From Candidatus Latescibacterota bacterium (GTDB lineage Bacteria; Latescibacterota; UBA2968; SICM01), in the NCBI GenBank assembly GCA_965217865.1, contig CBDCJO010000002.1, forward strand, positions 4,160,001-4,224,000: a stretch of DNA of 64,000 bases, given 5' to 3'. Shown piece by piece: positions 1 through 64,000 of this stretch. How positions within the stretch are numbered: the first letter of the stretch is position 1; each line of letters opens with the position of its first letter. Both the position numbers and the translations under genes were made by a program. The notes beneath the pieces are model-generated. The model was not told the DNA's origin, ran no database searches, and saw only the letters and a program-made list of their open reading frames with translations.

Positions 1-365
1 CCTTCCAGTAATTTTCGTGTTTTGGCACTGTGTTTAACAGGAATTCCAAGCACAGAGTACTCTTCCGAGTGTCGGGTTTCACCAGCGTTGACATTCACAC
101 TTGCGAGTAGACCCAAATTCGGACTGATGTAGGAGACTTCTATTCCCTCCAGCAGGGAAAGCGAGTATTTGAAGTTGTCTTGGGCGTATGATGCTTTCAA
201 GATTGGTAAAGGCATTATATAATAGTCATCCGAGCCCACGTAGACATTTTCGCCACCAACACCTCCGCCCAGGGCAAAGTGCCAACCGGCTTCTTGTGCC
301 GGCAGTGTTTGGGCGGCGAGCAAAACTGCGATTCCGATTAAGAGAATTTCAATGCGTTTCATCAT
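1..365 (-). CDS. MipA/OmpV-family outer membrane protein, 5' part (runs off window start)
   Basis: Manual translation MMKRIEILLIGIAVLLAAQTLPAQEAGWHFALGGGVGGENVYVGSDDYYIMPLP... shows a signal peptide plus a MipA-like W..lG.G....Y.GSD.y...plP N-terminus; GAAGGGG RBS. Not in the ORF track because there is no stop in the window. Confidence 0.65.
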   Translation of the reverse strand, partial: MMKRIEILLIGIAVLLAAQTLPAQEAGWHFALGGGVGGENVYVGSDDYYIMPLPILKASYAQDNFKYSLSLLEGIEVSYISPNLGLLASVNVNAGETRHSEEYSVLGIPVKHSAKTRKLLE

Positions 366-1140
366 GGTTCCCCTTCTTAATGAGTGGTTAATGGAGCAAT
401 TCAACTTCGTTTCATTTTAACTGACACCATGCAGGAACACACATTGGGGAAATCTATCGACTTGTCCTATAAGCCCGAACGTACTGCAGCACAATTCAGG
501 GTCTTAACCTATAGGATAGATCGTTCTTGTGAAAAAAAGATGTTTATAAACTGTTATAAATATATAAGATATTGGAATTGAAGATTTGAGCGAGGCAGAA
601 CATGATAGGATTGAAAATATTCCCCAAAGGTGTGCTCAATTTGCAGAGTTTTATCGCGTCCCCCCACATTAGGCGGTACACATTCTATCGCAAGGCGTAT
701 GCCATGGACTCCCAAGCGGTGAATCGGGTCTGTCACAAGTCGATAACATATTGATGTTTCATATGATATAGTTCTATCATCAACGAACCCTTTTCCCCGT
801 GCAGCATAGCCGGGATGCTTGCCTGTAATTGCGCATCACTGCGTGAAATTGCACGGGACAGACAGGTTTGGACCTGTGGATGTCCAGGCGGTCCCGCGAG
901 GTCGGGTATAAAAAATGTCTCCAGGTTTTCCTGAGCCATCGTCGGCAACCCGCCACCCGCTACAATCGCGGGACTGCCAAGATCAACTGTGGCGAGTAGA
1001 CCTCCACTCGAACTGGCGTTCCATTGGAGATGTGAAGCGCCGCAGATTTGCCGCAGAATCTCTGTGACCGTGCTTTAGCCGATAGTGGTTGAGACTTTGA
1101 TTTTAACTTGGAATTATTTTTTGAGCTTGAAGCAAACCCG

Positions 1141-1301
1141 TGCAATATCGCGCAGCTTTGCACAAAGGCAAACGCATTTCACAACTGAGATGAGGATATA
1201 AAAACAAAACGAAATTATAATATAACATATTGATATTTATAATCTTGAAGCAATTCAACCCTCTCAAATGGGTGTCCCCAGAGAAATGGCACACGCTTTG
1301 C
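1141..1301 (+). promoter_or_regulatory. sigma54 promoter (TGGCAC-ACGCT-TTGC at 1287-1301) with AT-rich spacer and candidate enhancer (1141-1165)
   Basis: Exact -24/-12 consensus 100 bp upstream of the MMPL gene; the region is homologous to 16848-17020 (-). Confidence 0.8.
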
Positions 1302-1400
1302 GAAAGGGATTGAGCAGCAGATACTCAACCCTGCGAACGCTGAAATTCAACCGTAAACCAGAGGTCTCTTGCAACGGACATCCAACCTCGAGAGCGTTTT

Positions 1401-3716
1401 GTGAACCGCATAGCCAACATCATCGTCCGGTATCCAAAATCCATCATCCTGTGCTGTTCCCTCGTCACCCTGGTCATGGCCTTTGGAATGACGCGCCTGG
1501 AAACCCGTAACAACTACAAGGGTAACCTCCCGGCGAACGACCCGATCATCCGGACCAACGCACGTTTTGAGGAGGTCTTCGGCAACGAACAGATTATGAT
1601 GGTTGCCGTCGAAAGTGAAGCCCTCTTTTCGCCCGCAAGCCTGAAAAAGATCAAACGGATTTCGGACGCCCTGGCAACCGTCGAAGGTGTACCACAAGAC
1701 GGGGTGACCAGCCTCGCCACCCTCCCGGCGTCACAACTCGGCGGCTCACCTCCAGGGGCATCCTCGCTTCTAACAGCACTCCTGGAACATCCCGACGCAA
1801 GCGACACCTATCTTGAACAACTCCTGACCCGGGGTGTCCCCACAGGACGCCTGGTCTCTAAGGATGGGTCCACCGCCCTGATCCTGGTCCGGATCGCTCG
1901 AACCGCCGACCAGACCACAGTCGCTCGGCAGATCCGCGACATCGTCAAGACATTTGAAGGGCCGGAACGGATGTATACAATCGGCGACTTCATCGTGGCC
2001 CAGGAAATCGACGACGGCATCGAAGGCGACCTGCACACCCTCCTGCCCCTGGCGCTGATCCTTGTCGGCTTTTTTGCATCGTTCCGAAACCTGCAGGGCA
2101 TGGCGCTCCCGTTGCTCGTGATCCTGGGTAGCATCGTCTGGACCCTCGGCCTGATGGGCTATCTCGGATTCCACCTGAACGTCGTCACCTCAACCATCCC
2201 CATCCTTCTGGTCGCCACAGCCAGTTCCTATGGCATCCATGTGATCCATCGATACAACGGTGAACCTCATCACAGGGAAACCGCTACCCGCCGCATGCTG
2301 CAGCGGATTGGCCCGCCTGTTCTGTTAACGGGCATCACCTCCGCAATCGGTACGCTGACCCTGCTCCTGTTCCAGGTCACTTCGATCCGGGAATTCGGCA
2401 TCTTTGCGGCGGCAGGCATCTTCTTTGCCATGGTCCTGGCCATCGTTCTGGTCCCCGCCATTCTCACACTTCTAAAGCAACCCCAAAGACAGCGGAACCC
2501 GGATCAGCAAAGACGCTTTTCCGGGAGAGGCGCACTCCTGCACCTGGGCACCTTTTCTCTGAAACACAGACGTTTCGTGCTGGTGATGACGCTTTTGCTC
2601 ATCGCGGGATCGGGTGTCGGAGTGATGCGCATCCGGCTGGGCATCGATCCCGTCAAACTCTTCCCCAAACGACATCCGTTTCAGGAAGCGGCGCAGGTCT
2701 TCAACAACCGCTTTTCCGGATGGCGATATTTCAACATCATGGTCGAGAGATCCGAAGCCAATTCGGTGAAAACCCCGGCGTTTCTTAAGTCGATCCTGAA
2801 CTTTCAGTATGCCGCCGGCCGATTGCAGAAGGTAGGCGACACCCGATCCATTATCGACGCATTCCAGCACATCCATTCGATCGTGCATCCGGAAAAACCT
2901 CTCCCATTTTCGATTCCCGATTCACGGCAGGATATAGAGAACTCTTTTCGTCTCTACGCCGAGGCCAACAGTGGGCGCGGAGGCACCCCATGGATCGACA
3001 AGGACTTTCGGCGAGCGCGAATCACCGTCATGATAACCACGTCCGACCACGAAGAGCAACTGGACCTCTACCAGCGCTTACAGAATCTTGCCCGAACACA
3101 CTTTTCCGGGGACTACCGTGTTGCGTTCGGCGGTTCGGTGCTGCTCTGGATCGCCGGGAATCACTATGTGGCAATCGGCAAGATCTACAACATCGCAGCG
3201 GCCATTCTCTTTGTCTTTGTCTTTTGCGCACTCGCTTTCCGGTCCGCTTCAAACGGGCTCTTAAGTGTCATCCCCCTCGCCATCGCCACGCTGTGTACCT
3301 TTGGTGTGATGGGTTTTTGTGACATCCGCTTGAATATGGCCACGGCCATCATCACCTCGATTGGGGTGGGCGTCGGCGTAGACTTCGCCATTCACTTTTT
3401 GAGCCGGCTGCAGGAAGAGCGGGCAAGGGGACATACCCTGGATGAAGCAACCCGGCGTACCCTGCTTACCGCAGGCAAGGCGATCTGCTTTGACGTGGCC
3501 TCCAATATGTTGGGATTCATCGTTTTCGCCTTCTCCGGGTTCACACCCATTCAAAACTTGGGATGGCTGGTTTCGCTGACCATGGGAACCAGCGCCTTGG
3601 GGACCCTGGTGCTGCTCCCCCCCCTTGTGGCCATCTTCGGCGAAAAGAGAGACCGTCTTTCAGACAGGCCGATGGGGCACCTTGAACCCGAGGAACACCT
3701 CCATGCGGCAACCTGA
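1401..3716 (+). CDS. MMPL/RND-family lipid transporter
   Basis: 771 aa, two repeats of 1 TM + soluble loop + 5 TM; motifs SSYGIHVIHRY and GVGVDFAIHF. Confidence 0.9.
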   Translation: MNRIANIIVRYPKSIILCCSLVTLVMAFGMTRLETRNNYKGNLPANDPIIRTNARFEEVFGNEQIMMVAVESEALFSPASLKKIKRISDALATVEGVPQDGVTSLATLPASQLGGSPPGASSLLTALLEHPDASDTYLEQLLTRGVPTGRLVSKDGSTALILVRIARTADQTTVARQIRDIVKTFEGPERMYTIGDFIVAQEIDDGIEGDLHTLLPLALILVGFFASFRNLQGMALPLLVILGSIVWTLGLMGYLGFHLNVVTSTIPILLVATASSYGIHVIHRYNGEPHHRETATRRMLQRIGPPVLLTGITSAIGTLTLLLFQVTSIREFGIFAAAGIFFAMVLAIVLVPAILTLLKQPQRQRNPDQQRRFSGRGALLHLGTFSLKHRRFVLVMTLLLIAGSGVGVMRIRLGIDPVKLFPKRHPFQEAAQVFNNRFSGWRYFNIMVERSEANSVKTPAFLKSILNFQYAAGRLQKVGDTRSIIDAFQHIHSIVHPEKPLPFSIPDSRQDIENSFRLYAEANSGRGGTPWIDKDFRRARITVMITTSDHEEQLDLYQRLQNLARTHFSGDYRVAFGGSVLLWIAGNHYVAIGKIYNIAAAILFVFVFCALAFRSASNGLLSVIPLAIATLCTFGVMGFCDIRLNMATAIITSIGVGVGVDFAIHFLSRLQEERARGHTLDEATRRTLLTAGKAICFDVASNMLGFIVFAFSGFTPIQNLGWLVSLTMGTSALGTLVLLPPLVAIFGEKRDRLSDRPMGHLEPEEHLHAAT

Positions 3717-5640
3717 GCTTCACAAAACAGAGAGATCGGGATCTCCGCCTGCTGCCTGCCTCTTACTTCCCGAAAACGCTTGGGAAGAAAAGACGGTTTT
3801 GCTATTTTGTTCCATAGTGGTTTTCCGCCCATCAAGTTATTCGATGGTTTTGATGTGGTTTTTTACGAATCATTCAGGATGATATCATGCAGATGACTTG
3901 GCCTCCATCGCATCACTTCGATCCAAGCAACGTTGGCGATCCGGAACGCTACGGTGGAATCGCGTGGACACAGTTCAACGAGCATTTCGAGGGCCTGTTG
4001 AACATCGAGTGGCGAAAGGTGAATGTGGGCACATCTTACCCGTGGTGGAGACGCCTGCTACGCAACGCCATCGTTCATCCAGTCTGGGATATCGTCACCC
4101 GATGGTCCTGGCGAGATGCCACTGAACGTTATATAACATGCGGCACAAAAGACAAGGCGGCCGTCCTGGCCGCCAAAAAAGTCTTCAGCCGGCTATTTGA
4201 GCTGAAGGAACCTTCTGAGATTGCAGAGAGACGCGAAGCGCTGGATGGAGACCTGGCGTGGAAGCAGGTGTTGGGGGAGCTGGGAGCGGCCTTTGGCACG
4301 GGCGGTCCCGTGCAATCCCACTTCGAACCCTATACTGCGCCAGCAGGTCCTGGGAAACGCGTACAGGGAGGTCGCGGGCGGGGCCACTGGCGCACCTACG
4401 ATGTAGCGGATGGGCTGGCGAACAACGATGTGCGGTCGATCTTTCAGGATCGTGAGGGGTATCTCTGGTTCGGCACGTCCGACGGCCTCAGCCGGTATGA
4501 CGGCCAGGAGTTTATCAATTTCACCACCGAAGACGGCTTAGCGGACAATATGATACGGTCGATCTTCCGGGATCGAGATGGGATTCTCTGGTTCGGCACC
4601 CGGGGTGGAGGTGTGAGTCGCTATGACGGTCGGGAATTCATCAACTTCACCACGGAAGATGGCCTGGCGGACAACAGAGTGTATTCAATCATTCAGGATC
4701 GAGAGGGGTATCTCTGGTTCGGCACCTGGGGTGGCGTCAGTCGCTATGATGGCCGGGAGTTTGTCAATTTCACTACGGAAGACGGCTTGGCGCACAACTG
4801 GGTGTGGGCGGCGCTTCAGGATCGAGAGGGGTATCTCTGGTTTGGCACCTATGGCGGCGGCGTCAGCCGGTATGATGGGCAGACGTTTACCACGTTCACG
4901 ACAGAAGATGGGCTGGTGGACAATCGAGTGGTTTCGATTTTTCAGGATCGTGAGGGGCTCCTCTGGTTTGGCATGGCAGCAGTCGAGGTGGGGGGTGCTG
5001 GGGGCGTGAGCCAGTATGATGGACAACACTTTACAACGTTTGTCACAGGAGATATACCCGGGAGCAATCAGGTGTGGTCGATTTTTCAGGATCGAGAGGG
5101 TGCTCTTTGGTTCGGCACCCTGGCCGGTGTATGCCGGTATGATGGGCAGGGGTTTACGACCTTCACCCCACAAGATGGTCTGGTAGCAAACCAGGTGCTC
5201 ACGATTTTTCAGGATCGAGAGGGTGCTCTCTGGTTCGGCACCCTGGGCGGTGTAAGTCGATATGATGTGCAGACCTGGACGATATTTACCACAGGAGATG
5301 GGCTGGGAGACAACACGGTGAGTTCGATTTTTCAGGATCGTAAGGGTGCTCTCTGGTTCGGGACCCCGGGTGGGGTCAGCCGATATGACGGGCAGAGCTG
5401 GACCACTTTCACCACAGAAGACGGGTTGGCGCATAATGCGGTGCAGTCAGTTTTTCAGGATCGAGAGGGTGCTCTCTGGTTCGGCACCCAGGTCGGTGTA
5501 AGCAGATATGATGGGCAGACCTGGATGGCATTTACCACCGCAGGCGGCCTGGCGGACAATTCTGTGCTCTCGATTTTTCAGGATAGGGAAGGAGATCTGT
5601 GGTTTGGCACTGAGGGCGGCGTCAGCCGATATGACGGACG

Positions 5641-5668
5641 GCCCCGTTCGACAAGCTCAGGGCAGGCC
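5641..5668 (+). repeat. REP-like palindromic element inserted in frame in a propeller repeat
   Basis: CCCCGTTCGACAAGCTCAGGGCAGGC adds 8 codons (RPRSTSSG) relative to sister repeats; similar to the intergenic CCCTTCGACAGGCTCAGGACAGGC at 49802. Confidence 0.65.
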
Positions 5669-6380
5669 TGGACAACGTTTACCACGGAAGATGGGCTGGT
5701 TACACGATAAGGTGCAGTCGATGGTACAGGACCGTGAGGGCGGTCTCTGGTTTGCAACAGCCGATGGCTTGAGCCGTTATGACGGTCGGGAGTTTACCAA
5801 CTTCACCACAGAAGACGGAATGGCAGACAACTGGGTATGGGCGGCGCTCCACGATCGGGAGGGTTATCTCTGGTGGGGGTGTGAGCCGGTATGATCCTCT
5901 GGCCCGTTCAGGAGAGACAGAGGGACAATTTATCAACTTCACCACAAAAGACGGGCTGGCGGACAATCAAGTGGTTTCGATTTCTCAAGATCTGCAGGGA
6001 CACATCTGGTTTGGCACCATGAGTGACGGCGTGAGTCGGTATGATGGGCGCTCCTTCCAGGCCATGAGCCGCCGGGACGGTCTTGCGAGCAATACGATAC
6101 GGTCGATTCTCCAGGACCGGGAGGGGAGTATCTGGTTCGGCACCCCGGGCTGCGGTGTGACCCGTTATCGTCCCCTGGCGCCTTCACCTCCTCCGGTTTC
6201 CATCCACACGGTGGTGGCCGACCGCCGCTACCAGGGGATGTCCGAACTGGCGCTTCCGTCTACGGTGGGGCTGATCGCTTTTGAGTTCGGAGCGCAAAGC
6301 TTCAAGACACGTCCGGAAGCGATGGTCTACCGGTATCGGCTGAGAGGCTACGGTGAGGACTGGAAGACCACACACACTAG

Positions 6381-8214
6381 TCCTAAAATAAGCGAATAGG
6401 CTTGTTGAGCGGTGTGTTATACAAGATTTCGGAGCATTTCAGACTTGTGACTTGGTGGAGATGATGTCTGGGCTGTTTTTGTGATTGTTTCGGCATGCGA
6501 TTGTCTAATTAACTGAGTTTGCGGACGTGTTTTAGCCGGGGTGGACGGACTTGTCCCTGTGATGTTACGACGACAGGTGCTGACATGGCAGTCAGGCCGG
6601 TTTGAGCCATCTGATTCTGTTCCAGGCCGGGAAGAAGTCAGTCATCCACCGGTTGTAGCCCAAGACACGATAGATGATCTGTCTTCCCCGGGTCACGATC
6701 TGGCAAGGGATCCAGATCAGATTCTGGAGGAAGGCGCGAAACTTCATTCTCAGAAGTTGATCGCGACGCTCACGCTTTCGGATCATCAACGCGAACCAGG
6801 CTTTGAGGTTCCACGCCAGGGCGGTCATGACCATGTAAGCCCAGTTGCTCATCAGGTTGTCGACGGGCATCCGCATGGCGTTGACCCCGTTCTTGAGTTG
6901 TTCAATCACGTTTTCCTGATCGCACCGTCGATTGGCCAGCCTCACGATTTCCGCGGCCGTAAGATCTTTTCGGGTGGTAATGTAGAAGAAATAGCGCTTG
7001 TCATCGAACAGGGCGTTTTCGCCGCGTTCGACGCTCAGGTTTTTTTCGAGGATCACGAGTCGACAGGTCTTCCTGCATCGAGCAGGACGATACGAAACCC
7101 CGGCAACACGTTCACTGGCAAGTCGGATGTTTTTGAAGCCGCGCTCCCGGATGATCCGGGCTTTCACGTTCTCGCGTTTCTGTCTCTGGGAGGTTTTGAC
7201 CTGGTATTTGGGTTGTCGTTCAAAGGGCTCCCAATCGCTCTGTGACAGGGATTTGGCGATCTTGACCAATCCCCGGTAAGCATCCATGCCGAAGACGAAG
7301 TCGACCTTTTCCGACCAACGATCGAAGTGCCGGGTGAGTGAGAAGCCGGTGTCTCCGCGCAGGCAGATGCGTTTGGCGAAAGGGGCGACCAGCGCGATGG
7401 CGCGATCGATCCACTTTACGGCACCGTCGTGGCTGGGCACATTGCCGGGTCGATTCACAAGAAACAACACCTCCCTGGTGTTCGCCAGAGAGACCACGAG
7501 AGGATGGTATCCCCAGATACCGTTGTATGACAGGGCCATGCCCTGCTTGCGTTCTCCGAGGGTGGTGGCCAGGGTGGCGTCGATGTCGATGAGGGCTTCT
7601 TTGAGTTCGCCCCTGGCGCGCTTTTTCCAGATCCGGGTGCGCACCCGGTTGATGCAATCCATCAACGTCTCGATATCCGATGGCCGGAAACGACGTGTAA
7701 AGTCGCCTGCTGTGGTCGGATCCGGGAGACGCTGAGCGCCCAAAGCGTTCAGGAACGTGGCATCCTGGCGGCGCAGCTCAATGTCTTCAAGGCGTTGACC
7801 ACCAACCAGCGCATTGTAGGCGATGTTCAGAACGTGGTCTGATTCGTGACAGGGCAAATGCACTTTCAAAAGATGAAGATGACGGTCAATCTCTTTCACC
7901 AGCCCAACCCTGCGGACCATGTGGTGAAACGCGCCGATCCCCCCACACGTGATCGCCTCGGCCTTCCCACTTATCTCGTAGTGGATGTTTCCCCCAGACA
8001 TCATAGGCTTGACCTGACTGCACCACTGCTTCCGACGCAAACGACGGACAATTCGTGCTTCCCTGTTCCGAAGAATCTTCCTATATTCTCTCATCTGAAA
8101 TGCCCCTTTTGATGGCCTCTTTTTGTCTTTCACACTACAACTATAGGCCTGAAAACTGGGGCATTTTCAACTTTTTTCTACTAAAACCAAGAAAAATTCA
8201 CGCTTGTATAGGGA
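6381..8214 (-). mobile_element. IS1380-family insertion sequence
   Basis: Imperfect 14-bp TIR (TCCTAAAATAAGCG / TCCCTATACAAGCG); CTAG duplicated at 6377-6380 and 8215-8218; the host frame is restored on removal. Confidence 0.85.
6592..8133 (-). CDS. IS1380-family DDE transposase
   Basis: 513 aa with IDIDAT, GYHPL, LRGDTGF and RCDQENVIEQLK motifs. Confidence 0.9.
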   Translation of the reverse strand: MKDKKRPSKGAFQMREYRKILRNREARIVRRLRRKQWCSQVKPMMSGGNIHYEISGKAEAITCGGIGAFHHMVRRVGLVKEIDRHLHLLKVHLPCHESDHVLNIAYNALVGGQRLEDIELRRQDATFLNALGAQRLPDPTTAGDFTRRFRPSDIETLMDCINRVRTRIWKKRARGELKEALIDIDATLATTLGERKQGMALSYNGIWGYHPLVVSLANTREVLFLVNRPGNVPSHDGAVKWIDRAIALVAPFAKRICLRGDTGFSLTRHFDRWSEKVDFVFGMDAYRGLVKIAKSLSQSDWEPFERQPKYQVKTSQRQKRENVKARIIRERGFKNIRLASERVAGVSYRPARCRKTCRLVILEKNLSVERGENALFDDKRYFFYITTRKDLTAAEIVRLANRRCDQENVIEQLKNGVNAMRMPVDNLMSNWAYMVMTALAWNLKAWFALMIRKRERRDQLLRMKFRAFLQNLIWIPCQIVTRGRQIIYRVLGYNRWMTDFFPAWNRIRWLKPA

Positions 8215-9180
8215 CTAGGCGTGTGGAGTACCAGGATCTCCCAAAAGGAAGCTATACGTTTGAGGTTGTTGCGGTGGACCGGGACCTGGCCTATTCGGAG
8301 GTGGCTGCTACGGTCGCGCTGACCGTGCGTCTGCCTTATGAGCGGATTGGGCTTCTGACAGCCCTGGGTATTGCAGTGGTGCTGATTGCCTGGCAGGCGG
8401 CCCGTATTGTACAGCGAGACCGGAGGCTCCAGGAATCGAATGAGGCCCTGTCTTCGGCCAACAAAGAACTCTTCCAGGCCAACCAGGCCCTCCAGAGAGA
8501 TCGTGCCGTGGAGCGGATCCGAAGGGAAGTACAGGCGATGGAGCAGTCCGCCGACTTCGAGAAAGTCCTCTCGGTGCTTTCTGAAGACTTGAAAGCAGTG
8601 GGCATGTCCTTTAATACCTGCAGCATCGACGTCTTAGATGAACTCGTGGACGACCCCTCGATGGCCTACTTTGAAGACCACGGTTTTCGCTACACCACCT
8701 TCAGCATCGATCCTGAAGGTACGGTCTCGCTGGAGGCCTACCACACCCCGGCGCCGTTTCCACCTGTGGTGCGAGAGACGGTTGAGCGTTTCATTGCGGG
8801 CGAGCCCTGGAGGGGACGCAGTGAACAGACGGTTATCCTGGAAGTGCCTACGGCCAGCTACGGCAGGCTGCGCATCACAGCCCTGGACCGACAAGACTTT
8901 ACCGAAGAAGAGGTGAAACCCTTGCAGGACTTCGCCACGGCCATCGCATTGGGCTATGCCCGGTTCCTGGACTTCAAGACGGTAGAAGCCGCCCAGCAGC
9001 GGGTGATCGAGGAGATGGAGAAGGAACTTCAGGTCGCCCACGATATGCAGATGAGCCTGCTGCCCGAAAGTGCCCCCTCCCTCGAAGGCATCGACCTGTC
9101 GGGCGTCTGCATCCCGGCCAATCACGTCGGCGGCGACTACTATTCCTATGTCTTCCTGGATGATGACAAGACGAAGCTAT

Positions 9181-10706
9181 CAGCCCGTTGAAGAACTACC
9201 TTTCAACGCACATAAACGGAAAAGACGCCTGGAGTGCGGGTCAGATAAATCAAGGTAAGGAGATTGAGCAGGAGACGCTGATAAGAGGTTAAAAAGGTGA
9301 CCGAGGGCAGCAAACGTGATTGTAGGACGAGCAGTAGACGCTGCAAGGCCTTGGCCAGGTCCTGGAGGGCCTTCGGAGTACCTACGCCCATCACTTTGCG
9401 CATGAGCAGAGCCAGGTTGCAGCCCCCGATGTGGATCAGCAAACGCTTGAGGATATTGCCGCGGTCTCTCAAGTGCAACCTGCGCATGCCACCGGTATCA
9501 TATGTGTGAGCGATGGTTCTTTCCACCCGTTCTGCACGACTTCGGCGCAAGGCCTTGCCGCGATCTCCCTTGATCCGGCGTCGATTCGCATATACCGCGG
9601 CCTGCTCATCTCGTCGGCCGTTCCACTTGCGGCGTCCCCGATCCGGTTCTGAAATGTAACTCCGGATGCCGCCTTGCTTCAGACTGGTCAATACATCGTT
9701 GCTATGATATCCTTTGTCCGCAACCACCTCCCGTATACGCTGTCTGTGCAAACGTTTGGCAGCTTTTTCGTCCTTCGCGACCTGCTTGAGATTGAGCTGC
9801 GCCTCGAGCAGCGTCCAGGGCAACGACCCGGTATCTCCTTCATCTGCTCCCGACAACGCCACTGCCACAATGGCATTGGTGTCCAGATCCACCGCGTGCT
9901 CCACCTTGTGCGCCATGTGCGTGCGACCGTCCTTCATCTTAGCGATCTTGGCATCCGGGTCGTGCGGGTGCTCCCAGTCCTGGTTCGATCCCTTCTTCGG
10001 TCGCTTCTTATCGATCTTGGACAAGTCCTCGCGGGTAGGCGTTTCAATGCCCGAGGCCTTGGCCAGATTCTCAAGGAATGCCTGGTAGCCTTCACCCGTG
10101 TCACGGCGTACAATGCTGCGCATCGCGGCGTTGGCCTCCAGTGTCGTAGCATCCACGCCCAACGTCTTCCCCTTCACCAGACCCGCTTTGCACAAGACCC
10201 TCAGGATCCACTTGAAAACCGCTTCGTGAACTTCCAAGGGAAGCCGATGCCGGATGCGAGACAGGCTGGAATGATCCGGGGTCTGTTCGTCAAGGGCATA
10301 CCCCAAAAACCGGCGCAACGTCAGCGAGTCAGATACACGCCATTCGATCCCACGTTCCGAATCAAGTCCCTCGAAATACCCAATCAAAAGCATCCGAAAA
10401 TAAACCCCGGGCGGAATGCCCTTGCGACCCATATGAGGAGCGTAATACCGCTGGCAAAGCCCCTCGACGAACTCGTCGAAGCCGTTCGCCCCCAATACCT
10501 GATTCAGCTTCTCGTAGAACGGATGACCCGGAGATTTCACCAAAGTGTTCGATGCGATGAACAGGTTTTCCTGTCTCTGTCGTCCTCGTTTTCCCATTGC
10601 CATTTGCTCGTCCTCCCTTCTCAGTTTGAACCTGATATATCATAGGACCAAACCACAAGGAAAGACAACAGTCATCTTGGCATAAACGCACTTTTTCAAC
10701 AGGCTG
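9181..10706 (-). mobile_element. IS1182/IS5-like IS, copy 1 (1526-bp core)
   Basis: TIR CAGCCTGTTGAA / CAGCCCGTTGAA; inserted in a CTAG inside the SpoIIE domain. Confidence 0.9.
9203..10603 (-). CDS. DDE transposase (DUF772-like N-terminus; IS1182/IS5-like)
   Basis: 466 aa with PDHSSLSR, VDAT, ADKGYHS and RAERVER motifs. Confidence 0.9.
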   Translation of the reverse strand: MAMGKRGRQRQENLFIASNTLVKSPGHPFYEKLNQVLGANGFDEFVEGLCQRYYAPHMGRKGIPPGVYFRMLLIGYFEGLDSERGIEWRVSDSLTLRRFLGYALDEQTPDHSSLSRIRHRLPLEVHEAVFKWILRVLCKAGLVKGKTLGVDATTLEANAAMRSIVRRDTGEGYQAFLENLAKASGIETPTREDLSKIDKKRPKKGSNQDWEHPHDPDAKIAKMKDGRTHMAHKVEHAVDLDTNAIVAVALSGADEGDTGSLPWTLLEAQLNLKQVAKDEKAAKRLHRQRIREVVADKGYHSNDVLTSLKQGGIRSYISEPDRGRRKWNGRRDEQAAVYANRRRIKGDRGKALRRSRAERVERTIAHTYDTGGMRRLHLRDRGNILKRLLIHIGGCNLALLMRKVMGVGTPKALQDLAKALQRLLLVLQSRLLPSVTFLTSYQRLLLNLLTLIYLTRTPGVFSVYVR

Positions 10707-11304
10707 CTAGGCATTGTCCTGGCTGACGTGTCGGGACACGCGATGCAGGCTGCCACGGTGGCGATGCGCTTCAACGAGATGTTGCGCTATGAAGTGAGGG
10801 AACGGTACAGTGCACAAGAGATCCTAAAAGGACTGGATCGCGCCTTGAAGGGACATATTCCTCCGGAGATGTTCGTGACCAGCGGCATCGGCGTGCTGGA
10901 TGTGTCTCAGAAATCTCTGGCCTTTGCCAGCGCCGGCAACCCGGAAATGTATCACCTTCGGCGCGAGACCGGTGAGGTTCAGACACTTGGTGTGACAGGT
11001 GTGCCGCTGGGGATGCCTTTGGACCTGGGTGGGATGGATGCATTTGGCAGCAAGGAAACGGCGTTGGGGTCCGGAGATGTGGTGGTATTTGTGTCGGATG
11101 GAATCGAGGAGGCGCAAGACAGCACAGGAGATTTTTACGGCCAGGAGCGTCTGATGTCGGTAATTGGTGAACATAGCCGGGAAAGTGCGTCTGCGGAATG
11201 GCTTCGGGATGCCATTGTAGCAGATGTCCGTCAGTTTCTGGGGGATGTGCCTCAGGGAGATGACTTGACTGTGGTCGTCCTGCGTGTCGGATAGGTTTCC
11301 AAGT

Positions 11305-11421
11305 GGGCTTTCAATCACGAAGCAGTTTGCAGAGCTGTTGGGCAGAACGATTGGCGTGAAGAGCGAGGTGGGGGAGGGATCGGTCTTTATCGTGCAGGTC
11401 CCTGTGGTCAACAAGAACTGA
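11305..11421 (+). pseudogene. Vestigial histidine-kinase HATPase_c C-terminus
   Basis: Translates GLSITKQFAELLGRTIGVKSEVGEGSVFIVQVPVVNKN* directly after the SpoIIE stop; no start codon. Confidence 0.7.
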
Positions 11422-11465
11422 GAAACATGAAAGAATATCCCCTCACCTCACCCGTGTTTCACGTC

Positions 11466-11566
11466 ACATAACACGAGCATCTGTGCTGCGCTCCACTTCG
11501 TTTCGCTTGGCTTCGCCCAACCCTCCCAAAAAACACGGGCGGGTTCACAGATGCCAATCGTTAACC
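11466..11566 (+). other. attC-like recombination site
   Basis: ACATAAC...GTTAACC ends with inner inverted repeat GCATCTGTG / CACAGATGC. Confidence 0.6.
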
Positions 11567-11984
11567 AAAAGTTGCTCCCCAACCATCCCGGAAAAGCGCA
11601 TAGCACACAAAAACGTCGCTCGCACGAAAGCTGATCAGATGCCTCGATTTAACACGTCTGCAGATTTCTTTAATGTATGGGGTGAAGTTTTAACACAACG
11701 AGCCAACGATGCAATTGAGAAGTTATCCTCCCTGCCTGGTTCGTGGAAATGGACCTTTATTGGGGGCGCAGCGTTCATAAGTAGTTGGTGGCGGGTATGC
11801 GATTTACTTGCTTGTGGGAAAAGAGCGTAACATCGCTCTCGACCTCGTTGGTATTCTCAGGACCTTTGCTTGTCGCAGGCCTGCTGTTTTTGGTTCCGCT
11901 GCTGTTAAGGGACAAGACACAAGGGGACATTTTTGGGGTGGTTGTGAAAACCATGTACCGGCAGATCGGATTCGAGATAGTCGG

Positions 11985-12346
11985 TTTTATATGAAAAAAC
12001 CGGGTGGACTCCTGTGCGGGGTCAACTGGCCTCAACCTTCGACGTCCGTTTTCCGGCATGGCTAGAGTACCTGTGGTGTTATATCAATTTTCACATTCCG
12101 CACCATATTTCTCCAATTATTCCCTGGTATTATCTCAAGGAAGCCGGTCGCGCCATTCGTCAGGCCTATCCGGCCCACTATCAGGAACAAGGGTTCGCTC
12201 TACGCCACCTGACGTGGTTCTACAGAACACCATTCCTGAAAAAGATTGAAGACAAAGGGTACTATGTGTTCGATGCCTCCCACCTGAAAATAGCATCTGT
12301 TATTATAACCAGTCGTGAACCCACTTTGAACCGGGCGGAGCTGTGA
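11985..12346 (+). pseudogene. Fatty acid desaturase, C-terminal remnant
   Basis: ...GQLASTFDVRFPAWLEYLWCYINFHIPHHISPIIPWYYLKEA contains the third His box; the first two His boxes are absent; stop overlaps the HAD start (GTGA). Confidence 0.7.
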
Positions 12347-13098
12347 ATCCAGGTGCGATCAAGGTTGTTAGCTGGGACGTCGACGGCACGCTCTATTCCG
12401 TCGGACGTATGACGTGGCAGGTCATCTGTCTGTTCATGCGGGAAGTCGCCTGTGGGCGAGGACTTGCGGCCTACAGGGAGCTGGCAGCGTTGCGGCGCTA
12501 CCGGGCGAGAATCGACGCTGCGCGATCGGCCGGCGGGGCCCTCGGCGTAGAGTTGCAGGAGACCTGCCGGCCGGCGCTGTTGAACGTGGAGCAACACTGG
12601 TATGGCCGTGCGATTCGGCAAACCGGCCCAAGGGCGGGTGTCACCGAGCTGCTCACCTTTTTTTCTGAGAGAGACATTCCCCAAGTCACACTCTCGGACT
12701 ATCAGGCGGGGTACAAGCTCGAGTCCCTAGGACTCGCAGATCGATTCGCCTCGACCTATGCAGGGGAGTGCCTGGGGTTCGTGAAGCCCAGTCCAGTGGG
12801 CTTTGAGCGTATCGCCACCGACTTTGGGATTCCCACGGACGGCCTTTTGCACATCGGCGACCGGGCTGACATGGACGGCGCCGGAGCGAGCGCAGCAGGG
12901 TGCCGGTGCCTGATTCTCGGGCGAGATTTTCGGAGCTTTGACGCGCTGCTGAGGGAATTCCAGTCCGCAGCGACTTGTCTTCCCGGTTTCCTGAATCGTA
13001 GACCACGGACCACAGCCAAACCGCTAAAGCCATCGTCCATCGTCATTTTGTTGTTCCAAACGACTCCCACGTGCGCTGATAAAGCGGCAGGAACTTGA
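12343..13098 (+). CDS. HAD-family hydrolase
   Basis: WDVDGTL, KP and HIGDRADMDG motifs. Confidence 0.85.
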   Translation: MNPGAIKVVSWDVDGTLYSVGRMTWQVICLFMREVACGRGLAAYRELAALRRYRARIDAARSAGGALGVELQETCRPALLNVEQHWYGRAIRQTGPRAGVTELLTFFSERDIPQVTLSDYQAGYKLESLGLADRFASTYAGECLGFVKPSPVGFERIATDFGIPTDGLLHIGDRADMDGAGASAAGCRCLILGRDFRSFDALLREFQSAATCLPGFLNRRPRTTAKPLKPSSIVILLFQTTPTCADKAAGT

Positions 13099-14635
13099 AC
13101 TGGGTCTCCCAGGTGTGACGATGTCGAGCGCCGCCTATCCGGTCGACGAAATCGGTGAGTGGCATACGCATGAACCCTACCGGTCCGAGTCGCCTGCTCT
13201 CACGCTTGTCTTTGTACTCGCGGTTCACCTCACCCAGCAGTACGTCGCAGCGCCTGGCCACCTCATCCCCTGAAATCTCAGCACCCCCGCAGGACCCGCC
13301 GATGAGGACGATCTTGTAATGGGGAACCGACTCGCCAGCAGGTTGAGACGGCACACAGGTCAAAAAATCCTCAGACCCAAGCCAGGAAAACGTCTCGCGG
13401 AGCTTCTGAAATACGCTACTCACATGCTCGGCCGTCAGCTTCTCGCCGGTAAAGGAATATTCAAGGCCGCGTCGGCGTTGAAAATGCAGATCGGGCAGTC
13501 CCGCAACATCCCCCCTGCACAGAAAGAGGTCGCCGGTCTGGTAGCGGCGCAATCCGTACGGATCGCTCACAACCATCGCGTATATCTTCCCCACCTGAAG
13601 CCGATCCGCGCTCAGCAGATTCTCAGGCCGGTCCGCCGCGTCCTCCTCGATAAACTCATAGAGCACGCCGCTCGCCAGCGGCAGAAACGCGACGGTATCA
13701 CCGCGAAAGTGGCTCACCGTCTCCACGGTCTCCGTCGACATAGAATACATGGGAATGAGCCGATAGCGCTCGGGCGGAAGATAGGACGCGAGTCGATCCA
13801 GGAACGGCTTGACATAGCCACCCGTCCAGCAGACATAGGCCTCCACCGCCGGCGCGCAAGCCTGCAAAGGAAGCGGCGAATGGCTGGTTGCGATGCGCAT
13901 GAGACGCTCGTTGCTGCCGCGCGAGGCAAGGCGGCGGGCGAGTGTGCGGACCGCAGCATCGAAAGTCTGGGGCTGCTTGCAAAAGTCTCTGACCAGCCTG
14001 GCGCTTTGTTGCCAGTTTGTGGCAAGCTCATCGAGGAAGGTTGAAAGCGTCGAAGGATTGGTGCTATAGAGAACGCCGGGATTTGCGATAGCCAGGATCC
14101 ACAACCGCACAGCCGTCGCTCCGTAAACAGACGCCAGGGCCTGAATTGCCGGATGGCCCTGCGCCCGATACGACGCCTGAAGCGTAGCCAGGTACGGCGG
14201 CAGACGGGTCTCGTCGAGCAGCATGGACGTGAGCGAATCGTCTTTGCTGAGTGAACTGAAAAGGTAGAGGCTCTTGCGCCGAATCGGCAGCGCCCAGTAG
14301 CAGCGGGCAAAAACGCTTAGATAAGTCCATCTGACCGAGCGCAGGCGCCTCTTAGTATAGAGAATGCGTTTGGGGCTGGTGGTCGAGCCCGAGGTCAGGC
14401 CGAACCTTGCGTCGGAACCGGCCCGAGAAGCCGCATTCTGAATGTGTTGCTCAAGCTCGAATCCATAGGACAGGACCGGCGTATCTGCGGTGATCTCGTA
14501 GCGCTGCCTGAGGCGTTTCTGGTTCCAGACAAAGGCGCGTATTTTGATCCGGTGGACGATTTCCAGCGCCAGCCCGAGCCCTGTGAGGCCAAACCCGATG
14601 AGCCAGCGCAGGCAGTCGTTGATTAGGCCTCTCAT
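13043..14635 (-). CDS. GH3-family acyl-acid amido synthetase-like protein
   Basis: LTSGSTTSPKRI P-loop, YSMSTE, YEFIE, GLRRYQTGD, TGEKLT. True start taken as MRGLIN at 14635 (ATGA overlap with the upstream stop), not 15028. Confidence 0.85.
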   Translation of the reverse strand: MRGLINDCLRWLIGFGLTGLGLALEIVHRIKIRAFVWNQKRLRQRYEITADTPVLSYGFELEQHIQNAASRAGSDARFGLTSGSTTSPKRILYTKRRLRSVRWTYLSVFARCYWALPIRRKSLYLFSSLSKDDSLTSMLLDETRLPPYLATLQASYRAQGHPAIQALASVYGATAVRLWILAIANPGVLYSTNPSTLSTFLDELATNWQQSARLVRDFCKQPQTFDAAVRTLARRLASRGSNERLMRIATSHSPLPLQACAPAVEAYVCWTGGYVKPFLDRLASYLPPERYRLIPMYSMSTETVETVSHFRGDTVAFLPLASGVLYEFIEEDAADRPENLLSADRLQVGKIYAMVVSDPYGLRRYQTGDLFLCRGDVAGLPDLHFQRRRGLEYSFTGEKLTAEHVSSVFQKLRETFSWLGSEDFLTCVPSQPAGESVPHYKIVLIGGSCGGAEISGDEVARRCDVLLGEVNREYKDKRESRRLGPVGFMRMPLTDFVDRIGGARHRHTWETQFKFLPLYQRTWESFGTTK

Positions 14636-15891
14636 GTCAGTTCTCGCTGCGCCAGGGCGATCTGCTCTTGGTACATCTCCACCAGGCGCTGGATGTCCCC
14701 GGATGTGAGCAGACCCGGATCGTAGGTGAAGGTGACCCACGTCTGATCCCGAAGGGTCGTGGCGTTGATCGCCACTGCGTAGCGGGCGTGCAGCTGGCCG
14801 ATGAACTCGATCTTTTCCACATGCTGAAAAAGCCTGTCGTCCTGTCCGTCCCACCTTTCGGCGTGGGAAAACACGCCGGTGGTCACATCGACCCAGGGGC
14901 GATTGAGATAGCAGCGCAGGAGCGGAACGCTTGCCCACACGGGCAGGCGTGTAAGCGGGTGGCTCCGGGGAACGGCCCATTCCCCATGCTGCTTGGACCA
15001 AGCGACCTGCCGGCGGATCTCGCGGCACTTGTCGAGCAGCGAGGCGTTATCGGTATACCGGGCGTAGATGCGGATCCGACTGGCGCCATTACCAAACCCC
15101 TCAAACGGCTGCTGACGGATGTTGACCGGCAACAGGAGCCCCACCTTTTGCCTGTGGCTTGTATTGTGCGCGCAGTTCCAGCGGACGAAGACCTCGAGGG
15201 CACACGTGGCCAGCAGATCGTTGTAGGTAAACCCACCGATCTTGCGGGACCGCTCGCGCAAATCGACGGCCGGAACCTCGATGGTGTGCCACCGTCGTGC
15301 ACGCGAACTCCGAGCACGCGGGCTCCACAAATGGTGCGCAGGTCCGAGATAGGAGAACCGGCTCTTTTTCACGGGCGAGGGATGACGGCGCAAAGGGAGT
15401 TCCTGGAAGGGGGAAACCTCGGTCACCGGGCTTTGTTGGCCGTATGCTACCCTGAGCTGATGGCCCAGCCACATCGTTGCGCTCAAATAGTCGGCTACCG
15501 CGTGGTGAAAGCGCGTGACTAGTTTCGCACTGTCGTTGGCGCCGTCTATGATCACGAGCTGTTGCACGGGCACCTGTCGTCGCGGGTTAAAAGGGCCGTC
15601 TATGAAGGCTTCGATGGCCCCGGTGATCGTCTCATCGGAGGTCGCTTCTGCGGCCGCGACGCCAACGGCTGGCTCGGCAAAGTGGGCCCACTGCTTGCCA
15701 TCGATGTACGAGCCCGTCGCCGGATAGCGGTTTCTCGCGCTTCTCGCCCCGGCTTGCAAGGCCTCGATGTTTGGGGCCTTCTTGACGTGAAGCACCAGGG
15801 TGAAGTCGAGGGGGCGCTTGGGGCTGTCCATCACGCACAAGATGAGATCCAGGGGCGACAGACTGGCGGTGTCAGTTAATTGTGGACTCAT
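14632..15891 (-). CDS. Stand-alone condensation-domain / PapA-WS/DGAT-like acyltransferase
   Basis: 419 aa with FHHAVADY (HHxxxD) motif, TYNDLL and PVNIR. Confidence 0.75.
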   Translation of the reverse strand: MSPQLTDTASLSPLDLILCVMDSPKRPLDFTLVLHVKKAPNIEALQAGARSARNRYPATGSYIDGKQWAHFAEPAVGVAAAEATSDETITGAIEAFIDGPFNPRRQVPVQQLVIIDGANDSAKLVTRFHHAVADYLSATMWLGHQLRVAYGQQSPVTEVSPFQELPLRRHPSPVKKSRFSYLGPAHHLWSPRARSSRARRWHTIEVPAVDLRERSRKIGGFTYNDLLATCALEVFVRWNCAHNTSHRQKVGLLLPVNIRQQPFEGFGNGASRIRIYARYTDNASLLDKCREIRRQVAWSKQHGEWAVPRSHPLTRLPVWASVPLLRCYLNRPWVDVTTGVFSHAERWDGQDDRLFQHVEKIEFIGQLHARYAVAINATTLRDQTWVTFTYDPGLLTSGDIQRLVEMYQEQIALAQRELT

Positions 15892-16786
15892 TGCTCTGAG
15901 AATCGGGCCGGATGTCCCGTTGGGGCAGGAATCGCTGCCACCAGCCGGTCGGCGTGTCCTCCACGTAATTCTTCAGTTCGATCCAGGTGAGCTTGGGCTG
16001 CAAGTGGTGTAGCCGGTGCATCGAGAGACCCAAAGAGAACCAGTACATGAGTCGGCCGTAGTAGTTGTGGGAACGCGATTCGGCACAACCGGTTGAAAAC
16101 CCCTCGTGGGTCTTGAAGGCGAAGGGGTACCACAGAAGGATTGAGACAAGGACCAGCGCGGGGACCATGCCCCAAAACAGGCGGGACGGGCCCACAAACG
16201 CCAGGATGATGCCATACACTGCGAAGATCCCGAGGTAGTTCAGCACCAGATCGACCACATCCTGTTTTTTGATGCGGCCACGCTTCATCAGCCAGAAGAA
16301 CCACTGATGGGGCATGGCAATGGCGCGCAATGGCAATTCCAGGACATGGCGCGGCTTCATAAAATGATCGGGATCCTTGCCCGGGATATTCGTGTTGGCG
16401 TGATGCAAGCGATGGGTCTTCCTGAAATTCGTGAAGGGAACCATGCTGGGGAGCAAGGCGAGGCGTCCCCACGAGAAGTTGGCCGCCTTCGTACGGCCCA
16501 GATGGCCGTGGGTACCTTCATGAGCCATGACGGTACCGATGAACATAATGTAGGTCCGGAACAGCACGTCGATGACGTATAGGAAGGGATTCGAGGGCTG
16601 TAAGAAGAGCGGGCCAAACGAGGCCACGACGACCGCGCAGATCACCAACCGACTGAGCAAGTAGACCTGAGAGCAGGTCCAACGGGTCCGAATGCTCGTG
16701 TCTTCCACGGTGCTAATAGAATCCCTCGTAAGTTGTCTCCTTCCACAGGTGGTCATAAACGACAACAACTGTCTTATGGATCTCAT
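15872..16786 (-). CDS. Membrane fatty acid desaturase family protein
   Basis: His boxes HEGTH, HRLHH and HRLHH with TM segments. Confidence 0.88.
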   Translation of the reverse strand: MRSIRQLLSFMTTCGRRQLTRDSISTVEDTSIRTRWTCSQVYLLSRLVICAVVVASFGPLFLQPSNPFLYVIDVLFRTYIMFIGTVMAHEGTHGHLGRTKAANFSWGRLALLPSMVPFTNFRKTHRLHHANTNIPGKDPDHFMKPRHVLELPLRAIAMPHQWFFWLMKRGRIKKQDVVDLVLNYLGIFAVYGIILAFVGPSRLFWGMVPALVLVSILLWYPFAFKTHEGFSTGCAESRSHNYYGRLMYWFSLGLSMHRLHHLQPKLTWIELKNYVEDTPTGWWQRFLPQRDIRPDSQSNESTIN

Positions 16787-16847
16787 GGCTTATCTCCTTC
16801 TTAACGTGGACATCTGTATGCGTCTTTTTTCTTGTTAACAGGAGAAT

Positions 16848-17020
16848 GCAAATCGTGAGCCATTTCCCTTAGGGCACCCATTTGAGAGGGTTGGTTTTGT
16901 TTTAAGCTTATAAAATTTAATATCTTATAATATAATTTCGTTTTGTTTTTATATTCTCATCCCTCCTGAGTCGCATCGTTGGGGGATTTTTGTTGTTGCG
17001 CAAAATTGCGCATTATTGCA
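16848..17020 (-). promoter_or_regulatory. sigma54 promoter (TGGCTC-ACGAT-TTGC, 16862-16848) with AT-rich spacer and palindromic enhancer candidate TGCGCAAAATTGCGCA (~16997-17012)
   Basis: GG-N10-GC spacing ~60 bp upstream of the desaturase; homologous to 1141-1301; adjacent to the bEBP gene. Confidence 0.8.
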
Positions 17021-17067
17021 TGATTGTTACGCAAGATCTCGTGAACGCTTGCACCTGGGGGGACACG

Positions 17068-19074
17068 ATGGCCAAACGGACCGCTTCTACTCAGAAGGTT
17101 GTCGAACCCGGTGTTCTGCAACGGCTTCGCAGGGCCGTACAAACCAGTGGTTTGACCGCTGATATTTCTTCCAAAGGCACGCTGACACAGCAGATTCTGG
17201 TGACCGGTCGAGTTGCACAAACCACGGTCAACTACCTGAGCTCTCTTAATCCGGCCGCAGGACAGAACCTGGCCGAAGAGCTTCAGGCGCTTGCCAGCTC
17301 CGAGGAATTCGAATTGCTCATGGAGGGCAGGGGATATACCTTCTTCCACGTTGTCCAGTTTCTCTATGAGTTTGCCAAACAGTATGCCGGTTTACCCGAC
17401 GTTCATGCTTTTTGTGTCGGCGTGGGAAGGGCCGGAGGGGGACTGCAAATAAGACCTGAAACAGACATCATCAGCCTCATCCGTCTGGTGGTTACGGCCA
17501 TGCCTGCCGCCGAGGATCAACACAGCATCGGGTTGTTGGTCCAGTCGCTGGCACCGTTGATGCTGGACAAGGTTTTCGTCACCGGCGACTTTCATATCGA
17601 GGTGCTTCAAGAGCAGGAGGACCGGCTCAGGGTCTCGCTTGAATACGCTGATGGAGGCCAGGTAGAAACCTATCTTAAAGCGTTCGGGCTGGAGAGAGAT
17701 ACCGGGACTTTCTTCTTAAATTCTGCGCTGCAGATTCAGGGGACCATAGAGGTGGGATTGCGCACGCTTGCGCAAAATATGAGGCGCTATATGAAGATGA
17801 AAGTCCTTGTTGAGGATAGACATAAGAAGGATCTGGAGGAGATCGAACAGACCTGTTCCTGTGCCTGGACGATTACCTGGAGGCCTGAGATTCGACTGCG
17901 CCGGCTAACCGGTCCAGACAAGATCCTGGCCCAGGGGCGCACGATCTACGAGACCCTGCATCGGAGGGATTTAGAGTATTTCCAGGAACGGATCAAAACC
18001 CTGGAGATGCGGGTGCAGGCCTTAGAGGAGGGAGATCACTTCCACGAGTTGATCGGCAAGAGTCTCGAGATGCGTCAGGTCTATCGGACGATCCAGCAGG
18101 TGGCGGCATCCGATCTGACGGTGTTGATCCGGGGGGAGACCGGGACGGGCAAGGATCTGGCGGCGGTGGCGATCCACGAGAGCAGTTCGCGCAGGGATCG
18201 GCCTTTTGTGGCGGTGAACTGTGCGGCGTTCCTCGAGACGCTTTTGGAGAGCGAACTCTTCGGATACGAGAAAGGGGCATTTACCGGGGCGGATAGGACG
18301 AAACCGGGGCGGTTCGAACTGGCCGATGGGGGCACGCTGTTCCTGGATGAGGTGGGCGATATTCCGATTACGACACAGGTCAAGCTGCTCCGGGTGCTGG
18401 AGACCCAGGCTTTTGAACGCGTGGGGGGAACAGAGACGATCCAGACCGATGTGCGTATCATTGGGGCAACCCATCGGGATCTAGAGGATATGATTCCCAG
18501 GGGAGAATTCCGTGAGGATTTTTATTTTCGCCTGAATGTGCTGCCTGTGAACATGCCCCCTTTAAGGGCGCATCGAGAGGATATTCCGATGCTTGCACAA
18601 CGCTTTCTGGAGCGGAGTGCAAGACGTTCCGGCAAAACGATCAAGGGATTTTCGCGCGGGGCAATGCAACGGCTTCTGAACCATTCGTGGCCGGGGAATC
18701 CCCGGGAGCTTCAGAATGTTATCGAACGGGCGGTTGTGGTTTATGCGACGGGGTCGACCATCACAGAACCCAATATCTCTCAAGCCCTGGGCATCCAGGA
18801 ACGCAGGGAGCCGTCGGCTGCGTTGAATCTAAGGCACCAGCAGGTTCTGGAGGCGATTGGTCAGGCGGAAGGATGTACGGTTGAGGACTTGATGGACCGC
18901 GTCGCATCTGCGGTGCGAGGGGGAGGCCGCCGTTCCCGGAGGACGCTTCAAAACGATCTGAGGAAGCTGACGGAAATGGGATACCTCACCTGGCATAAAC
19001 AGGGGAGCGCCCGGTATTATATGGTGACTTCAGAGGGACAGGAAGTGCTTCAAATATATTCGGATCGGTCGTAA
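17068..19074 (+). CDS. sigma54-dependent transcriptional activator (bEBP) with unrecognised N-terminal domain and winged-helix C-terminus
   Basis: GETGTGKD Walker A, ESELFG..GAFTGA, FLDEVGD, WPGNPREL; likely start at MAKRT after GGGGA. Confidence 0.92.
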   Translation: MAKRTASTQKVVEPGVLQRLRRAVQTSGLTADISSKGTLTQQILVTGRVAQTTVNYLSSLNPAAGQNLAEELQALASSEEFELLMEGRGYTFFHVVQFLYEFAKQYAGLPDVHAFCVGVGRAGGGLQIRPETDIISLIRLVVTAMPAAEDQHSIGLLVQSLAPLMLDKVFVTGDFHIEVLQEQEDRLRVSLEYADGGQVETYLKAFGLERDTGTFFLNSALQIQGTIEVGLRTLAQNMRRYMKMKVLVEDRHKKDLEEIEQTCSCAWTITWRPEIRLRRLTGPDKILAQGRTIYETLHRRDLEYFQERIKTLEMRVQALEEGDHFHELIGKSLEMRQVYRTIQQVAASDLTVLIRGETGTGKDLAAVAIHESSSRRDRPFVAVNCAAFLETLLESELFGYEKGAFTGADRTKPGRFELADGGTLFLDEVGDIPITTQVKLLRVLETQAFERVGGTETIQTDVRIIGATHRDLEDMIPRGEFREDFYFRLNVLPVNMPPLRAHREDIPMLAQRFLERSARRSGKTIKGFSRGAMQRLLNHSWPGNPRELQNVIERAVVVYATGSTITEPNISQALGIQERREPSAALNLRHQQVLEAIGQAEGCTVEDLMDRVASAVRGGGRRSRRTLQNDLRKLTEMGYLTWHKQGSARYYMVTSEGQEVLQIYSDRS

Positions 19075-19149
19075 CCAGCTTAGGCTTGTACAAAACGCCC
19101 GTTGGGGTTTTGCCCCACTATGTTGGTTTCTCGGAATCGTGCCAATGCC

Positions 19150-19233
19150 GCATAACGATTTCAGGCACTCCCGAACCTGCCGAAGGCAGGTTTCTGCGGA
19201 GTGTCAGCGAAGCTTGGGAGTACCGTGTTATAG
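19150..19233 (-). other. attC-like recombination site
   Basis: Minus strand CTATAACACGGTACTCCC...GGGAGTGCCTGAAATCGTTATGC, 14 bp after the proS-fragment stop. Confidence 0.6.
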
Positions 19234-19246
19234 GAAGTTGCGGGAT

Positions 19247-19665
19247 TTAATAACTTCGAGCTACATAAACAATATGTTCTGCTTCTTTCCTGCATACAAT
19301 ACAATCAGCTCCATCCACCTCGCTCTCGGAATCCCCAAAAGGGATACCTGAAACACAGCCCCCATTTGTTTTCTCCTTGAGTATGTCCGCACATTTCTTC
19401 CCTTCTAAGCCAATCGAGCAGAATGGGACCTTGACAAAGCCTCGCCCTTCGCTTGTCGTATCTTTTAGCTCCTTCAAATCAGTTGCGATACTTACCGCAT
19501 TGTCAAAATACCCTTGCGATTCCTTCAGCAATCTGGCCTTCTCTGATACAACTAAATCTTCTACCGTCTCCGTCAAATCGTCTTGCGAAACACTTTTTTT
19601 CTGACCGGTAACGCGAAGAGCTATGGTTACCTCTCGATGCTCCACTTCCTTTGGGCCGACTTCTC
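19247..19665 (-). pseudogene. proS: Archaeal/eukaryotic-type prolyl-tRNA synthetase, C-terminal fragment
   Basis: EVGPKEVE..VTIALR (anticodon domain), Zn-binding CIVC and terminal YVARSY; catalytic domain missing. Confidence 0.7.
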
Positions 19666-19814
19666 GACGACGTCGTAGGTTGTGTCGGAGCGAACGCCGA
19701 GGGGATAGGCTTCAACTTGAAGATCGTTCACCTTGTCAGTTTTAGAGTGGAAGTGATAGGGGTAGGGGCAAGCCGCATTGCACAGGCGGAAGGTATGAGT
19801 GGATAAATCCAGTT

Positions 19815-20045
19815 CAGCCAGGGAGAAGCAAACAGACGTGCGTCCATCGTACCGGCTCACACCGCCGGCGGTTGTGCCGAACCAGAGATCCTCGCCCCGG
19901 GGCTGAACGATCGAACCCACAAAGTTGTCTGCATCTTAAACGGTAAAGTTGGTAGACGATGACCCCTGTGAGCGGCTCGAAGGATCGTACCGGCTCACAC
20001 CGGCCTGCCTGCCGAACCAGATGAACCTTTTCGATCTTCACCAAC
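19815..20045 (-). pseudogene. Decayed Reg_prop propeller repeats
   Basis: IWFGRQAGVSRYD...NFTV*D..SIVQPRGEDLWFGTTAGGVSRYDGRT with an internal stop. Confidence 0.65.
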
Positions 20046-20121
20046 CGACTGCATCACATCATGTACCAGGGCATCCTTAGATGTAAAGGTCTTCCAGCCC
20101 AAAGCCAGGGCGATCCGGGCA

Positions 20122-22825
20122 TCACAGAGAATAATTCAACTTCAATATGCTCAGCCGGCCGATTTCGGGGCCCGCGGCATGTTCCTTATGCTTGTTGTTC
20201 AGTGAATTCTGCACAGACAATGTCAGGCTCAGGTTCCGATCAAACGGAAGCTGGTACCTGGCATTCAAGTCCAGCACCGAGTAGGTGTCGACAAAGTCAC
20301 CAAAAAATGATCTCACCGGATAGCCATCCAAATAGCGGAAGCGAAGCTGGGTACGCAGCCCCCATGCAGGATCTTCATATTCTACCCTCGCGCCGAATTG
20401 ATACTTGGGGGCGTTTAAAGCCTTGTCTCTGGCCAAAGGATTAGCCCCTTTCTTAAAAAAATTCCTGTTCCTGTAGGTATAGGTGCCGCCGAGTGTCCAG
20501 TTCTCGTTTGCGAAATATTCAAGACCCAATTCGGCGCCGTAATGTGAAATATTCCCTTCGTTGCGTTCCGCCAGCAGCAGATCGGCCGGGTCTGCCTCCT
20601 GAGGGGTCACCGTACCTACGGGAATCCCTGCAATCGTTTCTGCCAGTTTTGTCGCATCCTCGGCCGGCAGGAATTCGTTCAGGTAAGCCGCGAGGGAAGG
20701 GGTTTCAAAAAAGACATTGGGCGATTCCATAGAAATAGCCCCATAAAAATCGACGTCGTTTTCGTGGTAAACATTGGCTGTAAGAAGCAGGTTTTTCTTG
20801 ATGACACCTTTGTAACCGATTTCGTAGGTTGTGGTTCTCCGAGGTTTGAGCAGGGGTAAAATCGCTGACTCTTTGAGGGGAGACGGGATCGAATGCCCTT
20901 GTGAAAAGATTGAGAATTTTGAGCACAGTGGCCACCTGTTCCGGCTCCGGCGGCGGCAGGTCCGATAGGTCGACACCCCGGGCCTTCATGAGTGTCACAA
21001 CGGCGCCCCACATCCGCGTGGCGTCTGCCGGGATATCGGTGGACCGTCCGCCCGAACTTTCGGGGTTGAACGGAGACTGCATGTACAGTCCATCTATCCC
21101 GCCATTTGCATCCCGCCTGAAAGTCAAGGGGCTGTTGGGCGAAGACATGCGGACCCGGATCCCATAGGGAAGGCCTCCAAAGCTGCGGCTGATCAGAACA
21201 TCGCCGAAAAGATCAGCCGGTCTGGGGGTATCGAAGGCCCGATTGAACGTAAACCGGAAATTGTGATTGGCGCCCCGTCTAAAAATAAGGGCAGCACGGG
21301 GCGAAAACACCGGATCTGGCAAGTGGTTCTGATCGTCGAACCGAAGCGCCCCCACCAGTTTGAATTTTGAAGACAGCTCGGTTTCGGATTGCAAATAGTA
21401 CCCGGTCTCATTGACGTTGTCTTTATCCTCATTGCGGCCGTGAAGAGTGCCCTGAGTTTTGGGTCTGGTCAGCACCATATCCACGCCGTAGAGGAGGCGC
21501 TGGCGACCGCCCATCACCGTGAGCCCGTGCTGAATCTGGGAGACAAACTGAAAAGAATTGTCGACAAAGAGATCTCCGGTGCGCAATGCAAAGGTGTAAC
21601 CCGCATCGCTCTTGTTGAAAAATGCCTGGGCAAAAAGGTCCCTGTAAACAAACCGTCCCTGAACATAGCCAGTCGTCCAGTTTTCGGACTGCAGAGCGCC
21701 GGTTCCCGCTGCAAATATAAGGTTACTGACTCTGGAGAAACCGCCAGAAAGAATGGCAGTAGCGCCGGTGGACGCACGAAAGTCTACACGTGCGTCACCA
21801 CTGATTTTTTCAATATCAAAATCCCGTTCATTGGAAAGTTTGCCACCTTGGTCGAAACGACCGTTGGGGGTTTGAATGCCTTTCACAATAGAATCCGGCT
21901 CGGCCGGATCGAAAGATTCCCAGTCGTGCCCCCGATAATATCGAGCAGAAATCTTGTATCCAATTCGGTCATTTAAAGTACCCGCGTGGCGAAAAGAGCC
22001 CGTGAATAAATCGCGTTCGCCCATTCCCGCGCTTACCGTGGTACCTTTCGAATCAAACGGAGATTTGGTGATCATATGCATCACACCACCCGCGGCGTTC
22101 GGACCATATATGGCGGAGGCCGGGCCGTACAGAATTTCAATCCGCTCGATATCTTCGTTGGTAGAGGGGATAAATTGCATTAGACTCCCTCGGAGGCCGG
22201 GAAGATTGGCAATGCGATAATCGGTAAGTACTAAGAGCCGCCAGGTGAAGTCACCGTTAAATCCACGCACAACTGGCCGGTCCTGGTTGAGTCCTGTGCT
22301 GGCGATGTCGACTCCGGGCAGGCCTTTCAGGTGCTCGGCAGGAGACAGTACCGGCCTAGCCTCGATTTGTTCTTTTTCAAGCACACTCACGGCTGCGGGC
22401 GTCTCAATGAACCGCTCCGGACGGCGGGAAGCAGAGACGACAATCGGGTTCAGCCGGATCTCCGTCGACTGGAGGGAAATATCCAGCGATTGCGTTTCTC
22501 CAAAATGGAGTACAACGTCTCTGAAGACTTTTTCAGTGAACCCGACATAGGACACCATCACCATATAGGTACCCGGTCGCAGGCCTTTGATTTCGAATCT
22601 TCCCGTCAAAGAGGTGATAGCGCCGGTCTTGAATGCCCCCGATGTCACAACCACGTTCGCACTGGGCAGGATCTCACCGGATGCTGAATCGATGACCGTG
22701 CCCTTCAGAATAGCGGTTTGTGCGCTTACCAAAGCGGTCGCGGTAATCTCCTCTTGGGCAACGGCCCCGGCGGTCGGCATCAGCGCCAGAAGGCAGACAA
22801 AAGCGATCGATCTCTGGATCATCAT
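20122..22825 (-). pseudogene. TonB-dependent receptor with carboxypeptidase-regulatory-like N-domain; one frameshift at ~20850
   Basis: Signal peptide, plug (IERIEILYGPASAIYGPNAAGGV) and barrel C-terminus (VQNSLNNKH...LKLNYSL); a 1-nt correction restores FTPLKPRRTTTYEIGYKG. Confidence 0.85.
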
Positions 22826-22939
22826 CACCCCTTCCGAAGGGCTTGCATGAACACCATGCCATTCCCTTCTGGTATCAATGCAACTTGGGCTCAGGTGTCG
22901 AAAATGGAAATTCCGTAACAAGGTCCTAACCTGGGTTGG

Positions 22940-24370
22940 CTACTTCGCCTTGGGTCGTTCGGTAACGGTCTTGAGGAACTGAAGGCTCTTCGAGTACCCT
23001 TCATTCTCGGGTTCCAGTTCAAGTGCCTTTTCCATATACCGGATTGCTGCCTCGTAGTTCTTCTTTGCTGCATTCGCATACCCAATCATGTAGTAGGCTT
23101 CTGCACCGAAATCCGTTGAGAGTAGAGTCATCAATAGGCCAATAGCGTCGTTATACGCCTCAGCTTCAATCCGGGTCTTCGCGAAATTCATTTGGCGAAG
23201 ATGGTCACCAGGATCCATCATCAAAGGTTCGATGTATTCTTTCTCAACGTATCTCTCCCTCATTGCTTGAAGACCACGGAAGCTCGCCTGGAAGTTCTGA
23301 TCAAACTGTTCTGCATCTGGATAGGTAAGCTCCCCCTCAGTCGTTGGTGTGGCATACGGGTAATCGGACCACACCTCTCTCACGTCAGTGATCTCGAGGG
23401 AACCCTCGGCGGCAAGCACAGCACAAGTCTTTGCACCCAGTTCCCACGCTTCCAGAAACGAACCTTCCCCCAATTTGGTGACTTCCACCGGAATCCAGTA
23501 GCGTCCGTTGCGATCAACATACAGGCTCGGGTCGAGACTGAACCCTAACTCCATTCGAAACGTCACACCTGAATCGAACATCATCAGAATGTGATCAGGG
23601 GCGTCAACAAACGCCGTCTCGATATTCAGATTCTCGAGAAGCGAGCAGTAGAGGACAGTGCAATCATCACAGTCCCCTCGGCGGCTCTTCAGGAGCTCAG
23701 AGGGGTACTGGATATAATCGATGGCGGACCGATCCGACCGAACCTTGGAATACGGTGTACTGGGGTCCTGCGCGTATCGGATGCCGTGACCATTCAAGGC
23801 CTCGAACATCAACATAGCGGCGGGGATGTTCCCGTCGACACGACGGCCTTTCATCTGTTGACGATAGGCGTCGTAGAGGCCTCGTGCGAAGCCTGCGACC
23901 CTTCTGTCTTCGGGAGTCACGAATGCTGCGGCCCGCCCCAAAGGTTCCCAGGTGAGGGCGCCCCGACCGTACACCTTGATATCTGTCGGCTCCGTGACAG
24001 AGATCCTCTGATCCCCGACCTCACTCGACAGCGACACTTCGGCTTGGACAGACTGGGTGCCCTCCAATTTCAGAATGGCTTCATCCAGAATCGCGTTGAG
24101 ATCCACTCGCTGTTCTGACTGACCCTCGAGCGTCAGTTTCTTTCCTGTGGGACGTGGCATCAACCCAGGGATATGGAAACTGACACGGGCATCCACCGGG
24201 TCTGGGGCATCGTTTGTGACAACGACCGAGCCAATCGAATGTTCGGCGTACGTCTTGTAGAACGACGCGAACACATCCTGGACCCGAACGTCTGCGATAC
24301 GGACGGTGGCGCTGATGGGCTGATAGAAGACATTGAGTTTGACGGTAGCGGGTTGCTCGGAGAGTGCTAT
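22940..24370 (-). pseudogene. 5'-truncated protein with transglutaminase-like (GDCDDC...H) core and C-terminal TPR
   Basis: The frame extends upstream of the called start to SEQPATVKLNV (similar to a Y_Y_Y end) and then hits a stop; QYPSELL..RGDCDD, HILMMF, WIPVEVT; TPR ALELEPEN. Confidence 0.7.
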
Positions 24371-24502
24371 ACCTCTCTAAAGATAAATAACTCGTACCAT
24401 TTCGTAAATATCTTTTTACCACGGCAGGCCACGGTCGAATCCGTTGCCGAAGAAGAAGGTCAAAAGCTCGCAGACTTCTATGCCCAGCCTTGCTTTTCCC
24501 TG

Positions 24503-25516
24503 CTAATCTCCGCCCGCGGCGGCTGTCCCGCCAGCATCGAGCCGATCGAACAACGACTGATCCCAGTCCACCCATTCGCGAATCCCACTCGCCTCAACCG
24601 CCCGCAAGTAGCCGTTGGTGTAGGCCTCTGACAGTGGCGCCTGGGCCGGGAAATACGGCCCCGAATCCATTCCGAGCGCCTGGAGCCTGAGCCGCGATGT
24701 AGGCCCCTCGCCCATTCCCACCCAGCCCTGCTCCTCCGGATTGACGACTTTTATGAACGGTTCTATACTCGTCTTAATCTCCAGCTCGTCCAGCTCCTCG
24801 AACCGCCGCTCCTGAATGAGCTTCCACTTGTGCAGAGACGCTCTGGGCGCAACGTTGCACTGGAAGTCAATAAAGCCCTTCATTCCGAGACGGAAACCGA
24901 TCGACATGATCCCGCTGTTGTTGATGAAGTTGAACTTGTCCGCGAACAGCACAACCATGTTCGCATAGTGCTTGATGTCATACGATACCCACTTGACTCC
25001 CACCACGTTTTCAAGCTCGGTGAATCGTTCCAGCAGATCTTGAGAGTAATCGAAGCCGGGCTTAGGCATTGCCCAGGGTATGTTGTAGGCCATAATCCCG
25101 ATATCCGCCGCGTCGTTCACGCACTTGAAGTGCCCAAACGCCTCCTCCTCAGTGGGCACCAGGTAGTGCGGCGGCGCGAGCTGGAGGAAATCGACTCCGG
25201 CATCGGCCGCGTACTTCGCCTTCTTTGCGGCTCTCCTCGCGCTCAGCTCAAACAGGCCGATGCACGTGGGCACCCGGCCCTCCGCAGCCTGAACGACCGT
25301 ATCCGCCATTCCGCGCCATTCATCGTCGTCGAGAAAGTAGCCCTCGCCGAGGCCGCCTGCGATCATGATTACGGCGTTGCCCTCGGTCACGCCGTGGTCG
25401 ATCAACCATTTAATGTGAAACTTCGACTTGTCCAGCTCCAGGTTGTAGTTCTCGTCGTTGAACGTGGGCAGGGACACGACCACGCCTTGAAGTTTGTCCT
25501 TCCGTGAGTTCGGCAT
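24503..25516 (-). CDS. Dihydrodipicolinate synthase (DapA/NanA) family aldolase
   Basis: GGLGEG, YNIP and NVVGVKW motifs. Confidence 0.85.
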   Translation of the reverse strand: MPNSRKDKLQGVVVSLPTFNDENYNLELDKSKFHIKWLIDHGVTEGNAVIMIAGGLGEGYFLDDDEWRGMADTVVQAAEGRVPTCIGLFELSARRAAKKAKYAADAGVDFLQLAPPHYLVPTEEEAFGHFKCVNDAADIGIMAYNIPWAMPKPGFDYSQDLLERFTELENVVGVKWVSYDIKHYANMVVLFADKFNFINNSGIMSIGFRLGMKGFIDFQCNVAPRASLHKWKLIQERRFEELDELEIKTSIEPFIKVVNPEEQGWVGMGEGPTSRLRLQALGMDSGPYFPAQAPLSEAYTNGYLRAVEASGIREWVDWDQSLFDRLDAGGTAAAGGD

Positions 25517-25544
25517 TCAGTTTCCTCCCTGTGTGGCAATTTTC

Positions 25545-25724
25545 GGTTAGAGATTTCCGGCGTCTGCGAACCCCGAAGGGGTTTGGGCGAAGGTGCGAAT
25601 GCGCAGCCGCAGCCGGTCGTGTTAGGCGTCTGCCGCGGCCTGAAAACTTAACGGCCTTGCCAGGATGGCAAGGCCGATTTCTTTCTCATGAAGGATCAGT
25701 TGTAGGATTTTCACATCAGGGTCA
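25545..25724 (-). repeat. Conserved post-stop hairpin segment plus attC-like site, copy A
   Basis: Homologous to 48751-48964; hairpin CGGCCTTGCC-ATCCT-GGCAAGGCCG followed by GCCTAACACG...; the distal core is degenerate. Confidence 0.7.
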
Positions 25725-25937
25725 CACGTTCAAAGGTGTCATTCGAAAAACCCGGGCAAGTGCACTTGCCTTCCTGAGGTCTCCAGATTCGAGGGCTTGC
25801 TTTACGGAGTCCATTTTTTGGGCATCCTCCACAGAGAGATAGGGCGCCCATCCCTCGTCGCCTTCAATGAGTTCGACCTCTACTTCGGCGATGAACTCTC
25901 CTACATGGACGAGCCTTGTGCGGTCTCCAGTTTTCAC
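25722..25937 (-). CDS. Small protein, putative antitoxin partner of DUF4258
   Basis: 71 aa, overlaps the DUF4258-like stop; AEVEVELI...WAPYLSVEDA. Confidence 0.6.
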   Translation of the reverse strand: MKTGDRTRLVHVGEFIAEVEVELIEGDEGWAPYLSVEDAQKMDSVKQALESGDLRKASALARVFRMTPLNV

Positions 25938-26150
25938 GATGTTCTCCTCAGAAAGTCGTCACTCCAACGATCCTTGTCCGGCCGGTAGCCGCTGACGATG
26001 ACTGCGGGTCTCGAAGCTCCCTTTGGTATCCCCCACACGACGTGTATTGGTTGATTACTCCCATCCCTCTGCAGAGTCAGAACACACGGTCCTTTAGGAT
26101 AATCCGGGTAATCCTCCACAAGTTCGGCCTGTTTCACACCAGCAAGGACA
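25934..26150 (-). pseudogene. DUF4258-like putative toxin, N-terminally truncated
   Basis: VEDYPDYPKGPCVL...PIHVVW...GYRPDKDRW; the 5' part is replaced by the neighbouring gene. Confidence 0.7.
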
Positions 26151-26600
26151 TTGAGTAACGAGAAGGGTGGGAACCCAAAATGATGGTATCCAGTATGAGG
26201 CACCCATAAATGGCCCGATGTTGTGTAGTGCTCCCATAGAAATTGCGAATGCGAGGTCAATTGTGCCAACCACATTAAACACCCACATTGCTATTAGTTT
26301 GAATGGTTTATCTTGCTTAATTGCATACAAGGCAAACAGCGCCAGTAATGCTGCTATAAAGTCACCAATCGCAGCAGGGTATGAAAATTGTGTGGGCATA
26401 CCTTCATAGACCGCACCAGAGGTCATAAACATAAGACCAAGATGCCTTAGCGAATGTAAAATCAATATTGGAACAAATATAGTCGTTGCCGATATTTCTT
26501 TTAACTTTGGCATCAAATATATTTTTGCTGCCCAGTAAAAGGTAACCGTACTCATTGCCAAATTAAATGGCATGATTCTATCCAATAGTATCTGCTCCAT
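26151..26600 (-). pseudogene. Multi-TM membrane protein, 3' end lost at a deletion junction
   Basis: Hydrophobic ORF (HSLRHLGL, GDFIAA, FNVVGTIDL, WIPSFWVP) that runs abruptly into DUF4258 sequence; lower GC. Confidence 0.65.
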
Positions 26601-26619
26601 TATTATCTCCTCCGCTAAT

Positions 26620-26691
26620 TGTTAACGCAAATAACCGGCCGGCTTTGGAGGGTAGCGGAAAAGCCAGTCCGTGTCGATTGGCTTGTTAGAT
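26620..26691 (-). other. attC site
   Basis: ATCTAACAAGCCAATCGACACGGACTGGCTTTTCCGCTACCCTCCAAAGCCGGCCGGTTATTTGCGTTAAC between two co-oriented genes. Confidence 0.75.
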
Positions 26692-26700
26692 TGATTGATA

Positions 26701-27036
26701 TTAAATCCATCGCCGAACTTCAGATTTATACCGCAAGTACTCATCACCAAATTTTTGCTCCAAATACTGTTCTTCACGTTTGATAACGCCCTGATCCACA
26801 ACCACAAGCACGGGTACTATGAGCAGTAGAATCCATAATGAGTTAACCCAACAGGCAATGCCCAAATAGACGAATGCTAAAGAAACATACATGGGATTTC
26901 GACTCAATCGGTAAATACCATTAGTCACAATAGCTGTCGTAGGCTTACGTACATCTACTGGTGTCTCAGCTCGCTTCAAAGCCAGCATCCCCAACAACGC
27001 TATGGGAATGGGCGCCAGAATCAACAGGACACCTAA
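26701..27036 (-). pseudogene. ICMT/PEMT-family methyltransferase, 5' truncated by IS
   Basis: GIYRLSRNPMY and EEQYLEQKFGDEYLRYK.VRRWI motifs; the N-terminus is absent on the far side of the IS. Confidence 0.8.
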
Positions 27037-28562
27037 CAGCCTGTTGAAAAAGTGCGTTTATGCCAAGATGACTATTGTCTTTCCTTGTGGTTTGGTCCTA
27101 TGATATATCAGGTTCAAACTGAGAAGGGAGGACGAGCAAATGGCAATGGGAAAACGAGGACGACAGAGACAGGAAAACCTGTTCATCGCATCGAACACTT
27201 TGGTGAAATCTCCGGGTCATCCGTTCTACGAGAAGCTGAATCAGGTATTGGGGGCGAACGGCTTCGACGAGTTCGTCGAGGGGCTTTGCCAGCGGTATTA
27301 CGCTCCTCATATGGGTCGCAAGGGCATTCCGCCCGGGGTTTATTTTCGGATGCTTTTGATTGGGTATTTCGAGGGACTTGATTCGGAACGTGGGATCGAA
27401 TGGCGTGTATCTGACTCGCTGACGTTGCGCCGGTTTTTGGGGTATGCCCTTGACGAACAGACCCCGGATCATTCCAGCCTGTCTCGCATCCGGCATCGGC
27501 TTCCCTTGGAAGTTCACGAAGCGGTTTTCAAGTGGATCCTGAGGGTCTTGTGCAAAGCGGGTCTGGTGAAGGGGAAGACGTTGGGCGTGGATGCTACGAC
27601 ACTGGAGGCCAACGCCGCGATGCGCAGCATTGTACGCCGTGACACGGGTGAAGGCTACCAGGCATTCCTTGAGAATCTGGCCAAGGCCTCGGGCATTGAA
27701 ACGCCTACCCGCGAGGACTTGTCCAAGATCGATAAGAAGCGACCGAAGAAGGGATCGAACCAGGACTGGGAGCACCCGCACGACCCGGATGCCAAGATCG
27801 CTAAGATGAAGGACGGTCGCACGCACATGGCGCACAAGGTGGAGCACGCGGTGGATCTGGACACCAATGCCATTGTGGCAGTGGCGTTGTCGGGAGCAGA
27901 TGAAGGAGATACCGAGTCGTTGCCCTGGACGCTGCTCGAGGCGCCGCTCAATCTCAAGCAGGTCGCGAAGGACGAAAAAGCTGCCAAACGTTTGCACAGA
28001 CAGCGTATACGGGAGGTGGTTGCGGACAAAGGATATCATAGCAACGATGTATTGACCAGTCTGAAGCAAGGCGGCATCCGGAGTTACATTTCAGAACCGG
28101 ATCGGGGACGCCGCAAGTGGAACGGCCGACGAGATGAGCAGGCCGCGGTATATGCGAATCGACGCCGGATCAAGGGAGATCGCGGCAAGGCCTTGCGCCG
28201 AAGTCGTGCAGAACGGGTGGAAAGAACCATCGCTCACACATATGATACCGGTGGCATGCGCAGGTTGCACTTGAGAGACCGCGGCAATATCCTCAAGCGT
28301 TTGCTGATCCACATCGGGGGCTGCAACCTGGCTCTGCTCATGCGCAAAGTGATGGGCGTAGGTACTCCGAAGGCCCTCCAGGACCTGGCCAAGGCCTTGC
28401 AGCGTCTACTGCTCGTCCTACAATCACGTTTGCTGCCCTCGGTCACCTTTTTAACCTCTTATCAGCGTCTCCTGCTCAATCTCCTTACCTTGATTTATCT
28501 GACCCGCACTCCAGGCGTCTTTTCCGTTTATGTGCGTTGAAAGGTAGTTCTTCAACGGGCTG
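27037..28562 (+). mobile_element. IS1182/IS5-like IS, copy 2 (transposase 27140-28540)
   Basis: 1526-bp core, near-identical to copy 1; non-cognate flanks. Confidence 0.9.
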
Positions 28563-28613
28563 TTAGCCGAGAAGTACAATATGGAGATAGTGGGACCTCC
28601 GCTGGATCTTTAG
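28563..28613 (+). pseudogene. C-terminal remnant, cupin-domain-protein-like
   Basis: LAEKYNMEIVGPPLDL* abutting the IS end. Confidence 0.4.
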
Positions 28614-28735
28614 GCAGTGGAAGCATGCTGTGATTTGGGTGGGATGATGATGCGGATACCACCTCAAGCTGCGGTATAGTTCTGCCTGTTTTACCTGTGT
28701 GAGCGTGTTTATTTAAGCCCATCAGGGAGACACCT

Positions 28736-29842
28736 GTGCCAAAGGTCAGATTTCCGGGAAAGGCCAGTGACTTTCTGAAGATCGGTGTTGCGGCCGCAGC
28801 ACGCGGTGACGTAGAAGCTGTTCGCGCCATTCTCAGGGAGCGGCCCGAGTGGTTAATGCGTATAGGCTCGCACGGCCGGACCATTTTATGGGAGGCGTCG
28901 CACCGCGGCAAGTTCGAGATGGTCAGATACATCGTGAGGCGCGGCGCGGACATCGATGCCTGTGGGACACACTATACCCTCTACTTCGTCGAAATCAGCT
29001 GCTACTGCATAGCGCGGCATAAGAAACACGACGACGTGGCCGACCTTCTCCTCGAGAAAGGCGCAAAAATTGATCTCCACACCGTTGCCTTTCTCGGGGA
29101 CTGTGAAGGCGTAAAGCGTATTCTGAAACAGGACCCCAAATTACTGCACGAAGGCCACCCTCAGTCCGCTCCTGCGCCGTGGGCCACACCATTGTGCTAT
29201 GCGCTACGAGGCGGTGACGTGGAGACAGTCAAGGTTCTCATCGAGAGAGGCGCAAAGATTAAAGGCAACGAGAATCCGTTCTTCATTGCCGCAAACAACA
29301 ATGTTGATAAGGTCCGTTTGCTTCTTGAACACGGTGCGGATCCCCAGGAGTTGCCGTCGATATATAAGGATGAAGGCGAACTCTTTGAACTCGTGTCGTC
29401 CTACGGCGCCAAACCACGGGACGCAGCCAATTGTAGTGGAGACCTCGTGTATCTCTGTCGGGGAGACAGAGGGGGAAACCCTGGTGAAGTGAAGCGATTG
29501 TTGAGCGTGGGTGCCGACGTGGGCTTCCAGGATCGCAAAGGCAAGACTGCGCTTCATCGTGCAGCCAGAGCGGGCTTCGTAGAAACTATGGCCGTGTTGC
29601 TGGACCACGGAGCTTCAGTAGAGACGGAAGATCCCAGCGGGGAAACCCCTCTTTTCGACGTCATTCGATCCACGATCAAGAGCACCGAGAACAAGAATGC
29701 GGCCGTTCGACTTTTGCTTAAAGCGGGCGCCGATCCGCACCACGCTAATCCGCGAGGTGAGACCCCTTTAAGCATAGCCGAAAGTGCGAGACACCCGGCA
29801 GCGAAGGACCTCGCGAAAATGCTGCGGCGTCATTCGACTTGA
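28736..29842 (+). CDS. Ankyrin repeat protein
   Basis: Multiple GKTALHRAA / GETPL repeats. Confidence 0.88.
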   Translation: MPKVRFPGKASDFLKIGVAAAARGDVEAVRAILRERPEWLMRIGSHGRTILWEASHRGKFEMVRYIVRRGADIDACGTHYTLYFVEISCYCIARHKKHDDVADLLLEKGAKIDLHTVAFLGDCEGVKRILKQDPKLLHEGHPQSAPAPWATPLCYALRGGDVETVKVLIERGAKIKGNENPFFIAANNNVDKVRLLLEHGADPQELPSIYKDEGELFELVSSYGAKPRDAANCSGDLVYLCRGDRGGNPGEVKRLLSVGADVGFQDRKGKTALHRAARAGFVETMAVLLDHGASVETEDPSGETPLFDVIRSTIKSTENKNAAVRLLLKAGADPHHANPRGETPLSIAESARHPAAKDLAKMLRRHST

Positions 29843-30073
29843 CCGCAGAACAACGGAAGACCGGCAGTCAGATAGAAGTTGCCAATGGCAAACGGGTTCC
29901 GGTTACCTTCCCCCGACCCTTATCTCACTTAGGACGTATAAGGGCGGTGAACCTTTGCCCTAGGCAGACGCCTCGCTTCACCCAAATCCACATTGACGGC
30001 GAGAAAAACTGGCGTCGTCCTTGCGCCACCGAAGACAAAGGTTAATCTGAAATCTACTTTTTGGTTGTTTTTA

Positions 30074-30091
30074 GTTAACATATTCGTTAAC
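30074..30091. promoter_or_regulatory. Palindromic operator candidate for TA autorepression
   Basis: GTTAAC-ATATTC-GTTAAC just upstream of the toxin ATG. Confidence 0.5.
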
Positions 30092-30100
30092 ATTTTAAAA

Positions 30101-30451
30101 ATGAGAGAGATCAGCTTTTACCGCACAGCATCAGGGCATTGTCCTGTCGAACAATTCTTAGATTCCCTTAGTGCGAGACAAGGTGCCAAAGTCACCTGGA
30201 CATTAGGGCTGATCGAGGAATTAGAGTTCATACCCCAACAATATTTTAAGAAACTGGTCAACACGGATGACATCTGGGAGGTTCGCGTCAACATCGGTAG
30301 AAATACGTTCAGACTCCTGGCCTTTTTCGACGGTCCAAGGTTGGTGGTCCTCAATCATGCATTTGCCAAGAAATCGCAGAAAACGCCAAGATCAGATATT
30401 CATCTGGCAGAACAGAGAAAACGAGATTATTTCAGGAGGAAAAACCGATGA
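30101..30451 (+). CDS. RelE/HigB-like (Gp49) toxin
   Basis: [16 protein letters not shown] and [11 protein letters not shown] motifs; toxin-first order. Confidence 0.85.
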
Positions 30452-30723
30452 GCGACTTAAAAAAATATGTCGAGAAACGTAAGGCACGCGATCCCGAATT
30501 TGCGGAGAATTATGAAGTTGGCTACTTGGAATTCAAGATCGGTGTTCTCCTCCGACAAGCTCGAGAAGAAGCAGGTTTGACTCAAGAAGAGGTGGCCCAA
30601 AAGCTGAATACAAAGAAATCTGCCATCTCAAGAATGGAAAACCATGCAGAAGACATTCGCCTCTCGACCTTAGGAAAGTACGCAAAAGCGGTCGGAAAGA
30701 AATTACACTTTTCGGTGGGATAA
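30448..30723 (+). CDS. HigA-like XRE HTH antitoxin
   Basis: [13 protein letters not shown]...SAISRMEN; ATGA overlap with the toxin. Confidence 0.88.
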
Positions 30724-30749
30724 AGAGGTTCAATTATTCGCTATCTGTC

Positions 30750-30908
30750 TCATAACAAACACAGAACATTCCCCAAGCTTTGCTTCCTGCCACCCGGTGG
30801 TTGCGATTCGACTACAGAAAACATGCCGGTCTTCAGTTGCGCTATGTGACGCCTCCCTTCACACAAATCGCCTTGACGGCGAGTTCGCACACCGGCCAGA
30901 CGTTATGG
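30750..30908 (+). other. Long degenerate attC-like site
   Basis: TCATAAC...GTTATGG with inner GCCGGT / ACCGGC, between the TA pair and the phosphatase. Confidence 0.45.
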
Positions 30909-30949
30909 GAAATGACAAAGCTACTCCCGATTGGGAGGAACGGCGCTGA

Positions 30950-31702
30950 ATGGACGAGACATTGGACCCCAAACGCCGCCTGGAGATCGAAGGCGCGTAC
31001 AATGTGAGAGACCTGGGAGGATATTGCACGGGGAACGGGTGTCGCACGCGCTGGCAGCGGTTCCTGCGGGCTGATTCCCTGCACCAGCTGTCTCCCTCCG
31101 CCCAGACCGCCCTCCTTGACTACGGTGTACGCACAGTAATCGACCTGCGGCGAACGAATGAAACCCAGGCAGCACCCAATGTCTTTGCCGGTTCATCGGT
31201 GGTGGAGTACCACCATCTGAATATGATCGGCGACGAGGATCTGGGAATCGAACCCCTGCCGGAGGAAACGGAAAGACCGCTGCTGGTCGCCAACGACTAT
31301 TTCTGGTTTCTCGACAAGTGCCAGGTCCAGGTGGACCGAATCATGGGGACGCTGGCGGACGCGGGGAATCAGGCCGCTCTGTTCCACTGCGCCGGCGGCA
31401 AGGACCGCACGGGCTTGATTTCGGCCCTGCTCCTGGGCCTCGCAGGGGTGCCCAGGGAGACAATCGCCGCCGATTACAGCCTGACCGCTCGCTACATGGT
31501 GGTGCCCTATCTGACATTCCCAGATGCGGATCCGGAGATCCGTATCTGGGAGGACTACCAGCGCGTATACTGCCCGCCGGAGACCATGCTGCTGGTCCTG
31601 GACCATCTGGAGCGTAACTATGGTGGGGTCGAAGGCTATGTGCGGACGGTGGGGCTGTCAAAGGATCAGATCGCCCAATTGCGCGATACGCTGGTGGAAT
31701 AG
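30950..31702 (+). CDS. Tyrosine/dual-specificity protein phosphatase (Y_phosphatase3-like)
   Basis: NVRDLGG, IDLR and HCAGGKDRTG motifs. Confidence 0.9.
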   Translation: MDETLDPKRRLEIEGAYNVRDLGGYCTGNGCRTRWQRFLRADSLHQLSPSAQTALLDYGVRTVIDLRRTNETQAAPNVFAGSSVVEYHHLNMIGDEDLGIEPLPEETERPLLVANDYFWFLDKCQVQVDRIMGTLADAGNQAALFHCAGGKDRTGLISALLLGLAGVPRETIAADYSLTARYMVVPYLTFPDADPEIRIWEDYQRVYCPPETMLLVLDHLERNYGGVEGYVRTVGLSKDQIAQLRDTLVE

Positions 31703-31864
31703 CCCGCATTCAGGAGGGATATGGAGATGAACATACCCCTCCACCCCGGCTGACACTTCCCATAACATCCGATCTCCGCTGCGCCACACGGTGTTGCCGG
31801 AGTTGGTCTGCACATCGAGAAAGGAATCGAAATACTGGAGCAGTACGGTTTTTGCATTTTTAGA

Positions 31865-33493
31865 TTATTTTTTCTTCTTTAAATGAAAGTAGGGTGGATA
31901 AGTCATTAACCTTGGGTCTTCTATTGCTCCACCAACAGTAAAATGATACAGGCTTTGAAAGGTATTATCCATTAAGCCAATTACCTTATGAACTTCATCA
32001 TCAAAAAAACATCCTATCCCAGTTGAACGCAATCCATGGGCTTCTGCCTCTAGGTATAATATTTGTCCAATTATTCCAGTCTCCCAAAACAGATCCTTAT
32101 AGATAAATGGGTGGCTCTCAATTGGATTTTTAAACCAACTTAGCATTCCCAATGAAAAGGCGCTACTACCTGCAATGGATTGACCACAACTGACCATTTC
32201 GGCCATTCCCTGAAAATCACCGGTTTTAAGGAGATAAAGAGGTAAACCATTTTCTGTCTTTTGCCATTTTAAATGGGGGTCGGTTTTCTGTTTGAATTCA
32301 TTTAGATGACGAGGATTTCTGTTAAACAAATATAAACCGGCATCTAATCCTTCTACTCTGTGAACAAAAATTAAGAGGTCAACATTTTCACCAACCACTT
32401 CAACATCGTATGGTGCGCAACCTCTTCTTGGCAACGTTTTATCAAGCATTGCATAAAATTGTTGTTTTGTAACTGAGGTTTCACCGTCAAAGTCGACTGC
32501 ACTTCTTCTCTGCCGGAATATTTTGACTGCTTCAATTTCCGAAATTTCTTTTTCCACGAAATCTTCTAAAGCTAAGTTTAACGCTATTTGCTCTGTCAAT
32601 GGTTTTCTTGTTAATTTCCTGACGTTTTCAATGACTTCCCATTCAACATAATCATTGCTCAACCGGTTAGGAGTCCCCTCAATAGGAAAGGATTTAAAAT
32701 CTTCAATTATTTCATGCGGTATATTTCTAGGGATTAGTGTTTTATCTGACGGGTGTACATAAAAGAGAACCTCTGCACATTCTTGTTCCAGATCATGCCA
32801 TTTTGTTTTGTCAAATCCCAAAAGAGTTTCAATTGTGTCATCGGATTGTGAATTAAGACAAGTGACTTTCCATCCCAAAAGGTTTGCCGAAAAAGAAAAT
32901 GAAGCTATTGCATGCCCTATATCGTGCTGGCAATATCTAAATGCTCTCTCTCCATACTTCCATGCTTCCCTCCAGTAAATGCTGCTTAATGCCGCAATAA
33001 ATCCTTCAGATTTAAAATGCTCATTAATTTTATTCCAAGTTTCTTTTCCTGCTGATGCACGTTTCTCTAGAATATGAAGATAAGGGTTATAATGATATAC
33101 CCCTCCGGATAATGTTTCATTAATATCAGGAAGAACAAGGTATGCTTCGGTAGGATGAAGATTTCCACTTGATGGGTTGATACGGAGAGCCCATCGAGAA
33201 CCAGGCAATTCTTTCCAGGCAGAAAGCCCAAGTGATAATTCAAGAAAAGCACCTACTAAATCCGGTGTTAAGGCTTCTATTTTATTTAATTCTCTGTCGT
33301 AGATTCCATGGTAATTTGTTTTAAGATCATTTTTTATAAACGGGAGCTGGATTGAAGTTGCCCCCTTATATTCTCTATATGGGATGGGCTGATTCGCCCA
33401 ATCCATGTAGCCAAGTGATGGTGCAAACCTATTGAGATGATGTTTTGTTCTTTCGTGGTAGGCAACAACTTGGTCTGAAAGGCTTAGATTCAT
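31865..33493 (-). CDS. SagB/ThcOx-family tandem nitroreductase
   Basis: YHERTKH, LRINPSSGNLHPTE, WKYGERAFRY, TGIGCFFDD; markedly AT-rich. Confidence 0.88.
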   Translation of the reverse strand: MNLSLSDQVVAYHERTKHHLNRFAPSLGYMDWANQPIPYREYKGATSIQLPFIKNDLKTNYHGIYDRELNKIEALTPDLVGAFLELSLGLSAWKELPGSRWALRINPSSGNLHPTEAYLVLPDINETLSGGVYHYNPYLHILEKRASAGKETWNKINEHFKSEGFIAALSSIYWREAWKYGERAFRYCQHDIGHAIASFSFSANLLGWKVTCLNSQSDDTIETLLGFDKTKWHDLEQECAEVLFYVHPSDKTLIPRNIPHEIIEDFKSFPIEGTPNRLSNDYVEWEVIENVRKLTRKPLTEQIALNLALEDFVEKEISEIEAVKIFRQRRSAVDFDGETSVTKQQFYAMLDKTLPRRGCAPYDVEVVGENVDLLIFVHRVEGLDAGLYLFNRNPRHLNEFKQKTDPHLKWQKTENGLPLYLLKTGDFQGMAEMVSCGQSIAGSSAFSLGMLSWFKNPIESHPFIYKDLFWETGIIGQILYLEAEAHGLRSTGIGCFFDDEVHKVIGLMDNTFQSLYHFTVGGAIEDPRLMTYPPYFHLKKKK

Positions 33494-33706
33494 GAGAGGG
33501 GGATTATTAATTTAGTTTATATACTTTCTGAGAAGTTCTAGTATTTAAAAATACTACAATTATTCAAAAGCCCCCAAATTAATTTAATCCTGGAATTGTG
33601 TAATTCTACTTGCTACGTGCTTAGAAAATGCAAGGGCCCAGACCTACCTGAAGTGATGAACTCTCCCCGCACGACCGGCTATCACCCCTGTGCTTAGGGA
33701 TGCCTT

Positions 33707-34708
33707 ATGCGAATCCTGATCATTGGTGGAACAGATTTCATTCGATCCTCTATCGTAAAAAGGCTAAACGAGATGGGCAACGAAGTAGCCTTGTTTAACG
33801 GGGAACAAACCCAAGCCTTGCCAGCTGGTGTCAACAGAATCGAAGGGAAAAAGGAGAACCTCTCTGACTTTAGAGAAGAGTTCAAGGCTTTTGATCCACA
33901 GATAGTTGTTGACATAGTTCCTTTTGCCGAAGGAGAATCTCGCAACTTAATCAGGACGTTTGAGCGAACGGTAGATCGGATCGTGGCTGTGACCAGCCTG
34001 GATGTTTATCGTGCCTGTGAGGTCTGGGAACGGGATGCACCTGGACCAATAGAGCCAACTCCAATAACAGAGGAGTCACCGCTGAGGCAAAGCCGGGTTG
34101 GGGACGAAAATCCGGATCAGTCCCATTGTGAAACCATGATCGAAAAGGCTGTAATGAATGAATCCGAATCACCGGGTACTGTTTTGCGCATACCGAGGGT
34201 GTACGGTCCAGGGAGTCATAACCTGTTTTCGTACTTGAAGCGAATGGACGACAGCCGGCCTGCTTTTCTGATCGGGAAAGGTTTTGACCGGTGGCGCTGG
34301 ACCAGAGGATACGTAGAAAATGTCGCGGATGCCATAGCCACTGCGATCATAGACCGTCGAGCCGAAGGCAGGACTTACAATCTGGGTGAACCGGATGCTC
34401 TTCCTCAAGCAGAATGGGTGAGAGAGATCGGGCAAGCAGCGGGATGGAAGGGTGAAATCGTTGTCGTACCCACGGATGTCCTGCCCGATCATATGAGGGA
34501 CAACGACAACCCTGAACAAGACATGTTTGTTGACACAAGCCGGATAAGGAAAGAACTGGGATACACTGAGATATTTTCCCGGAAAGAAGCGCTAAAGCGA
34601 ACGATTAATTGGCTTCGAGCAAATCCACCTGATCGAGTTGATCCCAGGGAGTTCGACTACGCAGCAGAAGATAAGATATTAGACGGTTTGAAGCAGCACG
34701 GACATTAA
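33707..34708 (+). CDS. NAD-dependent epimerase/dehydratase family
   Basis: RILIIGGTDFI, VYGPG and YVENVADA motifs. Confidence 0.85.
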   Translation: MRILIIGGTDFIRSSIVKRLNEMGNEVALFNGEQTQALPAGVNRIEGKKENLSDFREEFKAFDPQIVVDIVPFAEGESRNLIRTFERTVDRIVAVTSLDVYRACEVWERDAPGPIEPTPITEESPLRQSRVGDENPDQSHCETMIEKAVMNESESPGTVLRIPRVYGPGSHNLFSYLKRMDDSRPAFLIGKGFDRWRWTRGYVENVADAIATAIIDRRAEGRTYNLGEPDALPQAEWVREIGQAAGWKGEIVVVPTDVLPDHMRDNDNPEQDMFVDTSRIRKELGYTEIFSRKEALKRTINWLRANPPDRVDPREFDYAAEDKILDGLKQHGH

Positions 34709-34920
34709 CGTGTAGGTCACGGCTACGGCGCGCTCCGCACCAACTCGCCAAATCCACCCACACCGAAGACGGCCGTGGGTTTTTCTTTTTCCCTTACTAC
34801 CAATTCCATATCTTAATCTATACACGGCCACTTCTACAACCTCTGAAATCGTTCGCCGCAAGCCAGGTTCGCCTGGGGCCAGACCGGACACACTCTTAGA
34901 TTCTGAGGAGAACGAGAATA

Positions 34921-35411
34921 GTGGACGCACACATCAGAGTAGGCACAAAGGCCCTCATTCTTCGAGACGACGCCATTCTGCTTGTTGAATACAATGACGA
35001 ATCGGGAATCCACTACAACATGCCAGGAGGTGGGATTGAGCCCGATGAGACTTTGGAGGAAGTACTTATAAGAGAGGTGAAAGAAGAGACTTGCGCCGAA
35101 ATCGAAGTCGGTCGACCACTCATCATTACGGAGTACGAGCCGAAGAGAAACTCATTCTGGGGAGGCCCTCTCCACAAGCTCACAGTGATTTTCGAGTGCA
35201 GTCTCAAAGGTGGCAAAGAACCCCGAATGCCACAGACACCTGACCCCATCAGACAGCGGTCAAGTGGATCCCCCTGGTTGATCTCGAAAACGTGGAATTG
35301 CTTCCACACGTTACAGATAAAGTTCTGGCCTACGCGAACAAACAGACAACTCTCTACCCAATCTATCTATGCGAACCCATAAACCCCGACAAAGTTCAGA
35401 AGTACCTTTGA
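34921..35411 (+). pseudogene. NUDIX hydrolase, frameshift at ~35248
   Basis: Nudix box GGGIEPDETLEEVLIREVKEET; C-terminus continues in another frame (QTAVKWIPL...). Confidence 0.75.
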
Positions 35412-35748
35412 TGTTCTTTGAAGAAAATTGTAGTAGGAGCCCTATTACGTGGGTACTACCGGCTAACACGCGCTTGCGGCTCGTCCTGCCAGCCTAGTTT
35501 AAATATGGGAGGAGAGACTTCAGAATTGCTGGCGGATAGCACAAACTTAGCTGGTCTGAAAAGGCTTCTGTCTTCACGTCAAGCCTTATATGGACGACCG
35601 TTTCAAGCGGGTCGGCGCTACGAAACTCTGGGTTTGCCAACAACAACAAAGGGTTTGTATCCACCTCAATCTCTTCAGCTTTTACTTCGAGCTCCGTTTC
35701 CCAGGTGGGACTAAGGTTTTCCGCAGCACGAATGAAAAATGAACCTAG

Positions 35749-37274
35749 CAGCCTGTTGAAAAAGTGCGTTTATGCCAAGATGACTGTTGTCTTTCCTTGT
35801 GGTTTGGTCCTATGATATATCAGGTTCAAACTGAGAAGGGAGGACGAGCAAATGGCAATGGGAAAACGAGGACGACAGAGACAGGAAAACCTGTTCATCG
35901 CATCGAACACTTTGGTGAAATCTCCGGGTCATCCGTTCTACGAGAAGCTGAATCAGGTATTGGGGGCGAACGGCTTCGACGAGTTCGTCGAGGGGCTTTG
36001 CCAGCGGTATTACGCTCCTCATATGGGTCGCAAGGGCATTCCGCCCGGGGTTTATTTTCGGATGCTTTTGATTGGGTATTTCGAGGGACTTGATTCGGAA
36101 CGTGGGATCGAATGGCGTGTATCTGACTCGCTGACGTTGCGCCGGTTTTTGGGGTATGCCCTTGACGAACAGACCCCGGATCATTCCAGCCTGTCTCGCA
36201 TCCGGCATCGGCTTCCCTTGGAAGTTCACGAAGCGGTTTTCAAGTGGATCCTGAGGGTCTTGTGCAAAGCGGGTCTGGTGAAGGGGAAGACGTTGGGCGT
36301 GGATGCTACGACACTGGAGGCCAACGCCGCGATGCGCAGCATTGTACGCCGTGACACGGGTGAAGGCTACCAGGCATTCCTTGAGAATCTGGCCAAGGCC
36401 TCGGGCATTGAAACGCCTACCCGCGAGGACTTGTCCAAGATCGATAAGAAGCGACCGAAGAAGGGATCGAACCAGGACTGGGAGCACCCGCACGACCCGG
36501 ATGCCAAGATCGCTAAGATGAAGGACGGTCGCACGCACATGGCGCACAAGGTGGAGCACGCGGTGGATCTGGACACCAATGCCATTGTGGCAGTGGCGTT
36601 GTCGGGAGCAGATGAAGGAGATACCGAGTCGTTGCCCTGGACGCTGCTCGAGGCGCCGCTCAATCTCAAGCAGGTCGCGAAGGACGAAAAAGCTGCCAAA
36701 CGTTTGCACAGACAGCGTATACGGGAGGTGGTTGCGGACAAAGGATATCATAGCAACGATGTATTGACCAGTCTGAAGCAAGGCGGCATCCGGAGTTACA
36801 TTTCAGAACCGGATCGGGGACGCCGCAAGTGGAACGGCCGACGAGATGAGCAGGCCGCGGTATATGCGAATCGACGCCGGATCAAGGGAGATCGCGGCAA
36901 GGCCTTGCGCCGAAGTCGTGCAGAACGGGTGGAAAGAACCATCGCTCACACATATGATACCGGTGGCATGCGCAGGTTGCACTTGAGAGACCGCGGCAAT
37001 ATCCTCAAGCGTTTGCTGATCCACATCGGGGGCTGCAACCTGGCTCTGCTCATGCGCAAAGTGATGGGCGTAGGTACTCCGAAGGCCCTCCAGGACCTGG
37101 CCAAGGCCTTGCAGCGTCTACTGCTCGTCCTACAATCACGTTTGCTGCCCTCGGTCACCTTTTTAACCTCTTATCAGCGTCTCCTGCTCAATCTCCTTAC
37201 CTTGATTTATCTGACCCGCACTCCAGGCGTCTTTTCCGTTTATGTGCGTTGAAAGGTAGTTCTTCAACGGGCTG
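35749..37274 (+). mobile_element. IS1182/IS5-like IS, copy 3 (transposase 35852-37252)
   Basis: 1526-bp core flanked by CTAG on both sides. Confidence 0.9.
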
Positions 37275-37504
37275 CTAGGGGCTTTATCTCTCCCCAGACA
37301 ATTTTCTGTTCTCTGTGCCATCTTTGGGCCGCATCTGGACGATTCAAATGGTCCAGGATCACCCAAGTCATCGACATCGGGATATTGAATGTTACTCTAC
37401 CTTCTGACGGTGCTAGTTTAAATGTCAAAGCGCATGTGGGATTGGGCAGAGATTGGATGAAATCGACATATGCCTCCTGACTCACTGATCCGACTTTCAC
37501 CTGC

Positions 37505-39071
37505 TGTATCTATTCTGAGATAACAAGAGAAAAGCAGATAAAGGTCCAAGCAAGATTCAGGCAGCCTTGTGGATGGTCTGGGATGTTCTTTGCCGATTGA
37601 TTTCTATGCGGCGCTGCCGAGCCTCCTCCTTTCGACCTTGTCGGTGGTGAAGAATCTTTTGATGCTGGCCTTTATGCCTCTGAAGAGGCGTGACATACTG
37701 TATTGCCCCGTGATAGCGTTCGGCGTTGTAGCTGTGAATGAAGGAATCAATCAGGCCTTCCAGTTGATGGAATGTGAAGATGTCCTGGAAGCGCAGCCAG
37801 TCGTATTTGAATGTCCGGAAAAAGGCTTCGATCCAGGCGTTGTCCGTGGGTGTTTGATATCGGGCAAACAGCTGCGAGATGCCCAGGTCCTTGAAGAATT
37901 GGGCCATCGATTTGGCCTTCATCTGAGATCCGTGATCTGAGAGGGCTGTCAAGCTTATGGGCCCAGTGTCCAGGTCCAGCAGTCCTTCGTTGGCAAGGGC
38001 TTGATCCCAGGCCTGTTTGACCTGCTCCACGGTCGCGTTGAAGGAGAGCTTCCATCCTACGATCTTCCTGGAATACACGTCGAGAATGGCGGTAAAATAC
38101 AGGAACAAACCGAAAAATGGGATGTAGGTCAGGTCCCAGCTCCAGACCTGATTAGGACCTTCAGGTTTGACCTGGGGCTTGCTCTGCTTGACCGGCGTCC
38201 TCACCTGTTTCCTGCGTGCCAGACGTTCTTTCCTGGCCTGTCGGTAGAAGCTGGAGGCCGAGGCCTGCACTACCCCCTTCTCTGAGGCTACCACCGCCAG
38301 CTGATGGGGAGGCAGATCGGCATAGGTCTCATCCCTTAAGAGGGCCGGGATTTGCTCTTTCTCCTCCCTCAGCAATCCGTGTGGGGCCTCATCAGGGGCG
38401 GGCCCGGGCTTCCCATCCAAAAGCGGGTCCGACACCCCATCCAGCTTCTCTTCTCGATCTCGCCGGCTCCAGGCACAATACCGCTGGAGGGGAAGCTGTA
38501 GGATCTCGCAAGAACGGGTGAGTTTCACCCCTTTCTCCTTGGCCCGATGGACCATTAAGAGGATCTCGCGTTTGACCTCAGCTTGCACCCGGTGGCCCTT
38601 GATCGGGCCTGTCAGATCCCATTCACACTTTTTTTTAGCAGGGAAAGTTCCACAGATTGCTCAATGATCGTTTGCTCCAGGCGTGCCCGCTCTTTGCGCA
38701 GCTGCTCCACCTCCTCAGCCGATACCATCGGCTTGCGGCTCCGGCGACCCTTGAACTCCTTGAGGGCCCCGGACTTGACCGACTCACGAATACGCTTTAG
38801 ATCCGAGGAATGAATGCCCCATTTCCGCAGCACCTGTGCAATGGGAACATCTCCCCGGCTGGCTTCAAGGAAAATCTCATACTTCTGTTCCGGGGACAAG
38901 CTCCTGCGCTTCTTGACCGGGTCACTGTTTGAGGACAGTTGCTCCATCTTTACTCCTCCTGTGAGGTCAGGGATATCCCAAAATATGTATCCCTTCTCAA
39001 CCCTACAGGCAACCAGGATCTTGCTTCGACCTTGCCCCCGTTTTTTCGGGCGATCTCAGACAAAAGATACC
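37505..39071 (-). mobile_element. IS3-family IS
   Basis: ~50-bp imperfect TIR (TGTATCTATTCTGAGAT...AAGGTCCAAGCAAGAT vs GGTATCTTTTGTCTGAGAT...AAGGTCGAAGCAAGAT); 3-4 bp target duplication (C)TGC. Confidence 0.85.
37557..38947 (-). CDS. IS3 transposase OrfA (38612-38947) / OrfB (37557-38588) joined by -1 frameshift
   Basis: HTH OrfA; rve motifs WSWDLTY, SDHGSQ, DNAWIEAF; A8G slippery run at 38628-38636 followed by hairpin GGCCC..GGGCC. Confidence 0.88.
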
Positions 39072-39881
39072 TGCGTGCTGCTTCCCAATCCATTTGAAAT
39101 GAGCATTCCCATCAAATTCGCCAACTTGACGTGAAGTTTCTCCAAGCCCTTCAAGTGTTTCTGAACTTTTTCGGCAAATTCCTGATTTGCCGAAAGTCGT
39201 TGGTTCTTGCCAGCCATGTTCATCAACTCCTTTCTCAATCGGTTCCTGGAAGTATGGAGCTGATTGTTAACTTTCGTCACGGCGATCTCCAGGAAGGAGG
39301 CTATTTCCTTCTGAGAGAGCTCGGCGATATAGAAGAGAATCACAACAGTAAGTTCAGGCTCTGAAAGTGCTTCGATTGCGGTCAGCACCTCTTCTTTTCG
39401 ATTCCTTTCATCCAGAAGCTCGTCTGGACTTTTTTGGTCCGAGGCCACATCCCGGGCCTCATCTAATTGTTCAGTTGGAACTTGCTTTCCCCGAGTGAGC
39501 CGATCACACTGAGTCAAGATCACTCTGCGAAACCACCCTGGAAATGCGGAAGGCACTTTCAGGTTGCGTAGATTTACGAAGGCACCAATAAACGCTTCCT
39601 GAGCAGCATCTTGTGCCAAATGCCAATCCCTGAGTTGCGAGAAAGCAAAGGCCACTGCCATGTCCTGGAACCGCCGAACAATTGTGTCAAAAGCGTCCAG
39701 ATCGCCATTTTGAGCCCGAACTACGACGGCATCTAGCTCTTCCATCTCCCATCCTATCTTATTAGAAGGCCTTCTACGTATAAAGACCCAACCTGGCGCC
39801 AATAGCTTTATAGAGAACTTTCTATCATCTAAAAAGGCCCATCGCCAGTGCCCTCTTACAGGGAATGTAAGTAATTGTGCT

Positions 39882-40676
39882 ATGGAAACAGAAGAGGTTT
39901 ACGAGCTTGCCGAGAAATTGGGGTGTGCGCAGGCAAGGATCGCTGACCGTTCGCCTTCGCCGGGAACTGTCGACACGTCCGTTCCTGGATTGCGGCTGAC
40001 GATTGTCCCGTCGCATGATACACCATATCCTTCGAGCAATCAAAACCGCGCACAGACTCTTCCTGGCGGAGTCGGCTGGCAGAAAGACTCCGCAGCAAAA
40101 TGCGTCGACCGCTACGTGGACGCGGGCGTGGAACGCTTTTTTGTATGGGTCAACGCGTGTCCTGATTGTGAGCGGATTGTACGTGATCTAAAGAGTGCGG
40201 GATTCAGGAGTTTTACAGGCGCCGGTTATCCAGTCTTGGCGCGCTCAGCCGACCGGATCCCGCAACCCGACACGTCATTCGTCGTCCGGCCCTTCAACCC
40301 TTCCCGGGATCGCAAGCGAATTGGTGACTACCCCGATTCAGAACGCCGTGAGGCCATCGTGCGTTCGCTTAAGCATGGCGACGAGCAGTATTTTATTGCT
40401 TGGGAGGGGAAGACCCCAGTTGCAACCGCTTCGGTAGTCGTGAACGGCCTGCTGGGCTATCTTTATGGCACTTTCACACTGGAGCCATATCGTGGCAGAG
40501 GAGCACAGACGGCCCTGATCGCAGCTCGCGTAAACTACGCAGTTGAACTAGGCTGCAAGTGGGTCGCCTCTGAGACGGTAAGTCGAGCCAAGACCTCCTT
40601 GGGGAATCTTAAGCGTCAGGGATTTCGCGTCATATACAAGAAACGAGTCTTCTCCTGGAAGGAGAAGCTCAAATAA
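39882..40676 (+). CDS. GNAT N-acetyltransferase (C-terminal domain)
   Basis: TLEPYRGRGAQTALIAAR...SLGNLKRQGF. Confidence 0.8.
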   Translation: METEEVYELAEKLGCAQARIADRSPSPGTVDTSVPGLRLTIVPSHDTPYPSSNQNRAQTLPGGVGWQKDSAAKCVDRYVDAGVERFFVWVNACPDCERIVRDLKSAGFRSFTGAGYPVLARSADRIPQPDTSFVVRPFNPSRDRKRIGDYPDSERREAIVRSLKHGDEQYFIAWEGKTPVATASVVVNGLLGYLYGTFTLEPYRGRGAQTALIAARVNYAVELGCKWVASETVSRAKTSLGNLKRQGFRVIYKKRVFSWKEKLK

Positions 40677-40761
40677 CGAGTCCCCTTCGGCCATCAAGGA
40701 CGGGCACTGGTGATGGGGCTTTTTAGATCGACGAAGGAGATTCGTTTAATTCGACGACACG

Positions 40762-42198
40762 TCAATTTACCCTGGGAAAGAGCACGGCTCCCTGACGAAT
40801 CTCCGGTCCAGAAAATCTCTCCTTGATTTCTTGCCCGGTTCCGGGTAGAAATGGGGCCAGCCCCTCTCCCACCGATCTAATCGAATCCACCCACCTGGTC
40901 AGGTGCCCTCGAAGGGCGGAAATTCTACCTTCCTTAAGGAGGTCCCACGGTCTGACACTTTCTATTTGCCGGTTCAGATCTGTCACACCCCCTTGTAGGA
41001 TTTCCAAGCATTTGTGATACAGAAATCGATCCGCATAATACGCAACATCAGCGGGCGGATTTGAACCCCTGCCTGGCGTCACTTTGATTCTCGCCCTTTC
41101 ACATAGAGTTTCGAGGCGTCGGACGAGGTTGCCAATACCATTCGCCAGCTCGGACGAGTATACCTCCCGGAACCTGGTGAGCGAAAAGTCCCCATCCGCT
41201 CCGCTGGGGATCGCCCTCAGAAGGAAATAGCGGAGGGGGTCCGGTCCGTACTGGTCGATGATCGGGAAGGGATCGACCGCGTTGTGGCTGGATTTGCTGA
41301 TCTTTTCGCCGTCGACCGTAAGGAAACCGTGCACCACCAACTTATCGGGAAGAGGCAGCCCTGCGGACAGCAGCATCGCCGGCCAGTAGATTGCGTGGAA
41401 GCGAAGGATGTCCTTGCCGATCACGTGTATCTTGCAGGATTGGTCGTTCCAGAAACGCTCGAAGTCTTCGTCGTTTCGGCCAAAGCCGATTCCGGTAAGG
41501 TAGTTTGTCAAAGCATCAAACCAGACATAGAGCACCTGGGATGGGTCCCCCGGAACAGGGACTCCCCAGCCGCCGGACCTCTCGCAAGGCCTGGAAATGC
41601 TGAAATCCACCAGTCCCCGGCGAACGAACTCCAGGGCTTCGTTCTCTCTTGCTTGAGGAAATATCCGGAGCCGCCCGGATGATATCAGGTCTTCGAGTTC
41701 TCGCTGGTAGGCAGAGAGTCGGAAGAAGTAGTTCGTCTCTTCCACAACCTCAGGTTTGGTGGAGTGGATCGGACAACGGCCTTCATCCAGCTCCTCTTCT
41801 TCATAGAAGCCTTCGCAGCCTGCGCAATAGAGCCCCTTATAACGGTGGGGAAAAATGTCACCTTTTCGACAAAGTTCCCAGAATTTCGAAGCACCCAGAT
41901 GATGCGCCGTCAAGGATGTTCGGATGAAGTTGCCGTTTGAAATAAGCAACTCTGCGGACAACCTCTTGAACACGTCCGCGTTTCGATCACAGAGCGCTTG
42001 AGGCGTTAGGCCTGCTTGTTCAGCGGACCGAACGTTCTTCAGGGCATTCTCGTCCGTTCCGGTGAGCAAGAAGGTTTCATTCCCTCTTAGACTTTCCACT
42101 CTGGTAATCACGTCAGCCAGAACGAGTTCAAACGCAAATCCGACGTGGGGGTCCGCGTTTACGTAGGGAATGGATGTTGAGACAAAGGTGGTATTCAT
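40762..42198 (-). CDS. metG: Methionyl-tRNA synthetase, short form without C-terminal tRNA-binding domain
   Basis: IPYVNADPHVGF (HIGH variant), TGTDEN, CAGC..CPIH knuckle, YVWFDAL, GKDILRFH, KISKS. Confidence 0.92.
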   Translation of the reverse strand: MNTTFVSTSIPYVNADPHVGFAFELVLADVITRVESLRGNETFLLTGTDENALKNVRSAEQAGLTPQALCDRNADVFKRLSAELLISNGNFIRTSLTAHHLGASKFWELCRKGDIFPHRYKGLYCAGCEGFYEEEELDEGRCPIHSTKPEVVEETNYFFRLSAYQRELEDLISSGRLRIFPQARENEALEFVRRGLVDFSISRPCERSGGWGVPVPGDPSQVLYVWFDALTNYLTGIGFGRNDEDFERFWNDQSCKIHVIGKDILRFHAIYWPAMLLSAGLPLPDKLVVHGFLTVDGEKISKSSHNAVDPFPIIDQYGPDPLRYFLLRAIPSGADGDFSLTRFREVYSSELANGIGNLVRRLETLCERARIKVTPGRGSNPPADVAYYADRFLYHKCLEILQGGVTDLNRQIESVRPWDLLKEGRISALRGHLTRWVDSIRSVGEGLAPFLPGTGQEIKERFSGPEIRQGAVLFPRVN

Positions 42199-42325
42199 GG
42201 CACGTCCTTTCCTTATCGAATGCTTTATGAGAGGTGACCGATTTTGACGTGCGCATCCGTTCCAATCCGCCGTTGCTACCTGCCGAAAAGCACTTCATTT
42301 TGCCTCCAGTTTGCCCAAAGAGGGC

Positions 42326-42362
42326 AAAAGAAAAAGCCCGCTGCCAAATCCTGACAGCGGGC
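42326..42362 (-). terminator. Intrinsic terminator (attenuator 3:4 hairpin) upstream of metG
   Basis: GCCCGCTGTCA-GGATT-TGGCAGCGGGC followed by TTTTTCTTTT. Confidence 0.85.
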
Positions 42363-42387
42363 CCTTAGATCGATAGATTGAATCAGT

Positions 42388-42528
42388 TTATGTTCTATAG
42401 TCCAGAGGGTATTCCACTGCCGCGGAAACTCTATCTCGCATAGACATACCCATGCCATTCCGGACAGTGGAGGTGCTTTGCCAATCTTGACAAACTGATT
42501 GAAAACCAAACGTGGCCTTGATTGCCAT
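42388..42528 (-). CDS. Putative 46-aa metG leader peptide with MGMSM control codons
   Basis: AAGGAG RBS; MAIKATFGFQSVCQDWQSTSTVRNGMGMSMRDRVSAAVEYPLDYRT*; stop 25 nt before the terminator. Confidence 0.7.
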   Translation of the reverse strand: MAIKATFGFQSVCQDWQSTSTVRNGMGMSMRDRVSAAVEYPLDYRT

Positions 42529-42554
42529 GAAATTCTCCTTTTGCAGCATAAATA

Positions 42555-42583
42555 AATCTACCTTAATACCGATCCTCTGTCAA
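42555..42583 (-). promoter_or_regulatory. sigma70 promoter of the leader-metG unit
   Basis: TTGACA-17 bp-TAGATT. Confidence 0.75.
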
Positions 42584-42604
42584 GTGGGGAGGTTTTGCTG
42601 CAAC

Positions 42605-42740
42605 GCCTAACAAGCTTTTGCGGCTCGGCGTATCCACACCCCTCGACGACTTCTCCCTCTCACTGATCCCAGCTGGCCACGAAGTCGTCGATGTCGAAAT
42701 CCGCTGGCATTTCGTAAAAGAAGTATTTCATCGGTTAACT
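42605..42740 (+). other. attC-like site
   Basis: GCCTAACAAGCTTTTGCG...CGTAAAAG...GTTAACT with inner IR TCGACGACTTC / GAAGTCGTCGA. Confidence 0.5.
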
Positions 42741-42757
42741 CACAAGAGGCAAATCTT

Positions 42758-43696
42758 ATGAAGGTTGATGAGATCAAGCGAATAGCCGTTGTCGGTGCCG
42801 GCTTGATGGGCCACGGGATCGCCCAGGAATTTTCCCTCGCCGGTTATGAAGTCCACCTGCAATCTCGTACCGAAGAGAGTCTGCAAAAAGCCATCTTGGA
42901 TATTCAGAAAAACCTCGAGTTCCTAACGGGGCTTGGACAGGTGACCCCTGAGCAGGCCGAGCCCGTTCCGGCCAGGATCCATACCACTACGGAGTTCGAA
43001 CAGGCGGTCGAAGACGCCGATGTGGTCATCGAGTCCGTCTTCGAGGATCTTGCGCTCAAGCAAAAGATCTTTCAGGACCTTGACAAAGTGTGCCCGGAAC
43101 GCACGATCCTGGCGAGCAACACCTCCAGCTTGATGCCGAGTGCGTTCGCGTCCGGCACCCGCAGGCCTGAAAAGGTGCTCGTGGCACACTACGCCAACCC
43201 GCCTTATTTAATCCCGGTCGTCGAAATCGTCCCGAGTGGGGAGACATCCGACGAAACCGTGACGACCATATCTGATCTCCTCACAAAGATGGGAAAGCGC
43301 CCCGTCATCGTACAAAAAGAAGTCCCGGGTTTCGTCCTCAATCGCCTTCAGGGAGCGCTTCTTCGGGAGGCGCTTTGGCTTGTAGAAAACGGCATTGCGA
43401 GTCCACAGGATGTGGATATCGCCATAAAGAACGGCATCGGACGACGATGGGCGGCGGCCGGAATCTTCGAGGTGTTTGAGATCGCAGGATGGGATTTATT
43501 GATGGCGATGGCTTCAGGCCTTCTCCCCCATCTTGCATCTTCGCCGGAAGTACCTTTGGTGCTGAAAGAGAAAGTCGAACGCGGCGAACTCGGGGTAAAG
43601 ACCGGGAAGGGGTTCTATGAGTGGACTCCGGAGTCGGCCGAGGCCCTGAAACAAAGAATTGCGGAAGCCCTGGTCAAAATAGAGCGGTGGTCCTGA
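42758..43696 (+). CDS. 3-hydroxyacyl-CoA dehydrogenase family
   Basis: GAGLMGHGIA, ASNTSS, HYANPP, LGVKTGKGFY. Confidence 0.92.
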   Translation: MKVDEIKRIAVVGAGLMGHGIAQEFSLAGYEVHLQSRTEESLQKAILDIQKNLEFLTGLGQVTPEQAEPVPARIHTTTEFEQAVEDADVVIESVFEDLALKQKIFQDLDKVCPERTILASNTSSLMPSAFASGTRRPEKVLVAHYANPPYLIPVVEIVPSGETSDETVTTISDLLTKMGKRPVIVQKEVPGFVLNRLQGALLREALWLVENGIASPQDVDIAIKNGIGRRWAAAGIFEVFEIAGWDLLMAMASGLLPHLASSPEVPLVLKEKVERGELGVKTGKGFYEWTPESAEALKQRIAEALVKIERWS

Positions 43697-43812
43697 ACAT
43701 CCTAGTTTCGGTCGGTTCGCAAAACCTGAGAACGTCAAGGCAAGTTCTGCTTTGATCACGAAAAGCCGGCACTGTCCTGGCCCCGCAAGTGAAGGCTCTT
43801 GGAGGATTGTTG

Positions 43813-44993
43813 ATGTCGAAGACCTCAACCAGAAAAGCGAAGTTCATCTCTGAATTGAGAAAACAATTCGTTGATATGCTTTATGCCACCCAGGCCCTTA
43901 AAACAAAAGAAGTCGAAGCAGCCTTGCGATTTGTCCCGAGACACCTATTCGTTGATCGATTCTATGATTTTCAGAAGAAGAAACAATATCGTATAAAAGT
44001 GGATCCTGAAAACCCTACACCTGCACAATTGAAAAAGATATACTGTGACGATGCCCTGGTATCTCACCTGAGTCCGCACCCAACCAGTTCCACATCCCAG
44101 CCCAGTCTTGTTGCTCAGATGCTGGAGGAACTTCAGCTCAAGCCTGGTATGAAGGTTCTCGAAATTGGTGCCGGAACAGGTTGGAATGCTGCTTTGATGG
44201 GACATATTGTTGGTTCCAACGGCCACGTATGCACTATCGATATACAAACGGATGTTGCTCGAGGCGCCCGTCAGAAAATTCGTCGCTTTGACGCTAAGAA
44301 TGTGACGATTATTACTGCCGACGGTTGGAACGGATATCGAAAAGGAGCTCCTTACGACAGAATCATTACGACGGTAAGCTGTCCGGACGTTTCTCCTCAC
44401 TGGACCAGTTGAAGGGAGATGGGGCACTGTTGATAACGCTTCAGGACATACCGGGGGCATGTGATTGTCTTATGCCATTCTTGTGGAAAAAGAAAGATCA
44501 TCTGGAAGGTGAAGTGGTTGGATCGCCTGGATTTATGGTATTGCAGGGAAAGTATGGGATGGAGGTCGTGTTACCTGATGTGGCGAAGGAACGATTGACT
44601 CGTGCAAGAGCCGACAGAAAAGCGCATAAGAAGACAGCACCGTGGATTTGCTGGAATCCAGGCATACGCAGATGGACGGCGCTAGAGCTATTGTTTTTTA
44701 CCACTCTGGAAGGGATGTTCGTTGAGCCTGCATTAAGCCATTGTATTCTTTCCTACAAAGATTCGGAGAGTATCTGTATCACTGATACAGGTGAGGAACA
44801 CATTGAAGTGTATGGCGGCGAAGAAACCTATCGGGCTTTTGAGGATGTGGCTCGAAAATGGATCGAATTAGGGGCTCCGCGAAGAATCGCATACCGTATG
44901 GAAGTTTGGCCGAAGCAGGCTAAGAAGCGTAAACCAAAGAACGGCTGGTTGATGCAGCGTGTTCATTCACAGTTGATTTTTCGATTGAAATAA
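43813..44993 (+). pseudogene. Protein-L-isoaspartate O-methyltransferase-like with long C-terminal extension; frameshift at ~44405
   Basis: VPRHLF, SSTSQPSLVAQML, LEIGAGTGWNAAL, APYDRII; continues as DQLKGDG in the next frame. Confidence 0.8.
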
Positions 44994-45080
44994 GGCTATC
45001 TTCGCATACTCACAACAAGAGGCCGTCCGTCTAAGCTGTACATACAACTCCACCTGAAACCTTTTACAGGAGAACAGGTC

Positions 45081-45629
45081 TTGATAGAGTTGAAAGGAGA
45101 GCTTGTTAAACTTAAAGCTTTAGAGAGAGATCATTGTCACACTTTGTGGGCACAAACTGAAGTGATTGGTGACTTGCCGACACAGGCCTTTCAGCCAAGT
45201 CTTGCTCGGGAAAATGCCGACAAATGGTTTGACGAAATGCAAGAAAAGCAGGGAAAATCACACTTTGATTTTGGCATTTTCGATGCGGAGGGTAATGTTA
45301 TCGGGCACATCCAGCTTCACAGCATCGACTGGCAAATGCGTTCAGCCGAACTGGGGTTAGGTCTGGTCAGTGAATCGAATCGGGGCAAAGGTTACGGCAC
45401 GGATGCCACACGGGTCATTATTCGTTATGGGTTTGACAACCTCGGATTACATCGCATTATGGCTGATCCAGTGGAATTCAACAAACCGGCGATCCGAGTT
45501 CTGGAGAAGTGCGGGTTTTCCGAAGAAGGCCAAGAACGCGAGGCCTTTTACTTCGGCGGTCGTTGGTATGACAGGGTTATATATGCAATCCTGGACGAGG
45601 AATTCCGAGAATCCTCACCGAAAGAATAG
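45081..45629 (+). CDS. GNAT, RimJ/RimL family
   Basis: RGKGYGTDA, LGLHRI and LEKCGF motifs. Confidence 0.88.
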   Translation: MIELKGELVKLKALERDHCHTLWAQTEVIGDLPTQAFQPSLARENADKWFDEMQEKQGKSHFDFGIFDAEGNVIGHIQLHSIDWQMRSAELGLGLVSESNRGKGYGTDATRVIIRYGFDNLGLHRIMADPVEFNKPAIRVLEKCGFSEEGQEREAFYFGGRWYDRVIYAILDEEFRESSPKE

Positions 45630-45658
45630 TCCCTAATTCGAAGGAGTTGAGGTTCAGT

Positions 45659-46774
45659 ATGAAGACAATCAAAAGCCTCAGACGATTAGAGGAAACAACA
45701 ATCCGCCTCGGCGGTGCCGGTGACGACTGGCACATGACCTGGAGCGACAACGACAAACAGTATTTCAGCCTGAACGATGGAACCGGCTTCCCCGGAATGC
45801 CGCAAAAGAAGTACAACAGCCGCGCCTACGCAGTGTCCGGCGATCCCCCTGAAGTGACCTTCGAATATCTCTCCGGATATCCCGACCTGGTTACCACTCC
45901 AGGATCTGACGATTCGAATCGCTATTACAATTTCGGTATCCTTGCTCTCGACGGCAGGATCTATCAGTTCCTGAGCACCCCGAACCACCCCTTCCGCGAA
46001 CCCGGACCCAGATTTGTGGGTGCGAAGCTGATCTATTCGCCGGACAACGGCCAGACTTGGCGCAATCAGGACGGCTCTGCGCCGGTCAGATGGGAACCCT
46101 GGGAGCAGAGAAGCCGCGAGAACATGCTGTTCTTCTACGAGCCGAACGACGCCTTTTCGCTCCTGACCGTTCTGCAGATGGGAAGGAACTACGAGCACAA
46201 CAGGGACGGATTCGTCTACCTCTATGCCCCTAACGGCAACACGGAAGGGACGATGAACCAGCTTGCGATGTGCCGTGTGCCGAAGGACCGCATAAGCGAC
46301 CGCGGCGCGTATGAGTTCTTCGCGACGCAGCGCTCGGACGGGGGTGCGGAATGGTCGGAAAGGATCGAAGACAGAGGTGTCATTCACACCTTTCCATCCG
46401 GTTGGGTGAACAAAACGGTCCATCCCTGGTCCTGGCAGCCGAGCCTGGTCTACTACCCCTCGACCGGCCAGTACCTGATGGCAAATTGGGGTACGGGCTG
46501 CTCAGCGGAAGGGGAATGGTTTGGAAAACCGAGTTATCTCGGATTCTGGACTGCGCCGGAGCCCTGGGGACCCTGGACCCAGATTCACGAGGAGCAGGAG
46601 TGGACCCCGAAGGGAGACCCAAACGCGTGTGCCTACGAACCCCACATCGCGCCCAAGTGGATTTCCGACGACGGCAGGTCGTTCTGGTTGGTCTGGAGCG
46701 ACTTCCAGGAATTAGGGGGCAACAGACCCTACTACGCGTTTAACGTTCAGAAGGTTGAGGTGCGTCTGGACTAG
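45659..46774 (+). CDS. Hypothetical beta-propeller-like (DUF4185-like) protein
   Basis: GDDWHMTW, Asp-box YSPDNGQTW, APEPWGPW. Confidence 0.6.
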   Translation: MKTIKSLRRLEETTIRLGGAGDDWHMTWSDNDKQYFSLNDGTGFPGMPQKKYNSRAYAVSGDPPEVTFEYLSGYPDLVTTPGSDDSNRYYNFGILALDGRIYQFLSTPNHPFREPGPRFVGAKLIYSPDNGQTWRNQDGSAPVRWEPWEQRSRENMLFFYEPNDAFSLLTVLQMGRNYEHNRDGFVYLYAPNGNTEGTMNQLAMCRVPKDRISDRGAYEFFATQRSDGGAEWSERIEDRGVIHTFPSGWVNKTVHPWSWQPSLVYYPSTGQYLMANWGTGCSAEGEWFGKPSYLGFWTAPEPWGPWTQIHEEQEWTPKGDPNACAYEPHIAPKWISDDGRSFWLVWSDFQELGGNRPYYAFNVQKVEVRLD

Positions 46775-46961
46775 TAGTGGATTGTTACATACACTATGAT
46801 ATTTCCTGCCTGTCTGAACTGAGAGAATTCTTTTGACTGTGATCGCTATACGGAGTTACATTGCAGGTTGTAGTGAGACAAACAAAGGACCACGACAATC
46901 GTCATCCTGAAGTGTTGATGTTCTCTGACAAGGCAGACGTTTCCGGAAGGGAGAATCAGGT

Positions 46962-47804
46962 ATGGCTGCAAGCGACATCCGTCAACACGGGAAACTCATT
47001 GAGCGGCTCAAAGCCCAGGCTCTAGAGACCCGTCGGTTCCTCGTGGGACACACAATTCGCCACGGAACCCATCTGGGCGGCGCTTTATCAGCCACGGACC
47101 TCCTTACAGCGCTCTACTTCCACTTCATGAGGATACAACCCGAGAATCCGGATTGGGTGGATCGGGACATGTTCATTCTGAGCAAGGGGCATGTGGGCAT
47201 AGCGCTTTACTACCTGCTAGCAAAGAGGGGCTTTTTTTCCATCGAGGATCTCGACAGCTACGAGAAGACAGGAACCATATTTGGCACGCACCCCTCCAAT
47301 AAGATTCCAGGCGCGGAAGTGACCACCGGGTCACTCGGCCACGGCCTCTCCGTAGGTGTGGGAATGGCCATCGTGGGTAAAAGGGATGCAAAAGACTACA
47401 GAGTCTTTGTAATGCTCGGCGACGGCGAGCTCCAGGAGGGATCTGTCTGGGAGGCGGCCATGTCCGCCTCTCACCACAGACTGGACAATCTCATCGCCAT
47501 AGTGGATCGCAACCGGTTCCAGGGGGGAGAAGCGACCGAAGAAATACTCTCTCTCGAGCCCATAGACCGCAGGTTCGCCGCCTTCGGCTGGTCGACGGCC
47601 ACGATCGACGGCCACGATATGGATAATATCGTTCAGACCATGGGAGCCTTGCCCTTCGAGAAGGGCAAACCATCGCTCATCGTTGCCAATACGATCAAAG
47701 GCAAGGGCGTCTCCTTCCTGGAGAACAAAGCTGAGTCCCATATCCTCATTCTATCCAAGGAACAGGGAAAGGAGGCCCTTAAGGGACTGGAGGTGCCCCA
47801 ATGA
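46962..47804 (+). CDS. Transketolase N-terminal subunit
   Basis: ILSKGH, TGSLGHG and GDGELQEG motifs. Confidence 0.92.
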   Translation: MAASDIRQHGKLIERLKAQALETRRFLVGHTIRHGTHLGGALSATDLLTALYFHFMRIQPENPDWVDRDMFILSKGHVGIALYYLLAKRGFFSIEDLDSYEKTGTIFGTHPSNKIPGAEVTTGSLGHGLSVGVGMAIVGKRDAKDYRVFVMLGDGELQEGSVWEAAMSASHHRLDNLIAIVDRNRFQGGEATEEILSLEPIDRRFAAFGWSTATIDGHDMDNIVQTMGALPFEKGKPSLIVANTIKGKGVSFLENKAESHILILSKEQGKEALKGLEVPQ

Positions 47805-48742
47805 GTGCTTATTCATCGTCCACACTCTACGAAGTGTGGGACAGGCAGCTCACAGAGCTGGGGGAGGAAAACAAAGACATTTACACCGTGGACGCCGAGG
47901 CGCTTTTTATGGTGGCGAACTTCAGGAAGGCCCATCCGCAGAGAGCCATTCAGGTGGGCATCGCTGAGCAGAACATGATCGGCGTCGCCGCAGGTATCGC
48001 GGCCAAAGGAAAGATTGTCTTCGCGCACACGATGGCAAATTTCCTGACACTCCGGGCCTGCGAGATGGTCCGGGACGACATCGTCTACAACGGCTTCAAT
48101 GCAAAGATCGTATCCTCCTACGCCAGCGTCCTGGGCGGCCCCTGGGGGTCGACGCATCACGGCTTAGAGGATGTGGCTGTCATGCGGACAATTCCCGGGA
48201 TGACGATCGTTGTGCCGGCCGACGGCTACCAGGTGAAGCAGGCAGCGAGGGCCGCGGCGGGGTTCGAGGGACCGATGTACATCCGCCTTGAATCTGACGT
48301 GCCTGTCGACCTCGACAAATCTGACTTCAAAGTGGGGGGTTCGATAGTGCTCAGGGAAGGCACGGATCTCATCTTGATGGCGTGCGGGGCGATGGTAGGG
48401 CGCTCGCTCGAAGCCGCCCGGATCCTCTCAGAGAAGGGTGTCGATGCGGGTGTGGTGAACATGCACACCGTCAAACCCATTGACAAACAGGCGATTCTCC
48501 GGTCGGGAACGCAGACACGTGGAATCGTCACCGTAGAGGAGCACAGCATCATCGGCGGCCTTGGAAGTGCGGTGGCGGAATTCGTCGCGGAAGAAGTACC
48601 TAACACCAGGGTAAAAAGGATCGGGTTCGAAGACACCTTCTCGATTCTGGGGAAATACGAGGATATCCTCACACACTACGGGCTTGATCCCTCAGGCATC
48701 GCTGAGAAGGCATTGGAGTTTCACAGGGTTCTGACAGAGTGA
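47801..48742 (+). CDS. Transketolase C-terminal subunit
   Basis: GIAEQNM, STHHGLED and EEHSIIGGLGS motifs. Confidence 0.92.
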   Translation: MSAYSSSTLYEVWDRQLTELGEENKDIYTVDAEALFMVANFRKAHPQRAIQVGIAEQNMIGVAAGIAAKGKIVFAHTMANFLTLRACEMVRDDIVYNGFNAKIVSSYASVLGGPWGSTHHGLEDVAVMRTIPGMTIVVPADGYQVKQAARAAAGFEGPMYIRLESDVPVDLDKSDFKVGGSIVLREGTDLILMACGAMVGRSLEAARILSEKGVDAGVVNMHTVKPIDKQAILRSGTQTRGIVTVEEHSIIGGLGSAVAEFVAEEVPNTRVKRIGFEDTFSILGKYEDILTHYGLDPSGIAEKALEFHRVLTE

Positions 48743-48750
48743 TCCAGATC

Positions 48751-48964
48751 TGACCCTGGTGTGAAAATCCCATCTATCCTTCATGAGAAAGAAATCGGCC
48801 TTGCCATCCCGGCAAGGCCGTTAAGTTATAAGGCCGCGGCAGGCGCATAACACGACCGTCTGCGGCTCCGGCGCATTCGCCTTAGCCCAACCCGGCTTCC
48901 TCCTCCGTTGCGTTGCAGCTTCGGAGGATAAGCCACAGGTTCGCAGCCCGTGAACGCGTTATTC
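48751..48964 (+). repeat. Conserved post-stop hairpin segment plus attC-like site (48845-48964), copy B
   Basis: Homologous to 25545-25724 (-); GCATAAC...GTTATTC. Confidence 0.7.
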
Positions 48965-49131
48965 CGACACTGGCTCCCAAGTAAGAGAGTAAGCGGATTC
49001 GCATGATGTGGTGAGGTTCGGCGTAGATGCAGTAGATATATGATGGGAAAACAAGAATCAGAACCTACGGGGTATATCTCCAGAATACAGGGAAATATGT
49101 TGCTTATACCTAATAGAAAGGAGAACTTTTA

Positions 49132-49278
49132 ATGGAAGCATTAGGAATAGTTGGAGTGACCTTTGGGATTATCGCTTGGGGTCTTATAGCCAGCTTAAGG
49201 AAAGACTTTGAAGAGTTGAAGAAGAACCTACAGGACTCTGGAGTCCTGAAAGAACAACCGAAATCTGAGGATAAATAG
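49132..49278 (+). CDS. 48-aa single-TM/coiled-coil small protein
   Basis: AAAGGAG RBS; MEALGIVGVTFGIIAWGLIASLRKDFEELKKNLQDSGVLKEQPKSEDK. Confidence 0.6.
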   Translation: MEALGIVGVTFGIIAWGLIASLRKDFEELKKNLQDSGVLKEQPKSEDK

Positions 49279-49341
49279 ATTCTATTATTTGCCCAACAAT
49301 TGTTGCAACCAACTATAGCTATAACAGTTTCACCCATCAGT

Positions 49342-49707
49342 TTATTCGTTGGCAGCGATAAAGTCGTCATCGGTAAAATACAGTTCATTACCATCCATAT
49401 CGGCGATTTTCATTACTGGCATGCCCCAATGTTTATTGGATACTTCTACGCCGGAACTCTGGAATTCGTCGGATAAAGCTTCTGTTTCCCCCGGGCCAAT
49501 TGACATGAAAATTCTCCCGTGGCCAGGTTCTTGGCTGCCCTTGTTCAGTATTATTTCGAGTCCGTTGCAGTTAACTTGAGCCGCTATAATCCTACCTTCC
49601 TCATCGTGTTGCCATTTCTTTGTGAATCCGAGATCATTCTCATACATTTGAAGCGATTTCTCGACGTCCTTGGTAAAGAACACAGTACGACAATACCACC
49701 CTGACAT
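49342..49707 (-). CDS. VOC/glyoxalase family protein
   Basis: DVEKSLQMY..LGF, WG...DMDGNEL; AAGGAG RBS. Confidence 0.85.
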   Translation of the reverse strand: MSGWYCRTVFFTKDVEKSLQMYENDLGFTKKWQHDEEGRIIAAQVNCNGLEIILNKGSQEPGHGRIFMSIGPGETEALSDEFQSSGVEVSNKHWGMPVMKIADMDGNELYFTDDDFIAANE

Positions 49708-49787
49708 GTCTTTCTCCTTTACAAATTGAATGAGTTCGGCCCAACTGTCGAACCCATACTGGGAGGCAACGACAAACTGAGCGTCTG

Positions 49788-50097
49788 CACCCCTTCTCCC
49801 GCCCTTCGACAGGCTCAGGACAGGCTCCGCAGGAGAAGGGGGACGATGACATTCAATTTCTATATATTAAGGATCTCGCCTTTCCCTTCATTAAACGATT
49901 AGATCATTTTCGATCTTCCCCTCTCCCGGCACCCGGGAGAGGGGTGCCGAGCTTGTGAGGCGGGGTGAGGGAGCACGACGGCGTTCCAAAAAGGTTGCAA
50001 AACTAAAGAAAGTGTTGCACGGAAAGCAATGATTCAAATCTGAGAATACAGAGATCCTTCGACTACGCAGAGCTGCAGCTCTGCTCCGCTCAGGACG
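49788..50097. repeat. Cluster of nested REP-like palindromes
   Basis: CCCCTTCTCC[CCCTTCGACAGGCTCAGGACAGGC]GGAGAAGGGG; CCCCTCTCCCGG-CA-CCCGGGAGAGGGG..GGGGTGAGGG; CCTTCGACTAC[GCAGAGCTGCAGCTCTGC]..GCTCAGGA. Confidence 0.65.
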
Positions 50098-50135
50098 TGG
50101 CTTTCGGAACAATTCACTGGTGGTTCAAATTAGCT

Positions 50136-50638
50136 ATGAAGAGTGGTGTTTTCGTCGTTGTATTCAACGAGCACAAGACACAGGTATTGCTTCACAAGCA
50201 GGCGGACATCCGCATCTGGTCACTTCCGGGAGGAGGAATTGAATCGGACGAAACATGGGAAGAGGCCGGAGTGCGAGAAGTATACGAGGAAACAGGTTAT
50301 CAGATCAAGATCGAACGGCTGATTGGAGAGTATTCAATCCCCCAAATTGACGGATTCGAATACGCATGTCTTGGCTGCGTTGTTGGCGGAGAGGCGATCA
50401 AAAAGGGACCAGAAACACTGGCTGTCATGTGGTTCGCCACGGACGCCCTGCCCAGAAGCGTGGGAAGTTCGACCGAAAGTACATAAAAGATGCAGTGGGC
50501 AACTCGCCGGCGCCTGTGAAGAAAACCTTGTACATGTCGCCCCCTGAACTCGTTCTGATTCGCACCTTGTTTTTCCTACGGAACCTTCGCATTCGTATCA
50601 GGGAGCTGTTGAAACCTGCTGCTGAGGAGCGATGCTGA
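50136..50638 (+). pseudogene. NUDIX hydrolase, frameshift at ~50470
   Basis: PGGGIESDETWEEAGVREVYEETG; C-terminus in another frame. Confidence 0.75.
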
Positions 50639-50697
50639 GCTTGAGCACAAGATCCAGGGCTTACTCCTTGAATCCGGTAAGGTTTTCGGAATTTAGT

Positions 50698-52187
50698 TCA
50701 TTTTCTCCTTGCATTTTCCCATAGATGCCGAAACCCGTTCTGTTCTCTTCGCGTCAATATTTTCCATAGAATCAAATTATCCTTAAAATAATTCGAGTCA
50801 TTCAAATGATAATTTTTAAGGTAATTAAAAGATAAAGGCTTGACAAGTGGACCCATATTGTGTATATTATATACACACTTAAGGAGGTTCACAATGAACT
50901 TGTTTGATATTATGACCCGCTTTCCAGACCAGCAGTCATGCATCGATCATCTTGAAAGGATCAGGTTTGGAAACGAGCCTTACTGCCCGCTTTGCGGGGA
51001 TATGGACGTTGCTCGCAAGAAGGAACGAAACCTTGTGGGCCGTTGGAACTGCCACGGTTGCAATTCCAGCTTCAACGTATTGTCCAAGACCATCATGCAG
51101 AAAACGAAGGTGCCGCTTCAGAAGTGGTTCTGCGCAACGTGGTATTTATGTTTGTAATTCCCATAATAATATACCCAATACCAGCCAGGCCGTCAAGCCT
51201 TTATCTTTTAATTACCATTTTTAATTTCTTCAGGCGTTAATCGATCCTTAATTGAAAGATTGACTGGAAATTGTCCAATATTCCGAACATATCCCACTTG
51301 CATCTCTGGGCCAATTGAATAATTGATCCACTCTTCCGCAATGCGTATCATCTTCCGATTATTTTCTAAGGAGCAACCGATCATCCAATTATCCACCCAT
51401 CCGGTTACCCCTTCTTTAGGTTGCGAGAATTTCCAAACCTCCCCCCTTTTTTTAAGCTCATGAAAAGAAAAACCCCACGCTGTCGCCAGAGTAAGACCTT
51501 GTAATTGGTCGGCTTTATCAACACCTACCCAAAATGATTTTGCATTATGTGCAAGGATCTTCAAGTGATGTTGAAACTTTTCATTTTTTCTAAGAAATTC
51601 AAAGTCAAAGATCTGTTCCTTATTAAAACCTAAAGCAAGTGCGGTAATATAAATATTAGCCTCATGGTAATCGGAACTTATTATATAAGCACCAGCGTAT
51701 TTTTTTCCCAAAAAACATTCCAGCTTTTGGGTTCTTTTTTCACGAGACTTGTGTTGTAAGCAAGTCCATAAGGCCCATATACGATAGGGACACCATATAT
51801 CTTATCATCTTGTGTAATATATTCTGCCTTCTTTAAAGCAGGTATGATGTATTGATAATTCGGAATATTTTCCAGGTTAATTGGTAATACAAGCTTTCCG
51901 CGAATTAAATTCCATTGGTGTGATTTTGGAATGTTATGGGCCGGGCTAATAAGATCAACGTTTTTTGCTCGAATTTCATAAAAAAACTCTTTAGGATCGG
52001 AAACGTCTTTAACAACAACCTTTAAATCTATATCATATCTGTTTTTGATGAATTGTTCGAATTGTTTGGTATGCGTCCCTGGAGCGTATCCCTCCCAACA
52101 TAAAATCCTCAATTCTTCAGAATAACAATAGGGAGTAAGAACGATACAAAAAAACAGGATCACGATAAGTCGTGTTAAGATATGCAT
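50698..52187 (-). pseudogene. PotD/PotF-like ABC substrate-binding protein, frameshifted (~51705, T-run) and interrupted by an IS1595 derivative
   Basis: Signal peptide, LRILCWEGY, PKEGVTGWVDNW; removing the element restores EEIKNYHLND...ARRK*. Confidence 0.8.
50820..51216 (+). mobile_element. 397-bp internally deleted IS1595-family element (MITE-like)
   Basis: Perfect 25-bp TIR GGTAATTAAAAGATAAAGGCTTGAC; 8-bp TSD ATTTTTAA (50812-50819, 51217-51224); retains only the Zn-ribbon N-terminus (CPLC..CHGC, VPLQKWF) at 50894-51157. Confidence 0.9.
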
Positions 52188-52375
52188 TCTTTGATCCTCT
52201 CTTGCGAATGCCGCCACCATTCACAGGGTGTTACCATTCTCAGATTTTCACCTCAATTTGCATAGACAAGATAAACGCTAAATAAGGAGGGGGCAAGAGA
52301 TTCCGGTTACAACTGGGAAATTCCGGATCCTGCATGAGCGATAGGTAGGTAACAGGAAATTATAAGGAAGGTAAT

Positions 52376-52831
52376 ATGGAAGAAACAAAATGGCACATCA
52401 GACAGGCATCCATTGAAGATTCTATAAACCTGAAGAACTGTATGGAATCCGCCTACTCGGTTTATCTGCAAAGACTTTGTGATAAACGGCTGCCGCCTAT
52501 GGATGCGGACTACGAAGATGAAATCAGATCTTTTCCGGTTTGGGTTGCAGAATCAGATAAGAAGATAGTGGGTGGTTTAATACTAATGTTTGAAGAGCAC
52601 TATGCTTCAATCGCAAACATCGCTGTGCATCCTGAATTTCAGGGTAATGGTCTTGGCCGAGGTCTTATGGAGTTTGCAGAATCCGAAGCAAAGCGTATGG
52701 GATACGCTGAAATGCGCCTTTCAACCCATGTTTCATTAACTGAAATTGTGTCTTTGTATCTGCATTTGGGGTGGTCAGAAACCGATCGTGATGATGTTCG
52801 AGTATACATGATGAAAAAGCTCGATAGATAG
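52376..52831 (+). CDS. GNAT N-acetyltransferase
   Basis: NIAVHPEFQGNGLG motif. Confidence 0.88.
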   Translation: MEETKWHIRQASIEDSINLKNCMESAYSVYLQRLCDKRLPPMDADYEDEIRSFPVWVAESDKKIVGGLILMFEEHYASIANIAVHPEFQGNGLGRGLMEFAESEAKRMGYAEMRLSTHVSLTEIVSLYLHLGWSETDRDDVRVYMMKKLDR

Positions 52832-52975
52832 TTCCGCGCTATTGTTTCCTAAGGAGGACACGATGATGCTGAAATCCCATTCGCTCCTTGGAAACCCGCT
52901 TCGCGCGGTTCGTGCCCCCTCTTGACCGTTTTCTGAAATGTCTTTTCCAGCCACTCGCAATCGGTAAACTGTCCC

Positions 52976-53773
52976 GTGGATATTCCAGATCTTCCTGATC
53001 CACTGTATCCTCATCTCGTGGGCTACACATCAGATGGTGAGAACCTGAAAACAGGGTCTTGCGCAGACGTCTTCCATTTCGTTCACCCAACGAAGCAGGG
53101 GTTGTTTCTCAAAATCAGGGATTTGGGGATTGCTCCGAATGAGTGTACTCTTGGCGCGGAGAAGGCCGCGATGTCGTGGTTGAAGGGAAAGCTGAGTGTG
53201 CCTCGCATTGTTTGTTTTCACAACGAAAGAGACACCGAGTACCTCCTTATGACTCAGGTGCATGGCGTTTCTGGAGTCCACGAAGAGTCGTTGAATAATG
53301 GAGCTAATCTCATGCGTGAATTCGCGTTGGGCATGCGTGAGATCCACTCGCTGGGATTCGAGTCGTGTCCATTGGACTGGCGCCTGGAAAACCTTCTTGT
53401 ATGGGCTCAAGATCTGATTGAGACTCTAACAGAGGCCGAAATCCCGAATCGAAAGACAAGGAATTCTCTCAAGCTCGAGCTGCAGGAGCTCAGGGACCGG
53501 CAGCCGTGTCAGGAGGATTTGGTATTTACTCACGGCGACTATTGTCTGCCTAATATTCTGCTGCGCGACGGACGTTTGAGCGGATTTGTCGATTGGGGAT
53601 ATGCTGGAGTCGGTGACCGATACCTGGATATCGTCGAAGCACGAAACACTATTCACCAGAATCTTGGCGCGGATTGGGTGCCGTTGTTTCTCCAGGAGTA
53701 CGGTCTTCAAGAGCTGGACAAGGAGAAAATGGACTATTATCAAAGGGTTTTCGATCTCTTCGAGGTAGCGTAG
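52976..53773 (+). CDS. Aminoglycoside 3'-phosphotransferase-like kinase
   Basis: VFTHGDYCLPNIL, GFVDWG and GVGDRYLD motifs. Confidence 0.82.
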   Translation: MDIPDLPDPLYPHLVGYTSDGENLKTGSCADVFHFVHPTKQGLFLKIRDLGIAPNECTLGAEKAAMSWLKGKLSVPRIVCFHNERDTEYLLMTQVHGVSGVHEESLNNGANLMREFALGMREIHSLGFESCPLDWRLENLLVWAQDLIETLTEAEIPNRKTRNSLKLELQELRDRQPCQEDLVFTHGDYCLPNILLRDGRLSGFVDWGYAGVGDRYLDIVEARNTIHQNLGADWVPLFLQEYGLQELDKEKMDYYQRVFDLFEVA

Positions 53774-53789
53774 AGTAGGAGGACAATCA

Positions 53790-54524
53790 ATGACCCCGAT
53801 TGACCAGGCACGTGAAGCGATTAAACAAAGTGATGTTGACAAGCTCAAGGCGTTGATCGAATCGCATCCCGACCTGCCCAATCAGAGGTCCGAGGACAAC
53901 GACCGAACCCTGCTGCAATCTATTGCGGATTATCCCGGAAACAGACCGAGGGGCGTCGAGATGGCGAGGTTGGTCATCGACGCGGGCGCTAACGTGAACG
54001 TCGGTATTGAAAGTGGGAATGAGACCCCTTTGCACTGGGCGGCAGGCAATGACGACCTCGAATTGACCGAACTACTGCTCGATGCAGGCGCAGAGATCGA
54101 TGTCTACGGCGGTGTGATTGAAAACGGAACGCCGCTCTGGGGTGCGGTCTTTTTTCGCTGCGTGAACGTCGCCAACTTGCTGATCGACCGTGGCGGGGCT
54201 GTAAATCTCATGATCATTGCCGGAGCTGGAAGAAGAGACCTCGTCGACCAGTTCTTCGACGATGAGGGAAATGTAACCGAAAGTGCAGGTGCACTGCCAT
54301 GTTGGGACAAGCCGAAGCCGCCAAAGAGAGCGCTGAACAGTGCGTTCGGTCTCGCGTGTCGAAACGGCCACGTCACCCTTGCGAAAATCCTCCTTGAGCG
54401 CGGAGCCGATCCGGAATGGGTGAACTCGGGAGGGGAAACTGCTTTGCAGCAGGCGAAGAGTGGCAATCACAAGATCGTTGTGGACTGGTTGAAGGAGCGT
54501 GGCATCGCGTCCTCCGATACTTGA
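53790..54524 (+). CDS. Ankyrin repeat protein
   Basis: ETPLHWAA, GTPLWGA and GETAL repeats. Confidence 0.88.
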   Translation: MTPIDQAREAIKQSDVDKLKALIESHPDLPNQRSEDNDRTLLQSIADYPGNRPRGVEMARLVIDAGANVNVGIESGNETPLHWAAGNDDLELTELLLDAGAEIDVYGGVIENGTPLWGAVFFRCVNVANLLIDRGGAVNLMIIAGAGRRDLVDQFFDDEGNVTESAGALPCWDKPKPPKRALNSAFGLACRNGHVTLAKILLERGADPEWVNSGGETALQQAKSGNHKIVVDWLKERGIASSDT

Positions 54525-54602
54525 GTCTGCGGCTAACATCAATAGGCGAAGAACAGGAGCCAACGAACAGGGTTTCGAGGTCTTAAAAAGAAAGGAACAG
54601 AA

Positions 54603-55504
54603 ATGGTCCCTATGATCAGCAGTATATGCAAAGGCAGCCTCGGCGTCTGTCAGCTTCCCCGAACCTGGTGGAAAACGTTGACACGTGCCGTAAACCTCCT
54701 CGATTCGGCTTATCCGGATAACAGTGGAGGACTGGACACCTGGTGCCTCCAGGCAATCGAGTTGGACATCGATGAGACATACGACTATCTCCGTTCCGAA
54801 CTCCCCGACTATGTGACCTTCGAACGTTGGATACTCGACAGGAAAAACAATCAATTACCGGCTGCCCGAGTTGAACGATTCAACGAAATTGTAAAATATC
54901 GGCGTCACATTCGCCCACACAAGATCACGGAAACGTACGCGGATATCGGGTTTGACCCAGACGTGGACACCTATACCTCGGCCCTGCTTCTCAACACGCT
55001 GCAGGACTGGCATCTTTTTCACGCCAATGACTATAACTCGGACCAGCACGACATCCCTGCCAATATCTCCCCTCTCGTCAGCAGTATCGAGCAGGTCCGC
55101 TCGATGTCATGCAGCTTCCACGCACCTGGTACAAGGTCATTCTCGAAGCGAAGGGATTGCTCAACAGCGACTATCCTGCCTGCGGCGGCGGCTTGGATCA
55201 AAAAGTTCTTGACGCGCTTGGTCTCGACCGCGAAGAGACCCTTGCTTTTATCCGCGATAACCGACCCACGTACATGGAATTCGAGTTTTGGGTAATCGAC
55301 CGGATCAAAGAAGTCGATCGCGCAAAGGTCGATGCTTTTCAGACCCTCATGCTCAACCGTGAACACGCTGAACCCAAACGCACGGATATCCACGAATTGA
55401 CAGGCTGCGACCGATCAATCAGCAGCGGAGTATTACTGAATCACCTTGAAGATTGGCGATATGCGTACGACGTCACCATCGTACCGCACAAACCCCGACG
55501 ATGA
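54603..55504 (+). pseudogene. Tandem DUF5069-like domain protein, frameshift at ~55095
   Basis: Two internal repeats P.ISS...G.L.V.QLPRTW.K...YP...GGLD...Y..FE.W...LLN.L.DW. Confidence 0.65.
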
Positions 55505-55693
55505 ATTCTCAAAGTGAAAAATGAACCAAAGGATCAGTCAATGGCTATAGTAGGGCAATCTATGAAGGCAATTGTATATCACAAATTTCCTTCAAACCCT
55601 TATCTTTCAAGCTGACACGGCCACTTCTGCCACCCTTGAAGGTTATGCAAAACTTGCCAAAAGTCACATTCCGCCAAAAAAGGGGGAAGATAA

Positions 55694-56122
55694 ATGTCTC
55701 TTCACAAAGCGATTATAGAAGGGGATCAGGAGGCCATACGAGAGATCCTAGATCGTGAGCCAGCAGCTTCTAATGAGGTTAGCCCCGCCGGAGGGTTTAC
55801 AGGTGTAGCGCCGCTCCATCTCGCTGTGAAATACCGCCAACTGAATACAGTGGCCTTGCTAGTCGAAAAAGGGGCTGATCTCGAAATGAAGGATTTTGAA
55901 CATAATGCCTCACCTTTGGGATGGGCAGCCTTCTATGGAAATGCAGAAATGGCCCGCTATCTCATCGAACTAGGAGCGGACGTGAATCATGAGTGTGATC
56001 CCATCCATATCGCTGTCCACGGTCGTGATGGCGAGTGGCGTGAGTTTACCTCAACGACTCCGGAAGATTATCAAGCCGTTATCGATGTCCTTAAAGCGCA
56101 TGGGGCCAGCGACCCCCATTGA
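55694..56122 (+). CDS. Ankyrin repeat protein
   Basis: APLHLAV and SPLGWAA repeats. Confidence 0.85.
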   Translation: MSLHKAIIEGDQEAIREILDREPAASNEVSPAGGFTGVAPLHLAVKYRQLNTVALLVEKGADLEMKDFEHNASPLGWAAFYGNAEMARYLIELGADVNHECDPIHIAVHGRDGEWREFTSTTPEDYQAVIDVLKAHGASDPH

Positions 56123-56206
56123 CGGAGGAGGGCCTACCTCGATAGACGATAATTTTATCCGACATTTTGTCCCTATCTTTAATACTATCTTTTCTCAGTT
56201 ACAAAC

Positions 56207-58528
56207 GTGACTAATCAAATACCAAAGGAAGTAGCAAAACTACTAGATCGACTGGCAATAGGCTGTCAGAAAATCTTAAGTGATACATTTGTTGGTTTTT
56301 ACGTTCACGGTTCATTAACCATGGGATGTTTCAACTTTGAACAAAGTGACATTGATTTCTTAGTCGTCGTAAACGAACCTTTAGATAGGCAAACCAAGAA
56401 AGCATTAGCGGATATGTTGATTCAATTATCTGATGAGGCACCCCCTAAAGGATTTGAAATGAGTATTGTTCTGGAAAAGAACATGCAAAACTTCATTTAT
56501 CCAACGCCATTCGAATTACACTTTGGAGATAATCACATAGAGAAATATAAAGCTGATCCAAATTATTTATGTGAGAATGGAGAAGATCCGGACCTATCAG
56601 CCCGTTGAAGAACTACCTTTCAACGCACATAAACGGAAAAGACGCCTGGAGTGCGGGTCAGATAAATCAAGGTAAGGAGATTGAGCAGGAGACGCTGATA
56701 AGAGGTTAAAAAGGTGACCGAGGGCAGCAAACGTGATTGTAGGACGAGCAGTAGACGCTGCAAGGCCTTGGCCAGGTCCTGGAGGGCCTTCGGAGTACCT
56801 ACGCCCATCACTTTGCGCATGAGCAGAGCCAGGTTGCAGCCCCCGATGTGGATCAGCAAACGCTTGAGGATATTGCCGCGGTCTCTCAAGTGCAACCTGC
56901 GCATGCCACCGGTATCATATGTGTGAGCGATGGTTCTTTCCACCCGTTCTGCACGACTTCGGCGCAAGGCCTTGCCGCGATCTCCCTTGATCCGGCGTCG
57001 ATTCGCATATACCGCGGCCTGCTCATCTCGTCGGCCGTTCCACTTGCGGCGTCCCCGATCCGGTTCTGAAATGTAACTCCGGATGCCGCCTTGCTTCAGA
57101 CTGGTCAATACATCGTTGCTATGATATCCTTTGTCCGCAACCACCTCCCGTATACGCTGTCTGTGCAAACGTTTGGCAGCTTTTTCGTCCTTCGCGACCT
57201 GCTTGAGATTGAGCTGCGCCTCGAGCAGCGTCCAGGGCAACGACCCGGTATCTCCTTCATCTGCTCCCGACAACGCCACTGCCACAATGGCATTGGTGTC
57301 CAGATCCACCGCGTGCTCCACCTTGTGCGCCATGTGCGTGCGACCGTCCTTCATCTTAGCGATCTTGGCATCCGGGTCGTGCGGGTGCTCCCAGTCCTGG
57401 TTCGATCCCTTCTTCGGTCGCTTCTTATCGATCTTGGACAAGTCCTCGCGGGTAGGCGTTTCAATGCCCGAGGCCTTGGCCAGATTCTCAAGGAATGCCT
57501 GGTAGCCTTCACCCGTGTCACGGCGTACAATGCTGCGCATCGCGGCGTTGGCCTCCAGTGTCGTAGCATCCACGCCCAACGTCTTCCCCTTCACCAGACC
57601 CGCTTTGCACAAGACCCTCAGGATCCACTTGAAAACCGCTTCGTGAACTTCCAAGGGAAGCCGATGCCGGATGCGAGACAGGCTGGAATGATCCGGGGTC
57701 TGTTCGTCAAGGGCATACCCCAAAAACCGGCGCAACGTCAGCGAGTCAGATACACGCCATTCGATCCCACGTTCCGAATCAAGTCCCTCGAAATACCCAA
57801 TCAAAAGCATCCGAAAATAAACCCCGGGCGGAATGCCCTTGCGACCCATATGAGGAGCGTAATACCGCTGGCAAAGCCCCTCGACGAACTCGTCGAAGCC
57901 GTTCGCCCCCAATACCTGATTCAGCTTCTCGTAGAACGGATGACCCGGAGATTTCACCAAAGTGTTCGATGCGATGAACAGGTTTTCCTGTCTCTGTCGT
58001 CCTCGTTTTCCCATTGCCATTTGCTCGTCCTCCCTTCTCAGTTTGAACCTGATATATCATAGGACCAAACCACAAGGAAAGACAATAGTCATCTTGGCAT
58101 AAACGCACTTTTTCAACAGGCTGCTAGCCGCACACGCAATGATTACAAAAGAACGTGGGTTGTGCCTTCTTAGTAAACCCATCAGTGAAGTATTTTTCAA
58201 TATTCCGAAAAAATACTATTTGAATTCTATTATTCACGACTCTAGATGGAGTTTTGATAACATCTCCAAAGGTCCAGATTCTGGAACATGTTCTGTACCA
58301 ATGTATGGCGTATTGAATTTTTGCAGAGCACTTGCATTCACTAATAATGGACTAATTACATCAAAACATGAAGGTGGACAATGGGGACTGAAAAATCTTC
58401 CAAAAGAATACTCAGAACTCATCCAACAGGCCTTAAACAAATATTCAGGTGGTAAAAATGCTCAAGAAGTAGAAGCGTCTACACTTAAGAAGTTTGCTAT
58501 TTATGCTATTAATAGATTAGGATCATAA
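56207..58528 (+). pseudogene. AadA/ANT-like aminoglycoside nucleotidyltransferase (NTase + DUF4111), interrupted by IS copy 4
   Basis: HGSL...SDIDFL; IS removal restores EDPDLAAHAMITKERG; LNFCR..SKHEGGQW. Confidence 0.85.
56598..58123 (-). mobile_element. IS1182/IS5-like IS, copy 4 (transposase 56620-58020)
   Basis: 1526-bp core; clean insertion in a CTAG. Confidence 0.9.
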
Positions 58529-58586
58529 TCCCAGAGAAAATGATGCTTCGGATTACGACTATCTGACGAACATTTGAGAGGCCCGG

Positions 58587-59135
58587 ATGGCATTCGACTT
58601 CAAGGAATTCCCAACACTCGAGACGGACAGGTTGATTCTGCGAGAGTTAACCCAGGACGATGCGCAGGATTTCTTCGACATTTGGACCGACCCTGCGATT
58701 GAGGATGGCTTCGACGCAACAGGATTCAAGAATCTAGAAGGCGCACGCAAGCACCTTCAAGTCAAAAGCAATGCTTTCAAGAGGAAACAGCTCCTCACGT
58801 GGGGTATCGAGTCAAAAGACAGTTCACGTCTTATGGGCGCCTGTTTATACGGTAATTTCGCCCGACGAACAAAGGCGGATATATCCTACTACCTTCTGAG
58901 CGAATTCTGCGGACAGGGTATTATTTCCGAGGCCCTCGAACCGGTTGTCGAATTCGGCCTGGAAGAAATGGGATTGCACAGAATACAAGCCCTCATAAGT
59001 CCGGACAATGTGGCTTCTATTCGTGTGATCGAAAAGCTCGGATTTCACAGGGAAGGCTGTCTAAGGAGGTTCCACTACTCACAGCAGCGTGACTGGGTCG
59101 ACAAGATCTCTTATTCACTTCTCTCAACCGATTAA
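58587..59135 (+). CDS. GNAT, RimJ/RimL family
   Basis: FPTLETDRLILR, LHRIQA and NVASIRVIEKLGF motifs. Confidence 0.88.
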   Translation: MAFDFKEFPTLETDRLILRELTQDDAQDFFDIWTDPAIEDGFDATGFKNLEGARKHLQVKSNAFKRKQLLTWGIESKDSSRLMGACLYGNFARRTKADISYYLLSEFCGQGIISEALEPVVEFGLEEMGLHRIQALISPDNVASIRVIEKLGFHREGCLRRFHYSQQRDWVDKISYSLLSTD

Positions 59136-59296
59136 TCGTCGCCCGATCAAACCTTCACCCTTTTTCTTAGGGATGTGAGTTGCGAGCAAGCGAGCAACGG
59201 TTGGGTGGTAGCAAGAAAAAGGGCGACCTTGGGGGGTGGGGTTGGAAGCAAACAATGAATTGGGGGTCACTTGCGGTTCATAGAGTGAAAGGCAAT

Positions 59297-59935
59297 ATGA
59301 AGAAAGTAGAAAACCACTTTTCAAAACCCTCCTCAGTGGATGAGATGGATAAAAAGCTGGCGCGGGGCATGAGGGAGTGGGAGGAAGACGTCATTCAGAA
59401 GCGTTTCCCTCAAACGGGCAGGATTTTGGATGTTGGCTGTGGCTGTGGTCGAGAGGCCATCCATTTGGCAAAGAAAGGCTACGATGTTGTTGCAGTGGAT
59501 GTTTCGGAGCCTCAGATAGATCGTGCCAGAGAGAATTCCAGGAAGATGAACGTCAAGATCGCATTCGAAAAAACAGATGGGCTGAATTTACCACCTGGAG
59601 ACTTTGATGTCATTATCTTATGGGCACAGGTTCTTGGCAACATCGAAGCCTAACAGGATCAACTGACACTTTTAAGCAATTGCAGGAAGTCACTCACGGA
59701 TTCCGGTCTGATTTCAGGTTCAGGCCACGAGAAGGCGTTTTGCCAAAAGGATTCTCCTGAATATACGGACGAGAATTGGCTTTACCCCTGGGGAAGAGGG
59801 AACTTGAAATATCATCTTTTCACCAAAGAGACTTTGGAGGAATTGTTTGTCCAATCGGAGTTTCACATACTCGATACAGAAGTTCCAACCTCATTGCCGG
59901 CAATTATTCATACTGCTGCTCGAAAAATCACGTAA
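59297..59935 (+). pseudogene. Class I SAM-dependent methyltransferase with internal TAA (59651-59653)
   Basis: ILDVGCGCGR; the same frame continues QDQLTLLSNCRKSL...ARKIT*. Confidence 0.78.
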
Positions 59936-60087
59936 TCTTCGAATAACGCAGAACTCATCGTTTGCATCCCTGACACGCTCGTTCATCTAAAGTCGAAAAC
60001 AAAAGTTCTTTCGCTTTTCAATGAAGTGATGGATTCTTTGGACGAAACCGGTAGATTTATCATCCCGTTATTGCCGACAAGAAGAAT

Positions 60088-60133
60088 ACCTAACAAAGCA
60101 AATACACACGGCCGGTGATTTGCAGCGTTAGGT
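60088..60133 (+). other. Short attC site (central loop apparently deleted)
   Basis: ACCTAACAAAGCAAATACACACGGCCGGTGATTTGCAGCGTTAGGT has perfect RYYYAAC/GTTRRRY cores with GCAAAT / ATTTGC. Confidence 0.7.
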
Positions 60134-60309
60134 TGAATGGTAGCAATGAAATGAACGACAGTAGCTCACGCCGCTTCTTTTTGCAGGAAATCTAAGACAT
60201 TACCCACTGGAATTGTCTTTCCCTCTCCCGGGCCAAGTACCATATTTCCATCGTCAGTAGACATGGTTTGTTCTCCTTTCTTAATGGCCTAAATGGAACA
60301 CTTCTCGCA

Positions 60310-60921
60310 TTACCCCAACAGTATTGGGTTTACGGTCAAACCTCCATCAATGATGTATTCAGAACCAGTGATGAACCAGGCATCGTCTGATGCCAAAAAC
60401 GAAACGAGTTTGGCGATTGCCTCTGATGTACCGAACTCCTTTAACGGAACTCTATTTTGCATGGCTGAGGCAAATCCCTGGATTTGCTCATCACTCATTC
60501 CTGTTTTTCCAAAGATTTCAGTGGCAACAGGACCTGGATTCACCGAATTGACTCTAATCTTTCTAGGGGCCAATTCTGTAGATGCCGTACGCGTATATGA
60601 GTTTAACGCTGCTTTACTGGCGGCATACGCTGCCGTATTGGCCATACCGGTATAGGCGTTGATCGATGAAAGGTTGACTATCGAGGCACCATCGCTCAGA
60701 ACGGGCAGAAATTTCTCTATGGTAAATACTGCACCTTTGAAATTAATGTTCATGATGGTGTCGAACGTAGTGTCATCAATTGATCCTACAGGGGTAGGGT
60801 AGAAGACACCCACATTAACAAATAATATGTCAACTTTGCCGTACGTGTTTTTTACCTCAGCAACCAGGTTATCTGTGTGCTCGAGGTTCCCCTGGTCAGC
60901 CACAATTCCCTTCACCCCTAT
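60310..60921 (-). pseudogene. SDR-family oxidoreductase, 5' truncated by IS copy 5
   Basis: YAASKAA, RVNSVNPG and IDGG present; GxxxGxG Rossmann motif missing. Confidence 0.85.
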
Positions 60922-62447
60922 CAGCCTGTTGAAAAAGTGCATTTATGCCAAGATGACTGTTGTCTTTCCTTGTGGTTTGGTCCTATGATATATCAGGTTC
61001 AAACTGAGAAGGGAGGACGAGCAAATGGCAATGGGAAAACGAGGACGACAGAGACAGGAAAACCTGTTCATCGCATCGAACACTTTGGTGAAATCTCCGG
61101 GTCATCCGTTCTACGAGAAGCTGAATCAGGTATTGGGGGCGAACGGCTTCGACGAGTTCGTCGAGGGGCTTTGCCAGCGGTATTACGCTCCTCATATGGG
61201 TCGCAAGGGCATTCCGCCCGGGGTTTATTTTCGGATGCTTTTGATTGGGTATTTCGAGGGACTTGATTCGGAACGTGGGATCGAATGGCGTGTATCTGAC
61301 TCGCTGACGTTGCGCCGGTTTTTGGGGTATGCCCTTGACGAACAGACCCCGGATCATTCCAGCCTGTCTCGCATCCGGCATCGGCTTCCCTTGGAAGTTC
61401 ACGAAGCGGTTTTCAAGTGGATCCTGAGGGTCTTGTGCAAAGCGGGTCTGGTGAAGGGGAAGACGTTGGGCGTGGATGCTACGACACTGGAGGCCAACGC
61501 CGCGATGCGCAGCATTGTACGCCGTGACACGGGTGAAGGCTACCAGGCATTCCTTGAGAATCTGGCCAAGGCCTCGGGCATTGAAACGCCTACCCGCGAG
61601 GACTTGTCCAAGATCGATAAGAAGCGACCGAAGAAGGGATCGAACCAGGACTGGGAGCACCCGCACGACCCGGATGCCAAGATCGCTAAGATGAAGGACG
61701 GTCGCACGCACATGGCGCACAAGGTGGAGCACGCGGTGGATCTGGACACCAATGCCATTGTGGCAGTGGCGTTGTCGGGAGCAGATGAAGGAGATACCGA
61801 GTCGTTGCCCTGGACGCTGCTCGAGGCGCCGCTCAATCTCAAGCAGGTCGCGAAGGACGAAAAAGCTGCCAAACGTTTGCACAGACAGCGTATACGGGAG
61901 GTGGTTGCGGACAAAGGATATCATAGCAACGATGTATTGACCAGTCTGAAGCAAGGCGGCATCCGGAGTTACATTTCAGAACCGGATCGGGGACGCCGCA
62001 AGTGGAACGGCCGACGAGATGAGCAGGCCGCGGTATATGCGAATCGACGCCGGATCAAGGGAGATCGCGGCAAGGCCTTGCGCCGAAGTCGTGCAGAACG
62101 GGTGGAAAGAACCATCGCTCACACATATGATACCGGTGGCATGCGCAGGTTGCACTTGAGAGACCGCGGCAATATCCTCAAGCGTTTGCTGATCCACATC
62201 GGGGGCTGCAACCTGGCTCTGCTCATGCGCAAAGTGATGGGCGTAGGTACTCCGAAGGCCCTCCAGGACCTGGCCAAGGCCTTGCAGCGTCTACTGCTCG
62301 TCCTACAATCACGTTTGCTGCCCTCGGTCACCTTTTTAACCTCTTATCAGCGTCTCCTGCTCAATCTCCTTACCTTGATTTATCTGACCCGCACTCCAGG
62401 CGTCTTTTCCGTTTATGTGCGTTGAAAGGTAGTTCTTCAACGGGCTG
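60922..62447 (+). mobile_element. IS1182/IS5-like IS, copy 5 (transposase 61025-62425)
   Basis: 1526-bp core; non-cognate flanks. Confidence 0.9.
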
Positions 62448-62461
62448 ATAGCCCAACATCG

Positions 62462-63235
62462 TTAGTCGTCGTTCCGCACGAAGCAATATGTTTGTCCGAT
62501 ATCTCGAAATCCTAGCCGCCGGTATAGGTGTTGGGGCCAGTCGTCGGCCTCGGTGAGAAGAAAAATGAAATCACATCCTTGCTTTCGAGCATGGTCAGTC
62601 GCTGTATTGATGACGGCGGTCCCATAACCTCGTCCCTCAAAAAGAGGATCAGTCGTTATCTCGTCAATTTGCGCCGTCGCCCCCCTCCGGTATAACACAC
62701 AGCGGGATACGAAAGCATCATCTATTCGAACGGCAGAATACGCAAGTTCGCAGCACTGTTGGTACGTTATCGCACGATCCGTGAGGCGCCGAGCGCCCTC
62801 TTCAGATTTGCCCATGTGTCGCCAAAACCCTTCGATACCCGGCCTGGCCTCATCGAAAGTCACAATTTCTGCCTCAATACCTGGCTGCCGCGTTGGTGCG
62901 TCAATTAAGGCCATGTACAAGTCCGATGATAGCTCATAGTTATCCTCTTGCAAAGCAGGTGCCAAAGCGTCAACCAGACTTTTGTCGTCAATTGAGATGA
63001 CACGAAACGCTACTCCGACTTCATCGAATACGCGATCGAGTTGTAAAAGCAAGTCCCCCGGCGGCACGTCGTGATCGACACGTGCGAAATTATGAGAGAG
63101 CGCATTGAGATGGTCGGTGTTCAGAACGATGCTTCCAAATTGAGTCTTCACAATTTCAGTGGCGGCTCCGTCCAATAGTGCCCTCTCGTGTTCCAAGGCT
63201 CGCGAAAGCATCTTGTTGGCGGTGCCGTTGGTCAT
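62462..63235 (-). CDS. GNAT N-acetyltransferase
   Basis: TDPLFEGRGYG...LYRRLGF; GAGGGG RBS. Confidence 0.85.
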   Translation of the reverse strand: MTNGTANKMLSRALEHERALLDGAATEIVKTQFGSIVLNTDHLNALSHNFARVDHDVPPGDLLLQLDRVFDEVGVAFRVISIDDKSLVDALAPALQEDNYELSSDLYMALIDAPTRQPGIEAEIVTFDEARPGIEGFWRHMGKSEEGARRLTDRAITYQQCCELAYSAVRIDDAFVSRCVLYRRGATAQIDEITTDPLFEGRGYGTAVINTATDHARKQGCDFIFLLTEADDWPQHLYRRLGFRDIGQTYCFVRNDD

Positions 63236-63257
63236 CTATATCCCCTCCTCATATGTC

Positions 63258-63398
63258 AGTTAACGTTTGGCACCCCCGAACCTGCAGCGGGCGCGGCACT
63301 TGCCCTTAAGGACTTTCACAAAAGCAGCAAGCGCCGTGTCCGCGATAGCAGGTTTGGTCGAGGGCCGTCAGGCCCGAGCTGGGGGTGCCTTGTTACAC
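63258..63398 (-). other. attC-like site
   Basis: Minus strand GTGTAACAAGGCACCCCC...GGGGGTGCCAAACGTTAACT, with a second inner IR (AACCTGC/GCAGGTT). Confidence 0.65.
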
Positions 63399-63539
63399 GA
63401 CGTGGTTGCTGTTAGATGTTTTGTTTCGTTGCGTCCAATCAGTTCGAAGAAGCCCATATACGACTCGATCCTTCCAAACCCCCTCATGAAGCGAATGCAT
63501 TCTTAGATCGCCTTCTTTACTCATTCCACACTACTTGAC

Positions 63540-63763
63540 AGTGCTCTAGAAAGCGTGTGAGCCAACCGCATACTGATGAAGAACAAATGCGCAGACAGCT
63601 CTGGCAGATTGTTTATTGTCACGACGTGCTCATTCGGAATGACGAACATATGCCCCGGATTAGCGGGATGCAGTGCCATCAGTCCGGTAACCAACTCGTC
63701 GGCATAGACAATACTTGCTGGCGCTTCTCGCCGAGCGATTTAGCAGAAGATACATGATTTCAT
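63540..63763 (-). pseudogene. HIT-family protein remnant
   Basis: MKSCIFC*IARREAPASIVYADE...PANPGHMFVIPNEH; internal stop, HxHxH half missing. Confidence 0.7.
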
Positions 63764-64000
63764 GGCTCTGATATTCCTGTTACGAGAACGACCGCTCTGC
63801 TCATGGTCGTTGGATGAGGAGATTGGCAGGAAGGCGACTATCTGACCGCCCAACCTGCACAAAGCGCTCTCGTCCTTGACCAACTCAGTGCCTCATCTGG
63901 CCACGTTCAATCCCACCATCTCTCCTCCCCACACTTTCTCGAACGGTAACTCGTTATTGAACTCAAGAATGCAGTATATCCTCTTCTATTCTGGAAATAT

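Follow-up and report, generated by a model that had tools for sequence, protein, structure and literature searches.

A triad of genes for a membrane di-iron enzyme (desaturase A, desA), a stand-alone protein with a condensation-domain fold (AT) and a GH3-like adenylating enzyme is conserved at 73 other loci in 68 genomes, mostly of Acidobacteriota. The copy described here lies in a window of 64,000 nucleotides from a Candidatus Latescibacterota bacterium. By analogy with OlsH, OlsI and OlsG, the ornithine-lipid pathway of Singulisphaera acidiphila (PMC12493201; review PMC12971839), the triad may form a carrier-free amino-lipid pathway, a reading to which we assign a probability of roughly 0.45. 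It is favoured by the conserved gene order, gene fusions, the nucleotide motifs of GH3, the HHxxxD motif of AT, a motif scan that revealed no credible ACP-like ORF nearby, and the precedents of OlsH and OlsE. The chemistry and substrates that we infer are as follows. Acting on a free fatty acid, GH3 would form the adenylate and couple it to an amino acid. The N-acyl product would be a substrate of desaturase A, for hydroxylation or desaturation, and would receive a second acyl chain from the HHxxxD enzyme. A methyltransferase-like gene (MT), a second desaturase gene (desB) and a HAD hydrolase gene would be an optional tailoring set travelling with the GH3 subfamily of the triad, and the MMPL exporter gene and the three sigma54 promoters would be additions made to the cluster in this lineage.

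Organization and conservation of the triad

ORF and domain scans gave the same coordinates and families for the named genes as an earlier sequence-only reading (Table 1). The translational coupling that it proposed for desA, AT and GH3 is apparent from ORF overlaps of 20 nt (desA/AT) and 4 nt (AT/GH3); desB and HAD also overlap by 4 nt. The methyltransferase-like gene had been overlooked. The MMPL protein scored below the cut-off of NCBIfam model TIGR00921, and a metagenome scan with it found no relative. The HAD C-terminus is about 40 aa longer than that of the HAD at locus L027. The protein encoded at the window edge (1..365) presumably resembles MipA/OmpV.

Table 1. Positions of genes, remnants and promoter elements in the window
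Feature	Position	Strand	Evidence or remark
Divergent gene, 5' part, predicted outer-membrane protein	1..365	-	ORF; continues past window edge
Sigma54-type site, third promoter	690..704	-	sequence
Triple GCAA-type repeat, 10-bp period, candidate bEBP site	829..853	-	149 bp before sigma54 site
Triple GCAA-type repeat, candidate bEBP site	1141..1165	+	146 bp before sigma54 site
IHF consensus match	1223..1235	-	sequence
Sigma54-type site, + operon	1287..1301	+	sequence
MMPL/HAE3-type RND transporter, 771 aa	1401..3716	+	Pfam MMPL E 3.9e-43
Class I SAM-methyltransferase-like gene (MT), 5' remnant, ~60 codons	3887..4063	+	joined in frame to sensor ORF
Foreign block: Reg_prop / Y_Y_Y / SpoIIE sensor pieces	4064..11980		
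Two transposase genes interrupting sensor pieces	6592-8133 and 9203-10603	both -	
Desaturase B (desB), 3' remnant	11981..12346	+	residues 292-400 of 400-aa ORF in L027; FA_desaturase
HAD hydrolase	12343..13098	+	motifs DxDGT and GDxxxD
GH3-like adenylating enzyme, 530 aa	13043..14635	-	Pfam GH3/GH3_M, motifs, fold match
Stand-alone condensation-domain-fold enzyme (AT), HHxxxD, 419 aa	14632..15891	-	predicted fold; no Pfam match
Desaturase A (desA), membrane di-iron enzyme, FA_desaturase family	15872..16786	-	His boxes invariant
Sigma54-type site, - operon	16848..16862	-	sequence
Triple GCAA repeat, candidate bEBP site	16996..17020	-	158 bp before sigma54 site
Sigma54 activator (bEBP)	17068..19074	+	~320-aa N-terminal domain, AAA+ with GAFTGA

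Gene maps of the loci, drawn by tblastn, showed that the order of the triad is kept for desA at 67 of the 73 loci and for GH3 at 69. All ten misses fall at contig ends, i.e., the triad is intact wherever the contig permits. Fusions join desA to AT (P0041) and, at L081, desB to desA and AT to GH3, within a single operon that includes HAD. The expectation that the genes of the window would keep company in other genomes thus holds for the triad, which co-occurs far above chance, and fails for two of the wider partners: MMPL lies beside the triad at one of the 73 loci and the bEBP at none. Genome G041 keeps the triad, MT, desB and HAD and has no adjacent MMPL. In some loci a protein of about 240 aa adjoins desB; it is reminiscent of SCP2 but gave no match in Pfam and PDB searches, and we assign it to no family.

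A motif scan of ORFs of 60-120 aa near the triad yielded no credible ACP-like ORF, with one implausible match; a carrier protein may be supplied in trans. Sister clusters with a GH3 41% identical to that of the triad contain the same MT together with a 2-oxoacid_dh-type acyltransferase and a PKS, and three of them (L169-L171) add an AMP-binding enzyme, a HAD and, in L170 and L171, an alpha/beta-hydrolase. This gene content points toward fatty-acyl chemistry. An hhalign comparison of the AT family with the 2-oxoacid_dh-type acyltransferase of these clusters found no similarity.

Promoters, exporter and the broken operon

The promoter of the MMPL gene is homologous to that of the triad, as had been claimed: 1189-1301 and 16961-16848 are 84% identical across 114 bp (E 4e-28). 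A search of the 6.43-Mb genome found no further copy of this sequence. Both promoters carry TGGC-N7-TTGC (1287+ and 16862-), and a third of like type (repeat 853-, sigma54 site 704-) precedes the divergent gene that starts at 365-. The match at 1223..1235 is to what we take to be the IHF consensus. All features of a sigma54/bEBP regulon are present, namely a -24/-12 site, a candidate activator site 100-200 bp upstream, a bEBP with GAFTGA, and RpoN, which is encoded in the genome. Judged from these sequence features, a shared regulon is likely, in agreement with the co-regulation put forward before, and the three promoters are probably driven by the adjacent bEBP, which would bind the GCAA repeats. 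Its start is most likely the ATG at 17068, where the orthologues begin. A search of the ESM Atlas with the N-terminal domain of the bEBP, via homologue P0251, returned no usable match. For the suggestion that the bEBP senses the pathway product no evidence was found, in keeping with its absence from the 73 triad loci.

The + operon is broken, as the sequence-only reading held, and the extent of the damage differs from what it gave: the foreign block begins at 4064 rather than at 3.75 kb, with the MT remnant lying outside it. About 1.6 kb of the operon is replaced by 7.9 kb of sensor and IS DNA. This was a replacement and not a plain insertion, since the window lacks residues ~70-301 of MT and ~1-291 of desB. 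The MT remnant matches residues 14-69 of the complete MT gene in L027 at 82% identity. In a relative with about 97% identity, a single contig runs continuously through MMPL, MT, desB and HAD. An assembly artefact was ruled out as the cause of the break, because contigs of two studies span both junctions without differences. In this genome MT and desB are destroyed, and at most the triad product would be made. Because part of it is lost, the copy in the window is ill suited as a source of the tailoring genes, of which L027, L153 and L159 have intact copies; the complete tailoring and export set can be read from the intact relative.

Whatever the chemistry, the MMPL gene, the bEBP gene and the promoters could be unrelated passengers brought in by rearrangement, leaving a pathway of the triad with or without MT, desB and HAD. 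We regard this as a serious possibility, though somewhat short of even odds. MMPL was found at none of the 43 loci with the methyltransferase, and its orthologues in G040 and G041 (69-72%) stand in other lipid-gene contexts. The bEBP orthologues likewise face varied genes, with a C-fold gene in 2 of the 18 genomes that have a match to the bEBP N-terminal domain. On the other hand, the contig of the close relative joins MMPL to MT, desB and HAD, the start of the MT gene of G041 resembles MMPL in promoter, leader and first codons, and L079 has a gene, facing the triad, in which the pathway HAD is fused to an MMPL unrelated to that of the window. MMPL and the bEBP look like local recruits, and the rarity of MMPL at triad loci, together with the arrangement in G041, weakens the amino-lipid reading.

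Enzymes of the triad and the proposed chemistry

The GH3 protein is highly divergent (Pfam GH3 E 7.6e-6), and its scores with PF03321 (25.8 bits) and PF23571 (43.9 bits) are both above cut-off. An NCBIfam scan found no match for GH3 or MT. Among 29 homologues the nucleotide motifs TSGST, YxMxTE and GLxRYQTGD are invariant or almost so, and all three, including the essential serine of motif I, match those quoted for OlsH and plant GH3s (PMC12493201). With Foldseek, the best 18 of the rows listed are plant GH3s, with TM scores up to 0.66 at 14-16% identity; compared with JAR1, GH3.5, GH3.6 and GH3.12, fold and nucleotide motifs are alike whereas the bacterial operon context differs. In a FastTree phylogeny of 35 triad sequences and 4 outgroups, the GH3s of the window and L027 fall among Pyrinomonadaceae-type sequences with weak support. 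Because of this support and the very long outgroup branch, we claim no donor.

OlsH needs neither CoA nor ACP to make N-acyl-ornithine from a free fatty acid and ATP, it prefers non-hydroxylated acids, and its operon encodes an O-acyltransferase and an N-methyltransferase (PMC12493201). In living E. coli OlsH was silent. Compared with OlsH through the published motifs, the GH3 of the triad is similar in length (530 versus 526 aa), and in both systems the GH3 gene has genes for an acyltransferase-type protein and a SAM methyltransferase as neighbours, with no apparent carrier protein. However, OlsI is an alpha/beta-hydrolase O-acyltransferase, whereas the partner in the triad has a condensation fold; triad loci add one or two membrane di-iron enzymes, a HAD and, here, MMPL, and their hosts are Acidobacteriota and Latescibacterota. 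The recurring neighbours at the 73 loci include no alpha/beta-hydrolase, so the triad is not a member of the OlsHI system. For the lipid amide or ester proposed earlier as the product, OlsH now provides backing as a characterised analogue (PMC12493201), and OlsE provides a di-iron enzyme that hydroxylates an amino lipid (PMC12971839). The great divergence of GH3 weakens the amino-lipid reading, as does a phosphatase without an obvious role for a phosphorus-free amino lipid.

The predicted structure of AT (AF2 pLDDT 89) has a two-lobed CAT-like fold, that of the condensation-domain/CoA-dependent acyltransferase superfamily, which matches mostly NRPS C domains (Z 20-35 against C domains). HHxxxD, with H130 and D134 in AT, is retained in 202 of 208 homologues, with both histidines kept; at the G position of HHxxxD(G) AT has Y, as do 8 of the 208. 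A Pfam scan of AT gave no match and a PDB search with the single protein found nothing, while the score with the WS/DGAT model TIGR02946 (36.7 bits) is below the cut-off of 309.95. The ESM Atlas returned unnamed or partly Condensation clusters only. These features leave room for a carrier-free C-A module, in which GH3 only activates the acid, as adenylate or CoA thioester, and the C-fold enzyme forms a single amide or ester. The product would be a diffusible mono-acyl amide or ester acting as signal or surfactant, near the idea of the sequence-only reading. The C-A order of the AT::GH3 fusion in L081, the NRPS-like fold with both histidines and the exporter in the cluster of this lineage agree with such a module, but characterised GH3s, both plant enzymes and OlsH, need no partner to finish the amide bond (PMC12493201). 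Since no carrier protein was found near the triad, and no bEBP at the other loci that could close a signalling loop, we consider the module unlikely.

Of the acyltransferase label given to AT earlier, the CAT-like HHxxxD fold stands, while acyl transfer is unproven, with the dehydratase AzeD as the nearest of the solved folds (Z 35.3, rmsd 3.2, 396 aligned residues, 13% identity). AzeD ranked first in both structure searches, 4.5 Z units above the next match, and the ester-forming WS/DGAT and PapA5 folds lie well under it (Z 25.9). It is likewise a stand-alone condensation-fold protein, which dehydrates a free molecule (bioRxiv 10.64898/2026.07.17.738954; PDB 8S6L). If AT worked similarly, desaturase A would hydroxylate an N-acyl amino acid made by GH3 and the loss of water at AT would lead to an enamide or a dehydro-amino-acid lipid; among known products there are N-acyl dehydrotyrosines (PMC7293339). 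The match to AzeD weakens the amino-lipid reading with its second acyl chain, yet we find a dehydratase role of AT rather improbable. Apart from the low identity, AzeD has PHxxxDG where the AT family has HH (in the 'C-standalone' clade only about a third vary at the first His; bioRxiv 10.64898/2026.07.17.738954), it is absent from a PDB profile search with the AT family alignment, and the high Z may stem from a lobe opening common to stand-alone proteins. AT differs from AzeD also in being paired with GH3 and a desaturase, with no NRPS nearby.

In desaturase A the His boxes H89/H93, H125/H128/H129 and H257/H260/H261 are invariant among 16 sequences, and the sequence suits a desaturase as well as a hydroxylase. 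A PDB sequence search with it found nothing. The nearest NCBIfam models are carotenoid hydroxylase and ketolase models, CrtR for the window protein (53 bits, cut-off 475) and CrtR and CrtW for the L027 orthologue (41 bits, cut-off 350), which counts somewhat against the amino-lipid reading; that the triad instead tailors a carotenoid or other isoprenoid, by oxygenation through desaturase A and then acylation, is very improbable, as the scores are about one-tenth of the cut-offs and no carotenoid gene occurs among the recurring neighbours scanned. Homologues of MT exceed the Pfam Methyltransf_25/12 cut-offs, and a PDB search with MT gave SAM-methyltransferase matches, weak ones only.

Known systems and implications

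Mycobacterial PapA and MmpL proteins form acylation-export modules. The triad resembles them in having an HxxxD acyltransferase fold near an MMPL, but no PKS or ACP was found at its loci and the MMPL linkage is rare. The legionellol cluster of Legionella also combines a bacterial GH3 with an exporter in a lipid-amide surfactant cluster, but relies on ketosynthases, CoA ligases and an ACP; inactivation of its GH3 gene lol1, which besides OlsH is the one tested bacterial GH3 in the literature found, had no effect on the product (PMC5640695), a dispensability that weakens the amino-lipid reading. The stieleriacine cluster, for which an N-acyl-tyrosine pathway was proposed, likewise has a desaturase, a methyltransferase, a regulator and transporters, but it uses ACP-dependent N-acyl amino acid synthases without GH3 or C-fold protein, and the roles are merely postulated (PMC7293339). 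Ether-lipid (elb) clusters were set aside; the elb papers examined contain no GH3/auxin or condensation terms. No paper in the literature searched, with most subscription journals outside its scope, describes the desA/AT/GH3 set or a characterised pathway with these genes, the finding that would have spoken against the novelty proposed earlier.

Tentatively, and with the odds somewhat against it, the triad may stand for a separate carrier-free route to a new class of amino-acid lipids: a two-step amide/ester line of GH3 and AT, fed by its own di-iron oxidases, widespread in uncultured Acidobacteriota and, in one Latescibacterota lineage, joined to an MMPL exporter and controlled by a bEBP that has an undescribed sensor domain and reads the triple GCAA repeat. 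OlsH is the sole bacterial GH3 with a demonstrated function in the literature found, and its discoverers expect homologues that make other amino lipids (PMC12493201). The triad, small, apparently carrier-free and present in at least 68 uncultured genomes, offers a direct test of this expectation. It would also reveal whether a free-standing C-fold protein, when paired with a GH3, transfers acyl groups or dehydrates as AzeD does, and the three promoters supply a candidate target sequence of a bEBP family with a sensor domain that appears to belong to no known family.

Gene content and spread of the triad

ORF calling and family scans recovered at this locus all the genes named by the sequence-only reading (table). 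On the minus strand, a desaturase (desA), a stand-alone HHxxxD condensation-fold enzyme (AT) and a GH3 ligase form a triad with overlaps of 20 nt (desA/AT) and 4 nt (AT/GH3). The pathway genes occur once each in the genome, which also encodes RpoN. Two more FA_desaturase-family genes lie elsewhere in it (G000:C2:4242020-4242826 and 3364179-3364835).

Genes of the locus, with positions in the window
Gene	Description	Position	Strand	Basis
desA	FA_desaturase family	16786-15872	-	ORF calling, family scan
AT	419 aa, without Pfam match	15891-14632	-	ORF calling, family scan
GH3	GH3-like gene	14635-13043	-	ORF calling, family scan
MMPL		1401-3716	+	ORF calling, family scan
desB, 3' remnant	Desaturase	11981-12343	+	Match to desB residues 292-400 of genome G041
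HAD	Convergent with GH3	12343-13098	+	ORF calling, family scan
bEBP	Sigma54 activator, divergent from desA	17068-19074	+	ORF calling, family scan

A profile of 35 AT homologues, scanned against GTDB genomes, gave 73 loci in 68 genomes: 68 loci in Acidobacteriota or its subgroups, one each in Latescibacterota and Myxococcota, and three unclassified, counts that overstate independence because many loci are from related Pyrinomonadaceae. The co-occurrence expected of the whole gene set holds for the triad, with desA directly upstream in 67/73 and GH3 directly downstream in 69/73, and fails for MMPL (1/73) and bEBP (0/73). All ten absences of a desA or GH3 neighbour fall at contig ends. HAD lies near 30 of the 73 triads, and near 25 of the 49 where 5 kb or more of sequence follows GH3; desB is found at nine loci and a methyltransferase at seven. 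Natural fusions tie the parts together, each known from a single record: desA::AT (protein P0041), desB::desA and AT::GH3, both in an operon that also holds HAD (locus L081), and an MMPL::HAD fusion facing the triad (L079), whose MMPL is only 24% identical to that of the window. Within the window's phylum AT occurs in only 3/168 genomes, which suggests horizontal acquisition; the GH3 tree does not fix the donor.

A protein of ~240 aa, without a match in Pfam or PDB, always adjoins desB (L063, L067-L069, L072, L076, L153, L156, L159, L164, L168); it is fused to desB in L076 and absent from the window lineage. Near the cluster in L073, L074, L153 and L154, a PlsC-type acyltransferase adjoins or is fused with a Peptidase_C92 domain.

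Replacement within the plus-strand operon

The plus-strand operon comprises MMPL, a methyltransferase-like gene (MT), desB and HAD, and had been thought to be broken by a sensor block. The break is confirmed; the block is a replacement rather than a plain insertion. In the Latescibacterota genome G041 the order is promoter, MT, full desB (400-aa ORF) and HAD, convergent on GH3. Of MT and desB, only MT residues 14-69 (window 3896-4063) and desB residues 292-400 are matched in the window, indicating that a 7.9-kb block, made up of sensor fragments and two transposases, has taken the place of ~1.6 kb. Window 3887-5710, which lies downstream of the MMPL promoter, is a chimeric ORF in which the 5' remnant of MT continues in frame into unrelated sequence and a Reg_prop sensor propeller.

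The break is real, because in runs of two studies (X2 and X3) contigs span each of the two junctions of the broken form and show 0 differences. The continuous form is seen in a ~97% identical relative (run X7), where one contig of 10,893 bp begins with window 2003-3805 (13 differences), carries MT and desB-HAD as aligned on the G041 locus, and then follows window 12317-19096 (205 differences, 23 gaps). It gives a continuous MMPL-MT-desB-HAD facing GH3-AT-desA, then bEBP. Judged by the gaps listed alone, neither MT nor desB is frameshifted. A 2,331-bp contig from another study (X8) likewise links MMPL to MT past the break point. In G041 the leader and opening codons of MT resemble those of MMPL, suggesting a deletion of MMPL in that genome. 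The window's copy of the cluster is partly destroyed.

The region is IS-rich and decaying: a 466-aa transposase ORF occurs five times in the window (9203-10603, 27140-28537, 35852-37249, 56623-58020, 61025-62422), along with further IS elements. A TonB-dependent receptor (20122-22921) consists of two overlapping ORFs with an apparent frameshift, and a ProRS C-terminal fragment (19247-19645) adjoins it.

Promoters and locally recruited genes

The proposed homology of the MMPL and desA promoters was borne out: the upstream regions align over 114 bp at 84% identity (E 4e-28), and a search of the 6.43-Mb genome gave no further copy. Both contain a TGGC-N7-TTGC site and, ~150 bp upstream, a 25-bp element of GCAA-like repeats with a 10-bp period. 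A genome search with a pattern from both elements (up to 4 mismatches) returned a single extra site, 853-, which lies 149 bp before a sigma54 site (704-) preceding a divergent gene at 365-. A triple-repeat pattern is present upstream in 8/14 bEBP homologue regions of other genomes versus 0.5% of random windows, with the pattern tuned after the sequences were inspected and the related regions not independent. Most simply, the triple GCAA repeat would be the binding site of the window's bEBP family. Two of the three promoters also contain IHF-like sites. In genome G094, too, a sigma54 site lies ~100 bp before desA.

MMPL and bEBP look like local recruits to the triad. Near MMPL orthologues occur in G040 (72%), in G041 (69%, lying 1.3 Mb away from the triad there) and, as a partial sequence, in G094 (74%). 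The G041 gene neighbours DAGK-like, kinase-like, Omp85 and PlsC genes, and in G040 another cluster, with formyltransferase-like, AMP-binding, UbiA and DUF3419 genes, is flanked by the bEBP and MMPL orthologues. This lipid-like cluster (L112 and L141, G040:C1:2273000-2287000) also has a membrane protein with an upstream sigma54 site. The N-domain of bEBP, with no NCBIfam, Pfam or Atlas assignment, occurs in 18/168 genomes of the phylum and 39 database proteins; AT is present in only 2 of these 18 genomes, and all that is left of bEBP in G041 is a remnant of 53 residues, 0.63 Mb away. Nothing was found in support of bEBP as a sensor of the pathway product: its N-domain is absent from the 73 triad loci and its orthologues face varied genes. 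The domain spans ~320 aa (window 17068-18030; family loci L101-L123), and the family genes usually have the triple GCAA repeat ahead of them, often along with a divergent sigma54 promoter. In G105 this domain is joined to SpoIIE instead (P0266, L120).

Proposed chemistry

The AF2 model of GH3 (pLDDT 83) has plant GH3s as first structural matches, and conservation extends to each of the three nucleotide motifs. Fatty-acyl substrates are best supported, if only indirectly, by sister clusters (L160, L169-L171) in which a related GH3 (41% for L171) is paired with MT, together with a 2-oxoacid_dh-type acyltransferase (L160, L169, L170), a type I PKS (L160, L171), and an AMP-binding enzyme, HAD and alpha/beta-hydrolase (L169-L171); these clusters may form another GH3 lipid pathway that is not yet described. 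In a metagenome scan with MT (43 loci), 19/24 loci at ≥46% identity, several of them near-duplicates, adjoin GH3, HAD or desB, as do 0/19 below 46%. Some MT homologues score above Pfam methyltransferase cut-offs; the top-scoring models for desB are Bacillus-type desaturases, below cut-off. Another GH3 subfamily occurs in 21/168 phylum genomes; at the loci examined (L023-L026; G056, G120, G158, G039) it adjoins an enolase-family gene, some of these loci also carrying an LCM-type methyltransferase, a P450 or a HAD, and an 857-aa form is fused to FA_hydroxylase.

The planctomycete GH3 OlsH converts free fatty acid and ATP to N-acyl-ornithine without CoA or ACP and favours non-hydroxylated acids, while OlsI, an alpha/beta-hydrolase, attaches a second chain and OlsG methylates (PMC12493201). 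The accessible part of a 2026 review places the OlsHI pathway so far only in S. acidiphila and makes no mention of condensation enzymes (PMC12971839). By the fold of its putative acyltransferase the triad falls outside OlsH/OlsI: AT has a condensation fold, OlsI is an alpha/beta-hydrolase. By analogy, we tentatively propose (probability about 0.45) that it works like OlsH/OlsI/OlsG with other parts: GH3 would form the amide, desA would provide a hydroxyl or double bond, and AT would attach a second acyl chain; tailoring of the product would fall to MT, desB and perhaps HAD, and its export, where MMPL is present, to that transporter. As a caution, inactivation of a Legionella GH3 is reported to have changed nothing (PMC5640695).

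The AF2 model of AT (pLDDT 89) shows the condensation-domain fold, and 202/208 homologues of at least 340 aa keep the HHxxxD motif; the family comprises 126 representatives at E ≤1e-30. In a rather unlikely alternative, GH3 would be the activator and AT would make the single bond. Less likely again, AT could be a dehydratase like AzeD (bioRxiv 10.64898/2026.07.17.738954), its best structural match (Z 35.3, rmsd 3.2, 396 aligned, 13% identity); the next match has Z 30.8, and WS/DGAT and PapA5 25.9. Carotenoid tailoring is improbable. The His boxes of desA are invariant and its similarity to CrtR/CrtW is weak. We found no description of the triad in the literature searched; it is a GH3-centred biosynthetic unit that is real, conserved and so far uncharacterised, and a variant of a kind reported recently.

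Follow-up and report, generated by a model that had tools for sequence, protein, structure and literature searches.

Introduction

ECF sigma factors with a fused regulatory tail have been described in several groups and share, in the available portions of these accounts, a sigma2-sigma4 core, a soluble tail, a self-promoter and the lack of a conserved anti-sigma neighbour (PMC7826278, PMC8999054). The tails of ECF41 and ECF42 control their sigma, and provide a precedent for regulation from within the same polypeptide (PMC8999054, available text). Planctomycetes have ECFs with captured extensions, in which a conserved core is joined to tails of diverse origin; fortuitous tail capture has been described for them, and the accessible part of the same study asks if shuffled ECF tails have any regulatory role (PMC7671368). 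Two further families are relevant to the locus described here: the flagellar motor protein FliM, whose middle domain (PDB 2HP7, 4GC8) bears a conserved GGXG motif at the contact with FliG (PMC4642947, part available), and the CheC/CheX/FliY phosphatases.

Here we analyse a gene within a stretch of 64,000 nucleotides (the window) from a Candidatus Latescibacterota bacterium. An initial annotation had read it as an ECF sigma factor fused to a FliM/CheC-like domain, split by insertion elements, and acting as a one-component sigma controlled by a CheY-like, FliG-like or other partner. The gene resembles the tailed ECFs in all four respects listed above. It differs from them in having a FliM middle domain for a tail and in that a selected internal start is predicted at the fusion point; moreover, tails of many unrelated kinds are attached to a single core clade here, in contrast to the single tail type per group in the available part of PMC7826278. 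The tail shares with the FliM middle domain its fold, its full span and the Pfam family PF02154, and nests with FliMs of the host's class, but it has neither the GGxG loop nor the N-terminal CheY-binding peptide and SPOA domain of FliM. With the CheC/CheX/FliY phosphatases it shares an alpha/beta/alpha fold, although their structural scores fall below those of FliM and a conserved E-x-x-N is absent. Unlike the extensions of Planctomycetes ECFs, as the part of that study at hand presents them, this tail is of old standing, has been conserved and shows selection.

In the freely available literature searched, no description of an ECF-FliM fusion was found. One paper uses the name 'FliM' for the anti-sigma of FliA, a protein that we take to be FlgM. 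That paper (PMC7406223, part available) was considered as a report of such a fusion and rejected for this reason. The stored supplement of PMC7671368 contains no match for FliM, PF02154, FliG_C or FHIPEP, and the -10 motif GGG(T/A)C does not occur in the portion at hand of the PMC7826278 supplement, a document whose later ECF group descriptions may cover the core clade.

A sigma factor gene split by two mobile elements

The fusion gene extends over 35494-39745 on the minus strand and is divided into three pieces by an IS3-family element and an IS1182-like element (Table 1). Removal of both elements, together with one copy of each target duplication, leaves 1152 nt comprising 383 codons and a stop, with no internal stop codon.

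Table 1. Features of the interrupted gene, with positions in the window
Feature	Position	Strand	Details or evidence
Gene piece 3: second half of FliM middle domain and stop codon	35494..35748	-	PF02154 profile 120-191
IS1182-like element	35749..37274	+	1526 bp; transposase 35852-37252
Gene piece 2: first half of FliM middle domain	37279..37504	-	PF02154 profile 42-93, E 1.8e-6
IS3-family element	37505..39069	-	1565 bp; orfA 38612-38947, orfB 37557-38588
Gene piece 1: start codon, sigma2, sigma4, junction, first FliM-domain helix	39075..39745	-	Pfam
Internal ribosome-binding site (39227-39233) and Met177 codon (39215-39217)	39215..39233	-	Predicted start of a 207-aa tail protein
12-bp palindrome by the predicted transcription start	39764..39775		Conserved core
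Predicted -10 element GGGTC	39785..39789	-	Motif enrichment upstream of clade genes
Predicted -35 element TAAAGC	39805..39810	-	15 nt upstream of -10; covariation of its fifth base with a residue in the sigma4 helix

The ends of the IS3 element were set by a blast search of the genome, which returned 34 matches longer than 1400 nt at 99.3-100% identity. The element shows the orfA/orfB arrangement, DDE integrase, TG end and short target duplication of its family, and scores 172.5 with NF033516 against a cut-off of 160. Its target duplication can be read as the 5-bp CCTGC at 37500-37504 and 39070-39074. Other copies of the element have mostly 4-bp duplications, and a 4-bp reading here would put the sequence out of frame at residue 252; the frame is kept by the 5-bp reading only, which is backed by intact orthologues that confirm it. 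The IS1182-like element is flanked by a CTAG duplication (35745-35748 and 37275-37278), is the third of five copies within the window and has 90 genome matches longer than 1400 nt; the best family for its transposase is NF033551, with a score of 162.7 that lies under the cut-off of 270.

In the product of the spliced gene, Pfam assigns residues 22-80 to sigma2 and 118-170 to sigma4. Two intact 383-aa orthologues (P0002 and P0003) contain sigma2, sigma4 and PF02154, are 78-79% identical to the N-terminal piece and give an ungapped alignment through the two junctions. The PF02154 match of piece 3 is under the cut-off when this piece is taken alone (E 0.009), and the piece aligns with the C-termini of both orthologues. 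An artefactual splice is ruled out by the target duplications together with the intact orthologues. The uninterrupted 383-aa frame of the initial annotation is thereby confirmed, the motifs that it quoted are all present, and the intact homologues are single genes rather than two separate ones.

A contig of run X1 joins 37498 to 39069 and represents an IS3-free allele, but lends weak support because its short side measures 24 letters and because X1 may itself derive from the source sample. Another contig, of run X3, lacks the IS1182-like element between pieces 2 and 3, which are joined in it; being about 80% identical on one side, at a depth of 2.6, it was not counted as an allele of this strain. 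Judged on its sequence, the copy in this genome is a recent pseudogene, the inactivation being taken as recent since the frame, the promoter and the start signals are intact. Piece 1 now terminates as a truncated product of 229 aa (P0001), and this tail-less protein is predicted to be the only one that the gene can still yield in this genome.

A widespread sigma core with exchangeable tails

PF04542 and PF08281 both match above their cut-offs and no other sigma regions are present, in line with the ECF (group 4) pattern of sigma2 and sigma4 joined by a short linker and lacking regions 1 and 3, and TIGR02937 scores 81.4 against a cut-off of 42.9. None of the named NCBIfam sigma subfamilies reaches its cut-off. 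Membership of ECF41/ECF56 or ECF42 was considered and rejected: there is no SnoaL-like or TPR extension, and PF02154 alone matches the tail.

The core belongs to a clade that spans more than 10 phylum labels and can be recognised by the linker that follows sigma4, M-x(8-10)-RPS.D..F. According to precomputed Pfam assignments, tails in this clade include ankyrin, PheS-like, glyoxalase, T2SS E/F, receiver and FliG-C domains, among others. The host itself has several ECFs of the clade, one with a FliG-C tail, and in a related genome (G097) ECFs with FlhA-C, FliM (twice) and FliG-C tails lie within 17 kb. FliM-tailed cores cluster, yet they do not form one clade, with 9 changes on a tree of 441 rows and 10, of which at least two are forced, on a second core tree of 69 rows; one origin of these cores is supported by neither tree, and tails have therefore been exchanged. 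Because the same clade carries non-flagellar tails, the flagellar link may be incidental.

The tail descends from FliM

A fold search with an AlphaFold2 model of P0003 (23 sequences, pLDDT 75) placed FliM middle domains at the top (E 7e-12, target TM 0.80-0.83), above FliY, CheC and CheX (TM 0.66-0.72 for FliY and CheC). The family profile matches Helicobacter pylori FliM at 1e-21. The tail is about 25% identical to the FliM of its host, and scores 59 bits with TIGR01397 against a cut-off of 219.6. The proposed FliM middle-domain identity is thus upheld by Pfam, by the family profile and by the fold search; the label 'CheC-like' is correct for the fold and fails beyond it. In a tail tree of 69 rows (a quick search, with the 47 fused domains thinned to 32 at less than 60% identity), the 32 fused domains and two other fusions form one branch (SH-aLRT 98), which nests among FliMs from the class of the host (100), while those from other classes and phyla lie outside. 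The branches are long, and a single origin of the fused domains is compatible with the data (p-AU 0.51). Fold search and tree together show that the tail descends from the FliM of this lineage. In the host's class fliM is multiplied, with up to eight matches per genome, and the class also has genes for a stand-alone FliM middle domain, which keep the boundaries of the fused tails and have no GGxG (L183, L197, L201-L203).

Comparison with the G097 orthologue, a single gene pair analysed by the Nei-Gojobori method, gave dN/dS values of 0.24 for the tail, 0.16 for sigma4 and 0.47 for sigma2, which at the sequence level shows purifying selection on the tail. All 44 fused proteins compared have His205 and Tyr370, and 43 of the 44 have Trp315; these retained residues look like a fold core. 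Both results bear on whether the tail is a passenger, acquired by chance capture of a downstream gene and without effect on the sigma. The capture described for Planctomycetes ECFs (PMC7671368, part available), the abundance of FliM paralogues in the class, the scatter of FliM-tailed cores over the core trees and the breakage of three of the nine copies listed in the searched genomes would all suit such an origin. It would leave unexplained the low dN/dS of the tail, its invariant residues, and the retention of the whole fold by 32 domains that are less than 60% identical and compatible with one origin, and we consider it quite improbable.

The motifs by which FliM contacts its partners are gone. 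GGxG is missing at its homologous site in all 47 fused domains (there is one match elsewhere), versus its presence in 28 of 28 canonical FliMs. A CheY-binding peptide pattern drawn from the canonical proteins occurs in one of 46 fused proteins, at residue 303 within the domain, and the SPOA domain is absent, 43 of the 46 stopping no more than 10 residues from the domain boundary. E-x-x-N, which we take to be the catalytic motif of CheC, CheX and FliY, is scattered over 7 of the 47, is not conserved and does not occur in this protein. Surface residues that are invariant in FliM (e.g. the alpha1 Arg and Asn148) are not retained either, so that a FliM-FliM contact is doubtful, too. A FliM/CheC fold in a flagellated host could suggest that the protein joins the C-ring via FliG, or that it couples a sigma factor to a phosphatase that acts on CheY-P as CheC does. 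Since loop, peptide and SPOA domain are lost, and with E-x-x-N unconserved, the tail is unlikely to be either a C-ring subunit or a CheC phosphatase, and a protein of this kind strikes us as very improbable indeed. By the same token the FliG-like partner of the initial annotation is weakened by the missing loop and its CheY-like partner by the missing peptide; FliG or tethered CheY-P is an unlikely partner. AlphaFold2 gave no confident placement of the tail on the sigma core (pTM 0.49 and 0.51, junction pLDDT below 50).

In the searched genomes the fusion accompanies flagellar genes

Two word-index searches and one profile search retrieved 354 proteins. An HMM built for the FliM domain solely from the 28 canonical FliMs matches 47 of these, 46 with a sigma core as well, and the domain is longer than 140 aa in 43 of the 46. 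In a survey of 168 genomes of the host's phylum, in which the best 11 candidates per genome were scored, at least five other genomes have a full-length fusion, with at least eight copies between them, two with a TAG stop. TAG read-through was considered for these two relatives and set aside, as the stops lie at different places and are read as ordinary nonsense changes. The fusion was found in none of 50 genomes of other phyla that carry the sigma clade, and among 80 named loci of this clade a FliM tail is present at L071 only (Candidatus Latescibacterota).

The initial annotation had proposed a search for flagellar genes in the host, and fliM, fliG and genes for flagellin are present there. 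Canonical fliM and flagellin genes are found in all six genomes with the fusion, which are related to one another, and it was found in none of 101 genomes without an intact canonical fliM. Two apparent non-flagellated carriers (G019 and G127) were discarded, their weak matches being N-terminal pieces of canonical fliM. No flagellar genes were found near the fusion loci, and the regions compared around the fusion genes contain no conserved neighbouring anti-sigma gene. Over eight regions no gene neighbourhood is conserved, save for a weak epimerase match (29.6%) in two.

The flagellar status of the six carriers and the absence of the fusion from the 101 genomes point to a flagellum-linked partner of the FliM-tailed subfamily as most likely. 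The tail could instead regulate the sigma as a generic binding scaffold, re-purposed for a ligand or partner unrelated to flagella, a reading with which the loss of all known motor contact motifs, the long branches of the tail tree, the absence of flagellar genes nearby and the many non-flagellar tails on the same core would agree. The 0/101 count argues against it, as does the capture of several different flagellar domains, which can cluster, and we rate it as unlikely.

Predicted promoter and internal start

The pattern GGG(A/T/G)C is found 25-85 nt before the start in 50 of 94 distinct upstream regions of clade genes, compared with a mean of 3.5 and a maximum of 8 in 200 shuffles. The 10-bp core of the palindrome is exact in 22 of the 94, and the 12-mer has two sites in the genome, each before an ECF gene of this clade. 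The fifth base of the -35 element is C in 33 of 33 rows whose sigma4 residue 160 is Lys, and in none of the 10 where this residue is Asn, a count in which kin are not independent, three rows have no helix match and four have other residues; the Asn160 rows span four phylum labels. The present gene combines Asn160 with TAAAGC-N15-GGGTC. By alignment to the RpoE helix, position 160 presumably corresponds to RpoE Arg171. That residue sets the -31 base (PMC7776599, part available). As predicted from sequence, then, the gene has the bipartite promoter matched to sigma4 specificity residues that is expected of an ECF, and we strongly infer autoregulation through this self-promoter. Matches to the N-type pattern in the host's genome barely exceed those in shuffled sequence (19 versus 12-15 in three shuffles), so that no regulon and no flagellar target emerges; the K-type pattern (59 versus 35-44) gave nothing usable.

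A second signal lies at the fusion point. Met is present at the tail start in 41 of 44 fused proteins and, across the clade, within ten residues of the sigma4 end in 81 of 100 genes. Upstream of these 81 Mets the median energy of anti-Shine-Dalgarno pairing is -5.9 kcal/mol, compared with -2.9 at 756 other Met codons, and the pairing is better than expected from synonymous codons in 59 of the 81; for the present gene the duplex is -10.6 kcal/mol, against an expected -4.7. Arg three codons before the Met is encoded by AGG in 42 of 42 cases, over 11 phylum labels, compared with 188 of 2541 (7.4%) elsewhere. In the Acidobacteria members, Met and binding site are both missing. Seven of nine FliM-tail loci pair at -5.8 or stronger, one at -3.0 and one, for which a later Met was scored, at -1.5. 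We strongly infer an internal start at Met177, from which the tail is probably also made as a free protein of 207 aa. The alternative reading of the site as a ribosome pause site rather than a start would need no Met. The term 'one-component' fits the fused sigma and tail, but is incomplete, because the tail begins with a conserved Met preceded by a conserved ribosome-binding site, which suggests that it is made alone as well.

Promoter and internal start also raise a different role for the tail, as output of the sigma: the sigma would drive a burst of free FliM-middle-domain protein that interferes, by way of a decoy or a brake, with assembly or switching of the C-ring. The promoter occurs essentially only before the ECF genes themselves, the internal start signal would release the domain, and the stand-alone GGxG-less genes of the same class have the same boundaries. 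An in-frame fusion would, however, be needless for this purpose, the stand-alone copies lie for the most part outside the clade of fused domains, and the fused domains are far from host FliM (about 25% identity) and have lost its invariant surface residues. This role, too, appears unlikely to us.

A model for the intact protein

The reading that we put forward, tentatively and at a little less than even confidence, is that the intact form is a self-transcribing sigma controlled by its tail, the tail existing both fused and as the free 207-aa protein and binding a flagellum-linked partner. In the simplest history, an ECF gene would have been fused in frame to a downstream regulator gene, whose second start was kept by selection. 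The intact sigma would transcribe from its own promoter in a positive loop. The RPS.D..F segment after Met177 and the first helix might hold the sigma inactive, as if an anti-sigma gene had been fused in frame and had kept its own start. A partner on the FliM fold, perhaps FliM itself or another FliM-docking protein, might then shift this hold, so that the loop fires.

A broader version, which is conceivable but which we regard as rather doubtful, extends this arrangement to a cross-phylum ECF cassette with a sigma and its own anti-sigma in one frame. The cassette would consist of a self-promoter, a sigma core, an internal ribosome-binding site, a short conserved linker peptide and an exchangeable tail. 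In flagellated Latescibacterota, the captured tails would be pared-down parts of the motor and of the export apparatus (FliM-M, FliG-C and FlhA-C), which would sense the state of the flagellum and report directly to transcription.

Implications

The FliM middle domain is a new tail type for ECF sigma factors, and represents the reuse of a motor domain in the control of transcription. With a promoter and an internal start predicted, a single gene and a single reporter should suffice to test the system in Escherichia coli, which bears on the question, raised in PMC7671368, of a regulatory role for shuffled ECF tails. Should the tail read the flagellum, it would constitute a link from the motor to gene expression that is separate from FlgM/FliA.

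Insertion elements and apparently disrupted genes

The two elements that split the sigma gene, IS3 and an IS1182-like element, have 34 and 90 near-full matches in the host genome, respectively, with five copies of the latter in the window, and IS expansion in this genome is recent. This copy of IS3 lacks the final CA of its right end. As it is co-directional with the sigma gene, the tail-less 229-aa sigma could transcribe the transposase genes from the sigma gene's own promoter. Elsewhere in the window, two perfect 25-bp inverted repeats spaced 347 bp apart form a sequence that looks like a small non-autonomous element. IS copy 4 lies directly before a 129-aa frame matching AadA_C (aminoglycoside adenylyltransferase C-terminal) and apparently splits this gene. 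The Reg_prop propeller repeats (123-126 bp each) are spread over two consecutive frames, probably representing a single frameshifted gene. A frameshift seems to lie near the 3′ end of the NUDIX gene that faces the sigma gene in convergent orientation, and variants around 35276-35303 are present in sequencing runs. The contamination figure (CheckM-type) of the host genome is 9.3%, and both fliM and fliG are duplicated.

Locations of features (window numbering unless a contig or locus is named)
Feature	Location	Label basis
Reg_prop repeats	3887-6396	
NUDIX gene	34921-35382	
IS3	37505-39069	
Palindrome	39764-39775	
Inverted-repeat pair	50820-51216	
IS copy 4 and AadA_C-matching frame	56207-58525	
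Sigma-like frame, genome G195	L159:527-1327	
Additional long-tailed host ECFs	G000:C2:2600666-2601583, 190760, 680471, 4558900, 1437637, 4551255, 4225018	
FliG-C, stand-alone	G000:C2	by eye
FliG-C fused to MotA-like helical part	G000:C2 4233220-4234014, 2803570-2804241	by eye
FliG-C behind aldo-keto-reductase-like frame	G000:C2 4229257-4229922	by eye

Promoter palindrome

A 12-bp palindrome directly downstream of the predicted -10 of the sigma gene is possibly an operator; its 10-bp core occurs exactly in 22 of the 94 clade promoters.

FliM and FliG-C domains outside the sigma fusion

Genomes of the host's class contain up to eight FliM-domain matches each, in contrast to one in the other classes of the phylum. 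Seven FliM-middle-domain loci of this class (L183, L197, L201, L202, L203, L198, L204) fall into two kinds: stand-alone genes of ~190 aa, which have their own ribosome-binding site and lack GGxG, the FliG-binding loop of canonical FliM, and two genes in which a different domain is fused at the N-terminus. Four share an upstream GTTAC(C/T)-T-tract. Full FliM paralogues (L016, L175, L180, L206) bear, by eye, a receiver-like N-terminal domain. In G195, a sigma-like frame, possibly fliA, lies immediately 5′ of canonical fliM and is not joined to it.

The tails of the additional host ECFs include FliG-C, identified by Pfam, as well as PheS-like (two), DUF151-like, TPR-like and glyoxalase-like types assigned by eye; in the glyoxalase-like case the sigma part appeared shortened on inspection. 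PF01706 has 13 matches on the host contig (G000:C2), and FliG-C, too, is a loose module in the host genome.

Follow-up and report, generated by a model that had tools for sequence, protein, structure and literature searches.

A probable methionine-codon leader-peptide attenuator upstream of an accessory metG

A leader on the minus strand of the window (the whole stretch of 64,000 nucleotides analysed here) is very likely a ribosome-driven transcription attenuator that senses charged elongator tRNA-Met, placed upstream of a Met-poor extra copy of metG. It is a new specificity, methionine, of the known leader-peptide attenuation mechanism. The leader is real and conserved, and very probably functional.

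The leader begins with a sigma70-type promoter (42555..42583, minus strand) that matches the consensus at 10 of 12 positions and consists of TTGACA (42583-42578), a 17-nt spacer and TAGATT (42560-42555). A Shine-Dalgarno (SD) sequence, AAGGAG (42535..42540), with a calculated anti-SD duplex of −7.1 kcal/mol, precedes a 46-codon leader ORF (42388..42528) for which homologous leaders exist. This ORF contains the regulatory codon cluster Met26-Gly-Met28-Ser-Met30 (42439..42453), with Met codons at 42453, 42447, and 42441. Four segments of the same strand can pair alternately. Segment 1 (42463..42470) provides the 5′ arm of a 1:2 protector helix, and segment 2 (42414..42421), located 20 nt past the last Met codon, is the partner of either segment 1 or segment 3. 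Segment 3 (42353..42360) takes part in the antiterminator 2:3 or serves as the 5′ arm of the intrinsic terminator 3:4 (42326..42362), which is completed by segment 4 (42345-42338) and a U-tract (42335-42326). The U-tract ends 128 nt ahead of the metG ATG (42198), and the distance between the leader stop and the metG start is 189 nt. The preliminary description had named this promoter, ribosome-binding site, ORF, Met triplet, set of four segments, and terminator, the last at about 130 nt from metG, and we recovered all of them on the minus strand as it gave them. Its position for segment 1 also holds, but segment 1 does not lie just before the Met codons as it stated: 9 nt separate it from the first one, and the 1:2 helix runs on through the codons themselves.

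Scans for promoters and terminators do not by themselves rise above chance (2 found against 0.9 and 1.8 expected). The combination of parts is distinctive: the genome contains 53 units made of an SD, an upstream ORF (uORF), and a terminator, and the window leader is the sole unit with three Met codons within six codons. A promoter-like match of 9/12 lies antisense over the terminator (42351-42379, plus strand) and is within chance expectation.

The leader folds with a z-score of −3.78, a stability equalled by none of 200 shuffles. The 2:3 duplex was likewise matched by 0/200 shuffles (p 0.005), and the 1:2 duplex gave p = 0.015; the helix energies are −28.7 kcal/mol for 1:2, −21.8 for 2:3, and −22.9 for 3:4. 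Alternative folds are predicted by a ribosome model in which the probability of 2:3 pairing, P(2:3), is computed on a transcript ending before segment 4. Under these constraints, the antiterminator is predicted to form with a ribosome at Met26 (P = 0.99 with this codon in the A site) or Met28 (0.86), and neither in the absence of a ribosome (0.00) nor with a ribosome anywhere from codon 35 through the stop (0.00). For a ribosome at Met30, P(2:3) is 0.00 if the 1:2 helix is allowed to form around it and ~0.8 in a model without such closure. The modelled antitermination window is broad, covering codons 17–28 and 32–33, with Met30 outside when 1:2 can close. At equilibrium on the full transcript 3:4 wins in every case, so read-through has to arise kinetically, as it does in known attenuators (PMC1183508).

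We infer that the leader is translated and that stalling within it induces metG. With ample Met-tRNA, the ribosome would reach the stop codon, segment 2 would be covered or re-paired with segment 1, and 3:4 would terminate transcription 128 nt ahead of metG. When Met-tRNA is scarce, the ribosome would pause at Met26 or Met28 and cover segment 1; with segment 4 not yet transcribed, segment 2 would capture segment 3, letting RNA polymerase read through into metG. Leader initiation itself needs Met-tRNA, which could blunt the response. A reduced version of the ribosome-walk, applied to 51 leaders, placed Met codons in the modelled window barely more often than expected in three groups of homologues (45/67 against 39.4, 35/49 against 28.7, and 66/66 against 55.0), and it discriminates poorly because the windows are broad.

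Met-rich leaders recur in front of homologous metG genes. We collected 248 metG loci, dropped 12 duplicate or broken rows and one locus without a usable match, and grouped the remaining 235 on a tree; an unpublished genome (G121) enters no claim apart from a tally made for this collection. At each locus, the best terminator within 520 nt of metG was taken, followed by the upstream ORF with the best SD, ignoring Met content; the group borders were set on the tree with the leaders visible and are thus not blind. The window's clade, clade A, forms one side of a branch with 99* SH-aLRT on a quick tree. A terminator and uORF are present at 24 of its 28 loci, and all 24 uORFs contain at least two internal Met, a total of 77 Met against 13 expected from base composition (the next residue reaches 1.5x), although 14 of the 24 leaders come from one genus, so that these counts overstate independence. 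Two further groups, both mostly Ktedonobacteria, behave in the same way: 21/28 uORFs with at least two Met in one (39 loci; 73 Met against 8 expected) and 15/15 in the other (18 loci; 74 against 9). Among housekeeping metG controls, only 2/12 uORFs have two or more (30 loci; 9 Met against 5 expected). The value is 1/15 in a mostly Patescibacteria 'other' group (120 loci; 10 Met against 7), for which the scan covered the region directly before metG and would miss leaders at operon heads. In 19/24 clade-A leaders, a promoter match of at least 9/12 is situated 22–36 nt before the leader start.

Latescibacterota, Chloroflexota, Armatimonadota, Aegiribacteria, and Pseudomonadales all have Met clusters, embedded in unrelated sequence. 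Plasmids have them as well: Met-run leaders are present at all four loci retrieved, out of 10 hits, and these loci come from cultured Rhizobium, Sinorhizobium, Streptomyces, and Embleya. The Rhizobium leader has only 15 codons and gives a clean switch in the model, with P(2:3) of 0.04 when free, 0.9–1.0 with a ribosome at its three Met codons, and 0.0 at the stop; the modelled switch is less clean for the other three plasmid leaders.

All rival explanations of the leader, taken together, are unlikely. The one that survives best, itself very improbable, is a ribosome-dependent attenuator that senses general or drug-induced stalling through peptide arrest, with the Met codons incidental. The breadth of the modelled antitermination window would accommodate it, as would a Ktedonobacteria leader group (L197-L217, L118) that keeps the peptide M-x-M-R-x-R-G-L-P-R, which is reminiscent of arrest motifs and could be either RNA-driven or an arrest motif. 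Against it, Met is the sole strongly enriched residue (5.9–9.4x), and the rest of the peptide varies freely between leader groups. A terminator scaffold on which the codons are exchanged in line with the downstream gene likewise argues for codons, rather than a peptide, as the sensed feature.

This scaffold, CCCRCYGYC...GRCRGYGGG followed by a U-tract, is found across the class (L269-L278, L289-L328). A covariance model built from 18 leaders was run on 132 genomes of the class, and 52 of the elements found were examined, along with three in the window's own genome; some of the linked genes were named by likeness to scanned ones. Scaffold leaders upstream of ileS are rich in Ile, those of leuS and leuA in Leu, those of hisI operons in His, those of ilvB in Val/Leu, those of asd in Thr/Lys/Asp/Asn, and those of aspS-type genes in Asn/Asp; trpS leaders carry Trp-Trp-Trp. 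Before thrS, scaffold leaders are Thr-rich at 4/4 archaeal-type genes (three of these also with His and Met) and at 4/7 bacterial-type genes, a Thr-rich leader being absent at the other 3/7. Other hits among the 52 are plain terminators without a matching leader. Codon identity thus tracks the downstream gene on a common chassis, which is the strongest indirect evidence that the codons are the sensor.

Slightly less probable than general stalling is control of the 2:3 versus 3:4 choice by a small-molecule riboswitch, a T-box-like RNA, or an RNA-binding protein, with the ORF as a by-product. Met genes are usually under S-box or T-box control (PMC1262725), and an undescribed riboswitch would escape Rfam. 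However, the window has no Rfam hit at the gathering threshold, and the leader overlaps neither a T-box nor a SAM riboswitch. Relaxing the threshold to E ≤ 1 at eight loci yielded 11 sub-threshold matches of hairpin, miRNA, and sRNA type, with no riboswitch or leader among them and none at the window locus. The window's own genome, which is 96% complete, returned no match to the T-box model (RF00230) and none to SAM-I (RF00162; 150 of 542 candidates scored). Moreover, what is kept across leaders is the SD, the start, the frame, and the spacing from Met to stop, while the sequence is not.

Less probable again is a leader without Met sensing, in which the AUGs are alternative or re-initiation starts, or in which the ORF is a translation antenna in front of a constitutively leaky terminator. 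Clusters of AUG are able to serve as starts, and leader genes that work through re-initiation have been proposed (PMC4833913). Yet a conserved, covarying terminator and an antiterminator intervene between the leader stop and metG, and the spacing between the AUG cluster and segment 2 is constant. Across an alignment of 18 leaders, 162/162 terminator cells are paired, and three of the nine terminator pairs show compensatory change, a covariation reached by 0/500 shuffles; slid controls are at most 56% paired. Segments 1–4 change in step between two subfamilies; the pairing of segments 1 and 2 is partly by construction, as the two were selected for best complementarity. Among the 18 leaders of the Latescibacterota class, segment 2 falls at +20 to +29 nt after the last Met in 16 and the stop lies 48–51 nt past the last Met in 15. 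The duplex test is more variable: 2:3 beats shuffles in 12/24 clade-A leaders and in 1/21 and 2/15 of the other groups, B and C, and 1:2 does so in 7/24, 0/21, and 0/15, respectively. Antiterminators of the Chloroflexota groups are thus mostly not above chance in this test; for 2:3 in groups B and C, the low pass rate may reflect a segment-3 window that clipped loop bases.

Alongside the proposed Met-sensing attenuator, a second short ORF, absent from the preliminary description, lies between the terminator and metG and runs out of frame across the metG start. The module (42128..42307, minus strand) comprises an SD, GGAGG (42307-42303), and an ORF from an ATG at 42298 to 42128 that carries Met15 at 42256. 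A helix of GCACGTC (42252-42246) with GACGTGC (42206-42200), spanning 42200..42252 on the same strand, adjoins the metG SD and start. Six homologues keep this second ORF, with M-R/C-x-S exactly 73 nt ahead of the metG start, and in these a helix whose 5′ arm starts at the Met codon occludes the metG SD and AUG (0–3 of 300 shuffles are as good). A ribosome placed on the Met codon is predicted to cut the opening cost from 13.5–21.4 to 6.4–10.8 kcal/mol. In several relatives, according to these models, the second ORF would add translational control at the metG ribosome site. The window helix is weak (33/300 shuffles as good), and a ribosome makes no difference to it (opening cost 4.2 versus 5.4), so the second layer has probably decayed here; at locus L001, the second ORF has lost its Met. 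The second module would act in the manner of cat/erm translational attenuators, where stalling of a ribosome within a uORF unmasks an SD. It differs in that its stall site is a Met codon (M-R/C-x-S) rather than a drug-dependent arrest, and in being weak in the window's own genome.

The gene behind the leader (40762..42198, minus strand) encodes a 478-residue single-knuckle MetRS, similar to type 1 as defined in PMC8165550, with motifs HVGF, DENALKNV, and KISKS and no C-terminal appendix. The preliminary description called it accessory, and rightly, as a 647-aa housekeeping metG is found elsewhere in the genome, without a terminator in its upstream region. A second MetRS is also present in 6/6 class relatives carrying the accessory gene and in 5/5 distant genomes checked. 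Accessory enzymes share HVGF and DEN[AS][LF]KNV, whereas housekeeping copies mostly have HIGH and DEHGxK; the corresponding stretch lines the auxiliary pocket of the S. aureus enzyme (PMC9071491). The accessory MetRS contains a single internal Met. Within the first 500 residues, the median is 1 internal Met for accessory enzymes (n=20) and 10 for housekeeping ones (n=29), and just 4 of the genome's 717 mechanical ORFs of comparable length are equally Met-poor. Met poverty would suit a protein needed when Met-tRNA is scarce, but part of it is a clade trait, because Met content is also fairly low in many Patescibacteria relatives that have no leader.

The closest relatives found for the accessory MetRS are from Candidatus Latescibacterota (77%). 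Its distribution is patchy, with 32 of 168 genomes of the phylum passing a strict cut-off that admits some housekeeping copies too. The gene is frameshifted or has an internal stop at L086 (G028), L087 (G040), and L241 (G234), and thus appears dispensable. The neighbourhood of metG in the window, which is not conserved among homologue loci, includes an ECF sigma factor (39056-39802, minus strand), a GNAT-like protein (39882-40676, plus strand), a divergent 3-hydroxyacyl-CoA dehydrogenase (42758-43696, plus strand), and a PIMT-like methyltransferase that seems to be divided between two frames (43789-44993, plus strand). Two sets of ORFs named transposase-like by resemblance (35852-37252, plus strand; 37557-38947, minus strand) lie ~2–5 kb downstream of metG and are consistent with a mobile region.

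A chance or dead arrangement, for which the broken homologues in G028, G040, and G234 and the decayed second module might speak, is scarcely credible given that the arrangement is conserved across phyla, that its terminator covaries, and that a strain variant (run X6) shows no difference in 42326-42583 against 18 listed substitutions and four gap sites immediately upstream, an invariance that a recombination boundary could also explain.

Regarding the natural trigger of the Met-codon attenuator, Met shortage and MetRS inhibition both lower Met-tRNA. Shortage is favoured by the Met poverty of the enzyme. An inhibitor is suggested only by the changed auxiliary-pocket motif, a motif that may be linked to MetRS inhibitor resistance selected in the laboratory, and by analogy to the auxiliary indolmycin-resistant TrpRS1 of Streptomyces, which is said to be under ribosome-mediated attenuation. 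The indolmycin resistance of TrpRS1 is noted in PMC9437257. By this analogy, the accessory metG would likewise be a second synthetase copy to be switched on by stalling at cognate codons; unlike for TrpRS1, an inhibitor role is only suggested, by the altered motif.

The classical attenuators trpL, hisL, thrL, leuL, ilvL, and pheL, as presented in PMC1183508, have the same promoter, cognate-codon ORF, 1:2, 2:3, and 3:4 pairings, and terminator. The Met leaders share with them a leader ORF, conserved cognate codons, a covarying 3:4 stem, and mutually exclusive 2:3 and 1:2 duplexes, these last mostly not passing in groups B and C. The window leader departs from the classical examples in using AUG as the regulatory codon, in its length of 46 codons, and in having an extra synthetase as target; in addition, segment 1 sits close on the 5′ side of the codons, which are themselves part of the protector helix. 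The pheST and trpS/leuS attenuators (PMC1262725) and the cysS motif (PMC8632094) likewise place a synthetase gene under the supply of its own charged tRNA, and differ from the present case in that ours has Met specificity, controls an accessory rather than a sole copy, and is joined by a tandem translational layer in some relatives. T-box and SAM (S-box) riboswitches of met genes and metS share the aim of sensing Met or Met-tRNA and the terminator/antiterminator output, whereas the window leader has no Rfam match and its sensing would go through the ribosome.

The preliminary description knew of no characterised Met leader-peptide attenuator. Our full-text literature searches, on Met attenuators and on metG regulation, also found none, although this does not establish absence from print. 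For methionine operons of Actinobacteria, PMC1262725 reports no conserved RNA element upstream and names S-boxes for Met. The uORFC-8-2 motif of cysS is described in PMC8632094, where the main text leaves methionine unmentioned.

Attenuation by methionine faces a logical obstacle, as the start of the leader also consumes Met-tRNA, and a natural design found so widely would reveal how ribosomes tell elongator supply apart from initiator supply. The short versions in cultured Rhizobium and Streptomyces make Met attenuation directly testable, and such leaders would yield a genetically encoded reporter of Met-tRNA or of MetRS inhibitors. The regulated enzyme marks out a little-explored MetRS clade suited to low Met, and the common scaffold points to one attenuator chassis that a phylum with few studies to its name has adapted to many amino acids. 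A wider reading, which we consider doubtful as a whole though worth stating, is that many phyla share a mobile, nearly Met-free back-up MetRS with a remodelled auxiliary pocket, governed by one or two Met-codon sensors (transcriptional, then translational) and induced as protection against a natural MetRS inhibitor yet to be discovered and against Met starvation. In Latescibacterota, the same reading would place it in an attenuator kit that spans the class; the leader codons of this kit could be read to assign functions to unknown genes, such as a MetRS-like protein behind a Gln run.

That protein is a third, divergent MetRS-like gene of 676 aa in the same genome (G000:C2:4570487-4568457, minus strand; L329), which scores below all MetRS cut-offs. 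It lies behind the same scaffold, with a terminator at 4570563 and a leader containing the Gln run QFQQQQVQ. Gln-run leaders precede 2/4 MetRS-like homologues (L329 and L332, the latter with QQQ), and two Clostridia homologues of the L329 gene are situated one to two genes after gltX-type genes in the same direction. The L329 protein may serve Gln-tRNA formation rather than Met.

Mixed His/Met/Thr leaders were seen at L267/L003 (G202), L276/L002 (G056), L266, L085, L241, and L242, the last two as two leader-terminator units in tandem. L002 and L003 belong to clade A and have no nearby terminator; instead, a leader at the operon head mixes His and Thr with one Met in L002 and two in L003. In G202, the mixed leader heads an operon of hisG and an accessory-type metG, and in G056 it heads a ThrRS-like gene and an accessory-type metG. 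Elsewhere in the window's own genome, a non-discriminating aspartate-tRNA(Asn) ligase (G000:C2:4543350-4545118, plus strand; L340) follows two tandem Asn-rich leader/terminator units, and a scaffold terminator (G000:C2:4925068-4925118, plus strand) with a 25–49-codon leader of no clear codon bias precedes an ORF that is acetyltransferase-like by resemblance.
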